Positions 1-64,000 of a stretch of 64,000 nt of DNA are shown here, in pieces. The DNA is from Rhynchopus sp. YZ270_cl-10 (lineage: Eukaryota). Position 1 is the first letter of the stretch, and every line of letters begins with the position of its first letter. The stretch is from positions 1,612,001 to 1,676,000 of the forward strand of contig OZ037836.1 in assembly GCA_964035575.1 (NCBI GenBank). The letters are read 5' to 3'. The notes beneath the pieces are model-generated. The model was not told where the DNA came from. It saw only the letters and a program-made list of their open reading frames with translations, and did not search any database. The translations under genes and the position numbers were made by a program.

Positions 1-49
1 GCACAGACCGGTAGAGATAGCGCTGGATGTAGGTGCGTACAGGCAGATC

Positions 50-3000
50 GTGCTCGCGTACACTCTGCCGAAGCAGTTCCCTTTGGACAAGTGTGGACAA
101 GGCGTGAAGAATGCACAAAAGGCGTTTGCGAGCAAGGAGCTGCAGTGGGGGGCGCTTCAACACCCTCAGGATAGGTGGATACAGTGGAACAAGTGGGCAG
201 AGGACTTCTTGCTGCAGGCGTGCGAAGGCGAGATTGAGGGCCCGACGAAGGCGTATTGCGGAAGAGGCAAAACGTTTGACCCGAAGCCGAAGCACCGGAC
301 TGCGAAGCAGAGCAAGGAAGGGGACGCTCTGACAGTGAGCCAGAGAAGGCTGACGAAGAACGTGGGCAGGCTGGAAGAATGTCGGCTGTGGTACGTGAGG
401 AGCAACGGTGGTGTGCCGCCACATGACGTGTGCAATTGTTGGAGCAAGGCGCGGAAGGAACTGCGTGTTCTGCTGGACGACGACTCACTGCAACAGGATA
501 TGCCTAGCGAGGAGGCTTTGGTGGATCTGTGCAGAGCCGTGCGAGTGAAGGTGTCAACGCTTGCGGACCGAGTGAAGCGGAAGCGACTGGAGGACTGGCG
601 GCAGCGCCTACGGGATGCATGGCACAATGCTCCCAAGGCGATCTTCAAATACTGCAAGGACGAACAGTACAGGAAGATGACTGCCCTGAAGAACGAGGAT
701 GGGAAGTTCACCGCCAACGCTGAGGAGATGGACACCCTCCTGCATGAGGCGTGGATGCCGATTCTTCGCCGATATGCGGAAAAGCCAGAGCCCGACTGGG
801 GTGCGTTTAGGGAGAAGTTTACAGAAGACATCGCAGGCAAGGGGCAAGCGATGCAGATGGACAGGCTGACGGGGAAGGAGTTGCAGCAAACTCTGGGGAG
901 GATGAAGACACAAACTTCTGCTGGGGTGGAGGGTTGGCGCATGGTAGAGCTGAAGGCGCTTCCTCTGGTGCTGCTCGACAGGCTGGCAGATGTGTTTGAT
1001 GCGATTGAGTGTACGGGGGAGTGGCCGCCTTCTTTGATGAGAGCACTCATTGCGCTCATCCCCAAAGGGGAAGACGACACCCCGCTGAAGCAGCGACCTA
1101 TCACGATCACTTCGTGTATCTACAGACTGTGGGCGGCAGCGAGGTTGCGAAGGCTGATAAAGTGGCAGGAAAGCTGGATTGGTGAGCAACAGCACGGCTT
1201 CAGAGCAGGACACAGCACTGCACACCTGTACTGGCATCTGTCGCTCAAGCTGGAGAAGGCGGTACTGTCGGGTGACGACACAGACCAGGTATGGGGCTTC
1301 ACGATCGACTACGCCAAATGTTTCGATCGTGTACCTCATGAGATTGTGCTATCGCTGGCGGAGGAGTGGGGCGCGCACTGGCGTATTCTTGGACCACTGA
1401 GGGCTGCGTACACTGCCATGGAACGCCGCTTCAAGTTGGGAGACGTAGGTGTGGGAGGCACCTTTCGTACGACAAATGGTATCCTGCAAGGATGCCCACT
1501 TTCTGTCGTGCTGTTGAACGCGCTGATGGCGGTGTGGGGATCTGCAGTGACGAGAAGGACCGGAGCAATCGCCATGGGGTACGCTGACGACGTGTATGCT
1601 GTGGCGAACACGGAAGCGGAGGTGCATGGTGCTGCGAGGGTGACGAAGGAGTTTATCACTGCTGCGGACATGGAGGTCAAGGCAGAGAAGTGCGTAGGGT
1701 TTACCTCGAAGGAGGGAACAAAGACGAAGTTTGGACTTGGCGACGGGCTCTTCCCCGACAAGAAGCAGTTCGGGGCGGTTGGAGCAGACATTTTGGCTGG
1801 AAAGGGGAACTTCGGGCCCATCGCGCGTGAGCGTGCGGTTACTGCGCACCGTGTGTTTACGAGGGTTTCGAGTGTGCCTTTATCCTTCACTGAGAAGGCA
1901 CTTATTGGCGCAAGGGGACCAATGATGGCAGCGTTGCATGGGTGCGAAGTGACAGACTTCTCAAAGCAGACCATAGAGACGCTGAGGCAAGGGGCAGCAC
2001 TGGCAGTCTGGGGGCAGGGCAGGAAGCAGCGCACGCTGAACATTGTGTGGCATGTGTTATCTCCGGTTGGGATTGATGCGCCAGCGGAGATTGTGCAGAG
2101 GAGGATGGCGGCCTTTCTCCGACTGACAGAAGATGACGGCATGCGGAGAGAAGCAGAAGACGTGTGGAGGCTGGCACATGACCGAAGAGCGGAGCGGGAG
2201 GTGAGGCGGCGTGACAGGGCTTCAGATCTGGCACGTCTCCGGCGCGAGAACCCTGGGGTTGCCAACCCAAGGGTTACTGAAGTGCACAAGAAGGGTGTGA
2301 TAGAGTTGTTGTGGGACGACCTGGAGCGATACGGATGGCGGTGGAGCAGCTTCGACTTCTGGACCACACACATCGGGTTGAGGGTGCACGTTCGTCTGTG
2401 GGACAAGGGCAAATGGCTGCATGAGCTGAGAGAGGGCATCCGTGCACACGCGTACCGCCTGACAGTGACGACGAGGCCGTCGATGCAGGGCATTGAGGGA
2501 GGTGTGGATCGCCAGGCGACGAACGCAGTGTGGAAGGACCGCACGACCGACAGATACCTGGCGGGCGCGATACGCGGAGCCTTGTCGGGCTCTCAGTTGG
2601 TGGGGGTGCAGCTGCTGAGGAACAAGGAGGTGGAGACTTCGTTGTGCCGATACTGTGGTGAGGCGATAGAGGACCGGAGACACGCTTGGTGGTGGTGCCC
2701 GCAGTGGGACGAAATTCGTGGAGAGGACATCGGAAAACTCCGGGTTTTGCTCAAAGACGCACCCCCGTGCTTCTTGGACTTTGGCCTGGTGCCGACGATA
2801 TTCTTGCAGGAGCTGAGTGTTGCGGAGAGAGAGCAGACGGTGCGTCGTGTGCAACTGATGCTGGTCAGCATCGCGCTGGCAAGGCAGAAGTACGACGTGG
2901 AACATGGGTTTTCGCAGAAGAAGAAGAAGCAAGCGGTGGTGGGCCAATCCCTTTTTCCTTGGGGCTGGAATCCTCAGGAGGGTGCAGTGCTTGAGAGCTA

Positions 3001-4051
3001 CAACCCGCTGGAGAACGTACTGTGGGGGAGCAAGTACATGAAGAAGAGTCCACGCTGGACGGAAGACCACTTCTGGGCGCTGAAGGCATGGCTCGCTGCA
3101 TTGCGTTGGCCTGATGGCACAACGCCCCCCATCACGCAGCTCGAGCTCATGCTGGACTTTGAGATCTTCTCGGGGTTGGACGTACCGGGTGAGACGGTGT
3201 TGAAGAGGGCCGAATCTTTTGGTGCCATGATGCGGACGGCGAAAACTATGGCGCATGGAAGGGACGTATGGAAAGGAGTGGAGAAGAGGGAGGTGCACCA
3301 CTTACAGGAACTGGGTGCGGGGATCATGACGGGGTATTCTGTGCGACCTGTGCTGACGCATGCGGCGGGGGTTGAAGGATACCTGAAGGAGTTGCAGGAG
3401 AAGGCGACGTCGCGGAGAGCACTCTCCCGACAAAAGGAAAAGACGAAGGCGAGGTGGGGTGACGACGCGGATGTGGCTCATACTTCCACTCCGGAAGAAC
3501 GCTCAGCAAAGAACGAACGCTGGAAGGAAGCGAAGGAAGAGCAGAAGCAGGCAGAGGAGGTGCGTAGTAGAGCTGCGATAGCTGCAGTTGCGGCAGAGCA
3601 GATTCGACGACAGGAGGCACGCAGGCGGCAGACACCGGCTGTGCGTGTGGACGTAAGGAGGAAGGTGGGGGCCATGCGGGTGTGTGACATACACACCAAG
3701 ATGCGATGCGGGGACTGCGAGCACAACAACATCTCCATCACGGCGTGTTGTGCGACGCACCATTGTGATGAGCTTATTTTGGGTGACTGTGTGGAGGCGC
3801 GTGAGGCGTGTGAGGTGCATAACTTCTCGATGTGCGGACAGTGTGCGGGTGCGGGGAACGTGTCGATGAAGCAGTGCTGTCAGAAGCACCACAACTGTGT
3901 GGCCCACGGGAGGGGTGCTTGCGGTGCATGTGTGCAGGCGGGACGGAAGAGGAAGAAGGACGGATTGCCGATGCTGGCGTCTCCTCAGGCCTGTTGCGGG
4001 AAAGGGCACCACGACACGTCCCAGGGGCGTCTCGGGTTTGCCCCGCGATAA
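50..4051 (+). CDS. ORF2 of non-LTR retrotransposon (partial): end of APE region, reverse transcriptase, CCHC finger, C-terminal Cys/His repeats
   Basis: RT motifs RPITIT, QHGFR, DYAKCFD, GILQGCPLS, YADD; CRYC...H...C zinc finger. The frame is open from the window start, so the listed GTG is not a real start. Confidence 0.95.
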   Translation: MLAYTLPKQFPLDKCGQGVKNAQKAFASKELQWGALQHPQDRWIQWNKWAEDFLLQACEGEIEGPTKAYCGRGKTFDPKPKHRTAKQSKEGDALTVSQRRLTKNVGRLEECRLWYVRSNGGVPPHDVCNCWSKARKELRVLLDDDSLQQDMPSEEALVDLCRAVRVKVSTLADRVKRKRLEDWRQRLRDAWHNAPKAIFKYCKDEQYRKMTALKNEDGKFTANAEEMDTLLHEAWMPILRRYAEKPEPDWGAFREKFTEDIAGKGQAMQMDRLTGKELQQTLGRMKTQTSAGVEGWRMVELKALPLVLLDRLADVFDAIECTGEWPPSLMRALIALIPKGEDDTPLKQRPITITSCIYRLWAAARLRRLIKWQESWIGEQQHGFRAGHSTAHLYWHLSLKLEKAVLSGDDTDQVWGFTIDYAKCFDRVPHEIVLSLAEEWGAHWRILGPLRAAYTAMERRFKLGDVGVGGTFRTTNGILQGCPLSVVLLNALMAVWGSAVTRRTGAIAMGYADDVYAVANTEAEVHGAARVTKEFITAADMEVKAEKCVGFTSKEGTKTKFGLGDGLFPDKKQFGAVGADILAGKGNFGPIARERAVTAHRVFTRVSSVPLSFTEKALIGARGPMMAALHGCEVTDFSKQTIETLRQGAALAVWGQGRKQRTLNIVWHVLSPVGIDAPAEIVQRRMAAFLRLTEDDGMRREAEDVWRLAHDRRAEREVRRRDRASDLARLRRENPGVANPRVTEVHKKGVIELLWDDLERYGWRWSSFDFWTTHIGLRVHVRLWDKGKWLHELREGIRAHAYRLTVTTRPSMQGIEGGVDRQATNAVWKDRTTDRYLAGAIRGALSGSQLVGVQLLRNKEVETSLCRYCGEAIEDRRHAWWWCPQWDEIRGEDIGKLRVLLKDAPPCFLDFGLVPTIFLQELSVAEREQTVRRVQLMLVSIALARQKYDVEHGFSQKKKKQAVVGQSLFPWGWNPQEGAVLESYNPLENVLWGSKYMKKSPRWTEDHFWALKAWLAALRWPDGTTPPITQLELMLDFEIFSGLDVPGETVLKRAESFGAMMRTAKTMAHGRDVWKGVEKREVHHLQELGAGIMTGYSVRPVLTHAAGVEGYLKELQEKATSRRALSRQKEKTKARWGDDADVAHTSTPEERSAKNERWKEAKEEQKQAEEVRSRAAIAAVAAEQIRRQEARRRQTPAVRVDVRRKVGAMRVCDIHTKMRCGDCEHNNISITACCATHHCDELILGDCVEAREACEVHNFSMCGQCAGAGNVSMKQCCQKHHNCVAHGRGACGACVQAGRKRKKDGLPMLASPQACCGKGHHDTSQGRLGFAPR

Positions 4052-4062
4052 CGAAGGTGGTC

Positions 4063-4117
4063 ACGTGGCGCCTTTCTCACCTCTCAGTTCATCTGAGAAG
4101 GTGGGGATGGGTCACGT
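4063..4117 (+). other. 3' UTR stem-loop of retrotransposon copy 1
   Basis: ACGTGGC/GTCACGT, CACC/GGTG and TCTCAG/CTGAGA arms around a TTCAT loop; identical at 30264-30318. Confidence 0.75.
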
Positions 4118-4130
4118 CAACAAGTTTAAT

Positions 4131-4362
4131 CTCGTTTACCACCCTGGATCTGACACCACTCAAGAAGGTTAAGTACGTAGGTTTGGGTTTTGCTGGGAAC
4201 TGCACTTCGTTGACGAGTATTTACCTTTCCGGTTGCAGCAGTGCTGTGTCCAATGAAGTGAGGAACGGCGAGCTGAGTAAGCTTGTGGTTGAAGCACGTC
4301 CGAAACGAAGCAGAGACGGATCCCCCGAGCAAGCCCACAAACGACGGAGACACGCACAATGA
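4131..4362 (+). pseudogene. 3' remnant of Ubl-LRR-NLS gene (copy A), disrupted by retrotransposon
   Basis: Encodes FTTLDLTPLKKVKYVGLGFAGNCTSLTSIYLSGCSS...RPKRSRDGSPEQAHKRRRHAQ*, homologous to the C-terminus of 10000-11205. Confidence 0.9.
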
Positions 4363-4476
4363 CGACGTGGTGTGTTGGTGGCAGGGATAAAGGGAAGGAC
4401 TGGAAGAAGGGTAAAGGGGGGTGGGATAATTGTAGTGGGGGATAACTGTAGAATCAGGGTATTAATATAAAAGGTC

Positions 4477-4791
4477 CGTCCCTTCCATGCGGCATCGTTT
4501 TCGCCGTCCGCATCATGGCACCAAAAGATTCGGCCCTCTTCAACACCGTCTCACCCGGTACGTCCAACCCCGAGAAGATCTCAAAGTCCAGCATGAGCTC
4601 GAGCTGCGTGATGGGGGGCGTTGTGCCATCAGGCCAACGCAATGCAGCGAGCCATGCCTTCAGCGCCCAGAAGTGGTCTTCCGTCCAGCGAGGACTCTTC
4701 TTCATGTGCTGACTTCCCCACAGTACGTTCTTCAGTGGGTTGTGGCACTCCAATACCGCACCTTCCGGAGGATTCCAACCCCAAGGAAAAA
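4477..4791 (-). mobile_element. Inverted, diverged fragment of retrotransposon ORF2
   Basis: Reverse complement matches ~2952-3267 (NPLKNVLWGSQHMKKSPRWTEDHFWALKAWLAALRWP...). Confidence 0.9.
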
Positions 4792-5350
4792 TGATGGTGA
4801 TTGGGGGGGACTGAGGGGGGAGGACGCGCTTTGCTGTGCTTGGGGTGCTTGGGGTGCTTGGGGTGTGGAGTCAACTCTTGTGCTGTGCTGGAGGGGGTGT
4901 GGGAGGTGGAGGTGCACAGTGTTGTGAGTGTGGGGGGTTTGGGTGTGGCGCTTCCCTCGATCGTTTTGTGGTGATGATGGGAGGGGAAGCTGTGTCTGGC
5001 GGTGGGGTGCTTTCGTGCATTTGTCTGGCACCTCAGCTTGTCTGTGGTTGCAGCACGAGAGCACCTTTGGCGTTCTTCCTTGCGTGGGGTGGGTGGAGAC
5101 AGCGTGGAGGCTGTGCGGGTTTCTTGTGCAGAACGGGGCAGGTAACGGTGCGTGAGAGGAGTGTACCGACCCTCCCCCGTGAAATTGTCCCCCCTGGGGG
5201 GAAAAGTGAGGGGGGGTCAATATCTCGTACGGCAAAAAGGGGGGACAATTTCTCGTACTGTAGGGGGGTGGCCGTTTTGGTGTGAAGAAGGGAGAGCAAA
5301 GGTTGTCCCCGCGACTCCCTTGAAATTGTCCGTCGGGGTGAAATACCGGT

Positions 5351-5848
5351 TTTTCCCAACCTTCCTGTATACACGCGTCAGCAACCAATACAGGTAGTGT
5401 ATTGAAATGATTCTGGGGGGGGGTAAGGGGTCTAATTTTAATTTCGTCGATTTTGAGAAAAATTTTGGCCAAAAATGGGCCCACGTATAAGGAACCGGGC
5501 TCATATTTCTCAAAATTTAAGTGGTCAAAAAATTGTCCAATTTTCCGAAATGACCCCACCGCTGCACGGGCGGAGCCCAAAAATGCAAATAAGCCACTTT
5601 TTCCCAACCTTCCTGTATACACGCGTCAGCAACCAATACAGGTAGTGTATTGAAATGATTCTGGGGGGGGGTAAGGGGTCTAATTTTAATTTCGTCGATT
5701 TTGAGAAAAATTTTGGCCAAAAATGGGCCCACGTATAAGGAACCGGGCTCATATTTCTCAAAATTTAAGTGGTCAAAAAATTGTCCAATTTTCCGAAATG
5801 ACCCCACCGCTGCACGGGCGGAGCCCAAAAATGCAAATAAGCCACTTT
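5351..5848. repeat. Tandem direct duplication, ~248-bp unit x2 (part of a dispersed repeat)
   Basis: TTTTCCCAACCTTCCTGTATACACGCG...AAATGCAAATAAGCCAC occurs twice in tandem; an inverted relative lies at ~50400-50580. Confidence 0.85.
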
Positions 5849-6520
5849 TTGGTTTCATTGAAATGATGCGGCTGACACTGAGGAATTATGGTTTACGACG
5901 TCCCATTGAGGGGGCGAACCCTTTTTAATTTTTTGTTCTCTTGAAATGTGTAATTTCATGTTTTCGCGAAAAAAATACGAACTGATCCTACAAGGGTTGA
6001 AGGAAGGTGTGTGGAAAACAATAATAACAAGAACAACTAATTGCTAAGAAAAAAAATGGGGTGTGCTGTGGATAACTCCGCGCGATTTTCGGAACCACCA
6101 TAGCATCCTGGCGATTTTCTGGAGGTGCTGATGTGACGATGCCTGGTGCGATCGACGACGTGTTGTCGTCTGTGCATTATGTGTTCCTTCCGCACTGCTC
6201 TGATGACGACGACGATGCGTGGGAGCCTGTGGACGACTACGAGCTGGAACATGCCGAGGCCGCCCGAGCGAATGGTTATCGAGCCTGCCGAGACTACGTC
6301 CAATAACGCGATCGAGCAGATGGTGCTGGACGAAGAGGACAGCCCCACTGTTTGAACGTTTCAGATGCAGGCATCCCAGTGGGGCCAGCGTACGAAGAGC
6401 GTTTTAGCATACCTGCAGAAGAGCAGAATGCTGGCGTGTTGTAGATTATATTTTTTTCAGAGTGGAGTTCCACAGCACACCCGGTTTTTTTTCCGATAGC
6501 AATTACTTGTTTTTTTTGAG
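5700..6520. repeat. Dispersed repeat with inverted copy at ~49850-50600
   Basis: For example GAAGGAAGGTGTGTGGAAAACA...AACTCCGCGCGATTTTCG matches the reverse complement at ~50220-50315. Confidence 0.75.
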
Positions 6521-6660
6521 GGGGGGACAATTTCACGAGGGTCGGTATATGAATTAAAGATATTCCACTTTTTTTTAAACCTGCAAAACTCACCCCCATT
6601 TTCCACACAGACCCTTCCTCTTCCTCTTCCTCTTCCCCTTCCCCTTTACCCCCCTGAACA

Positions 6661-8010
6661 ATGATTGGGGATAACACTTTCGCTTCTATGGTTGGCCCAT
6701 GGTGGTGGCATCAGTTCATGTGGACTTCTCCAGTACAGAGCGCTGTGGTGCTTGCGGCTGGGGTGGTGGCTGGCTGCGCAGTGGGTGTGTGGGGGTGTAG
6801 CGTGATGTGCGTTCTCTGTGCCGCCGCTGCCTTGGCATTAGCACTGAGCCTCGTCTTTCGGACGTATCTTGCAAACAGCCGCCCCCGTCTGCCCTTCCCT
6901 TTTCCTCTCTGGGAGAGACATTTGTCGGTTGCGGCGGAGGTGTGGATTCCGCATCTGTCTTCATGCGCACTCCGTGTCGTCCAGCTTGCCACTTGGCAGG
7001 ATGTCCCCCGCTCTGTCACGACGCTAGCCTTCGCATGCCTTGCTTCTTTCGCAGCACAGTACATCAACACCATCACCGCCGCCCTTTTTCTCTGGTGCTC
7101 TGCCTACGCACTGCCCTTTCTGTGGGACCAACGCCAAGCTGCGCACCGGGCCCTCCAAAGCCCTTCGGGGTCTCCACATCTGACACCTCCGTTGTGTGCA
7201 CTGTCCCCTCATCAACCCCCAGTGCTCTCTCCGGAGGAAGTGACGGCGGTCCTGGAGGATGCAGCAGACGCAGTGCGTATGGCCGCTCTCAGTGAAGAGA
7301 CCTACAGTCACATTCCGGAGGCATACCCAGAAGCTCCGTTGTGCAGCACGGTGCGTCCTTTTGGGGAAGGTGCCTGTCCGGTGACGGGGTTGCGTTATCA
7401 GGAAGGGTGTGTGGAGGGGTTGGAGCTGCCTGCGGAGATGTTGGTGTTGTTTGCGGCAGCTGCGATGTGCTGTGTGAAGGGCAGCTGGCAGCATTGGGTC
7501 ATTGTGGTGACGTTGGCTGAGGTGCGTTTTATGGGGCTGCCCGGAGGGGTGTGTGTCGCGGCGTTTCGTACCTGCGACGTGCTGAGTGTGGAGCGCGAGA
7601 GGTTGCAGTCGCCCGCCCATCTCCAGCTCCGCTTCCTCTGCCAGGACGGTGCCTCCGTCGCCGTCCAACTCCCCACAGCAGAAGGCACAGCACTCATAAC
7701 AGTGGTCGATGTGCTCATCCGCCAGGGGGTCATCCCGCCCTACTCCGCCGCAGCCCCACCCCCTCTTGCACAGCTCCCTCCACCCCAGACTTCATATCGC
7801 CGTTATGAGTCTGCATACAGCAGTGTACAGGGGGGTCGTGGCAACACACCGTTGACAATGTTTGAGGGTGGGGTGAGGTACGATGGAGGAGGGGGAGGGG
7901 GAGGGGTCGTCACACCGGACGCAGCAACGTTCGCGCAGCTTGCGATTGCGTCGGCGAAGCTGGATTCTGTGCGGAGAGGTGCGGGGCGCAGTGCGCTTGA
8001 TGCGTATTAG
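6661..8010 (+). CDS. Reticulon-domain membrane protein, possibly with a C-terminal PH-like region
   Basis: 449-aa ORF with two long hydrophobic hairpins and reticulon-like LATWQDVPRSVTTLAFACLASFAAQYINTITAALFLWCSAYALPFLW. Preceded by a polypyrimidine tract. Start could be 6661 or 6688. Confidence 0.6.
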   Translation: MIGDNTFASMVGPWWWHQFMWTSPVQSAVVLAAGVVAGCAVGVWGCSVMCVLCAAAALALALSLVFRTYLANSRPRLPFPFPLWERHLSVAAEVWIPHLSSCALRVVQLATWQDVPRSVTTLAFACLASFAAQYINTITAALFLWCSAYALPFLWDQRQAAHRALQSPSGSPHLTPPLCALSPHQPPVLSPEEVTAVLEDAADAVRMAALSEETYSHIPEAYPEAPLCSTVRPFGEGACPVTGLRYQEGCVEGLELPAEMLVLFAAAAMCCVKGSWQHWVIVVTLAEVRFMGLPGGVCVAAFRTCDVLSVERERLQSPAHLQLRFLCQDGASVAVQLPTAEGTALITVVDVLIRQGVIPPYSAAAPPPLAQLPPPQTSYRRYESAYSSVQGGRGNTPLTMFEGGVRYDGGGGGGGVVTPDAATFAQLAIASAKLDSVRRGAGRSALDAY

Positions 8011-9999
8011 AGAGGGTGAGCCCGCAGGAGTATCTGCCCTATCGGCTTTTGACGGTAGTGTAGTGGACTACCGTGGCTGTAACGGGTAACGGGGAATTAG
8101 GGTTGGGGTCGGAGGTGCATGTTGCTTACCATTTTTAGATAGTGTTTTAGAATTGTCATATCATAAAAGCTCTGCTTTTTAGATAGATGCTTTGCAGAAT
8201 TACTCCCGATACTCATTCACTCAGGGACACTAATTCGAGAGATCAACGGGAAAAAAAAAAAGATTTTTCTCTTTTTTTTCCCCCCCTTGTTTTCGTTTCT
8301 TTTGACTGAAAATCTATCTAAAAAAGGGAAGACTTTTATTTTTGCTGTAAACCACGAAATGTATGCATGGGTATATCCTCAGGAATTAGATTGTACTTAG
8401 TTATTTTTTTGGGCACATGGCCATTGTCACATATAGTGTGATGTGGGGGTGAGGAAGCGTTCCAACTTTTCAACCTCTTCCCCATTATTCCATTCGCTAT
8501 TTTTTTTTTAAACCCCCCCTTGTTTTAGAACCAACAGAAAGTGTACGTTACGATTTTAGATTTAAATAATAATAATTATTATTAGCATTCAGCCACGAGG
8601 GAAATGGACCATGCCACAGAGCACATTCCCCGTGTGATAAACTTTCATCTTGTGCCGCTGCAGTCCTGTATTCAAAAAGAAAAAAAAAACTTTGTTCCCT
8701 TTTTGGAGCGCAGTGATTGTCGACACAACAAAAAAAGAATGCGCTGTCTGTGAGTCGCCTCACAACAGGAACAGGGAAGCTGTCCCCCACTGCCTTGAGC
8801 AGTGTGGAACCCCACTACGTAGGGCAACAAGAAAGACCGTCTCCACGTGACGGCCACCAAGCTTTGGTATGTGTCTGTAAGGACAGATGATTTCTGTATT
8901 GACACGATCGCCTTTTAATGGAAGGAAGCTGCCTGTACAAAGATAGCCAAGACTGTCTGGGGTAGTCGAGACTTATAGATTAAAAAAGAAAAAGAAAAAA
9001 AAAAGGGCACTGCTGCAGATCTCGAATTTTCAAAAAAAAAAAAAAAAAAAAACGAAGCAAACCCCTTCAATCAGTCTACACTAATACAACCAAGTGTTCA
9101 AAAAAAAAAAAAAACATTGAGTACAGATCCTGCACTAGCAGGTGATTGTCAAAATACAATGGAAACGTTCGGCAAAAGAGACCTGAAGAAGAGTTACTCA
9201 AAGTTATGATCTAAAAAGTTAAAATGCACATCTGCTTCGTTCTTCTATTGCAGCTAACAGCAAACAAAAAACTATGCCAGCAAGCATAAAACTAGAGCAA
9301 AACAGACAGAACCAACCATTTCCCCCCTTCTTACCTACTTTCAGACTTTCCCCCCAAGATTCGGAGCTACTTGTCTCACATGGGTAGCAACAAAACTACG
9401 CAAAAAGCTATTAACACCTTCTAGGAGAGGCAAGTCCACGTACTCGCTGCCTCTGGTGCAGCATGGCTAGCTGTTTTCTGATGATCCGCACTTCTTCTTG
9501 GTCAGGCTCCTCGCATTGGCGTGCATACACAGCACAGTCCTTGCAGCAATATTCATTATTTTCCTTGTCCTCTTTTATCCACACATCTCTGTGGATGTCT
9601 CACCTTTTGTTTTCCAGCAGGAAGCTGACCTAATGACCCTGTGTCTGCAATGATGCTGTTCGTTTGATTGATGAGAGGAAGCAGAGGGTGGAGAGGGTGG
9701 AGGGCATATCAGATGCAAACCTCGCATTGGGGTGCATACACAGCACAGTCCTTGCAGTAATGTTCATTTCGTTCTCCCAGATCAGCGGCGCAAGGATTAG
9801 CTCCACATAGCCTCACCCACGGGGAAGAGGACCCCAGCCAGAACCACCGTACGAACGGAGGAACTGCAGAAAACGCCAATAACGACGTTGTCAAGCATTT
9901 GTTCAGGGTTGAAACCCTGCAAAATGGGGTACTTCTTGTCTTGTCCTCCACACCCCACCACCACACACAGAGATCAGAACACAAAACCACAACAAACAA

Positions 10000-11205
10000 A
10001 TGGACGTGCACTTCGAGGATTTCAGAGCGAATCAGCACACAGTCGAGGTGGGTGCAGATGACACAGTCGAGGGCTTGCGGCGGAAGGTGGCGTCTGCAGT
10101 GGGGTTGCCTGAAGACAGCTTTTGCATGAGTTTCGGAGACGAAGCGATGGGAAAAGGAGCGGACATGACGCAGCTGAGTGCTGGTGACACAATCATCCTC
10201 ACGAAGACGAAGAAGCAAGAAGCCATTGCAGAGCTTCATGCGTTGGGTGTGACCGACATCACAGCCGAGAAGTTGAAGAGTGTGAGGGATCCTGAGGTGG
10301 CGTGTTTGCTTCTGCAGGCAGAGGTTGCGACTGTCATTCCTGATGGGTTCTTGAAGAAGGCATCGTTAACGCATCTTGATCTCAGTGCTGAGTCCATTGT
10401 GACACAGATTGGAGACAGCTTCCTCCAGGAGTGCACCTCGTTGACAAGTATTGACCTCTCTGGGTTGAGCAATGTGACGGTGATGGGCGGTTACTTTCTT
10501 TACGGCTGCGTAGCTTTAACGAAACTGGATCTGACATCACTCAACAACGTTACGAGGATTGGCGGTTACTTTCTTTGCGGCTGCAACTCGTTAACCACCC
10601 TGGATCTGACACCACTGACACTACTCAACAACACGAGGCTGATTGGCAGCAACTTTCTTTCCTACTGCACTTCTTTAACCAGCCTGGATCTGACACCACT
10701 CACCAACGTTACAAGCATTCATGATTACTTTCTTTCCGCCTGCATCTCTTTAACCACCCTGGATCTCTCACCACTGAAGAACGTTAGGAGCATTGAGAGT
10801 AACTTTCTTTACGACTGCGAAACTTTAACCACCCTGGATCTCACACCACTCAAAAACGTGACGGTGATTGGCAATAGCTTTCTTGACGGCTGCGAAGCTT
10901 TAACCAACCTGGATCTGACACCACTCAACAACGTTACGAGGATTGAGAGTTACTTTCTTTACGACTGCGACTCTTTAACCAGCCTGGATCTCTCACCACT
11001 TCACAAGGTGAAGTATGTGGGTTCGGGTTTTGCTGCGAACTGCACTTCGTTGATGAGCATTTACCTTTCCGGCTGCAGCAGTGTTGTGTCCAACGAAGTG
11101 AGGAATAGCGAGGAGCTGAGTGGGCTTGTGGTTGAAGCACGTCCGAAACGAAGCAGAGACGAATCCCCCGAGCAAGCACACAAACGACGGAGACACGCAC
11201 AATGA
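10000..11205 (+). CDS. Ubiquitin-like domain + LRR (9 x 25-aa, BspA/TpLRR-like) + bipartite NLS protein, copy B
   Basis: N-terminal MDVHFEDFRANQHTVEVGADDTVEGLRRKVA...LSAGDTIILT has a ubiquitin-fold pattern. Repeats LTxLDLTPLNNVTxIxxxFLxxCxx. Ends RPKRSRDESPEQAHKRRRHAQ. Confidence 0.9.
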   Translation: MDVHFEDFRANQHTVEVGADDTVEGLRRKVASAVGLPEDSFCMSFGDEAMGKGADMTQLSAGDTIILTKTKKQEAIAELHALGVTDITAEKLKSVRDPEVACLLLQAEVATVIPDGFLKKASLTHLDLSAESIVTQIGDSFLQECTSLTSIDLSGLSNVTVMGGYFLYGCVALTKLDLTSLNNVTRIGGYFLCGCNSLTTLDLTPLTLLNNTRLIGSNFLSYCTSLTSLDLTPLTNVTSIHDYFLSACISLTTLDLSPLKNVRSIESNFLYDCETLTTLDLTPLKNVTVIGNSFLDGCEALTNLDLTPLNNVTRIESYFLYDCDSLTSLDLSPLHKVKYVGSGFAANCTSLMSIYLSGCSSVVSNEVRNSEELSGLVVEARPKRSRDESPEQAHKRRRHAQ

Positions 11206-12136
11206 CGACGTGGTGTGCTGGTGGGAGGGGATAAAGGGAAGGACTGGAAGAAGGGTACGAAGAGAGGTGGGGGAGGGGGCAGGTGGGTACTGCCTACTCT
11301 ACTCGTCTGCACAAACATTACAAAACAAAAGAAAGACACAAAACCATAGGAGGCATAAAGCAGGGAAAGGGGTTGAGGGACAGGAGGATAGGGATAAAGT
11401 CTGCCTAGATCAGAAGCGGACCTGTGTTCACATGATCTTCCCTTGAAGGGAGACTGGGAAGAATGAAAGCTGGGGGACAGGAGGCTGACCTTATCCTCGG
11501 GTGTCACTACTGCGCTCAAGAAAAAAAACACAAAAAGACAAACAAAAAAGAAGTCAGCCCTCTGACCTCTCCCCTCTTTTTTCTTTTAGTAAACACGTAG
11601 TACGTGACAAAATGCTCGAGACCCTCGTGAAAAGTCGCGCGTTCTGCGTCTTCCCCCTCCCCGCTTGTTTTCCCCCTCTCTTTCCCCCCTGTGCTCCACA
11701 ACATTTTCTGTACTTCAGGCAAACACATTCAAACCGTAAATCTGCGTATTTACCGTTATCAAGTCGAGAAAAGAAAAGAAGAAAAAGAAACATTGTGGAA
11801 GCGAACAACAAACAACCTTAATTTTTCTTCTTCCCGTTTTTATCCTTTTGAGCAACAAGCAAAGAGTAACGAGTCTCTCGAGCATTTTTGTACGAGCATG
11901 CAATACGTCTGGAAATGAAAGACGCGTTCTTCGGTTGTCATGAGTCTTACCGTTTTCCCCTTCCCCCCTTGAGGCCCCTACCCCTTGCTCCATCCCCGTA
12001 CTTCAGGACGCGGGTTTTTCGGGGTTTTCGAGACTTTTGGGGTTTGAAATAAAACGACGACCCAGAGCAAACCCGCAAACGGCGGGTTTGCGGGTTTACG
12101 GGTTTGTAGAGAACACGGTGGACGGGCTCCTCGCAA

Positions 12137-12810
12137 TGATTGCGGAAACGGCTAAGAAGCTTTTCATGCACACTTTTGCACGTTTGGATCTTCTGCAGCA
12201 GGGGAACGAGAGTCTCAAGAAAACTATAGATTTAATTAAGAAGTCCCAGCAGACGGCACTCGACACTGATTTCTCGCCATTTGCCGTTGCAACCTGGAAA
12301 AACATCCAAAACAGCCGCATCCGCAAGGAGATCAGGGAAAAGGTAGGGAAGGCGTGCAGGGAGTTGACCCTACCCACTTTTGATAACGCGCTCGAGCATC
12401 AAAAGGGCGTCCTAAGATGCTTCGAGGCGCTGGACAACTCCTTGGCGCTGATCGAGGACTCAGAGGGGCCACCCGCAACCACGTTCCTCACACCCATTCA
12501 CAATACCATCGTAGAACTCACCTCGACCACAATTATTGGGGCTAATGCTGCCGGAAGGATGATGTACGAGTCTAAAGCAAAGGGATACGCAGATGACTTC
12601 TCGTAGGTCATACAAGCGAGAATTCTGGACACGGCCAAGAAACAGACGCACACAGAGGTAACGCCGAGGACGTGGTATTCAGGGAGGAACGCCAAGGAGA
12701 AGAGAAACGACAGGGCCAGGGGAGGAGACGATGCGAGGGGCCGCGACCGAGACTACTGGAGCAGAAATCGGGGAAAGGATGGAAGAAGGTACACAGGGCC
12801 CAGATGTTGA
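12137..12810 (+). pseudogene. Interrupted helical/basic ORF, possibly a gag-like mobile-element remnant
   Basis: MIAETAKKLF...ADDFS, then in-frame TAG (12604-12606), then VIQARILDTAKK...R/G/D-rich tail. Abuts the Ubl-LRR upstream region at ~12912. Confidence 0.3.
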
Positions 12811-13082
12811 CTGACAGGGGAAGAAATACAAGAAAACAGGACTATCGGGAGGACAACAGGGAAGAAAATTCACGACAATGCGATCAAAGAGAAGACAGAA
12901 TGGCGACAATAGGGGGAAGAGGACCCCAGCCAGAACCACCGTACGAACGGAGGAACTGCAGAAAACGCCAATGGCGACGTTTTCGAAAGGTTGAAACCTT
13001 TGCAAAATGGGGTATTTCTTGTCTTGTCCTCCACACCCCACCACCACACACAGAGATCAGAACACAAAACCACAACAAACAA

Positions 13083-13835
13083 ATGGACGTGCACTTCGAG
13101 GATTTCAGAGCGAATCAGCACACAGTCGAGGTGGGTGAAGATGACACAGTGGAGGGCTTGCGGCGGAAGGTGGCGTCTGCAATGGGGTTGCCTGAAGACA
13201 GCTTTTGCATGAGTTTCGGAGACGAAGCGATGGGAGAAGGAGCGGACATGACGCAGCTGAGTGCTGGTGACACAATCATCCTCACGAAGACGAAGACGCA
13301 GAAGTACGAAGCCATTGCAGAGCTTCATGCGTTGGGTGAGACCGACCTGACGCCAGAGAGGTTGGAGGAGGTGGAGGATCCTGAGGTGGTGTGTTTGCTT
13401 CTGCAGGCGGAGGTTGCGACTGTCATTCCTGATGCGTTCTTGAGGGAGGCATCGTTAACGCATCTTGATCTCAGTGCTGTGTCCTTTGTGACACAGATTG
13501 GAGACGACTTCCTCGAGTTCTGCACCTCGTTGACAAGTGTCGACCTCTCTGGGTTGAGCAATGTGACGGTGATTGGCAGTTACTTTCTTTCCGGATGCTA
13601 CTCTCTAACCAGCCTTGATCTGACATCACTGAGCAAGGTTGAGTATGTGGGTTCGGGTTTTGCTATTTTCTGCACTGCGTTGACGAGTATTTACCTTTCC
13701 GGCTGCAGCAGCGAGGTGTCCAACGAAGTAAGGACGAGTGATCATCTGAGGCATCTTGTGGTTGAAGCACCCCCGACACGCAGCACAGACGAATCCCCCG
13801 AGCAAGCACACAAACGACAGAGACACGCACAATGA
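13083..13835 (+). CDS. Ubl-LRR-NLS protein, copy C (3 LRRs, 250 aa)
   Basis: ATG in the same ACAAACAAATGGACGTG context as the other copies; intact to TGA. Confidence 0.9.
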   Translation: MDVHFEDFRANQHTVEVGEDDTVEGLRRKVASAMGLPEDSFCMSFGDEAMGEGADMTQLSAGDTIILTKTKTQKYEAIAELHALGETDLTPERLEEVEDPEVVCLLLQAEVATVIPDAFLREASLTHLDLSAVSFVTQIGDDFLEFCTSLTSVDLSGLSNVTVIGSYFLSGCYSLTSLDLTSLSKVEYVGSGFAIFCTALTSIYLSGCSSEVSNEVRTSDHLRHLVVEAPPTRSTDESPEQAHKRQRHAQ

Positions 13836-14269
13836 CGACGTGGTGTGCTGGTGGGAGGGGATAAAGGGAAGGACTGGAAGAAGGGTACGAAGGGAGGTTG
13901 GGAAGGGGACCGGTAGGTACTGCCTACTCTACTCGTCTGCACAAACTTTACAAAACACAGAAAGACACAAAACCATAGGAGGCATAAAGCAGGGAAAGGG
14001 GTTGAGGGACAGGAGGATAGGGATAAAGTCTGCCTAGATCAGAAGCGGACATGTGTTCACATGATCTTCCCTTGAAGGGAGACTGGGAAGAATGAAAGAT
14101 GGAGGACAGGAGGCTGGGGATACACATAAAGCTATTTGGGAGAACTGCTATTATTTGTGGATGAACTTATGTGGGGGTACTTTACCAAAAACAAAAAGCA
14201 AATGAGCAAAAAAGAAAAACGTCAGCCCTCTGAGTGACCTCTCCCCTCTTTTTACTTTTTGCATTATGA

Positions 14270-15380
14270 AACACATTTTCTCGCTCTACGCACACACTAT
14301 GTCTGATACACCACACCACACTTTATCCGACTCAGAACACACCTTCCACGACACTATCAGTCGGTGGGGGGACAGCAGCAGCTCAGTTTCATTGGTACAA
14401 CTGCACAGACGAGGCTGACCACCACTGTCTTCTGTCTGGCGAGCCTCTGGCGGCATGCGGGACCGTTTTGCCTGGAGCAGTGTTCGTCACATAGCTTGAG
14501 AACCGCCGACCACCAAACGCAGCAGACCACACACCAAGTGGAGAACCATTTGACGGCTTGACGGTGCTGGAGATGGTGGCACCTGCAGAGGAGGTGGCTG
14601 CTGTGGCAACGCACAACCCAGGCTTTGCTGTCTGCATTGAGAACAGAGAGCACACGGCACGCCTTGTTGGCAGCCTCCCTGCACACTGGGCACATCATCT
14701 CTCTCTATCTCTCTCACGGCAACGCACAGCCTGGCGATGTCACCTACCAACTCAGGGCCTACGGAGTCACCGGGACAACACTCAAGGAGGTAGTCTTCTC
14801 TGACATGGTGGCACCACACAGGGCAGGCTCGCAGCCTCTCAGCCACATGCTTTAATATGGGTGCCTCGATACGCACGGAGTCCGCTTTATCCGCAACACC
14901 ATCGCTGTCGGGAAAGGTTGGTGTCCTCTGGATTGGTGTTGACTTTCCAGTGGACACTCCCGTTGGTGTGCATGAAGGGACAGCAAAGGGTTGTCTTGAG
15001 GGTGGGAACGTTGTGTCGCTGTACAACGTCAGCGCCAACGTCTCAGGTGAAGCTCTGAGGACCACGGGAGTGAAGATGTGTACACATTCCGGAGGCTCCT
15101 CTGGATCAACATTCACGTTCATCCTGATTCCTGCAGTGGGGTTGGCTTGGGTTGGTGCAGTGGCAGGGAAGCACGCTGTCTCGATCACCCCGACCCCCAT
15201 TACGACCCCCTCAGGACTGCGTACGGCAGGGAGCACAGCAAACGTTCTCTTCCACTCAATCCTCACAGCGAAGCCTCTGGACATGGCAAAACACTGTGGG
15301 GTGCGCAACTTCGAGGTCGGCTAGGGCACGCCACGCTATATCCCCTGAAGCCGTCCGTGCAAAGGGTGCCAGCAGGAAGC
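14270..15380 (+). pseudogene. Degenerate gene fragments in array spacer (homologous to ~18470-19590)
   Basis: Shared blocks such as CCGCAACACCATCGCTGTCGG...CATTCCGGAGGCTCC and GCAGTGGCAGGGAAGCACG...AAAGGGTGCCAGC; broken reading frames. Confidence 0.5.
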
Positions 15381-15756
15381 TGACCTAATGACCCTGTGTC
15401 TGCAATGATGCTGTTCATTTGATTGATGAGAGGAAGCGGAGGGTGCAGAGGGTGGAGGGCATATCAGATGCAAACCTCACATTGGGGTGCACACACAGCA
15501 CAGTCTTTGCAGTAATATTCATTTCGTTCTCCCAGATCAGCGGCGCAGGGATTAGCTCCACATAGCCTCACCCACGGGGAAGAATGGACCCCAGACAGAA
15601 CCACCGTACAAACGGAGGCACTGCAGAAAACGCCAATGACGACGTTTTCGAGCATTTGTTCAGGGTTGAAACCCTGCAAAATGGGGTATTTCTTGTCTTG
15701 TCCTCCACACCCCACCACCACACACAGAGATCAGAACACAAAACCACAACAAACAA

Positions 15757-16725
15757 ATGGACGTGCACTTCGAGGATTTCAGAGCGAATCAGCACACAGT
15801 CGAGGTGGGTGAAGATGACACAGTGGAGGGCTTGCGGCGGAAGGTGGCGACTGCAATGGGGTTGCCTGAAGACAGCTTTTGCATGAGTTTCGGAGGCGAA
15901 GCGATGGGAGAAGGAGCGGACATGACGCAGCTGAGTGCTGGTGACACAATCATCCTCACGAAGACGAAGAAACAAGAAGCCATTGCAGAGCTTCATGCGT
16001 TGGGTGTGACCGACCTGACGCCAGAGAGGTTGGAGGAGGTGGAGGATCCTGAGGTGGCGTGTTTGCTTCTGCAGGCGGAGGTTGCGACTGTCATTCCTGA
16101 TGGGTTCTTGAAGAAGGCATTGTTAACGCACCTTGATCTCAGTGCTGTGTCCTTTGTGACACAGATTGGAGACAACTTCCTGGCATACTGCACCTCGTTG
16201 ACAAGCGTCGACCTCTCTGGGTTGAGCAATGTGACGGTGATTGGCAGTTACTTTCTTTCCAGATGCAACTCTTTAACCACCCTGGATCTCACACCATTCA
16301 ACAACGTGAGGATGTTTGACGAGTACTTTCTTTTCTACTGCGAAGCTTTAACCACCCTGGATCTCACACCACACAATAACGTGACGGTGATTGCCACTTA
16401 CTTTCTTTACGGCTGCAAATCTTTAACCAGCCTGGATCTGACAGCACTCAACAATGTGACGGCGATTTCCGGTTACTTTCTTGACGGCTGCAACTCTTTA
16501 ACCAGCCTTGATCTGACATCACTGAGCAAGGTTGAGTATGTGGGTTCGGGTTTTGCTAATAACTGTACTTCGTTGACGAGCATTTACCTTTCCGGCTGCA
16601 GCAGTGTTATGTTAAACGCAGTGCAGTTCGGCGGACTGAGTGAGCTTGTGGTCGAAGCACGTCCGAAACAAAGCAGAGACGAATCCCCCGAGCAAGCACA
16701 CAAGCGACAGAGACACGCACAATGA
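15757..16725 (+). CDS. Ubl-LRR-NLS protein, copy D (6 LRRs, 322 aa)
   Basis: Intact paralogue with the same 5' and 3' flanks as copies B and C. Confidence 0.9.
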   Translation: MDVHFEDFRANQHTVEVGEDDTVEGLRRKVATAMGLPEDSFCMSFGGEAMGEGADMTQLSAGDTIILTKTKKQEAIAELHALGVTDLTPERLEEVEDPEVACLLLQAEVATVIPDGFLKKALLTHLDLSAVSFVTQIGDNFLAYCTSLTSVDLSGLSNVTVIGSYFLSRCNSLTTLDLTPFNNVRMFDEYFLFYCEALTTLDLTPHNNVTVIATYFLYGCKSLTSLDLTALNNVTAISGYFLDGCNSLTSLDLTSLSKVEYVGSGFANNCTSLTSIYLSGCSSVMLNAVQFGGLSELVVEARPKQSRDESPEQAHKRQRHAQ

Positions 16726-17063
16726 CGACGTGGTGTGCTGGTGGGAGGGGATAAAGGGAAGGACTGGAAGAAGGGTACGAAGGGAGGTGGGGAAGGGAGG
16801 CCGGTAGGTACTGCCTACTCTACTCGTCTGCACAAAATTTACAAAACACAGAAAGACACAAAACCATAGGAGACATAAAGCAGGGAAAGGGGTTGAGGGA
16901 CAGGAGGATAGGGATAAAGTCTGCCTAGATCAGAAGCGGACCTGTGTTCACATGATCTTCCCTTGAAGGGAGACTGGGAAGAATGAAAGATGGGGGACAG
17001 GAGGCTGGGGATACATATAAAGCTATTTGGGAGAACCGATAGTATTTGTGGATGAACTTATTT

Positions 17064-17539
17064 CATGGATGTAGAAAGTACTTCACGTACTTTTTTTTGA
17101 AAAAAAAAAGTAAAAAAGTACGTGACGAAAAATAAAAAAAAAACGTACTTTTTTTTTTTTGAAAAAAAAAAAGTACTTTTTTACCCATTTGGGTATGGGT
17201 TCATATTTCGTGAAAATTTTAGTCACTAAAATTTTGTCCATTTTTCTGTATATCGCCCACCACAGAATGGGCGGATTCCGGAAATGCAAATGCGGGTGTT
17301 TTCGGGCATTTTTATGGCCGAAAACGCTCCATTATTTTCACGTACGTTGATTTTCACGTGAAAAAAAAAGTACTTTTTTTTTTTTGAAAAAAAAAAAGTA
17401 CTTTTTTTCGTTTTTTTTTCGAAATCACGTAAATCACGTAAAATTTTTTTTCAAAAAACGTCACGTACGTGAAGTATCACGTAACCCGATTTTTGGAAAA
17501 AAAGTACTTTTTTTTCGTCACGTACTTTCTACATCCATG
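17064..17539. mobile_element. MITE, 18-bp TIR CATGGATGTAGAAAGTAC, 6-bp TSD TTATTT
   Basis: TIRs at 17064-17081 and 17522-17539; TSD at 17058-17063 and 17540-17545. The paralogous empty site is at ~14165-14180 (GAACTTATGTGGGGG). Confidence 0.9.
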
Positions 17540-17729
17540 TTATTTGGGGGTACTTTACCAAAAACAAAAAGCAAATGAGCAAAGAGTCAAGGTGGAGATT
17601 GCACAACTGTGGCAACACAACCGAGGCAACTACACTCCAAGAATTTATCAAAAAGAATAACAATGAAACAACTGTAAAGCATTTGGAAGAGTAGACCTTG
17701 TCTTCGTGTGTCACTACTGCAATCATGTT

Positions 17730-18373
17730 CAGGGAAATAGCTTGGGTACTTTTGCTGGTTTCAAAACCAGAACGAGCTGGTTTACTGGTTTGGGGAAAAA
17801 TAAAAAAAAAAAGTGGGATTCGGGATTCAGTTTTTCGCTTCCCCCCTGCACCACTTTCTTCACAGAAGAAAGCCTCACACGTAAGCGAACCCCTAAAAAG
17901 GGTGCATTGAGTGACTCTGTGGTGTAAAAAGCTACATTTTTTGCACCATACCCTAATTTTTTTTCGCCTGCGGCGCCACTTGATATTATTTTTTTTGCTC
18001 CGCAAAAAAATAGAGTTTACAATGGCTAAAGGGATTCCCTTGCATTTTGCAGCCAAACAAAATGCAACTTGGCCAAAGCTGCAAAAAGTTGACCGTTTTT
18101 TCAAAATGACCCACCGTTGCAACAGCCCCTGCTTCTGGAAGACGTATTGATTTATACGGTTAGTGGAACGTAAGGTGCAAGACCAAGCTCCGTTAACAAA
18201 GGATTATATCCCGTTTTCTTTGTCTCGCAAACCTTACCCTGTACCTCTCCACTCTGGCTGTCAGGGAGGCGCGCGCGAAGCGCGCGACGACCGCTTTCAA
18301 CTGGGGAAATTTTTTTTTCTAAACCAGCAAACCAGCAACATTTGAAAAGTGCACCTTTCAAGCTACTACCCTG
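17730..18373. mobile_element. hAT-like MITE, CAGGG TIR, 8-bp TSD ATCATGTT
   Basis: CAGGGAAATAGCTTG / CAAGCTACTACCCTG (2 mismatches); ATCATGTT on both sides. Confidence 0.8.
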
Positions 18374-20586
18374 ATCATGTTTTCAACAAAAAAAAAAAAA
18401 ACACAAAAAGACAAACAACAAATAAGTCAGCCCTCTGAGTGACCTCTCCCCTCTTTTTACTTTTGCATTATGAAACACATTTCCTCGCTCTACGCACACA
18501 CTATGTCTGATACATTACCCGCAACACCATCGCTGTCGGAAAGGTTGGTGTCCTCTGGATTGGTGTTGACTTTCCAGTGGACACTCCCGTTGGTGTGCAT
18601 GAAGGGACAGCAAAGGGTTGTCTTGAGGACGGGAACGTTGTGTCGCTGTACAACGTCAGCGCCAACGTCTCAGGCGAAGCTCTGAGGACCACGGGGGTGA
18701 AGATGTGTACACATTCCGGAGGCTCCACTGGAGCAACTCTGATCTCGGGATTGACAGCAACGTCCGCACAGTACACCCCGATACAGGTACGGCAGCGACC
18801 CCCTCCTCAGCTTGAAACTACCCTGGTTCACAAAAGGCTGACAATCGGATCGCACGGCTTCCCCACAAACGTCGCTGTGAACACTACAAAGCCTGTTAAG
18901 GGTAAACCCATCCCTGTCCAGACGAGCCGCTCATGGGAGAGGCCCCTGTGAAGATGACCGTACGACGCGAAGGGGGTGGCTGTGGTGACGAAGGTGACTG
19001 ACCTTGAGAAGACCTCACTTCTGGACAGCGAAATGACGTGGAGGAGTGTGCACGCTGGGTCAGGGCTGGAGGAGCAGGCTGTCGTACGACTCGAACCTGG
19101 AGATAAATGTTGCCTTTACGACGGTGCCTTGAGTAGCATGCGTTGGATGTTGTCCCGAACGCACCTAAGTGTATGGTAGGCATGGACACGATAGGTGCTG
19201 TGTTCAAGCTCATTGAGTGTTGGTCTGCCGACATCGGAAACAACATGTTTTGGTGTTGCCAGCCAGACAGTGGTGTGCTCTTGAAGCTCCAAGGCCCTCG
19301 CGATGCCTGGAGCAACGACTCTACTCCAAGGGTTATACGACATTCACGTTCATCCCTGATTCCTGGGGTGGGGTTGGTGCAGTGGCAGGGAAGCACGCTG
19401 TCTCGATCACCCCGACCCCCATGATGACCCTCAGGACTGCGTACGGCAGGGAGCACAGCAAACGTTCTCTTCCTTTCAATCCTCACAGCGAAGCCTCTGG
19501 ACATGGCAAAACACTGTGGGGTGCGCAACTTCGAGGTCGGCTAGGGCACGCCATGCTGTTCCCCTGAAGCCGTCCGTGCAAAGGGTGCCAGCGTGGTGAC
19601 ACTCCACCAAAGAATTCCAGGGGCCGTCAATGGTGAACCCTGACATCAACTGCCCATTAGGCACGGGAGGTGCGGAGTGTCCGCGACCTACGTTGCGGCT
19701 TCTTCCAGGTGGTGGTCCCGGTGGAAGTGCGTCGCTACTTCCGTTTCCTCGACGACGCTGGTGTGTGGTGGGAGTGGACGAGGTTGCAGATGGGCCATTC
19801 CTGTGGCCCATCTGAGGGGGTTGGGGTGGATGTGATGGGGAAACGTTGGCTTCTTTGCCTTTGTCTCTTCTAATGAAGTTGGAAAGAACAAGAAAATAGA
19901 TTGAAACAAAAAAAAAAAAAAAAACGTTATTTTCCTTGTCCTCTTTTATCCACGCATCTCTGTGGAGTTCTCACCTTTTGTTTTCCAGCCGGGATCTGAG
20001 CTAATGACCCTGTGTCTGCAATGATGCTGTTCATTTGATTGATGAGAGGAAGCGGAGGGTGCAGAGGGTGGAGGGCATATCAGATGCAAACCTCGCATTG
20101 GGGTGCACACACAGCACAGTCCTTGCAGTAATGTTCATTTCGTTCTCCCAGATCAGCGGCGCAAGGATTAGCTCCACATAGCCTCACCCACGGGGAAGAG
20201 GACCCCAGCCAGAACCACCGTACGAACGGAGGAACTGCAGAAAACGCCAATACCAACGTTTTCGAGCATTTGTTCAGGGTTGAAACCCTGCAAAATGGGG
20301 TATTTCTTGTCTTGTCCTCCACACCCTACCACCACACACAGAGATCAGAATACAAAACCACAACAAACAAATGGACGTGCACTTCGAGGATTTCAGAGCG
20401 AATCAGCACACAGTCGAGGTGGGTGCAGATGACACAGTGGAGGGCTTGCGGCGGAAGGTGGCGACTGCAATGGGGTTGCCTGAAGACGGCTTTTGCATGA
20501 GTTTCGGTGGCGAACCGATGGGAGAAGGAGCGGACATGACGCAGCTGAGTGCTGGTGACACAATCATCCTCACGAAGACGAAGAAG

Positions 20587-22239
20587 GGGGCAATTAACGT
20601 CTGACCAACCGCCAAGTGGGGCCCCTGGACGCCGTGTTCGCATGGTACTGAGTCAGCGTGGGCGGCCGCCTCTCCAATGATGGATTCGCTCGGGACCGGA
20701 GGAGGAACAAGCCGATGTGGGGACCCTGGTTATTAACACAACATCACAGTCAATTTCGGGCAGATCACCAGCTTATGTAGGCTACGCAAACCCCTTCGAG
20801 GGGTTTCAAGAATCTGTTACCTGTGCGGTGACTGGGAGTGTGTTGATGCCGATGAGGGGATCCCAGGTACAAGAAGGAAGCGTTGCCGGTGTCTCTACTG
20901 GTGACGGAATATTGTTGCTGTTCCTGTGTTGTCGTTTGACCGCATGGGAACGTTTTGTTGCTTTGTTGGTGCGTACACTGTATGTGAAACAACTGTGGAT
21001 CAGCAGGTACGTGCTCTTGTGTATTCAGTGTGGTGTGTTGTAGTTTTGTTCAGTTCAGTTCAGTTTTCATCTTTTTGCCGTAGTAGAATTCTTGTGTTAT
21101 GTGTTTAACCTCAGGCTGTGTACACCGTAGTGAAACATCTGTGGATCTGCAGGTGCGTGCTCTGTCGTTAATTCAGTGTGGCATGTTGTAGTTTTTGGTC
21201 TGTTTTTACGTTTTTATACGTTAGTAGAAGAAGGGATCTGCGAACATTCATTCGCAGGTGGGTACAAGTTGTCGCCGTGGCATTCAGCTACGGTGCAGAA
21301 GAAGTAGTAGGGCAGACCAACGTCTGTGCTAGAAGGAAGAGGTTAAGCTTTCAGGGTGTATGCACTGTACGTGAAACAACTGTGGATCTGCAGGTACATG
21401 CTCTGCTGTTTTTCCATTGTGTTTATTTTTGTTCTATTTTCACGTGCTTTGGTACGTTGACAGATGAAGGAGTTGTCGTCGTGGCGTCCAGCTACGGTGC
21501 AGAAGAGGCAGTAGGGCAGACCAACTACCAACTGTAGGGTCTGTGCTACGCGGAAAGGCTGGTACTTGAGTTTGTTCACTGTTTGTTGTAACTCCTTCCC
21601 TGCCGGCACTCCCTTACTTGTAAGGAAGAAGTTACAACTTTCTCTGTACAAATCAGGGGGATTTTGTGTGGCCGTCTGCCATATTGTGTGGACATGTTAG
21701 CTGACGGTGCTGCTGTTTCTTTTACAGCAACACTGCTCTTGCTGTTGATTTTTCTTTTTCATTTTTACTTTTATTGTTTCGAAAAACGGAGGTTAATGTT
21801 TCCGGTTCGGGCCTGGACTCCGACCCCTACTTTTGCTGACGCGTACGAACGGTCGTGAACCGTCCCCACTCTCTTACGGTGCGGGCAACGCGGTAACGGT
21901 GGCTAGGAAGAAGGGAATCACCCAGAACCACTAATCGCAGCCTGACAGGCACCGAACCTCGGGTGAGAATCCCCTCCTGTCAGCCCTGTTCGAAGTACCT
22001 ATTTTGTTTGACCTTCTTGTCTTTTTGACTTTTTGACTTTTCTTTTATGCTATCGAACAGTGCACCCCCAGTAGTGTTGGCATGCATACCTGGGCTGGTC
22101 GGCTTGCCGATCTGTTCCAGGGACTGGGGTAAAGTGCCATTAAACGCAGCAGGTACCTGTGTTTTTTGGGGGTCTTTTGGTTGGGAAGGTCACAGAAAGA
22201 AGGCCCGGCCTGCCAGAGACCGTTAAAACGGACTACCAC
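20587..22239. mobile_element. 1653-bp non-coding insertion with perfect 19-bp TSD (probable non-autonomous retroposon)
   Basis: CCTCACGAAGACGAAGAAG at 20568-20586 and 22240-22258. No TIRs and no credible long ORF; internal imperfect repeats at ~20970, ~21120, ~21360 and ~21270, ~21470. Confidence 0.85.
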
Positions 22240-22572
22240 CCTCACGAAGACGAAGAAGTACGAAGCCTTTGCAGAGCTTCATGCGTTGGGTGTGACCGAC
22301 ATTACAGCCGAGAAGTTGGAGAGTGTGGAGGATGCTGAGGTGGCGTGTTTGCTTCTGCAGGCGGAGGTTGCGACTATCATTCCTGATGGGTTCTTGAGAG
22401 AGTCATCGTTGACGAGACTTGATCTCAGTGCTGTGTCCTTTGTGACACAGATTGGAGACAACTTCCTCGAGGAGTGCACCTCGTTGACAAGTGTCGACCT
22501 CTCTGGGTTGAGCAATGTGACGGTGATTGGCGATTGCTTTCTTTCCGACTGCAACTCTTTAACCACTCTGGA

Positions 22573-22702
22573 GGGATACACACAACGTACACAAAAAGAA
22601 AGAATATAAACAATGTTTTCGTACATGGTGTCGAAGTCACGTCCAGCCTCCACGCGGAGTATCCCGGGCAACGATCCGTCACACGGATCGGCCAAGTGGA
22701 CG
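22573..22702 (+). ncRNA. HDV-like self-cleaving ribozyme at the element 5' end
   Basis: P1 GGGAUAC(22573-79)/GUAUCCC(22659-65); P2 CGUCCA(22640-45)/UGGACG(22697-702); P3 GCC/GGA (one mismatch); L3 UCCACGC; GG-GCAAC; P4 GAUCCGU-CAC-ACGGAUC; J4/2 GGCCAAG with putative catalytic C22692. Matches the HDV ribozyme layout element by element. Confidence 0.85.
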
Positions 22703-25477
22703 CCACACCCGCCGGCGCCTGTGTGCTGCAGGTCGTGGAACTGCTATTGCAGTGACGAGGTGACGGCGGCGGCGGAGCAGGCGCACTGGACTGAGGGGCT
22801 ACGGCAGCCCGCCTACCCGGGGGCAGGCGGCATGAAGCGCAGTGCAGGGGAGGAGAGGAAGGATCCCGATGTCTTCATCGGAGTAGTGACGGGCGAGAAG
22901 GTGCGGGACACGACGGGGCTGTGTGCGCTGGCGCGTGATGCGACGGAGGAGGAACCAGGAACGCACTGGGAAGTAACCCGCCGCCTGGCAAACATCACCA
23001 AGGCAGAAGCCGCGTACGAGGGCATCCTGCTCGGGCTTCAAGGGGTGGCCGACGGGTCGTACCCGAAGGGCACCCACGCGCGCGTGTGGGTCACGCACTT
23101 GGTGGTCTGGAGGCAGGTGGCTGAGGGGCACGCCTGCGACTCGTCGTTGCTGAAGCCGAGGCTGGAGAAGGTGAAGGCGCTGCTGGGCGAGTTGAAGAAG
23201 AGGGGGATAAGGGTATCGCTGCAGCACTGCGCGAAGGCGGGGAAGGGGATGAAGGAGGCAGAGAGCAACGCCCAGCTGGTTGCAGGAGGGGGGTACGCCG
23301 CAAGGGGATGCAGGACGGAGACGCTGGCAGCTGCCGTGCAGCCAGGTGTCAAGGGACACCTGGAAAGATGGGGGTTGCGATGGGAGGAATGTGGGGGCAA
23401 GGGGGACTGTCTGTTCCGGTCGGTGGCGTGGTCTGTGGAGCGGTCCCCGAATGGTCACGCAGGCTTCCGCAGGCTCGCAGTTGAGGTGATGAAGGAGCAG
23501 AAGGCACACTACAGCCCATTTGTGGACGAGGGGTGCATTGATGCATACCTGGCAGGCATGGCGCAGCTGGGGACATGGGGGGACCATTTGTGTCTCCATG
23601 CGATCGCCAAGGTGATGAAGGTCCGCATTGTTGTGCTTGACGTTGGACCGGAGAACGCGCTACGGGCTACGCTGATCGACGGGCAGTCCGACGGGCAGCT
23701 GGCAGAAGGAACTCCGGAGAAGGCTAACCTCACCTTCACGGAGTCTGACGTAGTCCTGGGGTTCGAGGGGGTACACTACGGTGCTGTGGAATCGGCAGGG
23801 TTGAAGGTGGGGGAGGAACTTCTGTGCGCAGTGGGACAACCGCAACTGCACGTACCGGCTACAGCTGTGAAGGGGAAGAAGAAGGCGACGGCGGTGACCC
23901 AGAGCGCAGCGGAGGATGCACTGAACCTGGCGCCCCAGGGATGGAAAATACCGGTGTGGGATGCAGTGCCCAGCAATGTGGAAGGGGTGACGCAGGTGGC
24001 GGCAGTTGCGTGGAAGGCGAGCGAACTTCTGCAGGGGTTACAGTTGCTGCACCAACTTCCGCAGATGGTGATTGTGTCCCGTTCGAAGTGTACGGGTGCA
24101 GCGCGCACGAAGAAGGCGAAGGTGGCGGTGAAGACGGAGCGGGGAGCAAAGGTGGAAGAAGTGTGGCTGTCGTCCATGACAACTAACTTGGACGACGTGG
24201 TGAAGCCGGTGGAGAGCACGTTCTCGAGCAAGCTGATTACGCTGATGGGCAGAACGATGTTGCTCCAGGGGGAGGGGCGCACAAAGGGAGAGCAACGCAT
24301 GCGTCGGTGGTACGGGTTGCAGGGGGTGCGGTGTGGACGCGGCTTGGAGAGAGGAGGATGGATGGAGATGTCTGTGGACGTGACGGAGGACATGGTGTGC
24401 GCCATGCTGAGGAGAAGCGGACGGGAAGGGGTGTTTGTGCGGCACCTCTTCCAGGCAAAGGAGTACGGGGACTGTGGGTTGTTGTGGAAGGCGGAACCGC
24501 TGGAGTCTGCTCTGGCACGGCTGGACCTTGTTGAGGAGAACATGGAGGATAGCGTGCGCGGACTCGCCGTAGGGGAAGGGGGCTACGCGGTGCGGGTGAT
24601 GAAGGGGGACTTGGAGGCTGCGAAGAGGCTTCTTGTGCAGGAGGACGTCGTCGTGCAGGGACACAGGTACGAGATTGGGGGAATTCCGGCGAACACGTCG
24701 GTCCAGCTGTTGTGTGAGGGGCTGGTGAGGGAGGCGAGCTGGACGGTGAAGGTGCTGTCGCGAGGGCACAAGTGGACGGTTACGTCGGATGTGCCGTGCC
24801 CGAGCACAGAAGGGGTGCTGGAGGTGGGTGGATTGGTGTTGACGGTGTGTGCGGTGAAGGAAGGGCGTCGTGTGCAGAAGGTGGGTGCGAATCCGTGGGG
24901 TTTCCCTCTGGCGCAGTTCCCAGTACCGAGGCAAGGAGCAGCAGAGAGCGGCGCTGGCACGTGGGCGGCTAAGGCGAGGGGATACGCACCACCTGCAGCT
25001 CGACCCCACCCTGCAACAGGGGCACCGGCGGCTCCGGCACCTCCCGCAGCTTCATCAGCAGCGCAGGACGAGATAGAGATGATGAAGAAGGAGATGAAGG
25101 AATTGCGGGAGATGATGAAGGGCGTCATGGAGCAGCAGAAGGAGATGTTGGAGGCACAGAAGCGGATGATGGGACAGCCGCAGCAGTCGGCACCAGTCGC
25201 GCAACCGCCGCAGCCTCTCGACATGGAACAGCTCAGAGCAGAATGTGCTGAGATGAAGGAGACGGTGCAGCAGTGCAAGGACCAGAACGTGCAGCTGGCA
25301 GCGGAGAGCAAGCGGCTCACGGAGGAGAACGAGGCGCTGAAGAAGGCAGCTCGCGAGGCCAAGGACAAGGCCAGGGATGCTCAAGATCGTGGCGGTGAGG
25401 AGAAGAAGAAAGATACGACGACGGACGAGAACAGCCGCCCCCGCGACACGGACAATAACCGAGAAAGGTCGTATTAA
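22613..25477 (+). CDS. Retrotransposon ORF1: degenerate RNase H-like domain + OTU cysteine protease + C-terminal coiled coil
   Basis: TKAEAAYEGILLGL...VTHLVVWRQV...LKPRLEKVKALL...AESNA resembles RNase HI/RVT_3 with the acidic catalytic residues replaced. OTU motifs GKGDCLFRS (Cys266), TWG and VHY (His388). The start might instead be the ATG of MKRSAG (22832). Confidence 0.85.
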   Translation: MFSYMVSKSRPASTRSIPGNDPSHGSAKWTPHPPAPVCCRSWNCYCSDEVTAAAEQAHWTEGLRQPAYPGAGGMKRSAGEERKDPDVFIGVVTGEKVRDTTGLCALARDATEEEPGTHWEVTRRLANITKAEAAYEGILLGLQGVADGSYPKGTHARVWVTHLVVWRQVAEGHACDSSLLKPRLEKVKALLGELKKRGIRVSLQHCAKAGKGMKEAESNAQLVAGGGYAARGCRTETLAAAVQPGVKGHLERWGLRWEECGGKGDCLFRSVAWSVERSPNGHAGFRRLAVEVMKEQKAHYSPFVDEGCIDAYLAGMAQLGTWGDHLCLHAIAKVMKVRIVVLDVGPENALRATLIDGQSDGQLAEGTPEKANLTFTESDVVLGFEGVHYGAVESAGLKVGEELLCAVGQPQLHVPATAVKGKKKATAVTQSAAEDALNLAPQGWKIPVWDAVPSNVEGVTQVAAVAWKASELLQGLQLLHQLPQMVIVSRSKCTGAARTKKAKVAVKTERGAKVEEVWLSSMTTNLDDVVKPVESTFSSKLITLMGRTMLLQGEGRTKGEQRMRRWYGLQGVRCGRGLERGGWMEMSVDVTEDMVCAMLRRSGREGVFVRHLFQAKEYGDCGLLWKAEPLESALARLDLVEENMEDSVRGLAVGEGGYAVRVMKGDLEAAKRLLVQEDVVVQGHRYEIGGIPANTSVQLLCEGLVREASWTVKVLSRGHKWTVTSDVPCPSTEGVLEVGGLVLTVCAVKEGRRVQKVGANPWGFPLAQFPVPRQGAAESGAGTWAAKARGYAPPAARPHPATGAPAAPAPPAASSAAQDEIEMMKKEMKELREMMKGVMEQQKEMLEAQKRMMGQPQQSAPVAQPPQPLDMEQLRAECAEMKETVQQCKDQNVQLAAESKRLTEENEALKKAAREAKDKARDAQDRGGEEKKKDTTTDENSRPRDTDNNRERSY

Positions 25478-25485
25478 TCACGACC

Positions 25486-28400
25486 GTGGGCCTTGCCCCA
25501 CTAAAGATAGTGTGCAGCAATGTGACGGCGCTGCAGACAGGCGGGAGCTCTCTGCTGAAGGTTGCGGAGGATGCTCACGTTGTTCTGGTACAAGAGACAA
25601 AGTGCACCGTGACGACGCAGAAGCGCCTCTCCATCGAGTACCGCGAGCAGGGTTGGCAGGTGGTGTGGGGTAAGGAGTTGCCGGAATGGAGGTCGGCCGA
25701 AGAAGCGAAATCTGGTGGTGTTGCGATTCTGGTGCAAGAGGGAATACCTGTGCTCACGAGCCCGCCCTCCTCAACCTTGGAAAAGAACCTCTGGGACTCA
25801 ACGCGATGGGTGAAGGCGAAGGTGGCGTACGGCAAAGGCAACGAGTGGATCGACGTGACCTCCGTCTACGCGCCGTCGGCGGACCCGGAGGCTAGGGAGA
25901 AAATACTTGGCGAGGTGATGGAGGCTGCTGCAGAGCTTGGTGACATTCCTGGGGTGATTGGTGGGGACTTCAACGCAGGTCCCGGGAAATCAGGTGTGCT
26001 GGCTGCTACGCTAGACACAGGATGGTGGAAGGACACTGCCGAAGAGCACGCAAGGGTGCTTGGGACGACCCCGGAGAACACCTACTTCTCAGTGAAGGAG
26101 GGCAAGGAGATCCGCAAGAGGCTCGATTACGTTCTGCTGAACCGAGCTGCGTGCACAGGGCTGTCGTCTGTGAAGGTTGTCCACGACTCTGGGCTCCCGC
26201 AGCACAGACCGGTAGAGATAGCGCTGGATGTAGGTGCGTACAGGCAGATCGTGCTCGCGTACACTCTGCCGAAGCAGTTCCCTTTGGAGAAGTGTGGACA
26301 GGGTGTGAAGACGGCACAAAAGGCGTTTGCGAACAAGGAGCTGCAGTGGGGGGCGCTTCAACACCCTCAGGATAGGTGGATCCAGTGGAACAAGTGGGCA
26401 GAGGACTTCTTGCTGCAGGCGTGCGAAGGCGAGATTGAGGGCCCGACGAAGGCGTATTGCGGTAGAGGCAGAACGTTCGACCCCACACCGAAGCACCGGA
26501 CTGCGAAGCAGAGCAAGGAAGGGGACGCTCTGACGGTGAGCCAGAGAAGGCTGACGAAGAACGTGGGCAGGCTGGAAGAATGTCGACTGTGGTACGTGAG
26601 GAGCAACGGTGGTGTGCCGCCACATGACGTGTGCAATTGTTGGAGCAAGGCGCGGAAGGAACTGCGTGTTCTGCTGGACGACGACTCACTGCAACAGGAT
26701 ATGCCTAGCGAGGAGGCTTTGGTGGATCTGTGCAGAGCCGTGCGAGTGAAGGTGTCAACGCTTGCGGACCGAGTGAAGCGGAAGCGACTGGAGGACTGGC
26801 GGCAGCGCCTACGGGATGCATGGCACAATGCTCCCAAGGCGATCTTCAAATACTGCAAGGACGAACAGTACAGGAAGATGACTGCCCTGAAGAACGAGGA
26901 TGGGAAGTTCACCGCCAACGCTGAGGAGATGGACACCCTCCTGCATGAGGCGTGGATGCCGATTCTTCGCCGATATGCGGAAAAGCCAGAGCCCGACTGG
27001 GGTGCGTTCAGGGAGAAGTTTGCAGAAGACATCGCAGGCAAGGGACAAGCGATGCAGATGGACAGGCTGACGGGGAAGGAGTTGCAGCAAACTCTGGGGA
27101 GGATGAAGACACAAACTTCTGCTGGGGTGGAGGGTTGGCGCATGGCAGAGCTGAAGGCGCTTCCTCTGGTGCTGCTCGACAGGCTGGCAGATGTGTTTGA
27201 TGCGATTGAGTGTACGGGAGAGTGGCCGCCTTCTTTGATGAGAGCACTCATTGCGCTCATCCCCAAAGGGGAAGACGACACTCCGCTGAAGCAGCGACCA
27301 ATCACGATTACTTCGTGTGTGTACAGACTGTGGGCGGCAGCGAGGTTGCGAAGGCTGATAAAGTGGCAGGAAAGCTGGATTGGTGAGCAACAGCACGGCT
27401 TCAGAGCAGGACACAGCACTGCCCACCTGTACTGGCATTTGTCACTCAAACTGGAGAAGGCGGTGCTGTCGGGTGACGACACAGACCAGGTATGGGGCTT
27501 CACGATTGACTACGCCAAATGTTTCGATCGTGTACCTCATGAGATTGTGCTATCGCTGGCGGAGGAGTGGGGCGCGCACTGGCGCATTCTTGGACCACTG
27601 AGGGCGGCGTACACTGCCATGGAACGCCGCTTCAAGTTGGGAGACGTAGGTGTGGGAGGCGCTTTCCGTACGACAAATGGTATCCTGCAAGGATGCCCGC
27701 TTTCTGTCGTGCTGTTGAACGCGCTGATGGCGGTGTGGGGATCTGCAGTGACGAGAAGGACGGGAGCAATCGCCATGGGGTACGCTGACGACGTGTATGC
27801 TGTGGCGAACACGGAAGCGGAGGTGCATGGTGCTGCGAGGGTGACGAAGGAGTTTATCACTGCTGCGGACATGGAGGTCAAGGCAGAGAAGTGCGTAGGA
27901 TTTACCTCGAAGGAGGGAACAAAGACGAAGTTTGGACTTGGCGACGGGTTCTTCCCCGACAAGAAGCAGTTCGGGGCGGTTGGAGCAGACATTTTGGCAG
28001 GAAAGGGGAACTTCGGGCCCATCGCGCGTGAGCGTGCGGTTACTGCGCACCGTGTATTTACGAGGGTTTCGAGTGTGCCATTATCCTTCACTGAGAAGGC
28101 ACTTATTGGCGCAAGGGGACCAATGATGGCAGCGTTGCATGGGTGCGAAGTGACAGACTTCTCGAAGCAGACGATAGAGACGCTGAGGCAAGGGGCAGCA
28201 CTGGCAGTCTGGGGGCAGGGCAGGAAGCAGCGCACGCTGAACATTGTGTGGCATGTGTTATCTCCGGTTGGGATTGATGCGCCAGCGGAGATTGTGCAGA
28301 GGAGGATGGCGGCCTTTCTCCGACTGACAGAAGATGACGGCATGCGGAGAGAAGCAGAAGAAGTGTGGAGGCTGGCACATGACCGAAGAGCGGAGCGGGA

Positions 28401-30252
28401 GGTGAGGCGGCGTGACAGGGCTTCAGAGCTGGCACGTCTCCGGCGTGAGAACCCTGGGGTTGCCAACCCAAGGGTAACTGAAGTGCACAAGAAGGGTGTG
28501 ATAGAGTTGTTGTGGGACGACCTGGAGCGATACGGATGGCGGTGGAGCAGCTTCGACTTCTGGACCACACACATCGGGTTGAGGGTGCACGTTCGTCTGT
28601 GGGACAAGGGCAAATGGCTGCATGAGCTGAGAGAGGGCATCCGTGCACACGCGTACCGCCTGACAGTGACGACAAGGCCGTCGATGCAGGGCATTGAGGG
28701 AGGTGTGGATCGCCAGGCGACGAACGCAGTGTGGAAGGACCGCACGACCGACAGATACCTGGCGGGCGCGATACGCGGAGCCTTGTCGGGCTCTCAGTTG
28801 GTGGGGGTGCAGCTGCTGAGGAACAAGGAGGTGGAGACTTCGTTGTGCCGATACTGTGGTGAGGCGATAGAGGACCGGAGACACGCTTGGTGGTGGTGCC
28901 CGCAGTGGGACGAAATTCGTGGAGAGGACATCGGAAAACTCCGGGTTTTGCTCAAAGACGCACCCCCGTGCTTCTTGGACTTTGGCCTGGTGCCGACGAT
29001 ATTCTTGCAGGAGCTGAGTGTTGCGGAGAGAGAGCAGACTGTGCGACGTGTGCAACTGATGCTGGTCAACATCGCGCTGGCAAGGCAGAAGTACGACGTC
29101 GAACATGGGTTTTCGCAGAAGAAGAAGAAGCAGGCGGTGGTGGGCCAATCCCTTTTTCCTTGGGGCTGGAATCCTCCGGAGGGTGCAGTGCTTGAGAGCT
29201 ACAACCCGCTGGAGAACGTACTGTGGGGGAGCAAGCACATGAAGAAGAGTCCTCGCTGGACGGAAGACCACTTCTGGGCGCTGAAGGCATGGCTCGCTGC
29301 ATTGCGTTGGCCTGATGGCACAACGCCCCCCATCACGCAGCTCGAGCTCATGCTGGACTTTGAGATCTTCTCGGGGTTGGACGTACCGGGTGAGACGGTG
29401 TTGAAGAGGGCAGAATCTTTTGGTGCCATGATGCGGACGGCGAAAACGATGGCGCATGGAAGGGACGTATGGAAAGGAGTGGAGAAGAGGGAGGTGCACC
29501 ACTTACAGGAACTGGGTGCGGGGATTATGACGGGGTATTCTGTGCGACCTGTGCTGACGCATGCGGCGGGGGTTGAAGGGTACCTGAAGGAGTTGCAGGA
29601 GAAGGCGACGTCGCGGAGAGCACTCTCCCGACAAAAAGAAAAGACGAAGGCGAGGTGGGGTGACGACGCGGTTGTAGCTCACACTTCCACTCCGGAAGAA
29701 CGCTCAGCAAAGAGCGAACGCTGGAAGGAAGCGAAGGAAGAGCAGAAGCAGGCAGAGGAGGTGCGTAAGAGAGCTGCGATAGCTGCAGTTGCGGCAGAGC
29801 AGACTCGACGGCAGGAGGCACGCAGGCGGCAGACACCGGCTGTGCGTGTGGACGTAAGGAGGAAGGTGGGTACCATGCGGGTGTGTGACATACACACCAA
29901 GATGCGATGCGGGGACTGCGAGCACAACAACATCCCCATCACGGCGTGCTGTGCGACGCACCATTGTGATGAGCTTATTTTGGGTGACTGTGTGGAGGCG
30001 CGTGAGGCGTGTGAGGTGCATAACTTCTCGATGTGCGGACAGTGTGCGGGTGCGGGGAACGTGTCGATGAAGCAGTGCTGTCAGAAGCACCACAACTGTG
30101 TGGCTCACGGGAGGGGTGCTTGCGGTGCATGTGTGCAGGCGGGACGGAAGAGGAAGAAGGACGGATTGCCGATGCTGGCGTCTCCTCAGGTCTGTTGCGG
30201 GAAAGGGCACCACGACACGTCCCAGGGACGTCTCGGGTTTGCCCCGCGATAA
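25486..30252 (+). CDS. Retrotransposon ORF2: APE endonuclease, RT, CCHC finger, 3x Cys/His module
   Basis: APE motifs SNV, VQETK, GGVAILV, SVYAP, GDFNA, RLDYVL, QHRPV; RT YADD at 27781. The frame is open from 25459 and has no ATG before the APE domain. Confidence 0.95.
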   Translation: MGLAPLKIVCSNVTALQTGGSSLLKVAEDAHVVLVQETKCTVTTQKRLSIEYREQGWQVVWGKELPEWRSAEEAKSGGVAILVQEGIPVLTSPPSSTLEKNLWDSTRWVKAKVAYGKGNEWIDVTSVYAPSADPEAREKILGEVMEAAAELGDIPGVIGGDFNAGPGKSGVLAATLDTGWWKDTAEEHARVLGTTPENTYFSVKEGKEIRKRLDYVLLNRAACTGLSSVKVVHDSGLPQHRPVEIALDVGAYRQIVLAYTLPKQFPLEKCGQGVKTAQKAFANKELQWGALQHPQDRWIQWNKWAEDFLLQACEGEIEGPTKAYCGRGRTFDPTPKHRTAKQSKEGDALTVSQRRLTKNVGRLEECRLWYVRSNGGVPPHDVCNCWSKARKELRVLLDDDSLQQDMPSEEALVDLCRAVRVKVSTLADRVKRKRLEDWRQRLRDAWHNAPKAIFKYCKDEQYRKMTALKNEDGKFTANAEEMDTLLHEAWMPILRRYAEKPEPDWGAFREKFAEDIAGKGQAMQMDRLTGKELQQTLGRMKTQTSAGVEGWRMAELKALPLVLLDRLADVFDAIECTGEWPPSLMRALIALIPKGEDDTPLKQRPITITSCVYRLWAAARLRRLIKWQESWIGEQQHGFRAGHSTAHLYWHLSLKLEKAVLSGDDTDQVWGFTIDYAKCFDRVPHEIVLSLAEEWGAHWRILGPLRAAYTAMERRFKLGDVGVGGAFRTTNGILQGCPLSVVLLNALMAVWGSAVTRRTGAIAMGYADDVYAVANTEAEVHGAARVTKEFITAADMEVKAEKCVGFTSKEGTKTKFGLGDGFFPDKKQFGAVGADILAGKGNFGPIARERAVTAHRVFTRVSSVPLSFTEKALIGARGPMMAALHGCEVTDFSKQTIETLRQGAALAVWGQGRKQRTLNIVWHVLSPVGIDAPAEIVQRRMAAFLRLTEDDGMRREAEEVWRLAHDRRAEREVRRRDRASELARLRRENPGVANPRVTEVHKKGVIELLWDDLERYGWRWSSFDFWTTHIGLRVHVRLWDKGKWLHELREGIRAHAYRLTVTTRPSMQGIEGGVDRQATNAVWKDRTTDRYLAGAIRGALSGSQLVGVQLLRNKEVETSLCRYCGEAIEDRRHAWWWCPQWDEIRGEDIGKLRVLLKDAPPCFLDFGLVPTIFLQELSVAEREQTVRRVQLMLVNIALARQKYDVEHGFSQKKKKQAVVGQSLFPWGWNPPEGAVLESYNPLENVLWGSKHMKKSPRWTEDHFWALKAWLAALRWPDGTTPPITQLELMLDFEIFSGLDVPGETVLKRAESFGAMMRTAKTMAHGRDVWKGVEKREVHHLQELGAGIMTGYSVRPVLTHAAGVEGYLKELQEKATSRRALSRQKEKTKARWGDDAVVAHTSTPEERSAKSERWKEAKEEQKQAEEVRKRAAIAAVAAEQTRRQEARRRQTPAVRVDVRRKVGTMRVCDIHTKMRCGDCEHNNIPITACCATHHCDELILGDCVEAREACEVHNFSMCGQCAGAGNVSMKQCCQKHHNCVAHGRGACGACVQAGRKRKKDGLPMLASPQVCCGKGHHDTSQGRLGFAPR

Positions 30253-30263
30253 CGAAGGTGGTC

Positions 30264-30318
30264 ACGTGGCGCCTTTCTCACCTCTCAGTTCATCTGAGAA
30301 GGTGGGGATGGGTCACGT
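30264..30318 (+). other. 3' UTR stem-loop of retrotransposon copy 2
   Basis: Same hairpin as 4063-4117; no poly(A) tail follows. Confidence 0.75.
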
Positions 30319-31161
30319 CAACAAGTTTAAGCTCTTTAACCGCCCTGGATCTCACACCACTCAACAACGTGACGGCGATTAGCTATGGCTTTCTCAACCG
30401 CTGCCAAGGCTTAACCACCCTGGATCTGACACCACTCAACAACGTGACGGTGATTGGCAATAGCTTTCTTGAGAGCTGCTACTCTTTAACCACCCTGGAT
30501 CTTACACCACTCAACAACGTTACGAGGATTGAATTTAACTTTCTTTACGGCTGCACCTCTTTAACCAGCCTGGATCTCACACCACTGAGCAAGGTTGAGT
30601 ATGTGGGTTCGGGTTTTGCTAATAACTGCACTTCGTTGACGAGTATTTACCTTTCCGGCTGCAGCAGTGCTGTGTCCAACGAAGTGAGGAATAGCGAGGA
30701 GCTGAGGCATCTTGTGGTCGAAGCACGTCCGAAACGAAGCAGAGACGAATCCCCCGAGCAAGCACACAAACGACAGAGACACGCACAATGACGACGTGGT
30801 GTGTTGGTGGGAGGGACTGGAAGAAGGGTACGAAGGGAGGTGGAAGGGGCCGGTAGGTACTGCCTACTCTACTCGTCTGCACAAACTTTACAAAACAAAA
30901 AAAATAGTGGAGCACACAGGATAAAGTCTGCCTAGAACTAGGGTCGTGCTATTCGCATAACTCGTTAGGCGATTGGGTGTATCTGGCTTACAGCAACCAA
31001 AACAAAAGAATTGGCAGTGCAGACTGCACAACTGTGGCAACACAACCGAGGCAACTAAAGGGGGGGGAGGGATAATTGTAGTGGGGGATAACTGTAGAAT
31101 GGCGGATAAAATAAAAAATGTCGCCAGTTTGTTCTTCTCAAAAAATGGGGGATAGTTGTAG

Positions 31162-31799
31162 CAGGGTATTAGGGTGGTTAAAAAAACTGGTTTTGAAAAC
31201 CAGTTTTTCCAAAAACTGGTTTTCAAAAAAAAAAAAAAAAAACAGAGAAATCTGGAGGGGAAAAAAAAACCGACACTTTTCACCAGGCCTTTCTGTAAAT
31301 GTCGTCCCCAGATTAGGGCGGACTCGATTTTTTTCCCCGCATTTTTCCCCCGCCTGGTAGAACCGTGGTTGAACCACGGGAGTGCCTTTGGGAAATGGCT
31401 GTTCCTTGATTTTTTTTTGCCTGCGGCGCCATTTTTCATTTTTTGCTCCGCAAAAAAGGGTTCGTTTGAGTGGCTCTGTGGTGTAAAAAGCTAGATTTTT
31501 ACACCGTACCCTCAAAAATTTTCGCCTGAGGCGCCATTTTATATTATTGTTTTGCTCCGCAAAAAAATATGCAGTCCCTATGTTCCCAATGTCTACCCTG
31601 GGTCAGCAGCGCCGAAAAATATTTTGAAATCTGGATTCCTGGATAAGACACTGACCCCACCCCCGAAAAACCCGAAAAGGGTGACTGTGTCCGTCAACGG
31701 TGGAGGTTTTCGCCAGAAACACTAGTTTTTGCCGCCCAGGAGAGAAAACCAGAAAAACCAGTTTTTTCCGGGATTTTGGATTTTCACCCTAATACCCTG
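31162..31799. mobile_element. MITE, TIR CAGGGTATTAGGGTG, 7-bp flanking direct repeat GTTGTAG
   Basis: Perfect 15-bp TIRs; GTTGTAG at 31155-31161 and 31800-31806. The interior is similar to ~43665-44005 and ~17900-18010. Confidence 0.8.
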
Positions 31800-33501
31800 G
31801 TTGTAGTGGGGGATAAAAAAAAATATCTCTTTTTTCCCACCTGAATATCCCCATCCCCAAGGAAAATCCACACCACAAACGCGGTGTGGGAAGTGGGGGA
31901 TAACTGTAGTGGGGGCAGGGGTCCTAAGAGTGGTAACTTTTACCACTTCTGAAGTGACCTTTTTTATTTTTTTGAAATCCGAAGGTCACTTCGAAGTGAC
32001 CTTCGAAAAGTGCCCTAAAAAGTGACCTTTTTATTTTTATTTTTTGAAATCCGGTGTCGCGAAGTGACCTCGGATGCTTAACATACACTGGGAGCACGTT
32101 GGAGGGTCCGGGAATTTTTTTCTTTTTTGCCAAGATCAGGGGTATGCAGGGCTGCAGGTTGCCACAATTTTAAGCGCAATTTTTTGAAATGTTGCGTACC
32201 GTGGCTTCGCCAGAAACTTTCGTTTTAGCAAAATACGTAAGTAATTTACGGAAACTGACGATAATTACCAACGACAATGCCATTTTATGTCAACATTTTT
32301 TAGAAATGTTGCGTACCGTGGCTTCGCCAGGAACCTTTGGGTGACATGACCGCCGTTTCTTTTATAAATGTACTGAGGTTACTGATAAGAAGGCCGACAC
32401 CCACTAAACATCTGCCAAAACATCTGCCCATGGCTGTGTTGTGTTGTTCGTGGTAAGAAGCATAACGGTGGCATCAGACTGCGACACGAAATTGCCTCAC
32501 AAAAAAAAATCGTATCTAGTACTCTGTCCCTATGATACGGCGATAACCAACGTCCAGTGTATGTCCGAGGAATTTGCACCTTTTCAACCTCACTTTTGTT
32601 GTTCCTCTGAGGGGGGAACGTTTTTTTTTTTCTCTCCCCAAAAAACGAGAAGTGACCTTGAAGTTACCATTTTTAATTTTTTTGAGAACAGCGTTAGGAC
32701 CCCTGAGTGGGGGATAAAATAAAATAAAATGGGGGAGAAAAAACGGGGGATAATTGTTTTATCCCCCACCCCCCTTTACTACTCAAACAATTTATCAAAA
32801 AAAAAAAAAAAAAAAGTACAAAGAAGAGAACAAGAAATGCAGGAAAAATATACAAATTGGTGTGGCTGAAGCCAGCGAATTCCACTGATAAAAAAATGAT
32901 AACAAACTGCTATCTAATACCCCTTTTTTTAGGGGCGGTGACAATGAAATACAATTTGGTGCTTCCCGGGGGGTATGCATTTCACAATTTTCACAAAATG
33001 TGACAAGTTTTCACAAGTTTTCACAACACGAAAACCGCTATAAAATTGTGAAGGCTGGTGAAAAATGGTGAAAAGTTGTGAAAAGTTGTGAATTGATTTT
33101 TTTTTTGGGGGGGGGTTTTTTTTGGGTTGGGTGGTGACCCACCCATTGAGGGGTATGCTGGGATTCACAAGATAGAACGTGATGTGGTGTACCTGTGTCC
33201 GGGAAGCACCAGACAATGCAAAACAAACAAAGTAGCAAAAACAAAAAAACAAAGCAAACAAACTTACAAACCCCCCCTTCCCCCTTTTTTTTAAAATACT
33301 CTAGGGTACATTTACACCCTGTTCTACTTCCTATTTAGCAGAATAGAAGTCACTGTACCGGTAACATATACTGATCGTAAGCCAAAGCCCAGAAAAGGCC
33401 AAACATTTTTACGGTCAATATCGTACGGTATTCTATTTTTGCTCTGTTTTTTCTCTCCCCCTTCAGCCCTAAATAGAAAGCAACAACACAAAAAACTCAA
33501 T

Positions 33502-35370
33502 ATGCTGAAGCGCAGTTTGCTTAGACAGGGGTGGTCTGAGAAGAAGTACGGCGACGGCAGCCAGACACTTCACCCTGGTAACCAAACGGCGTCGATGTCC
33601 TCGCGATTCGAGCTGAACAGCAACACAGGTCAGGGGTTCATGAGACAGAGATGGACGACAATGTCACACACGCACGACCCTCGTGTCACCTACAGTGCTG
33701 AGCCGTGGAACAACCCCTTGAAGCAGACCACAGGCCTGAGCGGGCTCATCGTAGACCACAGATGGCGCAAGAAGCTGATGATGCTCTACACGAATATCCT
33801 CAATGAAATCAAGATGGTTCCCGAGACCAACGTCTATCGCCAGACGGTCGAGAACATTTACCGCGAATTTTTGCGCATTGTGACGAACGTTGGAGACACC
33901 GACTGGATGATTGTTGAGCGCAAAATCGGGCTTGGCCAGGTCGAGCAGTTGGTTCAGTATGCAATGGATGAGCGCGAGCTGGTGCAGTCCTACGCTGAGT
34001 GGAAGTTGTGGTTGATTCCGATCGAGACCATCCGGGAGTGCGTCGAGGAGTCGAAGGCCTCGCAGTACTACAACAAGGCTGGTCCCCCGGAGCCGTACCT
34101 GAGTGACGCCGAGATCAGCGACATGAAGAAGATTGACCAGCAGCGCATGGCCGAGGAGCAGAAGTACATCGCAGCGGACCTGAAACGCATCTCCGGTAAA
34201 AGCACCCGAATGATGATCGACGACAGCGAGTCGCGCGAGGTCAAACGCTTGCAGTACAAAGCAGCTGTCGAGGAATACATCAGGGAAACCAAGGTCTCCC
34301 GCACCTTCGAAATCGCATCAGACGGAAGCGTCTCTGGACAGCACAGGCCGGACGGCAATGCGCAGATACCAGTATGTGGTTCTTAGATAAGATGGTGAGA
34401 AACTCATTCATCTTACGGCTGCACTTTGTAAAAAAAAAAAAAAAAACTTGATGTTTTGTTCACCCCTAATATTTGACACCCACCCGTGAACATTTTGTAG
34501 AGACTTTGGAAAATTCACCTTTATTAGAAAAATAAATTCACATTTATCACCCACAAAGCAACGCTTAAAACGCGAGACACCAACAGCCGTTTTGCCAGCT
34601 GTGTGCACGTTTAGGAAAACGCAACTTCCCGCTTTATCCCTTCTTTAAACCCCATTTTCTTGGAGCTTCCAGGACCGTACATTGCCCCGTTCCTTAAAAA
34701 GGAATGGGAAAAAAGGTGTCAAAAATGCTATGAGAAATCGGTCAACGACCTGTCAGCGATCTGTCAATATCGACCCCCTCCGGAGTACCTAAAAAAGAAC
34801 CTTTTTAATTGGGAAAAAACATAAAGCAATACAGAGAACCTTAAAACCAAGATTGGTGTGGCTGAAAGGGGTGCAAAAAAAGTGCTATTTTTATGCTATT
34901 TTTGGGGTCAGCCACACCAAAGATGTTTTTCACTACGAACATGATAAGGTGACTAAGCACGAGAGGCTTAGGGTCATCTTATAAACTTTTCTTCATTTCC
35001 ACTAACACCACAGACTATCCCTGAGGAGGAAGCGGACGACAGGACACGGTTCGACGTAGCGAACAAATACGATGTCGATGTGGACGCCAAGAAGCGTGCC
35101 CTTGAGGACTGGAAGGAGACCGCCTACTGGAACCAGGCCTTCGCCTCCAGCGGCGGGATCCCGGCACAGGCAGAGGGTACGTTGCCCACACGTCTGCAGT
35201 CGTGGGAGTCTGAGAAGGAGGGAGGTCTGACAGCCTACCCTGGTGTGGACATGCCGCACAATGCGCCAGCATCGCACGGAAACAACCGGGGGAGGAGGAT
35301 AGCAAAATGGATCAAACCCGGCCAGGCACTCTCCGCCACCCAAGAGCAGCCCCCACAGAAGAAGCCTTAA
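33502..35370 (+). CDS. NDUFA5: Mitochondrial complex I NDUFA5-like protein with extensions (2 exons: 33502-34371, 35014-35370)
   Basis: TTGLSGLIV...LYTNIL...YRQTVE...ERKIGLGQVEQLVQYAMDE...WKLW motif. GTATGT...ACTAAC...CACAG intron keeps the frame. Confidence 0.8.
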
Positions 35371-37191
35371 AAAAATACGAGATTTTTTTAAATAAAAGCA
35401 ACAAGGAGGGAGGGACGAAATGGGGCGGGCGGGGGGAAAACTAAAGAACGAAATAAAAAATCACAGTACTTGAATGCATAAACAACAAATAACAAAAAGC
35501 TATTTGTTTCGGAGGGCGACTTCCGTCTATATCTTTTAAGTACACCTTCGGGCGACATTGAGTACAGATCCTGCACTAGCAGGTGATTTGCCGAAACAAC
35601 AAAAAAAGCAACAACAACAACAAGGAGGGGGGAGGGACGAAAGGGGCGGGCGGGGAACACTAAAGAACGAAACCAATAAGAGTAAGGGGGGGGGGGGGGA
35701 AACGGACAAAGATAACGCTGAGTGATTGGGTACCGTATCGATGGTTTCTTTTCTTTTCTTTTCTTTTCTATTTTTTCTTTTTTCTGGATATGTGTGTTTT
35801 TTTTCCCCCCTCCCCTGTTCTTGTTTCTGTAAATGAGGTGTGCGTGTGTGTGTTATTGGTATGAACCAAGCATTGGCAAATGAGGAAATATAATTGATTG
35901 GCGTTCGGTTTCCTACAAATTGTGTGTGTGTGTGTGTGTGTGTTTTTCCCCCCCTGTTTTTTTTTTTTTTTTTTTTTTTTTTTTCATTCAGTATTTGTTT
36001 GACTACTACCCAAATCGAGACTCACAAAAAAAAATCCCCCCGATCTGTACGAAGGTGAAGAAGTAAAGTGACTTGACCTGTGGTTTTCCTTGTCGTTTCA
36101 CCGTTCTGCTTATAACGATAAAACCGCAAATAGATAGTGGAGCCTGCACAACTGTGGGCAACACAAACCGAGGCAACTACACATACTCCAACAATTTATC
36201 AAATAAAAAAAAACCAAGTCAAGTTATTTACTTCACAGTCGCGTTTAGCATGTACCCTCTGCCCTGCCGCCGTGTAGGGAAAAGAGCAAATAGTAGGGGG
36301 GTAAGACCAAGTCAAGTAGCGTACCAACTCTCTGCTTCCTAAGACCCCGCATCCCGCACCCTCTCCCCCCCCTTTTTTTTTTGGAGTGCTAAGTACACCT
36401 AGCACAAGAGTGCTTAGGTTTTTAGTTTGAAAAGAAAAACAAGTTTCCCCCCCCCTGAAAGTACACGACGTTGAAGTAAATGACTTTACTTGTGGTTTTA
36501 CATGTAATTTTACTTGAAAATAGTTTACTTGTGGCACACGTAAAAACGTAAGCGTACAGCTTAAACACAGTAAAAAAAAAAATGACATGTAAAACCTCAA
36601 GTAAAGTAATTTACTTCAACGTTGTGTATTGCCCAGACGGCCCTCCCCCCTCCCCCATATCTCCCCCCATCCCTTTCCTACAACCACGGTATGGTCTTAA
36701 TCGAGTATGAGTCTTTATAAATCCAATTTTTTTTTTTTTTTGGGCACAACTTTGGCTTTTCGATTACCACCAGCGAACTAGACTTGTTGGTATACCCGTA
36801 CAACTTGGTACCCGACCCCTCTTGGTAACATGCTAAATAACAGAGTTTTATTTTGTTTTGTTTTGTTTGTGTGCTTTCTCTTCGGATGGAAAGCATACGA
36901 AATTGATTTTTTGTGCTTTGTGACATGTCATTTTATAACATGTACTATCGGGATGCTATCGGATGATTTGACCATCGGGACCTGGGTAATGTGATGTGGT
37001 GAAGCATGTCATGTGACGTGACATGTGCATGTTATGTTTAGGCATGTCATGAAGCATGTCATGTTATATTGCCAAAAACCTTAGGAACATCATCACCGTG
37101 TGTGACTTCACGTCTACATCAACACTAATCAAAAACATACAGAGCACAAAGCACTTTCAAAATATACAAATATAGTGGAGCACACTCTAGG

Positions 37192-37426
37192 CATAGTGTC
37201 CAGACGAACTTTTTTGGTTCGTCGACGAGCCAAAAGCTCGTCGTTTTGGTTCGTCGATGTTCGTCGACGAACATCGACGAACCAAAAGTGTCACTCACTT
37301 TATAAGGGCCCTCCCACACGACGAACCAAAAGTTCGTCGATGTTCGTCCGACGAAGATTGACGAACTATACCCCCCCAGACCCAGGACGAACATCGACGA
37401 ACTTTTTGGTTCGTCTGCACACTATG
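37192..37426. mobile_element. MITE, TIR CATAGTGT(C/G)CAGACGAAC, 6-bp TSD TCTAGG/TCCAGG
   Basis: 18-bp TIR with 1 mismatch and internal GACGAAC repeats; a related empty site is at ~39030-39055. Confidence 0.75.
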
Positions 37427-37980
37427 TCCAGGGTGGCTACACTAATACAACCAAGTTTTCAAACAACAAAAAAAACATTTTCAAAACCCCCCATGATCTG
37501 GTGAGTATGCTATTTTCCATTATGTGTGTGTGTGTGTTGATTTTTCCCTTCTTCCGTTGTCGATACCAAACAGGTAAAACACTTCTCCCCCCCAACCCTC
37601 TACCCTCATGCCCCCCATTTTTTTTTCTCACACTACCATTCTTCTTGGGATATGCACTTTTATTCTTGTAAATATCAAAAGAAAGGGTGCATGTGTGTTG
37701 ACCCTCTCAAATACTTTCAATTCTGTGAACTGAAAGTATATGAATCTAATTTGTAAATTTCAAGCCACATTTGGTTGACATTCAGCCGGGCATTCTGTTC
37801 CGCGTAGTTCGCCCAAACGCATACGGGGCGCAAACGGGCCGCCTCACTCTCTCTCTCTCTCTCTCTATCTCAAGAATTTTTTTTTGCACCTCTTTCACCA
37901 GGGAAACACATCACCACTTCCCTCCCCCCCTACACAAATATAAGGCTGACGGTCCTCCGTCTCCCGTCTCCCCTTTAAGG

Positions 37981-40900
37981 ATGAAGGCAGTTAAATTCAA
38001 TGATGCCTCGTACTACAATTTGACCGATGGCGCCACACTGCCAGACTGGCTCTCGCAGACGAAGAAGGCGAGTCTTGCCAAAGAACAGAAGCGCCGCCGT
38101 GTCGAGCTGCTGCAGGACCTGGAGTTCAAAGGGGGCGCGCCGATGGCGATTGAGGTGACGGCAGACCAGGGGTATATGTGGATTGCGGGGGAGTACCCTA
38201 GCCATGTACGATGCTATGATCTCAACGAAGTCTGCCTAAAATTTTCCCGCTACACAGAGACCCCTATCGTCTCAATGCAGCCCATCAGCGACGACTATAA
38301 GAAAATCGCCTTCCTCCAACGGGATAGATGGCTCGAGTTCCATGGGCAGGGAGGCAGGCAGGCGAGGGTCCGTGCACCAAAGGAAGGCAGGAGCATCTTG
38401 TACGACCGAAACACAGCGAACATGGTCATGACGACGTCCTGCAGTAGTGTGTACTACTTCGATCTTGATGGTGGTGCGTTTTTGGGTATGGATACACAAC
38501 ATTGTTTTGATATACTGCGCGACAGACCTAATTATTGTGATCAAAAAAAGGGTCATGAGAGGGCTGTATTTAAAGTTATTTAAGTCATCAAGGCACCTCT
38601 TGTTTAGCCAGCTGTTGCTGATGCTGTGCGATGACGAATATGATAAGGTGACTAAGCACGAGAGGCTTAGGGTCATCTTATAAACTTTTCTTTATTTGAA
38701 AGAAAGTAGAAAGTAAAAAAAGGCAAAGGCTTCGGCCGACATTGAGTACAGATCGTAATACCAGTAAGGTGTAACGTGATTGTCGATACAACAAAAACAC
38801 AGATTCCTGATACCCACTGAAGTGGTCGCATTACCTATCAATTCATAGGTTCCGCTACTTTGATCAATCCCGATCCACAAAAAAAAAATCTTTGTATAGT
38901 GGAGTACATCCTGGGGTGTCTACGCTAATACAACCAACATCATCACCGTGTGTGACTTCACGTCTACATCAACACTAATCAAAAATATACAGAGTACAAA
39001 GCACTTTCAAAATAAACAAATATAGTGGAGCATACTCTATCCTAGGGTTGCTACACTAATACAAACCAAGTTTTCAAAATATTTTCAAAAAATCACATTT
39101 TTTACAAAAAACAGAGCACTCACAAAAAAAAACTTTCCCTCCACACACAGAACCTGTCATCACCGAAGCTGAGGCAAACGACTGCGCCGCACTGTGCCCT
39201 GCTCATCCACTTCTTGCCATAGGAGGTGTTAACGGCAAGGTCGAATGTGTGGACATGCGTGCCTCCAACCGCGCGATCTCCTCTTTAGATGTCATCTCCG
39301 GGCTTGGTCTGCGCATGGACGACAACGACTCTGTGTCGTCTGAATCCGATATGTTCGCTTACCTCGATGCGCCAGCCAATGCCATCACCTCCCTCTGTTT
39401 TGACGACTCAGGAATGACTCTGCTAGCAGGCACCTCAGAAGGTGCGATCGGAGTGTACGATATCCGCAAGAACACCCCAATGTTCGTAAAGTCGCACAAC
39501 AACTCCCTCAGAATGCAGAAGCTGCAGTTTCACACCTGCTTCGACAAAAAGCAGGTCATTTCCGCGGATACGAAGGGAATCAAAATATGGGATGCCTCAA
39601 CAGGGGAGACGTATCTGTCGATGGACACTTCGGCGGAATTGTACAGTTTTGCGGTTCCGAAGAGCGGAGAAGGGCGTGATGGAGGTGTCATCATGGCTGC
39701 GTGCGATACACCCCACGTTAACATCTTTTTTGCCCCGCAGCTTGGACCAGCTCCGGCATGGTGTTCATACCTCGAGAACATCACTGAAGAGCTGGAAGAG
39801 GCTGATACCGCAGTTGGACAATTCGAAGACTTTAAATTTGTGACCCAAGCAGAGTTGGAAACCCTCAACCTTACACACCTTCTCGAACAAAATTCAGACC
39901 AGGTTCGTCCTTACATGCACGGATTCTATGTGGATCTTAATCTCTACCGAACGACCAAGGCTATAATGGATCCGCAGGAATGGCGTGATTTTAAGCGGCA
40001 AAAGATGCTTGACAAAAAGGAGGCTGAGGATCGGATTACGGTAGTGAAAAGGAAGAAGGAGAATTTGTTGAAGCCGGTTGCAGAGGAGCAGGCAGAGGAA
40101 CCAATTGATCGATTTGCCCCCAAAAATGATAAATTTGCGGTAGATGTGAAGTCCGAAGCCTACCAGAAATACCATCCAGGGGAGAAGATGGATGCATTCC
40201 GCACGGTTGGGGATGATTCTGATATTGACAGTGACGGAGCGAGTTCTGGTCTGTCCGACACAGCGCCTGCACTGCCAAGAAGACAAGCGAACACCACCGC
40301 ACCCAAAAAGGTGCAAATGTTCGAACTCAAAGAAGGCAGGAATATCATGGAGAGCACCCTCGAACAGCACCAAGGAAGCAAGCGAGAACGTCATGAGAAA
40401 TTGACGCTTGGCGAGCGGCTCAAAAAGCACAACGAAAAGAAGATGAAGAACCCGGCCCAGAGCACCGTGCGCACCGTCGATGGCGGGGCGACGAAGGAGA
40501 TTAAGTGGTCTGCTGGGGAGCAGAAGACGCCTCGCTCGAACACTTCAGAGTTCAAATATAAGGAGGACGACGACGGCGGCAAAGGGGGGAAGGGACAGCG
40601 CAGGTCCTTTAGTGTATGTGCTCTTTTTTTTTATGGGGCCCAAGAGAGAGAGAGAGAGAGAGAGAGTGACACCCCCTTCCCTTTTTTGTGTTTTTGGGTT
40701 TTTGGGTTTTTGGGTGTGAAAATAAAGTAATTCGAGTGACAACAAAGGACAAAAAATAAAATAAATAACTATTTATTCACGTGAAATAAGATTCCCTTTA
40801 TTTCACGCTCCCGGACTGGAGTCACAAGTGGGTTAATTTTCACGAGCGTAGCGAGTGAAAATTATGAAACGCGTGTCTCCAGGCCAGGGAGCGTGAAATA

Positions 40901-43629
40901 TGAATCTTATTTCACATGAATACAATATTTTATTCAGCGTTTGCGGAGGTCAAAGTACAATTTCTACAGGGGGGCAGTCAAATAGGGTAGGTGTTATGAA
41001 AAAATATACGTGTTTTGTCTACGGTGGTGTTTGTGACGGCCCAAAAAGCAAGTTGGAAAAGTCCTGAGGCAGAATCGTGGTTTTTATGCACATAGTATCT
41101 CACTTTTTTTGGTGACAAATGGAGTGTGCGTGCTAGGCAGCTTCACTCACACACGCAGTTCGCGGCACGCTGTAGCGTGCACTCACGACCCTGTTTTAAA
41201 ACTGGCTGGCACCTGTGAACAAACACATCAATACACTCACAAATCATTCCGGTCAAAAATATGCATTTCTGAGCGCAAGTGACCCAATCCCACTCCACTG
41301 GTGGTAGTGTGTCGCAGACACATGTTGCCTTGTATGCCGACACAGTCACGCCCCCGTGTGTCCGTTGCAGTGATCAATCACAGTGCACTCCGTGCAATTC
41401 GGGTACCCCGCAAACCCAGCAGCACACTCGTCGCACGTCGCACCAGCAAAGCGAGCGTTGCACGTGCACGAGCACTCCGTCTTGTTCACGTTGTGTGTCA
41501 CAGCACTGCTGTGCGAGCTGCAGTGCACGTCGTCTGTGGTAACCGATGTAGCCCGCAGCACACTCGCCACAGCTTGCGCCAGTGAATCCGGTCGCACATG
41601 TGCCCACACAGGTCGACTTATCCGCGTTGTGTGTCACAGACGTGCTGTATTCACTGTATTGACACAAAATAATTCATTTTTGGACTTTTTTAAGCCAAAA
41701 ATGGCCTGAAATAGTGGTGTATTCTGAGCGGAAACAGTGCGTGAAAATAAAAGGATTTTATTTCACTTTATATTCACGCAAAAAAAAGCTTTATATTACT
41801 GTGAATAAAGTGCGTTTTCGCGGCTACTCCAACGTATTTCTCTGCGTGAAATAAGGCTCGAGTGAAAATAAAAAACGAATAAAGGCATCTTATTTTCACG
41901 CTACGGCTATTTTACGACCAAAACTTTATTTCACGTGAGTTGAATAATGCCATTCTTATTTCACTGCCCCCTGTAGAAATTGTACGTGACCTCCGCAAAA
42001 AGACGAATAAAACTTTTTTCACTTTTTGCCCTTTTTTTTAAACTTTTCTTACAAATTAATCATGGCTGTGTAACTTAGGTGACCTAAGTTTTTTTTAAAA
42101 AAAAAACTTAAGTCACCTAAGTTACCTTAGGTCATCGTTTTTTTTTTTTTTTTTTTTTTTTGCTTGGGTGGTGAAGCTGCAGGTGGTCTGAAGAGTGATG
42201 TGACCGTATTCTCTAGGTATAACAGTTACTCAAAAAATGCATTGACGAAGGAATTTTGCACTTTGACCACCATCGATTACATACTGTGTACTGTGTACTG
42301 TGTACTGTGTACTGTGTACTGTGTACTGTGTACTGTGTACTGTGTACTGTGTACTGTGTACTGTGTACTGTGTACTGTGTACTGTGTACTGTGTACTGTG
42401 TACTGTGTACTGTGTACTGTGTACTGTGTACTGTGTACTGTGTACTGTGTACTGTGTACTGTGTACTGTGTACTGTGTACTGTGTACTGTGTACTGTGTA
42501 CTGTGTACTGTGTACTGTGTACTGTGTACTGTGTACTGTGTACTGTGTACTGTGTACTGTGTACTGTGTACTGTGTACTGTGTACTGTGTACTGTGTACT
42601 GTGTACTGTGTACTGTGTACTGTGTACTGTGTACTGTGTACTGTGTACTGTGTACTGTGTACTGTGTACTGTGTACTGTGTACTGTGTACTGTGTACTGT
42701 GTACTGTGTACTGTGTACTGTGTACTGTGTACTGTGTACTGTGTACTGTGTACTGTGTACTGTGTACTGTGTACTGTGTACTGTGTACTGTGTACTGTGT
42801 ACTGTGCGGAAATTGACCAAAAACAAGAACTTGTCCATTTCGGCAAATTGACCCCACCACTGGCCGGACGGATTCCGGAAATGCAAATGCCGGCGTTTAA
42901 AAGCTTCACCAGGCATCCGCCCCCTTCAGTGATGTTCATCGCCCAAGCAAAAAAAAAAAAAAAACGGTAACTTAAGTTAACTTAAGTGACTTAAGTTGGT
43001 AACTTAAGCTGTTTTTTAAAAATAAAAACTTAAGTTACGTTTTTTTTCTAAAAAAACTTACTGGGGGGGGGCGAATAAGAGATGTGGCATCTCTTATTAG
43101 GCGAACGGACGAGCCAAAAATAAAAATTTTTTTTTGGGGGGAAAAAAGCAAAAAGACATTTTCGCCGGAGGCAAAAAAAATTTTTTGACCACTTTTTTGC
43201 CAGACCGGGTAGACAGGGTAAAATTTCAAAATGTTTTTTCGAGATAAAACCCTGGCGCATGCAAAAAAAAAAAAAAAAAAAATACCCCAAAATCTCAACC
43301 TGATCTCTTATTCGGCCCTGATCTCTTATTCACCCCTGATCTCTTATTCGCCCCCCCCCAGTAAGTTTTTTTTTCGAAAACCTAAGTTTTTTAATTTAAG
43401 TTTTTTTTTTTAGTAGCTTAAGTTCGCCTAAATTTTCCGGAGGATTTCGGAGAAAACTTAAGTTTTTTTTTTAACTTAAGTTACACAGCCATGATTAATC
43501 TCCCCTTTTTTGTGTTTTTGGGTTTCTGCTCTTAGTATGAGAGAGGCCCTGGTAACTAAAGCACTTTCAAACAGGGGCTCCGCTACCGTATAAAGTTCTG
43601 TTGCGGCGCAACAGAAGTCTGAAAATTTT

Positions 43630-43665
<36 letters not shown>

Positions 43666-44396
43666 ATGGTTGAACCACGAGAGTACCATGGGGAACTGGG
43701 TTGCTGACCGCACCACCCAGGCTGTACCTCAATTTTTTTTTTGCCTGCGGCGCCATTTTTCCTTTTTTGCTCCGCAAAAAAGGATTCGATGTGTGACTCT
43801 GTGCTGTAAAAAGCTAGATTTTTACACTGTACCCTAAATTTTTTTTCGCCTGCGGCGCCATTTGTTTGATTTTTTTTTGCTTCGCAAAAAAAAATACAGT
43901 TCCCTATGTTCCCAATGTCCCTGGTCAGCAGTGCTGAAAAGTTTTTGGGCACAAAAACAGCTGACCCCCCTATTTTGAAATCTGAATCCCTGGATAAGAC
44001 ACTGGCGCAGGGTGAAAAAAAAACCCCCGCAACAGAACTCAAAAAAAATCTGAAAACGTAGCGGAGGGGCTGCTTTCAAATCAAACAATAAAAAAAAAAA
44101 CATTTTCAAACCACGTCAAAGAATTCTTTACCATGCAACACCACAGTATCAACCTTTTGTCATTATGATTTATCCCCAAAAAAAGGAAATATTTTCAAAA
44201 TAATCAAAAGCACTTTCAAATCAAACAAAAATATTTTCAAACTACCTCAAAAAGAATTGTTTACCACATCCCCAACACCACACAGAAAGGATCGAAGGAC
44301 GGAGGGAAGAAAGGCGGCAAGGGAAGCAAGGGAGGCAAAGGTGGAAAAGGTGGAAAAGGGGGAAAAGGAAAAGGGGGAAAGAAGGGGAAGAAGTAG
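37981..44396 (+). CDS. NOL10: Nucleolar protein 10 / Enp2 (WD40) homologue, 3 exons: 37981-38485, 39151-40613, 44286-44396
   Basis: RRVELLQDLEF...GEYPSHVRCYDL...LKFSR and LGPAPAWCSYLENITEELEE are NOL10 signatures. GT-AG introns keep the frame; the last exon is K/G-rich. Confidence 0.85.
40928..42012. mobile_element. Inverted-repeat element carrying a captured laminin/EGF-like coding fragment
   Basis: TTTGCGGAGGTCA..GTACAATTTCTACAGGGGGGCAGT at ~40940 is inverted at ~41963-41999. The minus strand encodes CSCTCNARFAGATCDECAAGFAGYPNC. Confidence 0.65.
42061..43493. mobile_element. TIR element CATGGCTGTGTAACTTA with 6-bp TSD ATTAAT
   Basis: TIRs at 42061-42077 and 43477-43493; ATTAAT at 42055-42060 and 43494-43499. 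Confidence 0.85.
42282..42806. repeat. Perfect 7-bp satellite (TACTGTG) x75
   Basis: Direct reading of the sequence: 525 bp. Confidence 0.98.
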
Positions 44397-46034
44397 TGCT
44401 TTTCGTCTGTGTTTTACGGGGTGGAGGAAGAATTGTGTGGGGAACGGATCCTCGGGTGTCTGTACTGCCGCAATCAAGCTTTCAAACAACAAAAAAAAAA
44501 CGAAATGGACAAAAAAAAAGTGGAGATTGTGCACACCTGTGGCAGCACAACCGAGGCAACTACACTAATTCAACATTTTATCAAAACAAAGCAAAAAAAG
44601 AAAAAATGCTGCGTGGAGTTCACACGAGAAAAAAGCGAGGTGTCTACACGTCATCAATTTTTCAAAAAAAAGCAAAACGAGACAGAGACAAAAGAAAAAG
44701 GAAAAAGAGGAAAAAGAAAAAGGCAAACTCAAAAACAAAAAAAAGTATACATTTTCAAAGGTGACTAAGCACGAAAGGCTTAGGGTCATCTTACAAACCT
44801 TTTTTTTCTCCAACTCTTTTTAGTGCCTTTGTCTTGTCATTTTATCACATCATGTCGTAATTGGGCACGAGGGCCAACTAACCAAGCAAAGTTTCGGGTG
44901 GGAGGGGATGGGCGTGAGGGTGGTACATTATTTTATAGCCATGTACTTTGTATGTTTTTTGTTTTTTTTTTTGTTTTTTTTTTTTTTTGCGGGGGGTTTT
45001 TTTTTGTTAAAAGGTGGCAAACGAAAGACTTAATGGTGTACTGGGAATTTGGTCGATGACCTGTCAAAATAGGGGTGCATATTAAAACAAAGAAAAATCT
45101 GTACAGTACAGTACAGTGTGTGCGTGAGTCACAGTTTTTTGAACAAGATAAAACAAAAAAGCTTGCGTTTCTTTTATCAAACAGATTTTATTCTCCGCCC
45201 CGTACCCAAAAACCTAAACACTTTCAATCGGAAAAAAAAAAATTTCCTCTCCTTTTTTTCTTCCACACGCGCTGGTTTTTTTGTGTTTGCTCTTTTTTTA
45301 TCAAAAGCTTTGCTTTTACAAACAGGTGCAGGGTGGTTCCGTGCATATCGGAGAACCTGGCACCTTTGTGTGTCTCCCAAAAAACCAAAAAGCGTTGTGT
45401 GTGAAGTTTTGAAGGGAGCATAATTTATTTACTTTCGAACAACAGTCACCCAAGGCAATTCCCCTCATTTTACGGTTTTCCCCCCGAGTGTGTTTTATCA
45501 GAAAATGCAGATTGGATCATTCAAAAAAAAAGCGGAAAAAAAGTGAAAAAAGGGATTGCAAATGCTTTGCATACTAATCTTTCGCAGCTCTATCAAGGCT
45601 ATTTATCGGTTTTCCCCTCCCTCTCCCCTTCCCCCCTTTTTGCACCTTATTGATTGCATATGATGAAAATACCCTTTCTGTTGGTTGGCCGCAGGGTACT
45701 TTTGTGCTTTTTATCCGGATGGTTGGCATTGAACGGTGGGTGAGTTGGGGGGGGATGCCTGCAATGCTGTAAATACCCTCTTAACTAATCTCCTCGTAAC
45801 TACATTCTGTACTAGGCTCTTTCTACTCTGCTGTAAGATGCTGAATGTTATCAAAAGGCTTGCTAAGCAACGGGCTTAGGTTCATCTGATATAATTTTTT
45901 TTTACTTTTTTTCTTTGTGATTTAATTCAGCACAAAATACCCCGAAGGGAAAAATCTGAGGCAACACCCACCACACTTTCCTTGCAGGCAACAGCACACC
46001 TCTGTGCAGTGCAGTCTTGCGTGCACAACACAAC

Positions 46035-46930
46035 ATGGCAAACCTTGTGTACGAGCTCGAACGTCTTGCCGCCCTCCGAGACCGTGGCATGCTATCTGAA
46101 GAGGAGTTCGTGTGGACAAAGTCTGCAGTGATCCGTATGTACTTCAGCTCTTTCCATCTTAGTAAACACACAGTATATGACAACATGCTCGAGACCCTCT
46201 TGAAAAATCGTGGAAGGCGAGCAACCTTTCTTTCCCGTTTATAGTCTTATTTTTGATAAAAAAAGTACTAAAAAAGAAAGGCCCGAGAGATCAGAGGCCT
46301 TTTTCGTGAGTAACTTTTTGAACAGTGGAGATTTTGCACAAACACTGTGGGCAACACACCCGAGGCAACTACACTACTCCAACAATTTGTCAAAAAATAA
46401 TGAGAATATAATTTCACCACCACCACCTAGGCTGCTCCGGTGGGTTTAAGTTCGGCGACGGCGACGACATGCCTTTTGGTGCCGCACGCCCCGCAACCAA
46501 CGCAACACAACAACGTGCACCTGCCCCGACAGGCGCACCACCCCCTGCACCAGCACCAGCACCGACACCGGCACCAGCGGCACAGACGACCCCCAGCATC
46601 ACTGCACCACAGGCTGTTGAAGATGCCTTCGCGTCAGGCGCGATACCTATGGAAGCTTTGGCGGGGTTGGCAAACATCAGAAGGCTTGTTGCGCAGGAGC
46701 AGGAGGAAGAGGAGCAAGGCAGAGGGGCGCAGGAAGGCGAGAGCGGCGAAAGCGAGGTGGACCCGAGTGGCCTCGGGTTTGCTTCTGTGCTCGCTGGGCT
46801 GAAGGATGCTAAGGATTTGCACGTAAACCTGATGCGAGCAGCTGCCGAAGGGCAAGATGAGCAAGTACGGGAGCTCCTTCATAGGCAAGCACACACCAGT
46901 TCACGCAGGGCAGTGACCCCGCCGTTGTGA
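46035..46930 (+). CDS. SHOCT-domain protein (2 exons: 46035-46134, 46431-46930)
   Basis: ELERLAALRDRGMLSEEEFVWTKSAVI is SHOCT-like; the GTATGT...CCTAG intron keeps the frame. Confidence 0.65.
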
Positions 46931-47904
46931 AGTGCAGTGGGGAGAGGGGGAGGTGAGGGGATGACTTAATACCTTTTGTCGGGAGCTGTGGGAAGACGCC
47001 AAGGAGGGAGAAAGGAATAGGATTCTGTTTCAGTGCAAAAAGCGGGGTAGACAAAAGTTGAGCACAAAAAAAAAAAGCTCCGAAGTCGGTAGATGATGGC
47101 TTGACGCAAAAAAAAGAATAAAAAAATGTGGAGCATTCCTCGAGTGTCTCCACTAAATACAAAACCAAGTTTTCAAAAAAAAGAAAAGTATTCTGGGACA
47201 AAACTGGGATGCCCCGAAAATAGGGATTTTTTGTCCCTATTTCTGTTGAAGAATTATTCAATAACAAAAAAAATTTTTTTACTGTAAATTACAACAGTAT
47301 GGGCAACACACCCTCGGGTGGCTTGTTGCTATTAACCTATATTTCAACGCAATTAAGAGAAAAAAAGAAAAGACTGTTCTAAGGAACACTACCCCCTTTC
47401 TCCCTCTAAGTGTCCCAATCCCTGTCTCCAATACACCTCGCTGAGTAGCCTATTGTCCCATCAGGCATCTTATGTTCCGCAAACCCCGCAAAAATATTTT
47501 TGCAACTGACACGCTGAAGAGGCCCTGGCCAATCATGGAGTGTTAGTGGAAGCGTGCAATGCAACAAACGGTCGAGATCTTATCAAAAAGCGGAACGGTG
47601 ATGTTTTATCACACACCACTTCCCCTTCCCGCCCTACAGATAATACAGAAATCTGTTTTTGTCCCCAGACTGCCCCCCTGTTTTGGATACGGAGTGCCTT
47701 TTGTTTTAAATAAAAAGTAATTTATTGCTTTAATCATTTCAAAAAAAAATATTTATTTATCAAAAACCCCCACCCTACAGATTCTCCTCCTCCTCCTCCC
47801 CACACACACACGCACGCACCTTCTCTCCCTACCCCCCCCCCCCCTACCCCCTCCCTTATTGGAGTTTACGGACTGTCCCATATCCTTTCAGTACAGCTCA
47901 GAGG

Positions 47905-49713
47905 ATGCGGTGTTGTGCGTGCTTGGAACGGGCCTTCACAATGGATGGCACTGCAAGCGACGAAGACATGAAGGCGCGGCGTCTCTTCTTTGTGATAATG
48001 GCGATCTCAGGGTCGCTCTCCTTCATCGACATTGCGCTGAACTACAAGGCTTTGGAAGAGCGCTACATACACCAGGTCTCGTACCTGCTGTACCTCCCCG
48101 CCAGTGTATACGGAATGATCTTGATCCTTTTCAAGCGCCCCTTGACGAATACCGTTATGGTCGGCACGGCGTACCTCGTTGCCGCCAGTGTCCTTTTGGT
48201 TGACCTCTCTGCGCGCACGCTTGGCAACACTTTCTGGCCTTCGTTGGTCTTAATCGTAGACTTTCTCTTGGTAATGAAGGTCGCCACGAGGCACAGTTTT
48301 ATTATCGTTTGCACAACAGTCTTCTGGATTTTGTTATTAGGACTGGAGGAGACGTATCGATTTGGGTTATTTGACATTCCAGGCATGCCGGTACAAGATG
48401 GAGAGTTTGGACGGCGGAAATTCTACACTGTGCTGCTATCTTGCGAGCGACCCCCCTGCGCAAATAATACTCTTGGAAAACTGGCAACACCGTTGAGCGT
48501 TTTTGTGATCGATTTTATTGCGACAAGGGGATTTGCGAGGGAGGTGCTGAAGGAGCAGGCGTCCATGGAGAAGACGATAAACATTGTGCAGGTCATTGCG
48601 TCGTTGCTGGGGCAGTACGACGTGGAAGGGGTAGCGAACCTGCTTGCATTGCACGAATCTGATTTGCCAGCAGAAATGACATCCGCACTCCGCCGCTTGG
48701 AACAAAACCTTCGCATTTACAAATCATACCTCCCAAAGACGTGCCTGCCATTTGACAAAGAGGTCCCCGCAGAGGAAGAGCGCGACTGTGAAGAAGACTC
48801 CTCGATAGCCTCTCGCGTGTCCTCTTCCGTTTCGAGCAGCGTGCTTCGCGCGCAAACCACGCGCACCGTCCTCCCCCCCATCGGACTAACAACAGTAAAA
48901 GCAACGTTGTTGACATTAAACATAAAGGATACATTCTCTATGCTGGAAGGCAATGCGGCGCGGTTTTCAGAGTTTTTTGGTGCGATCGTGCTTCGCGCAC
49001 TGCGCGCAACAGAACCACGTAGAGGAATGGTCGATGTGTTCGTCGGTGATAGGGTACATTGCTCATTCAATGCGTCCCGTCTCTGCGCCAACCACGCCTC
49101 GTCAGCACTCCACACTGTATTAATCCTGCAGGATCAAAAGGCCATAGAAGCGGACGTCAATATGGGTGTCGCAACAGGAAACGTGCTGCGTGGTGATATG
49201 GGATGTGACGGAATGCGTCGCTTCAGCATGGTAGGTCCTCTGGTACGTGATGTACACGGTATGGAGAGGGCAGGGCGGGCGCTTGGGTGCAACGTTGTGT
49301 GTAATAGAATGTGCTTTTCGGACGCAGATTGTGAACATCAGTTACGTCTTCTGCCGTGCAGGGTGGAGGTCGACAATGGATGCCACCCGGAGCACGTCGG
49401 GGAGCTCCTGCCACATGCCTCTGCTTCAGCTTCTGCTGCGGAAGAATGGATGTACACAATAGGAGGGAAAAGCGATTGGGAGACGTACAACATAGTGGTG
49501 CGGAAGTACCTCAAAGGCAAAGCGTCTGCAGAGGATGTTATCGACGCTGCCGCTCAAGGTGCCTGCGCTAATACACCCCTCAACGTTGTGCCCGGGTCGG
49601 TAAAGGGGGACCTCCTCTGTCTGCCGGTGCGCACAGCGCGTCCACAACCGCTGCCCTTAACAGACGCGTCAGTATCGGTTATCACCCCGTACGACAATGA
49701 GGTGAAGAAGTAG
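47905..49713 (+). CDS. Multi-pass membrane protein with class III adenylate/guanylate cyclase-like domain
   Basis: About 6 hydrophobic helices, then GMVDVFVGDRVHCSFNA and MGVATGNVLRGDMG...FSMVG motifs. Several canonical catalytic positions look degenerate. Confidence 0.75.
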   Translation: MRCCACLERAFTMDGTASDEDMKARRLFFVIMAISGSLSFIDIALNYKALEERYIHQVSYLLYLPASVYGMILILFKRPLTNTVMVGTAYLVAASVLLVDLSARTLGNTFWPSLVLIVDFLLVMKVATRHSFIIVCTTVFWILLLGLEETYRFGLFDIPGMPVQDGEFGRRKFYTVLLSCERPPCANNTLGKLATPLSVFVIDFIATRGFAREVLKEQASMEKTINIVQVIASLLGQYDVEGVANLLALHESDLPAEMTSALRRLEQNLRIYKSYLPKTCLPFDKEVPAEEERDCEEDSSIASRVSSSVSSSVLRAQTTRTVLPPIGLTTVKATLLTLNIKDTFSMLEGNAARFSEFFGAIVLRALRATEPRRGMVDVFVGDRVHCSFNASRLCANHASSALHTVLILQDQKAIEADVNMGVATGNVLRGDMGCDGMRRFSMVGPLVRDVHGMERAGRALGCNVVCNRMCFSDADCEHQLRLLPCRVEVDNGCHPEHVGELLPHASASASAAEEWMYTIGGKSDWETYNIVVRKYLKGKASAEDVIDAAAQGACANTPLNVVPGSVKGDLLCLPVRTARPQPLPLTDASVSVITPYDNEVKK

Positions 49714-51976
49714 ATGGCCTAGAGATCGCTTTGAAGAAGGGGATGGGTAAAGAGAAAATAGTAAAAAGTTTCAGTTTTTTTTTTTTCAGCTCAGATGTAA
49801 ACGGAGTGTAAACTTTTTCTATGTTTTTGCAAAAAACATCCAAAAAAAAAAAACAAGTAATTGCTATCGGAAAAAAAACGGGGTGTGCTGTGGTTATGGG
49901 GGGACCCACACTCCTGAACACCACCCTGTAGAAATAATCTACACTCTGCTCTTCTGCAGGTATGCGAAAACGTTGCCACAACCACTGGGACGCCTGCACT
50001 TGAAACGTTCAAGAACGGGGGCTGTCATCCTCAGACCCCTCTTCATCTAGCACCATTTGCTCGATCGATGGTCGGCGTGTTCCAGCTCGTTGTCGTCCAC
50101 AGCCTCCCACTCATCGTCGTCGCCGGAGGAGGAGTGCGCAAGGAACACAGACGACGAACTGTCGTCGATCACACCATGCGCATCAGCACCACCAGCAAAG
50201 CGCCAGGCTGCTATGTTGGTTTCGAAAATCGCGCGGAGTTTCCCACAGCACACCTCGTTCTTTTTCTTAGCAATTCCTTGTTTTATTGTTGTTGTTTTCC
50301 ACACACCTTCCTTCAACCCTTGTAGGATCAGTTGTTATTTTTTTCTAGTCCAGAAAACTTGGAATTACACATTTCAAGAGAACAAATTAAAAAGGGTCCT
50401 TATTTGCGTTTTTGGGCTCCGCCCGTGCAGTGGTGGGGTCAATCTCGAAAATTGGACAAATTTTTGACCACTTAAATTTTGAGAAATATGAGCCCGGTTC
50501 CTTATACGTGGGGCCCATTTTTGGCCAAAATTTTCCTCAAAATCCGGGTTTGTAATATTGACCCTTTACTCCCCCCCCCACATCGATTTCAATACTATAC
50601 CTTACTTCACCTACGGTTACCCTTACAGGGGGGGTGAAGGAAGGTAGGTTGAAAAAGAAGCAAGGAACCTGGGTACATTTTTCGCACCCTCTTTGCTTTC
50701 TTTTGGTTTAGAAAAGAAAGCATAATGAAATAATATTAGACCTAAACGAAATGAATGTGGGACAGCATGGTTGGGGTGTCCACCCCCGGGTCATTGTACC
50801 AAAGGTACACTGTTCACGAGGGGGCTTTGTATTTAAACTCTGTATTATATCATCAATACAAAAAAAAGAAAGGGGTTTTTTTTTGAAAGTGGAGAATTGC
50901 ACCAACTGTGGCAACACGACCGAGGCAAACGACAGTACCCCAACAGTGTTTGCACCCAAGGTGGGGACACACATTTTTTGTATGATATCTCAAATACGCC
51001 ACCCAAGAATTTTTTTTTTACTTTTGAGCATCTCCTTCCGTTTAGGCTATTTTCTTCATATGCAGCATTTTCAACAGAATGAGTGGAAATAAAAAGTCAA
51101 GAAAATTTCAGGATTTTCAAAAGTCTGGCAGAGCCAACCCTGTACACCTTCTTATCCCCCCTTTTTTTTCCCCCCTTCTTCTTTACCCCGTTCCTCTCCC
51201 CTCAGGCCTGCGGGGGCTCCCTGTTTACATAGACGGGCCACGCACACCGTTCTGGGGGTTTGTAATAATTGTTGAAAGTGTTCTTATTATGTTCTGTTAA
51301 TGTTCTGCTCTGTATATGGGGCTGTCTGATAGGTGATCTTTTCAATTCAAGATGCTGTGCGATAACGAATATGATAAGGTGACTAAGCACGAGAGGCTTA
51401 GGATCATCTTATAAACTTTTCTTTCAAGTGTTCCTTCCCTCTGCATACTACACAAAAATAAAGATGGGAACATTTTTATGGATCCCTCCTCCGATGCTAT
51501 CAATTGATTGCATAATATTATCCACCTGATTTTATAAAGATTTTTACCCCGTATAGGCTCGCATAGGCCCGTATAGGCCAAACCCCACCCATTTCCCCCA
51601 GCCTTTGCGCCTTTACGCGCCTTTACGCGCTATACGCGGGGTAAAAAATCAGGTGGATTATATTGAAATGCCTTCCTCTACGTTTTGTTCTTTTCTGTTT
51701 TGCTTACACAACGTTATGTAGAAGCGTGCATGATGACCGCCAACAGTGCTAACTGTATGGGGTTAGTACCATGCCGTGGCCTAGGGTTTTTTTTCAAAAG
51801 CTCTATCAGGACCTCGGTGCTGCATCCCCACCCACCCACCCACCCACTCCGTGCTTAGAGGAGCTTTAATAGTGTGGAAAAATATTGGAAAAAAGAAAAA
51901 AAAAATGCCCAACTCTCTTTGCCCCTTTGTCCCTAATTTTTAAATCAGATGTTAACCTCGAAATGAATGGGCTGCG

Positions 51977-52905
51977 GCTTTGCTGTGCTTGGGGTGTTTG
52001 GGGTGCTTGGGGTGTGGAGTCAACTCTTGTGCTGTGCTGGAGGAAGGGGTGTGGGAGGTGGAGGTGCACAGTGTTGTGAGTGTGGGGGGGGTTTTGGGTG
52101 TGGCGCTTCCCTCGATCCTTTGTGGTGATGATGGGAGGGGAAGCTGTGTCTGGCGGTGGGGTGCTTTCGTGCATTTGTCTGGCACCTCAGCTTGTCTGTG
52201 GTTGCAGCACGAGAGCACCTTTGGCGTTCTTCCTTGCGTGGGGTGGGTGGAGACAGCGTGGAGGCTGAAGGGCAAACACCACATACTCCAAGACACCATG
52301 CAGCGAAGGTTCGCAGCCACCTTCTGCACACGACGTCCTTCCTTCACCGCACACACCCTCAACACCAATCCGCATACCTTCATCACTCCTCCCTTGGGGC
52401 ACAGCTTCTCCGAGGTGACCGTCCATTTGTGCTCCTGCGACAGCACTTTCAGTACCCAGTGCGCTTCCTTCGCGAGACCCTCGCACAGTCGCTGGCATGC
52501 CGTGTTTGGTGGTATCCCACCTAGGTCGTACCGGTGCCCCGTGTGATGTTCATCCTTCACCCATAACCTTCGCAGCTTCCATGTGTCCCTTCATCACCCT
52601 CGTCTCGTTGTCACCTTCTCCTACGGCGAGTCTGCATGCTGTCCGCCAGGTTTTCCTCCGCCAGATCCAGCCGTGCCGGCAGCTCTGCGTTCCACGCAGT
52701 CCCTGTGCTACGTCGCCTGGCAGCAGTGGTGTACGAACGCCCTTTCCCGTCCACTGCTCTGCAGCATGGTTCACACCATGTCCTCCGTCACGTCCACAAA
52801 CATCTCGATTCATCCGTCTTCCAACGTTTTGCAGCCGCACCGTCCCTGCAACCCGTACCACCGGTTTCTTGTGCAGAACGGGGCAGGTAACGGTGCGTGA
52901 GAGGG
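51977..52905 (-). mobile_element. Composite relic: repeat shared with ~4828-5160 plus an inverted degenerate ORF1 fragment (~52310-52860)
   Basis: Minus strand encodes HRYDLGGIPPNTACQRLCEGLAKEAHWVLKVLSQEHKWTVTS...CAVKEGRRVQKV, homologous to ORF1 at ~24300-24890. Confidence 0.8.
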
Positions 52906-53132
52906 GCAGGGGAAGGTGGGTTTGCTTTCGTGAGGAGGGAACGTCTGTGAAGGGCGCTGGTTCAGGGAGAGGGGGTGGAGAGGTGAGAGATCTGAAGTCG
53001 GGGGTTGTGGGTCGGGGAGAGGGGCCCTTCGCACAGTTTTTTTTGGCAAGGTTCTTGAAAAGGACTGCAGGCTTGTTGTGCTTCACCCCACCACCACACA
53101 CAGAGATCAGAACACAAAACCACAACAAACAA

Positions 53133-54182
53133 ATGGACGTGCACTTCGAGGATTTCAGAGCGAACCAGCACACAGTCGAGGTGGGTGAAGATGACACAGT
53201 GGAGGACTTGCGGCGGAAGGTGGCGACTGCAATGGGGTTGCCTGAAGACAGCTTTTGCATGAGTTTCGGAGACGAAGCGATGGGAGAAGGAGCGGACATG
53301 ACGCAGCTGAGTGCTGGTGACACAATCATCCTGACGAAGACGAAGTTGCAGAAGTACGAAGCCATTGCAGAGCTTCATGCGTTGGGTGTGACCGACATCA
53401 CAGCTGACAAGTTGTACAGTGTAGAGGATCCTGTGGTGGCGTGTTTGCTTCTGCAGGCGGAAGTTGCGACTGTCATTCCGATTGGGTTCTTGAGGGAGTC
53501 ATTGTTGACGCGCCTTGATCTCAGTGCTGAGTCCATTGTGACACAGATTGGAGACAACTTCCTCCAGGAGTGCACCTCGTTGACAAGTATCGACCTCTCT
53601 GGGTTGAGCAATGTGGCGCGGATTGGCAGTAGCTTTCTTGACGGCTGTAAATCTTTAACCACCCTGGATCTCACACCACTCAACAACGTTACGAGGATTG
53701 AGGATTACTTTCTTTACTACTGCGAAGCTTTAACCAACCTGGATCTGAAACCACTCAACAATGTGACGGTGATTGGCAGTTGTTTTCTTTGCGGCTGCTA
53801 CTCGTTAACCCTGGATCTGACACCACTCAACAACGTTACGAGGATTGAGAATTACTTTCTTTCCGACTGCAACACTTTAACCAACTTGGATCTGACACCA
53901 CTTAACAACGTTACGAGAATTGAGGATTACTTTCTTTCCGACTGCGACTCTTTAACCACCCTGGATCTCTCACCACTGAGCAAGGTTGAGTATGTAGGTT
54001 TGTCTTTTGCTGAGAACTGCACTTCGTTGACGAGTATTTACCTTTCCGGCTGCAGCAGTGTTGTGTCCAACGAAGTGAGGATTAGCGAGGAGCTGAGGCA
54101 TCTTGTGGTCGAAGCACGTCCGAAACGAAGCAGAGACGAATCCCCCGAGCAAGCACACAAGCGACAGAGACACACACAATGA
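53133..54182 (+). CDS. Ubl-LRR-NLS protein, copy F (7 LRRs, 349 aa)
   Basis: Intact paralogue; homology to the array starts only ~50 bp upstream of the ATG. Confidence 0.9.
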   Translation: MDVHFEDFRANQHTVEVGEDDTVEDLRRKVATAMGLPEDSFCMSFGDEAMGEGADMTQLSAGDTIILTKTKLQKYEAIAELHALGVTDITADKLYSVEDPVVACLLLQAEVATVIPIGFLRESLLTRLDLSAESIVTQIGDNFLQECTSLTSIDLSGLSNVARIGSSFLDGCKSLTTLDLTPLNNVTRIEDYFLYYCEALTNLDLKPLNNVTVIGSCFLCGCYSLTLDLTPLNNVTRIENYFLSDCNTLTNLDLTPLNNVTRIEDYFLSDCDSLTTLDLSPLSKVEYVGLSFAENCTSLTSIYLSGCSSVVSNEVRISEELRHLVVEARPKRSRDESPEQAHKRQRHTQ

Positions 54183-55091
54183 CGACGTGGTGTGCTGGTG
54201 GGAGGGATAAAGGGTGGTGAAGGTAGCTAGGGGGTCTGTCACGGAAGCGGACCGGGGATTGGATTAGAGAAGAAAAAGGACATTGTTGCACAGTGTCCTT
54301 GAGTCAACGACGATGATGGCGTTTGTCCAGTTGTCCAGTTAGTTTGGTTTTTTGGTACCATTTGGTACACCATTTTTTTTTTTTTTGGGGGGGGGGGGGG
54401 GTTTTTTTTCCCCCAGGGGTACGTAGTGTATCCCTTGACACCGCCTGTGGGAACCCCTGTTGTCCGAGCATGCAAAACGTCTGGAAATGAAAGACGCCTT
54501 TCTTCGGTTGTCATGAGTTTTACCGTTTTCCCCTTCCCCCCATTTTGTGCTCCACCTCCTCCGGTACTTCAGGACGCGGGTTTGCGGGGGGTTTTTTTGG
54601 GTTTTGTTTTTTGGGTCTTTTGGGGTATAAAAAAAAGGATGGATGCGATCAACAAACAACAAACAACGAATAAATAAAGAAGGGGTGGGGGAGGTTTTCA
54701 TTTCTGTTTCCCATTCTTGAACGATGTTCACACTGTTGATGAGAGAAGCCCCCTTTTCAAAAGTAGTGTCATGCCGCCTTCTATACCCCACCGTATACTA
54801 CACTACTTGGCCACTGCCAGGTATACACGACGGTTGAAGTACATGACATGACGTGACATACTCTTGGTTCGCACACGTCCACGCCAACAATTCAGGACCC
54901 GCTTCTTTTCCTTGCATCACAGCTGCATTCTGCCATCTCATGTACTTCACTGTCATCCATAGGGGCACGCACCCCCCTCCCCACTCACCGACTCCCCCTC
55001 CCCTCACAGCCACCCTACGACAGCATTCACCCCTCCCCCCTCCCCCCTCGCCCTTCCCTTCTTCGCCACACCTTTCACCCCAAGCCTCTCC

Positions 55092-58000
55092 ATGGCCCTC
55101 CCACCTATTGGCAGCACTTCCTTTGAGGATCTGCTGCAGAAGCACACGGCACACCGCGCACTGTCGAAGGAGTACCTGCCGCTGTTGTACGGGAACAGCG
55201 AGGGTGTCACGCGTCTGGAGCTTGCGGGGAGCGGTGTGACGGACGCAGCAGCCACATCTATCGCAGATGCACTACGGCGGAACACATGCGTGGTCCACGT
55301 GGACTTAGCGGACAATGCCTTTTCGACGGACGGCTGCACATCGTTGGGCGCGATGCTCAGTGCAAATCAGAGCATCACAAGCCTCGACCTCCACAACAAC
55401 GCAATCACCGATGAAGGTGTTGCAGCGCTCCACCGCGCCCTGGACACAAACACGACACTTAAATCCATTGACATCAGCAACTGCACTTCCGTCAGCGATG
55501 CTGCTGCCGAAGAACTGCAAATCACCGTGGCCCTGAACAGCCGCCCCGACTCCTTGAAACGCGCGCTACGTGACATCCGCGAACGCAACGTAGCCTTGGT
55601 AGACCTCAGCTACGACACCGACTCGCAATTCCGCGATTTCGAACACAACCCCGACACCAAATTGGACTGCTGGGCTGCCTGCCGTCTTGCAGACGCACTC
55701 TCCGGCTGTACCTCCGTACGCACACTCCGTCTCTGCAACCAGCAGATCGGCGACGTAGGTGCCATCGCCATGGCAACCATGCTCATCCACAACCAACGCA
55801 TCGATGTGATCGACCTCTTCTGCAACATCATCACCAACACTGGCGTCGAGGCCTTGATACAGTGCATCGATACCAACAACATTGTCACCGTTATCAACAT
55901 AAAGTCGAACTGTGCATCCGACGCAGCAGGCCACGCTCTCGAGAGGAAGCTAGTCCTCAACCGGCAGCCCCTCTTTCTGAAGAAGTACCTCCCCAAGCTT
56001 CGTGACAACGACCCAGATGTCGTCTTCCTGCACCTAGACGAACACAATGCGTGTCGCTACTATGATGACATATCGGCAAAGCTGCTGTCAGAAGTGCTGC
56101 CCAAGAACACACACCTGACAGCATTGGATCTGAGCAACAACCACCTGACAGAAGTGGGCGCACACTTCCTCTCCGACGCGTTGAAGACAAATACAGGGCT
56201 GAAGACGATCAACTTCTCAAACAACACCATTGGCAGTGCAGGCGCACAGCATTTGAGCGAGGCCTTGAAGTGTTCTGATACGATAATGTGCCTGCAGCTG
56301 ATCAACACAGGCATCGACGACATTGGTGGGCAAAGCCTTGCTGCAGCCGCAGCTGAGTCGTCTTCACTTACGAAGCTTGATTTGTCCGACAATCCTGACA
56401 TCTGCGAATCCGGCGCACACTTCGTCAAAGCAGTGCAAACCAACCAGCTGAAGGAGCTCAACCTGAAGGGAACACGGGTGTCAAAAATAACCCTTCGGGC
56501 TCTGCGTGACTGTAGGGCTGTTGCGTCCGAACCTCCAGCACTGCGGTCGATTGTTGCAAAGCTGCATCGTGGCGACGCAGCCTTAACCACAGTAAGCCTC
56601 AAAGGGAAGAAGGACGAGTTTGCACTGAAGGATTCGTCAGCAAGCGTTCTGGGCGCAATTCTGCAGGAAAGCTATGTGCTCACGGATCTGGACCTTTCGT
56701 GGAACCTCATCACCAAAAAGGGGGTCCGCCCCCTCTGCGACGGCCTGTTAGTGAACAAATACACCCTGAAGAGACTGTCGCTTGCGGGGAACAATGGTCT
56801 CGATTACGAGGCTGCCAAGATGCTGGTAGAGGTGCTGGAGCAGCATATGGCCTTGGCCTCGCTTGACCTCAGTCACAACCACCTCCTAGACGGCGGGGGC
56901 AAGGTGCTGTACGAATTTTTGAAAAATTCCCCAACCGGCCCGCTCACAGAACTGGACGTTTCGCACAACAAAATGGAACCAGCCTTGGAGCTCAGCCTGC
57001 TTACCTTGGTGGAAAGCCATAAATGTTTGCCAGAGGTGAAACAATTTTTGGTTGAATTCGTTGAAGGGAAGATTCCGCCGGGGGTTCTAAATATGGACTT
57101 AATTCAGAACGTGACGGACCCGGATATTAATGAAAATGTGTTCAACGCAACGGCGCACGCAGTCTCGATTGCGTTGGGGAATTCGCAGAAATTTCATGCC
57201 ATTTCCTGCAAAGGGAACCGGCTTGGAGACAAAGGCGCGCTGCACCTTGTGGAGCTGTTCAAGAGAAACCCCGCCCTGCTTTCATTGGACCTGAGTAACA
57301 ACCGGATTACCGACGTTGGCGTGATCGAGATAATAAATATGATTGAAGTCCGCCCCGAGGTCCGTTCCATCGCTATTACAGGTGTGGCTTTTGTTGTCAT
57401 TACGAATATGATAAGGTGACTAAGCACGAGAGGCTTAGGATCATCTTTATAAACTTTTTTTATTTCATCGTACGTGAGTCAGTCGGAGGGGCCTTGCAGT
57501 GTTGCCTGCATTATTTTTTTGGGTGCACAATAAAACCAGTTAAAAACTGGTGTGATTTCCCCCAAAATTAGGTGTAAATTGGGACTTCTTAGGTCCTTCT
57601 AGGGTATACACTAGCCCTTTTTAATCAGAGAGAGCCACTCCTCACCAAAACAGGTCGAGGTGTTGTACGTTTCACCACAACCTCTTCCCCCATGGGTTTT
57701 ATCGTGTGATGAGTGTTACGTTTCTATTTTTTTTTTTTGTTTTTTTGGGGAAAATTGCAACCGAAATTACAGGAAATAAATACGTCTCCCCAGAAGCGCA
57801 TCAACGCCTGCAGTACACCCTGCGGTTTCACAACCAGCCGGAAACGCTCAAAAAGCTGCTTCGCGACATACAACGCAACTCACCTTCGTACACTGTGATC
57901 GACTGTGCGGACTGCTCCTCGGGGGACCTGGTCACAGATCTTCAGGTCGACTACATCTGCGAAGCCTTAGTCAAAAACGACTACGTCCAGGTCCTCAAGC

Positions 58001-61000
58001 TTGGCCACAACCACATCTCGCTGACCGGGGCATTGACTTTAATTGAGACTCTAAGGTCCTGCCCTGCTGTTACCACTGTGTCCGTACGGAACAATGTGCT
58101 CGAAGGTTCTGGGGTGGCAAAGGCGTTTGCGGAGCTTCTTAAGGACCCCGTATCGTCGAATTTGACGTCTTTGGATTTGGCGTATAACGATTTAGATGAT
58201 GCGGCAGCGTTGTGCTTGCTGGAGGCGTTGGAGGTGAACGACACTCTACTCTATTTGGACTTTCGTGGGAACGGAATATCGCATGAAACCATGCAAGAGG
58301 TCCACCGTGCAGTTTCCCTCAACTCTGAGCTAGACGTAAAGCGTGTCATGCCCTCCGTTCGCGCAAACGATCCAAACGTCACCGTCGTCGACCTTTCCAA
58401 TCGCAACACCACCGACGCCACAGTATACACCACCTGCTCTGCACTATCCGAAAACACTTATGTCACGCACCTCGACCTTTCGCACAACAAATTGGTCACC
58501 GATGCGTCGTGTATCAACTATCTTGCACCCCTTTTGACAGCGGAATCGACCAAATTGCAGGAGCTTTCCCTCGCGCGCACTGCAATAACCTCTGTTGGGG
58601 CGGCATGTCTGTTGGAGAGTCTGAAGAATAACACGCATTTACAGGTTTTGAATCTTTCAGGTACAGACTTAGCACCTCCGTCTGGAACCATAGTGGAGGC
58701 AGCTGCCGATGCGTTTGCAGCAAATACAACGTTGCTGCGGCTGGAGCTGGAGAATACGGGGTTGTCGCCAGCAGAAATTACTGGAATTACAGGGAAAAAT
58801 ATGAATGGGCAGCCGGGGCTTCGGAAAGAGCTGCCTCGTGTGTGGCGGTCTGACCCGGAGCTGTCGGTGCTGGACCTTTCTGGGAGCGGTGCGCACAACA
58901 ACACAACGTGCTATTTGCTCGCCGAGGCGTTGCTGGCTAACACCACCTTGACGGATCTCTCGCTCAGTCAGACAAAAGCCATTGATGACATTGGGGTGAA
59001 CTATCTGGCGCGCGCGTTGCACCAAAACCTCACTCTCACAGCACTTCACGTTCGAAACTGCTCCGTAGGCGATGAAGGCGCGTCCAGCCTTGCCGCCGCT
59101 CTTCGAGTAAACCGTGCGCTCGCGTTTCTCGATCTTTCTCATAATCAGATCGGAAATTCGGGGTGTCAAGATTTAATTAACTCACTCCGCGCTGACATCT
59201 ACGGCAACAACACGGTACGGGCGATCGATCTGCAGGGCAACCGCAACATCAGAGAAGACCTTGTCACAGAACTCTCAATCCAGCTCTCCCTCAACAATGG
59301 ACCGTCCTGGCTGAAGGAAGACCTGCTCGCACTTCGCGACAACGGCGTCACCGAGCTGAGATACTCCGGAACGAACTTCTCTGATCAATACGTCGCACTC
59401 CTGGTCCAAGCCATGCAAGGAAACACCTCCGTTACAGTAGTTGATTTGTCCAACTGCCTCTTAGAGGCGGATGGTGGCGAGCTTATCTCCTCGCTCATCC
59501 GCGCAAATAGCACGATCACACACCTGAATCTCTCTCACAATAAGATTGGTGTGTCAGCGTCGGCATTGGCCAAAGCACTGCACCACAACGCTCATATCAC
59601 AGAGCTGGACATCGCACACAACGACTGCAACGCATATGATGAGGACCGTGTACAACAGTTGGTTGATCTAAATAAATACCCAAAAGCACTAAAAATCGCT
59701 GTCTTAGCGTCGTTAGAGCGCGATCCGACACAGATCGTCGTTGATGTTTCAGGCGGCATCGCGGACGACTCAAACAGCGACATCACAAAACTCAATGACG
59801 CTGGAGTTGCCATCCTATCCGAAACTTTGAAGACCGATACTTATACCGAAGTCATTGATCTTTCACACAACAGTTTAACCTGCGCCAGCGCAAGCCCACT
59901 GTGCGTCATGCTAAAGATAAATGATTCAATTGTTCGAATTGATCTTTCCTATAACGCCATCTCTGACGAAGGCGTCGCAGAATTTGCAGGTCTCCTGAGC
60001 ACCCACAACTCCCTCAACTCCATCGATCTAGGCTACAATAGGATCACCGAAAAAGGCGCCGCTCTCCTCCTCGAGGCAATCGAAATGAACTATGGCCTGC
60101 ACAAAGTGGTTCTTGCAGGCAACACTGCGATTTCCCAGGCAACCTTAACGATCGTACGGATTTTGCAAGCTTTGAACCATACTGACAAAGCGTTCTGCAG
60201 TGCGTTCCAGAAGGTGGTTCTTGGTGCGCCCACGAAGGAGGTCAGCCTGGAGGGGTGGCTAGGGTTGGGCTACTATAATACGGACAGCCTGGACCTGGTG
60301 GTCGAGGCGGTGTCCATGAACGAGGCTGTGGAGACGCTGGACCTTTCTTTTTGCGATGTGCGGGATGGGCAGGTCCCGCTGCTGGCTGGGCTGTTGAAGC
60401 AGGCGCCGCATCTGAAATCGTTGAAATTGCCGAATAACTTCATTAAACACAACCTTGCGCCACTTACAAACGTTCTTGCAACTAACACCACATTGCTCCT
60501 CCTGGATTTACGTGACAACAACGTCAATTTGACAGGCGCAAAACTGCTCGCAGCAATGCTAAGAAAGAACGACTACCTAACAGAGCTAGACATAAGCGGG
60601 AATGATCTGACTGACATAGGTGTGACGATCATCATTGAGGCGGTTAAGATGAACGACGCACTGCAGGCGCTGTGGTGCGAAGCGCCGGTATGGATCATGG
60701 GGGTGGAGGGGGGAGGGGGGGAATTTAACAAACGTTTGTGCAAAAGGCGTTTTTCACTTTCAATTCCTTTCTTCATGGGTTGGTGGGGGGGGTCATTGTA
60801 CCAAAAGATGTTGTGTTTTATCAACTATTTGAATTTTTCAACTTACTATTTGCTGCGTCAAATGCATTCACCACACAGGGCATCTCCGAAGCACTCCTGC
60901 AGGACGTCCAATTTGCGTTGGACATATCGTACAAGTCGGTGGTATGTCGTCCGTACTATCATGTGTGCGTTTCACCACAACCTCTCCCTTTTTGTCTTTA

Positions 61001-62521
61001 TTGTTTTTATTGCTTTATTGTTTGCGGCGGTGGGTGGGGTGGGTGATCTATGAATAGGAGAGATTTTTTCACTCTCTCTCAGAAAGCTCTCACAAGCTCT
61101 CACAGCCTGTTACGTCATCTCACGGAGACGATCCTAGATCACCCACGGGTGGGGGAAAAAACATAAAAATAAAAGGAAAAGTAGGGGTGTGGTTTCAATT
61201 CCTTAACACTCAGTGTTAAGGTCTTTAAGGTTGCTGATCACCCCCCACCCACCCTCCCCGCGCGGGGTGGGTTTCGGCCATTTTTTTTCAGGTCTCTAAA
61301 CGTCCAAAGAGGTCAAAAAAGTGGATTCTTGGGAAGATAGGAGGTTTTTTTTAGGGTTTGCAAATGAGAAAGACCTCCAAACCCTGACAGACCCTGAAAC
61401 CAGGGTGTCGCGAGTCCTTTTTTACACGTGTTTCTTAAGGGTTCTACAGGGTTATACAGGCAAAACAGGCGTTTTGGCCAAAAACCCGGTTTTTCAGGCA
61501 GGTAACCGGGTTTGAGGCTTGGGAAACGTGCCAGAGCGGTGTGAGAACCATGCGTGGGGGTTTGTAACCACTCGTTGCGTTGGTTGCGTTGCCTTCGCTA
61601 CGTTGCGTACACATATCTACGTGCACACCGGTTACGTTGTGTTGCATGCGTTGCGTTCGTTGTGTAGAGATCGTTATATACAGAGTGCAACGAACAGAGC
61701 GGTTGCGTTGCGTTGGTTGTGTTCGGTTGGTTACGTTCGTTGCGTTCCGATCGTTACGTACACATCGGTTGCGTTGCGTTGCATGCGTTGCGTTCGGTGC
61801 GTTGCGTTGCTTCCGTGTCTTTGGTTCGAGACGTTACGTACCGAACGGTTGCGTTGCGTCGGTTGCATTCGTTCCGTTCACATCGTTCCGATCTGAACGG
61901 AACGATGTGAACGCAAGAAACGTATCGCATCGGTTGCGTTGGTTGGCTTGTGTGCGTTGCAAACCTTTCATACATCAACCACACCAGCCAGTGAGTGTTA
62001 AGGATTGCCAAAAAAAACTAAATTTCCCCACAACCTTCCTTCAACCCCCTTGTAGGGGCACAGCCCAGGGTGGTAAGGTAGGGTCTTGAAATCGAGGGGG
62101 TAAAAGGGTCAATTTTTGCAACCCAGATTTTTGGGGAAATTTGTGGAGAGTTTTGTTAGTTTTTGTACGCTTCGATTACATATCATTTTGCCCCCCCTTT
62201 TTGCCACCTCTACTTAATACACTCTTTCAGGTCCTGGACGAAGCAGCCGCGATGGCGACAGCGGACGCAGGTACGACCTTGGGCACCACAACGGGGTCGT
62301 GCGAGGACAACGGGAGCGATGGGGAGGGGTCGGGAGAAGGGGCTGATGCTGGTGGTGCTGGTGGTGCCAGCACCTCGACTCTGCCTTCACTGAACGCACA
62401 CAAGGTGAACATCAAAAGCACGCCACAACCTGCCAAGGGCGCAGACACACCCGACAACGCAGAGGCCGCAGCGAACACACTACCCCCCACTGCGGTGCAA
62501 ACCCCCGCTGTGTGCTGCTGA
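55092..62521 (+). CDS. Large RI-like/NLRC3-type LRR protein (~1850 aa), 4 exons: 55092-57381, 57773-60687, 60879-60941, 62231-62521
   Basis: Many LxxLDLSxNxIxxxGAxxLAxALxxN repeats in blocks; three GT-AG introns keep the frame. Confidence 0.8.
61530..61965. repeat. Degenerate (GCGTT)-rich repeat in intron
   Basis: Dense GTTGC/GCGTT/CGTTCG motifs. Confidence 0.7.
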
Positions 62522-64000
62522 CCCTTGAGGGGAACCATGCAGAGAGGTGCACAGAGGGATTCGTGTTTCACCCTCCCTCCTCCGTTTATTTTTTTTCTCT
62601 CGAGGTGCCTAACCAAAGAATAATCTAATCAGACTAAGCAAACGAGAGGCTGAGGGATCATCTTATACGCTTTTCTTCTTGCGTTTGGTATAGACACCCA
62701 AGCAGTATTCATTATTTATTTTTGCCCCCCTTTCGTCTTTGTTTTCTTTATACAAACGGCAAGTGGATGCGTAATAATTTTGCAGACAGTAATGCACTAG
62801 TTGTTAGGAAATAATACATTCAATGAAATCATTTGTGTAGAAAAGTTTCGAGGATGTAGGTTTTATTCTTTTGCCCCAATACTAACTAATCCGTTCCTCC
62901 CCCCTCGTTTTTTTTTTTTGCCATCACAACAACGCCTGTCCACCTCCGTTCAGTGTTTCCACATTGAATTTGAGTGGACAGGTGTTGAGTGACTAACACC
63001 TCAAATTTTTACTTTGCTTTTACTGTTTTTGTCGTCACGCTTTATTTATTTATCATTGTTGTTGGGTTGGGAAATAAAGCCCCATTGTGAGAGGGTGAGT
63101 TGCAGTAGTAACGTAATGGTGTTGTGTTCTGGTTACGTTTATAATCAGTGTTTAAGATTGGAGGGGGTTTTTTTTTTTGGGGAGAAATAATTGCCTTTTT
63201 TTTCTATTTTGTTTTCACATTTTTTCTATTACTGAACATGATTTGCAGCCAACGATAAATTTGTCCTCTTTCAAAATAAATTTTGCAAAAAAAAAAAAAA
63301 AGTAGTGGAGTTCATCCTCGGGTGTCTACACTAATACAACCAAGTTTTCAAAAAAAGAAGAAAAAAAAAAATGTGCAGCCACGCAAGTGGTCCTGCCTTG
63401 CTAGCCTTCGCCGGATCTCATGCCTTTTAACTCTCGCCACGATGTTTCCACATTGTGGCAGAAGGGGTTCAAATATGACCTTTTGTAACAAAAAGGTGAC
63501 TAAGCAAACTAAGAGGCTTAGGGTCATCTTATGTGTCGCCCCAAACCCTCTTTCATCTCTAGTTTTCTTGTATCCAAACGTCGAGTGGTGATGCGTAATC
63601 ATTCCCATCTTTGATTTCATGCAATGCAGAAAGGAAAGTGAACACCGTACACCAACTCCCTTGCTTTTTTTTCTATTCTAGGGTTGGAGTAGATCCACAC
63701 TTCGCCGACAGGTTGGGGTGTGTGCGTTTCAACACAACTTCCCTTTTTTTGTCTTTTTTTGTTTTATTGTTGCGGGTCCCTCCCGTTTGTGACACTTCTG
63801 CCTTGAAAAATACCAGAATCAAATTTTTATTTTTTTTCTCAACCGTGTGTGTGGTCACGTTTCTGCGTTCGTACGACCTCCACCAATGCTTTCCCCCACG
63901 CACTCCGTGCCTTCTTCCCACCATGATTGCCTCCTTCAGTGTTCTGATGTCCTCTCCTACTCCCACAACCCCACCACACAATAGAGCAACACAAAAAAGA

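Follow-up and report, generated by a model that had tools for sequence, protein, structure and literature searches.

Target-specific retrotransposons with an APE endonuclease fall mostly into the R1 and Tx1 clades, and the targets given for them in passages of two papers are rRNA, tRNA, snRNA and spliced-leader genes, microsatellites, telomeres and other transposons (PMC4640811, PMC8869645). Among euglenozoan elements, the ingi clade is described as having relative site specificity and 12-bp target duplications (PMC3820030), and relative site specificity is likewise reported in passages on ingi/RIME and L1Tc (PMC5814959). Passages on ingi/RIME also describe a hot spot in the coding sequence of the RHS genes, where insertion gives rise to split pseudogenes and truncated proteins (PMC7563717). 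A fixed target in a coding gene family is thus already known for an APE-type LINE, and the claim of the original prediction that a coding-repeat target had not been described gives way to this published ingi/RIME site in trypanosome RHS genes. The TcTREZO element of T. cruzi is found mostly within pseudogenes of the MASP family (PMC5814959). For Diplonema papillatum, the available text of the genome paper treats LINEs by annotation only and defers their rigorous analysis (PMC10161547); neither that text nor the seven supplements searched with it gives a target preference. A literature search, whose reach ended short of Repbase entries and most subscription papers, returned no description of an LRR-coding target.

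Here, we describe an APE-type LINE of the diplonemid Rhynchopus sp. YZ270_cl-10 that, judged from sequence, occupies one LRR codon in at least six genes, represented by two copies in the window (the whole 64,000-nucleotide stretch analysed) and by four further paralogs. We consider it probable that this element inserts repeatedly at the Leu-Asp codons of the LRR unit, likely by target-primed reverse transcription with a strong but relaxed endonuclease preference. As far as the cited texts describe them, ingi/RIME and L1Tc/NARTc with the RHS genes are the closest parallel: in both cases a euglenozoan APE LINE combines relative specificity with a fixed site in a coding multigene family, and, as with ingi/RIME, non-autonomous partners use the same family. 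Against the same descriptions, the target here is a unit repeated inside each gene, whereas RHS offers one site per gene; the duplication measures 16-19 bp rather than a fixed 12 bp (PMC3820030); there are two ORFs with an OTU domain in ORF1, whereas ingi has a single ORF with RNase H after the RT; the 3' end is a hairpin and lacks the poly(A) of ingi; and two elements use two different sites. Membership of the ingi clade was considered and fails on duplication length, ORF layout and poly(A); our RT tree comprised diplonemid-like and unnamed sequences only. TcTREZO, as described, resembles the present element in inserting into a protein-coding family but is composite and has no LRR target (PMC5814959). 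R1 and Tx1 elements, in the texts available, share with it the APE endonuclease and the repeated target as a safe haven, and differ from it in that coding repeats serve here as target and specificity is relaxed. CRE, SLACS and CZAR are likewise euglenozoan and occupy a constant relative position in a multicopy gene (PMC12278014), but they carry an RLE endonuclease and a poly(A) tail and use the spliced-leader RNA gene; membership of this group is ruled out by the APE domain and the coding target.

What is new is the lineage, a target repeated within each gene, and the use of one family by two elements. The system appears to be a second, separate case of a euglenozoan LINE that lands in a protein-coding multigene family, here by way of a repeat unit in the gene, and it would add a new kind of safe haven to RNA genes and simple repeats. 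It supplies naturally occurring target variants with which to study how an APE domain acquires sequence preference, indicates that one gene family can host two elements at two fixed sites, and provides a second system after RHS in which to ask whether LINE hot spots drive or exploit family growth.

The target family and the two LINE copies in the window

The interrupted genes belong to a family (Ub-LRR) whose proteins consist of a ubiquitin-like domain, BspA-type LRRs with a unit of 25 residues (75 bp), and a basic C-terminus. A profile search yielded 1163 matches; the best 120 are family members on 27 contigs, distinguished by their lengths, and 50 of these 120 sit on one 2.16-Mb contig. With at least 120 genes and up to about eight LRR target sites in each, the family would tolerate insertions. 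The LINE copies and the Ub-LRR genes of the window are as follows.

1..4129, + strand: LINE copy 1, of which the window start leaves the 3' 4.1 kb; ORF2 is open until its stop at 4051
4131..4362, + strand: 3' remainder of the Ub-LRR gene hit by copy 1, with the final LRR unit and the C-terminus
10000..11205, + strand: intact Ub-LRR paralog (ubiquitin PF00240, BspA-type LRR PF13306), with the empty target visible
13083..13835, + strand: intact Ub-LRR paralog
15757..16725, + strand: intact Ub-LRR paralog
20371..20586, + strand: N-terminal, ubiquitin-like portion of the gene that carries two insertions
22240..22572, + strand: middle part of the gene hit by copy 2, which runs into the LINE 5' end and meets a stop 11 codons on
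22555..22572, + strand: 5' half of the copy 2 target site duplication, 18 bp, in an LRR unit, ending inside the Asp codon of Leu-Asp-Leu
22573..30330, + strand: LINE copy 2, full length, 7758 bp, lacking a poly(A) tail; its final 1-2 bases could also be read as target
30332..30349, + strand: 3' half of the copy 2 duplication, with 2 mismatches to the 5' half
30332..30791, + strand: 3' part of the gene hit by copy 2, encoding four LRR units and the C-terminus
53133..54182, + strand: intact Ub-LRR paralog

Both copies have identical 3' ends (4129 and 30330), each followed by one base (T and G, respectively) and then, at 4131 and 30332, by the same 18-nt motif of the LRR unit. This shared ending, the motif before copy 2 at 22555-22572 and the sense orientation of both copies had been pointed out in the original prediction, and re-reading the sequence bore them out; the copies also sit in different LRR units, as had been proposed, copy 1 being followed by the last unit of its gene and copy 2 lying in an early unit with four units after it. 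The two insertions share the same phase of the 75-bp unit, for which the chance is 1/75 given insertion within such units, and these units make up about 2.6% of the window outside the elements.

Aligned without gaps, the two copies differ at 79 of 4130 positions (98% identity), with 51 synonymous and 22 non-synonymous codon changes. Their last 230 nt are 98.7% identical, whereas the flank of copy 1 reaches only 83.5-89.7% identity to the corresponding stretch in five paralogs, including the gene of copy 2, which argues against segmental duplication of a single insertion. The halves of the copy 2 duplication differ at 2 of 18 positions, both being private transitions where all 18 intact units are invariant; these mismatches exceed expectation for so young an element and speak against the reading that we favor.

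Structure and relatives of the LINE

The full-length copy contains two ORFs and a short, structured 3' UTR.

22613..25477, + strand: ORF1, 954 aa, with a degenerate RNase H-like fold, an OTU protease domain and a C-terminal coiled-coil-like region
22862..23239, + strand: probable RNase H fold of archaeal type within ORF1, weakly supported (Z 5.8 for a low-confidence model)
23396..23641, + strand: OTU cysteine protease domain of ORF1 (PF02338, E 1.7e-12), catalytic Cys motif present
25459..30252, + strand: ORF2 (coordinates run from stop to stop; the called protein has 1588 aa), with APE, RT, a CCHC finger and a Cys/His-rich C-terminus
25567-26166, + strand: APE domain of ORF2 (PF03372, E 4.6e-9), motifs intact
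27259-27912, + strand: RT domain of ORF2 with YADD (PF00078, E 2.8e-22), motifs intact
30253..30330, + strand: 3' UTR, 78 nt, folding as a long hairpin more stable than all 200 shuffles (z = -5.5)

An APE domain N-terminal to the RT, intact motifs, a target duplication and the lack of LTRs (self-BLAST revealed no terminal repeat) identify the element, on sequence features, as an APE-type non-LTR retrotransposon. The best PDB matches of ORF2 are to L1 ORF2p, and no Pfam RNase H match was found in ORF2; the OTU domain of ORF1 is matched best by human OTUD3. The N-terminal domain of ORF1, folded without an alignment (mean pLDDT 55), gave archaeal RNase H1 as its best match (Z 5.8, rmsd 3.7 over 99 residues), with a second match at Z 5.0, while Foldseek returned nothing at E<=0.001 for this domain and placed RNase HI at rank 50. 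On reading by eye, its catalytic acidic residues look to have been lost. Elements of the ingi clade have a 5' signature of 76-79 bp with an HDV-like ribozyme; here, no Rfam ribozyme was matched in positions 1-32000, and the 5' 108 nt of the LINE are no more structured than shuffles.

Protein clustering placed 33 members with ORF2 and 15 and 6 members in two ORF1 clusters, all spread over many contigs, and the element copies form several sequence groups 10-38 residues apart. Among ten full-length ORF2s, several are only 1-4 residues apart on different contigs, which suggests recent activity; the LINE has likely been active recently. The six-member P0068 cluster consists of an ORF1 variant that is 71% identical over residues 70-430 and nearly identical in its C-terminal half, a recombinant subfamily. 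For the 20 near-full ORF1 proteins listed, 15 share a contig with listed Ub-LRR members (9 of the 20 being on the family's main contig) and 5 do not.

The nearest relative is a sister family that includes transcripts of Rhynchopus euleeides (58% over the RT region, SH-aLRT 100), and Diplonema papillatum LINE proteins are about 33-46% identical to the window LINE. The RT search gave 66 matches, mostly to D. papillatum or unnamed proteins and none to trypanosomatid proteins, and a protein-cluster atlas gave only generic RT clusters. In the related LINEs P0045 and P0055 an OTU domain is fused in frame to APE-RT, P0055 also having RNase H; the OTU domain is thus a feature of the lineage and not special to the LRR target. 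Metagenome scans gave no match to the last 20 nt of the element and two pattern matches to ORF2, neither of them confirmed, and a phage tblastn search gave no match.

Recurrence of the insertion site

Junctions were sought in the best 120 of the 1163 family proteins, using the element ends in all three frames and at any position in the gene. Three proteins (P0156, P0206 and P0213) run into the LINE 5' end in the same frame as at the window junction, and in P0207 the junction lies one nucleotide earlier; P0225 is a near-duplicate of P0213 and was counted with it as one. All five 5' junctions (window, P0156, P0206, P0207 and P0213/P0225) therefore fall at the same Leu-Asp codon, within 1 nt, and their distances to a fixed anchor (75, 150, 175, 175 and 200 residues) are exact multiples of the 25-residue unit; the chance of five junctions inside a 2-nt window of a 75-nt unit is about 5e-7. 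Forty of the 44 5'-flagged rows of the scan and all five 3'-flagged rows were chance five-residue matches and were dropped, no 3'-junction protein was found among the best 120 members, and a 67-residue 3'-junction frame matched one protein representative, an unrelated repetitive protein. P0205 was rejected as an insertion, its ubiquitin-test anchor being missing through an internal deletion.

The five interrupted paralogs are 71-87% identical, and 52-72% identical over the last 25 residues before the junction. Clade tests used 34 of 123 rows, namely every interrupted paralog and its neighbors, the 123-row tree being mostly unresolved; over 105 columns of this recombining family, a single clade of the five was rejected (p-AU 0.013). 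With the insertions in separate units, and in separate paralogs that do not group as one clade, a single duplicated insertion is unlikely. Segmental duplication, which the original prediction had raised against itself, thus finds no support either in this test or in the flanks of the window copies, which are more diverged than the element ends. All interrupted paralogs found lie on the 2.16-Mb contig, except one near-duplicate on a 7.6-kb contig, and local effects are possible since that contig holds 50 of the best 120 members. The protein search detects copies in coding DNA only, among the best 120 of 1163 matches, and the junction counts thus have no denominator.

The 3' junction was compared with sequencing contigs from four runs of three studies, the frames of the flanks being read by hand. 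Nineteen of 29 loose ends were listed, 11 of them behind the element end, giving 10 distinct flanks; because contigs drop repeats and 19 of 29 ends are listed, the flank counts are not proportions, and contig depths were not taken as copy numbers. Five of the 10 flanks are LRR units in register, three from the Ub-LRR family with a spacing of 17 or 19 nt and two from diverged LRR types in which the position of the Leu-Asp codons is conserved. The variation in spacing is compatible with separate priming events, and, since diverged LRR types are hit in register, the element probably recognises a short sequence close to the upper-strand cut. The other five flanks are non-LRR. One, in run X6, adjoins an element end identical at 76 of 76 positions, at approximately the depth of the element body, and is the sole identical off-target end; one adjoins a diverged end and partly matches the motif in register (at 30334); and three belong to short, diverged hairpin copies of 55-70 nt with their own duplications of 14-18 nt. 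A 5'-end contig of run X6 opens with the last five bases of the target. The short hairpin copies, from runs X1, X3 and X4, match window positions 30262-30332, lie in non-LRR DNA and are either SINE-like or products of extreme 5' truncation; the LINE 3' end is shared by at least one further family in these runs.

The proposal that the coding LRR repeat is the target stands in one respect, recurrence at one phase beyond the two window copies, and falls in another, exclusivity, given the 76/76-identical end with a non-LRR flank. The evidence points to a strong rather than an exclusive preference for the LRR unit. Strict site specificity of the R1/Tx1 kind, with the off-target flanks assigned to older copies or other families that share the 3' hairpin, is in our judgement unlikely: four of the five non-LRR flanks do adjoin ends that carry 1-4 differences or gaps over 52-70 nt, three of these off-target cases are short copies whose duplications end in another tetramer, the diverged end at 30334 partly fits the target in register, and each of the five 5' junctions seen in genes hits the target, but the X6 end is identical and off target, two on-target flanks resemble the main unit little outside the Leu-Asp codons, as expected of a short motif, and 5 of the 20 listed ORF1 proteins lie on contigs without a listed family member.

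A strong but relaxed preference, by contrast, would place the element at the same codon in different genes, likely because the endonuclease prefers a short sequence. Target-primed reverse transcription is an established mechanism. In its application here, the APE domain would nick the lower strand some 16-19 nt ahead of the point where the motif ends, the RT would bind the 3'-UTR hairpin and prime at the nick without poly(A), and the upper strand would be cut almost exactly after ...CTGGA of the unit, with a 16-19-bp duplication and a truncated gene as the predicted result. The Ub-LRR family may serve as a harmless sink, by analogy with the RHS genes of trypanosomes.

A second element and the origin of the insertions

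The gene interrupted by copy 2 carries another insertion, upstream of the LINE, which the original prediction had overlooked.

20587..22239, + strand: second element, 1653 bp, no ORF longer than 121 codons, at the end of the ubiquitin-like domain in the gene of copy 2
20568-20586 / 22240-22258, + strand: perfect 19-bp duplication flanking the second element

The second element gave no significant match to the fetched proteins, no tRNA and no Rfam match. Six of the best 120 family proteins (P0142, P0145, P0202, P0211, P0215 and P0216) lack the ubiquitin-like domain and start with a peptide that resembles the 3'-end frames of the second element, joined at the same site as in the window, the Ub/LRR boundary; the match comprises only 4-14 residues, at the protein level. 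The AU test strongly rejects a single clade uniting these six paralogs with the window gene (p-AU 1e-41). The second element thus appears to recur at its own fixed site in unrelated Ub-LRR paralogs, as a second hot spot. Its ends and target differ from those of the LINE, so a different LINE family is the likely mobiliser.

Could recombination, rather than repeated insertion, account for the distribution of the LINE? One or two ancestral insertions might have spread through unequal crossover or gene conversion, with LRR units and the element as homology and no sequence preference. The confinement of interrupted paralogs to one contig, the near-duplicates P0213 and P0225 and the unequal halves of the copy 2 duplication fit such a history, but the flanks are diverged right up to the junction, the junction register varies at both the 5' and the 3' ends, monophyly of the interrupted paralogs is rejected, two flanks come from diverged LRR types, and the element copies fall into several sequence groups; we regard this explanation as still less likely than strict specificity. 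Least probable is loosely specific or region-driven insertion with survival of copies in a redundant family under weak selection, which would accommodate the second, unrelated insertion in the gene of copy 2, other element fragments in the array region and the 9 of 20 ORF1 proteins on the family's main contig but accounts neither for the single codon phase shared by all five 5' junctions (p ~5e-7) nor for the second element's own fixed site.

Beyond repeated insertion by an endonuclease with a relaxed preference, a wider interpretation is possible, though we hold it doubtful. The LINE could represent an independent diplonemid lineage outside R1 and Tx1, with an endonuclease that reads Leu-Asp-Leu codons and targets LRR-coding DNA in several gene families; alongside the second element, it might truncate and split genes of a growing Ub-LRR family at the borders of domains and repeats, and the OTU domain could act on the ubiquitin-like product of the target family.

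Several other features of the window were noted. Antisense fragments of an internal part of ORF2 (4477-4791, - strand, 95%) and of an ORF1 relative (52310-52863, - strand, 73%) lie outside LRR DNA, and both adjoin the same 290-bp repeat (4828-5113 / 51977-52267). An exact 248-bp tandem duplication at 5350-5850 is reverse-related to a stretch near 50400-50530, and a long, perfect 7-bp tandem array occupies 42282-42806. Downstream of a Ub-LRR gene, an AT-rich, MITE-like insertion with many inverted repeats is found at 17065-17542. A 75-nt SSU rRNA fragment (8038-8112; RF01960, E 2.4e-12) is situated directly behind a reticulon-like gene. Finally, a large LRR_6-type gene at 54963-61053 belongs to another LRR family and is without a LINE insertion in the window.

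Follow-up and report, generated by a model that had tools for sequence, protein, structure and literature searches.

Insertion of a LINE with an OTU domain into Ubl-LRR genes

The locus raises the question why a LINE that disrupts a host gene for a ubiquitin-like (Ubl) domain and LRR units should itself encode a protease-like domain of the OTU class, and whether the two observations belong to one system. In the window, by which we mean the whole stretch of 64,000 nucleotides of contig OZ037836.1 of Rhynchopus sp. YZ270_cl-10, the element is found as one full-length and one edge-clipped copy (Table 1). Its layout is that of an APE-type non-LTR retrotransposon, with an ORF1 followed by an ORF2 in which the AP endonuclease precedes the reverse transcriptase, and a self-comparison revealed no terminal repeats. 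A poly(A) or simple-repeat 3' tail is common in such elements, though not universal. The tail is absent from both window copies, which end a few bases past a long stem-loop that is likely to be the recognition site of the reverse transcriptase. An Rfam scan of positions 20000-31500 gave no matches, and thus no ribozyme family.

Table 1. Coordinates of the element, its ORF1 domains and the interrupted host gene (positions in the window)
Feature	Position	Strand	Remarks
Disrupted host Ubl-LRR gene, 5' part	20371..22572	+	interrupted in turn by a separate insert of 1.65 kb (20587-22239)
Left 18-nt target duplication	22555..22572	+	within an LRR-coding unit
APE-RT non-LTR retrotransposon, full-length	22573..30331	+	7,759 bp; no terminal repeats, no poly(A) tail
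ORF1	22613..25477	+	954 aa: leader, RNase H-like fold, OTU, central core (no assigned fold), coiled coil
YPGAGG (aa 68-73)	22814..22831	+	leader/RNase H boundary; candidate Gly-Gly cleavage site
Archaeal-type RNase H fold (about aa 84-222)	22862..23278	+	predicted inactive
LVAGG (aa 222-226)	23276..23290	+	Gly-Gly 40 residues upstream of the catalytic Cys; second candidate cleavage site
OTU domain (aa 249-394)	23357..23794	+	Cys266, His388, gatekeeper Tyr389, candidate third residue Glu259
ORF2 frame	25459..30252	+	1,597 aa stop to stop: AP endonuclease, reverse transcriptase, C-terminal Cys/His repeats
3' UTR, long stem-loop	30253..30331	+	z = -4.9; 0/200 shuffles equally stable
Right 18-nt target duplication	30332..30349	+	16/18 identical to the left copy
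Disrupted host Ubl-LRR gene, 3' part	30332..30791	+	remaining LRR units, C-terminus
Element copy 2, 3' part	1..4130	+	98% identical; clipped by the window edge

Identity and conservation of the OTU domain

By sequence match and by model, ORF1 contains an OTU-fold domain. It scores well above the curated cut-off of Pfam PF02338 (E=1.7e-12, 48.4 bits; cut-off 23.3) and its top PDB sequence match is OTUD3 (E=1.7e-8). An AlphaFold2 model, built on an alignment of 118 rows, has a block-mean pLDDT of at least 90 across most of the OTU and replaces a single-sequence fold of aa 80-400 (mean pLDDT 49); OTUD3 is also the closest fold to the modelled domain (Foldseek, E=2.2e-11; VIA-align, Z 19.8, rmsd 2.8, 138 aligned). 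An earlier, sequence-only reading of this DNA had proposed an OTU-like domain in a LINE ORF1 on the basis of a motif trio, and Cys266 (23408-23410), Trp322 (23576-23578) and His388 (23774-23776) are indeed located as claimed, as is Lys263 in place of the usual Asp at Cys-3. The conservation check across element copies that it called for also came out in its favour: Cys266 and His388 (and Tyr389) are kept in 20/20 aligned copies from two subfamilies, the 21st cluster member, a fragment of 38 aa, being left out of the alignment, and in all ten aligned ORF1s, including relatives at 21-28% identity. Among these ten ORF1s (21-98% identity) there are 19 invariant columns, all inside the OTU, a count biased toward this domain as the sole region covered by all ten.

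Adjoining the OTU is an RNase H-like region, which matches the intact RNase H of related LINEs (HHalign 91%, E=1e-6) and, as a model, Halobacterium RNase H1 (Z 9.0; pLDDT is below about 50 over residues 1-50 of the model). Alignment with the intact domains of related LINEs shows that three of its four catalytic acids are replaced by non-acids. For the ORF1 core (aa 435-760) an atlas search gave a top score of 0.84, which is a lead only.

The catalytic centre and the Gly-Gly motifs

The position of the usual third catalytic residue, His+2, is occupied by Gly390, a point overlooked in the sequence-only reading. D, N or E is found there in none of the nine family members, compared to 81 of the 103 other OTUs, and the canonical OTUD/OTUB-type triad is thus lacking; an Asp at Cys-3, the position of Lys263, is present in 120/125 other OTUs. 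An acid at Cys-7 (Glu259 here) is shared by all nine family members versus 55 of 125 (44%) other OTUs. The Cys, the His and the following Tyr are retained in 9/9 family members and also in the relatives L009 and L011, which show the same pattern (acid at Cys-7, no D/N/E at His+2). By sequence and analogy Glu259 is a candidate that may stand in as the third catalytic residue, as in Legionella, where LotC (D17/C24) and LotA OTU2 (D296/C303) are described as using an acid at Cys-7 (PMC10133868). Both viral OTUs known for polyprotein cleavage are reported to depart from the canonical third catalytic residue (PMC3968130, PMC3744425): EAV PLP2 pairs Asn263 with Cys270 (PMC3968130) and TYMV PRO functions as a catalytic dyad (PMC3744425). 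According to the literature the His+2 acid is dispensable in some cases (PMC7396840), His plus an aromatic residue is a mark of proteases that cleave after Gly-Gly (PMC7391069), and linear ubiquitin chains are left uncut by most human and nairoviral OTUs (PMC3968130).

Two Gly-Gly motifs precede the OTU. YPGAGG is identical in the Diplonema papillatum ORF1s P0213 and P0211 and similar in P0028 and P0022, with only PGAG in P0023. A Gly-Gly 12-45 residues before the Cys was found in 8/11 element lineages (2.3 expected from the background of their own proteins) versus 11/100 other OTUs, where the 12-45 window was picked after viewing the sequences, the lineages are related, and one paralog swap turns the count into 7/11. 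Within these 12-45 residues P0022, L009 and L011 lack a Gly-Gly, and downstream of the OTU Gly-Gly occurs in 5/14, which is about background. GAGG is without the hydrophobic P4 of ubiquitin, and it may be a structural turn. The Gly-Gly motifs upstream of the OTU nevertheless suggest, by analogy with TYMV PRO, self-processing in addition to deubiquitination.

The OTU domain in related elements

The nearest relatives named at NCBI are LINE Pol and ORF1 proteins of D. papillatum (DIPPA_28703, DIPPA_10929 and others; ORF2 33-35%, ORF1 27% identity), and the nearest ORF2 cluster (51%) contains Rhynchopus euleeides transcripts. Several of the D. papillatum LINE proteins carry an OTU, while the annotations of these proteins go no further than hypothetical, Pol or RNase HI; the D. 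papillatum genome paper states that a rigorous transposon analysis is postponed (PMC10161547). In the related LINEs, which come from D. papillatum and from distant metagenome loci, the OTU lies within ORF1 or just before the endonuclease, and judged from these sequences it is an old, clade-wide cargo of this LINE clade. The D. papillatum protein P0215 is an OTU-family ORF1 whose gene model fuses a patched-like protein, and L009 is flanked by ORFs that by eye resemble an integrase-type element. In P0206, P0181 and P0241 the OTU directly precedes the endonuclease in the same frame, with a Gly-Gly upstream, and in L009 and L011 the OTU is accompanied by a 2A-like motif before the endonuclease. 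Since these two carry both, the rule that the OTU replaces a 2A before the endonuclease was dropped. A degenerate second-OTU match at the N-terminus of P0206 (iE 0.53 only) is not claimed as an OTU. In L009, tandem repeats ending in LSGG are found where L011 has its 2A-like motif ahead of the ORF1 core.

A profile search for related Pol proteins in metagenome contigs yielded 16 loci, most of which are too short to extend upstream of the endonuclease; two had OTU hits. In a tree on 129 columns the Cys-7-type and the triad-type element OTUs fall in separate groups, with L009 and L011 unplaced; support for the Cys-7 group is 95, and 81 after adding L009/L011 and removing one long row. With the two types apart, a single origin of all element OTUs receives no support from the tree.

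Proposed function of the OTU

The explanation that we tentatively prefer, and regard as quite possible on the strength of sequence, model and analogy, is that the OTU is an active Gly-Gly-specific protease serving the element itself. The ORF1 protein would probably be cleaved behind Gly73 and Gly226, at its two Gly-Gly sites, so that the leader and the degenerate RNase H fold would be released and a protein of OTU, core and coiled coil would be left. In parallel with the role of TYMV PRO in its virus, the OTU would probably also remove ubiquitin from proteins of the element, which may shield the RNP from the proteasome. An extension to the whole protist LINE clade, in which virus-like OTU self-cleavage at Gly-Gly would be interchangeable with 2A skipping and provide the clade's own counter to ubiquitin control, combined here with Ubl-LRR targeting, seems to us rather unlikely. 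The presence of both an OTU and a 2A-like motif in L009 and L011 implies that Pol can be freed there without the protease.

The same co-occurrence would suit an OTU that is a deubiquitinase only, acting on the RNP or on host proteins at the insertion site (in proteasome escape or DNA-repair signalling), with the Gly-Gly motifs as flexible linkers. We consider this unlikely, although the nearest folds are those of the cellular deubiquitinases OTUD3, OTUD1 and Otu2, the gatekeeper Tyr389 is invariant, and a like role has been proposed for the OTU/Ulp1 domains of Ginger1 (PMC2836005) and for the Josephin domain of Dualen (as cited in PMC8557442). A pure deubiquitinase leaves both the Gly-Gly upstream of the OTU in most lineages and the conserved YPGAGG unexplained, and it is the polyprotein-cutting viral OTUs that are likewise non-canonical at the third position.

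Insertion sites in the Ubl-LRR genes

The insertion point lies in the LRR-coding repeats, outside the Ubl-coding part, which the sequence-only reading had overlooked. The element is inserted at a fixed register of the 75-nt LRR unit, shared by both 3' junctions in the window (2/2). Three further junction types between the element 3' end and LRR units were found in contigs of runs X5 and X6; as an exception, in one contig of run X3 the DNA that follows the element 3' end does not resemble the LRR flank. Both long window copies lie in Ubl-LRR genes, of which two out of six in the window are disrupted and four have intact ORFs. Preferential insertion into these genes is borne out, by the 18-nt target duplication in the LRR units and a second copy at the same register, and the window and contig junctions, with the one exception, show the fixed position in a multigene family that characterizes an RHS-type hot spot. 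We expect that the endonuclease recognises the fixed register of this multicopy unit, the Ubl-LRR genes being the hot-spot family, and that this, rather than any action of the protease on the gene product, is why the genes are hit. The landing in Ubl-LRR genes is likely a choice of DNA target, separate from the protease.

The 1.65-kb insert, which is flanked by a 19-nt duplication, is located at the Ubl end of the same host gene and has no match among 16 element proteins. At the position of this insert the protein P0050 has a Ubl of the host family fused to a related, OTU-bearing ORF1. The host Ubl terminates in ILTKTK(K/T/L), and a Gly-Gly end, as expected for a conjugatable modifier, was found in 0/5 window genes; an OTU with the aromatic gatekeeper Tyr389 is consequently not expected to cut after the host Ubl. 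An alignment-free prediction of the complex of the OTU and the host Ubl, with no folded controls, gave a score of 0.01 (mark 0.34) and was not taken as evidence either way.

The sequence-only reading had joined the OTU and the gene disruption into one possible arms-race system. In its full form, Ubl-LRR proteins would restrict the element via ubiquitin-like signalling, and the element would break their genes while its OTU binds or counters the product. Such a system could account for the two disrupted genes, the second insert at the Ubl end, the fusion in P0050 and the LRR junctions of runs X5 and X6. We nonetheless find it improbable and did not retain it: the OTU is clade-wide and present in relatives in a context other than Ubl-LRR (P0215, L009), what is targeted is a register of the LRR-coding DNA repeat, one junction (run X3) lies in DNA unlike that flank, and the host Ubl is without a Gly-Gly end. 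Moreover, a defensive role of the Ubl-LRR proteins is an assumption, and most of their genes in the window have intact ORFs.

An OTU that is weak or inactive, retained for ubiquitin binding or as a structural part in the manner of the neighbouring degenerate RNase H fold, has a similarly low probability. It would fit the absence of both usual acids and the loss of the catalytic acids from the adjoining fold, but, unlike the RNase H acids, the Cys, His and Tyr of the OTU persist throughout the family and in L009 and L011, and the reports of a dispensable His+2 acid (PMC7396840) and of a working dyad in TYMV PRO (PMC3744425) speak against it as well.

The ORF1/ORF2 junction

ORF1 ends in a stop, and ORF2 overlaps it by 19 nt in the -1 frame. 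None of the six heptamers in this overlap is a canonical slippery site, and the RNA downstream folds no better than shuffled sequences (z -1.5). ORF2 has no ATG ahead of the endonuclease; its likely start, as read from the sequence, is the GTG at 25486, 8 nt past the ORF1 stop and in good context (A at -3, G at +4). An NPGP-type 2A motif is lacking in ORF2, and was found in 5/34 related Pol proteins scanned. With its two ORFs the element does not have the organization of the Ingi/L1Tc clade, in which one ORF carries a 2A-like peptide before the endonuclease (PMC3708506). The RT tree was built from the hits, and these included no reference Ingi sequence. Processing of an ORF1-ORF2 polyprotein, the alternative role put forward in the sequence-only reading, is unlikely in view of the ORF1 stop, the lack of a slippery heptamer and the nearby GTG. 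That the protease acts on a fusion produced by -1 frameshifting is very improbable on the same grounds and given the unremarkable downstream fold, despite the overlap, the missing ATG and the in-frame OTUs of P0206, P0181 and P0241; the polyprotein idea fares better as self-processing at Gly-Gly within ORF1.

Comparison with known systems

Ubiquitin-class proteases recur in transposons, with OTU domains in Helitrons and Ginger1, Ulp1 in NeSL/Utopia and Mutator, and Josephin in Dualen, and the sources consulted give their roles as proposals. Helitron/Helentron and Ginger1 elements also captured an OTU, for which a role in ubiquitin-dependent transposition steps has been proposed (PMC2836005, PMC11417382); those are DNA transposons, whereas here the OTU is in a retrotransposon ORF1 and has a non-canonical catalytic centre. 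NeSL/Utopia (Ulp1-like) and Dualen (Josephin-like) resemble the present element in having a ubiquitin/Ubl-class cysteine protease N-terminal to the reverse transcriptase (PMC4640811, PMC8557442), but the protease family is different, and NeSL/Utopia are described as using a restriction-like endonuclease, compared to the AP endonuclease and separate ORF1 found here. A literature search that did not extend to Repbase Reports or most subscription journals turned up no description of an OTU within a non-LTR retrotransposon; PMC11943222, which was considered, proved to be unrelated.

Among parasite proteins, TYMV PRO and EAV PLP2 share with this domain the OTU fold and a non-canonical third residue (Asn at Cys-7 in EAV, none in TYMV; PMC3968130, PMC3744425). 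For these two both protease and deubiquitinase activity have been demonstrated, while the dual role is predicted here, and in fold the OTU model resembles OTUD3 (Z 19.8) far more than TYMV PRO (Z 6.4). Legionella LotC and LotA OTU2, with an A20-type triad, have the acid at Cys-7 rather than His+2, as here (PMC10133868), but are bacterial and have an extended helical lobe, and the LotC entries are a modest fold match (Z 6.4-8.4).

This APE LINE family offers a compact testable case, with many intact copies, predicted catalytic residues and self-cleavage sites, and relatives in a cultured diplonemid. Proteolytic maturation is usually a trait of LTR elements and viruses; if the protease cuts the ORF1 protein, it would occur in a LINE. 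If the OTU is a deubiquitinase, this would suggest that euglenozoans control their retrotransposons through ubiquitin. The LRR-unit target is an example of a LINE landing in a repetitive protein-coding family. In this respect the trypanosome RHS genes with Ingi/RIME are described as a similar case of a multigene family with a fixed retroelement site and split pseudogenes (PMC7563717). Unlike in the RHS genes, each gene here offers the site several times over, in its tandem LRR-coding units, and another insert uses a second site at the Ubl end.

The OTU domain of ORF1

The three OTU motifs noticed in the sequence-only reading are present in ORF1 at the residues it named, and the Pfam OTU model scores 48.4 bits on this protein (cut-off 23.3; E=1.7e-12). 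The best solved relative by sequence comparison is OTUD3, and a predicted model, built on a 118-row alignment and confident over the OTU, matches OTUD3, OTUD1, yeast Otu2 and nairoviral OTUs (Foldseek E=2.2e-11; VIA Z 19.8). The OTU fold proposed earlier is thus borne out by the Pfam score and the model, and the domain is a real feature of ORF1.

Cys266 and His388, whose conservation had been put forward as a check, are unchanged in all 20 aligned copies (one 38-aa fragment was left out). Ten ORF1 proteins were also aligned, six of which share 21-28% identity with that of the window; all 19 invariant columns fall inside the OTU, a count biased towards this domain because it is the sole region covered by all ten. 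The replacement of Asp by Lys three residues before the Cys (Cys-3) is genuine; 120 of 125 other OTUs have Asp there. OTUs usually have their third catalytic residue at His+2 (as described in PMC7396840), a position that is Gly390 here; D, N or E occupies it in 0/9 family members versus 81/103 other OTUs. Instead, all nine members carry an acid at Cys-7 (here Glu259), versus 55 of 125 other OTUs and none of three element OTUs with a canonical triad in that comparison; P0241, a further element protein with the canonical triad, does have one. LotC and LotA OTU2 place their triad residue at Cys-7 (PMC10133868), which in EAV PLP2 is occupied by Asn263 (PMC3968130). The aromatic gatekeeper, which PMC7391069 describes as marking proteases that cut after Gly-Gly, is Tyr389. 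Protease activity is predicted because Cys266 and His388 are conserved, the Cys-7 acid occurs as in the Lot OTUs and the gatekeeper is present.

Possible substrates

In 8 of 11 element lineages a Gly-Gly precedes the catalytic Cys by 12-45 residues (7/11 on swapping in a paralog; P0045 and P0180, with too short an upstream part, are left out), versus 11 of 100 other OTUs and 2.3 of 11 lineages expected from each protein's own background. Since this interval was picked with the sequences already in view and the lineages share ancestry, the apparent enrichment is a lead, not proof. Downstream of the OTU, Gly-Gly is at about background (5/14). A second site, YPGAGG, lies at the leader/RNase H boundary and is identical in the ORF1 of the window and of Diplonema papillatum, although their leaders differ in length; two further families have a similar motif, and P0023 has a shortened one.

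TYMV PRO and EAV PLP2, OTUs that likewise have non-canonical third residues, are described as both cleaving their own polyprotein and stripping ubiquitin (PMC3968130, PMC3744425). Such a dual role, known there, is our leading if tentative proposal for the element OTU, which would cut the element's own proteins and remove ubiquitin. Ranked second, and rather doubtful, is a deubiquitinase only. An arms race between the OTU and the Ubl-LRR genes, as proposed earlier, is improbable, since the host Ubl lacks a Gly-Gly end in 5/5 genes, the cut site falls in the LRR-coding part and OTU-bearing relatives are found in other settings; the analyses run here gave no sign that Ubl-LRR proteins restrict the element.

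In the metagenome locus L009 (1268-10123) a single 2,951-aa frame encodes, in order, tandem repeats, ORF1 core, OTU, 2A-like motif, endonuclease and RT. Seven LSGG motifs end the repeats, and the repeat ends resemble the C-terminus of ubiquitin. In L011, another such locus, a 2A-like motif takes the place of these repeats ahead of the core.

Spread of OTUs across related LINEs

A search of 1.84 billion representatives retrieved relatives of ORF1 that share its OTU (P0022, P0023, P0024, P0030, P0045 and P0050; of these, P0024 comes from D. papillatum, and its cluster has 11 members) and P0081, an OTU-APE-RT protein in a single ORF. In other Pol proteins, from D. papillatum and ENA, an OTU with the canonical triad stands immediately before the endonuclease. 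A Cys-7-type OTU follows the ORF1 core in 2 of 16 metagenome loci; the RT regions of these two are only 21-24% identical. On the RT tree (37 rows; P0205 dropped), OTU-bearing elements occupy several branches. Given this spread over distant relatives, the OTU is an old cargo of the clade that has changed position within the elements. Because the Cys-7 and triad types form separate groups on 129 columns (support 95 then 81, and 97), one capture and two are both possible.

OTU domains are reported from Helitrons and Ginger1 (PMC2836005, PMC11417382), and Ulp1-like and Josephin-like proteases from non-LTR elements (PMC4640811, PMC8557442). Neither the literature searched (Repbase Reports not covered) nor the supplements of the D. 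papillatum genome paper yielded any account of a LINE with an OTU.

The ankyrin-repeat gene models P0027 and P0029 end in a piece of the ORF1 coiled coil (52-55% identity); these ends are probably fragments of related elements beside another repeat-protein family.

Structure and family of the element

Features of the window
Feature	Position	Strand	Remarks
Second element copy	1-4130	+	98% identical
Older ORF2 fragment	4478-4792	-	95% DNA identity
1.65-kb insert	20587-22239		19-nt target duplication, perfect
APE-RT LINE	22573-30331	+	ORF1, ORF2 frame (AP endonuclease, RT), 3' stem-loop
ORF1	22613-25477	+	954 aa, OTU-bearing
ORF2 C-terminal motifs	~29800-30250		three CxxH...CxxC, three CCxxxH
Part shared with run X2 contigs	30242-30330		last 60-90 nt of element
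Tandem repeat array	42128-42980		14-nt unit, ~850 nt
Older ORF1 fragment	52309-52863	-	73% DNA identity

The element is flanked by an 18-nt target duplication (16/18 identical); it has a 3' stem-loop (z -4.9) and no tail. Ahead of the endonuclease, ORF2 lacks an ATG; 8 nt past the ORF1 stop there is a GTG in good context, and no canonical slippery site occurs among the six heptamers of the ORF1/ORF2 overlap. ORF1 is represented in the protein collection by two subfamilies, of 15 and 6 members, and ORF2 by 33 members, so that a recent expansion of the family is likely. Among NCBI-named proteins, LINE proteins of D. papillatum are closest to ORF2 (33-35%), and the nearest cluster (51%) contains Rhynchopus euleeides transcripts; a diplonemid is therefore the likely host. 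Between the two ORF1 subfamilies (P0001 versus P0002), identity is ~65-75% over aa 81-560 and 92-98% over aa 561-954, which suggests a recombinant 5' half.

The stretch before the OTU, aa 84-222, resembles an archaeal-type RNase H (Atlas 0.90) and matches intact RNase H domains found in related LINEs (HHalign 91%, E=1e-6) and Halobacterium RNase H1 (Z 9.0); three of the four catalytic acids are replaced. No firm fold assignment was found for the central core, which is followed by a coiled coil.

The Cys/His motifs of the ORF2 C-terminus, common to many diplonemid Pol proteins, have no Pfam match and likely form a zinc-binding repeat. In the run X2 contigs the DNA upstream of the shared end is unrelated; these are possibly short elements borrowing the 3' stem-loop.

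Ubl-LRR genes as insertion target

Six Ubl-LRR genes lie in the window; the ORFs of four of them are intact, and a relaxed pattern counts 24 LRR units. Both 3' junctions in the window enter an LRR unit at one register, and the 5' junction is bridged by a 4,681-nt contig of run X1 with 34 differences. In runs X5 and X6 at least three more types of junction lead into LRR units, and the short side of each has only 22-25 letters; among the joints listed, at least one run X3 contig joins the element 3' end to other DNA. In this respect the Ubl-LRR family behaves like the trypanosome RHS hot-spot genes, as described in PMC7563717.

The older element fragments lie beside Ubl-LRR genes in opposite orientation, away from the LRR site. 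The host gene interrupted by the full-length element also carries, at the end of its Ubl-coding part, the 1.65-kb insert, which contains internal repeats and matches none of 16 element proteins; this insert is likely another element, non-autonomous, that has a site of its own within the gene family. In P0050 a host-type Ubl, 55-63% identical to those of the window, is fused in frame to a related OTU-bearing ORF1 at the position of that insert; the fusion may be an insertion that the gene caller ran through.
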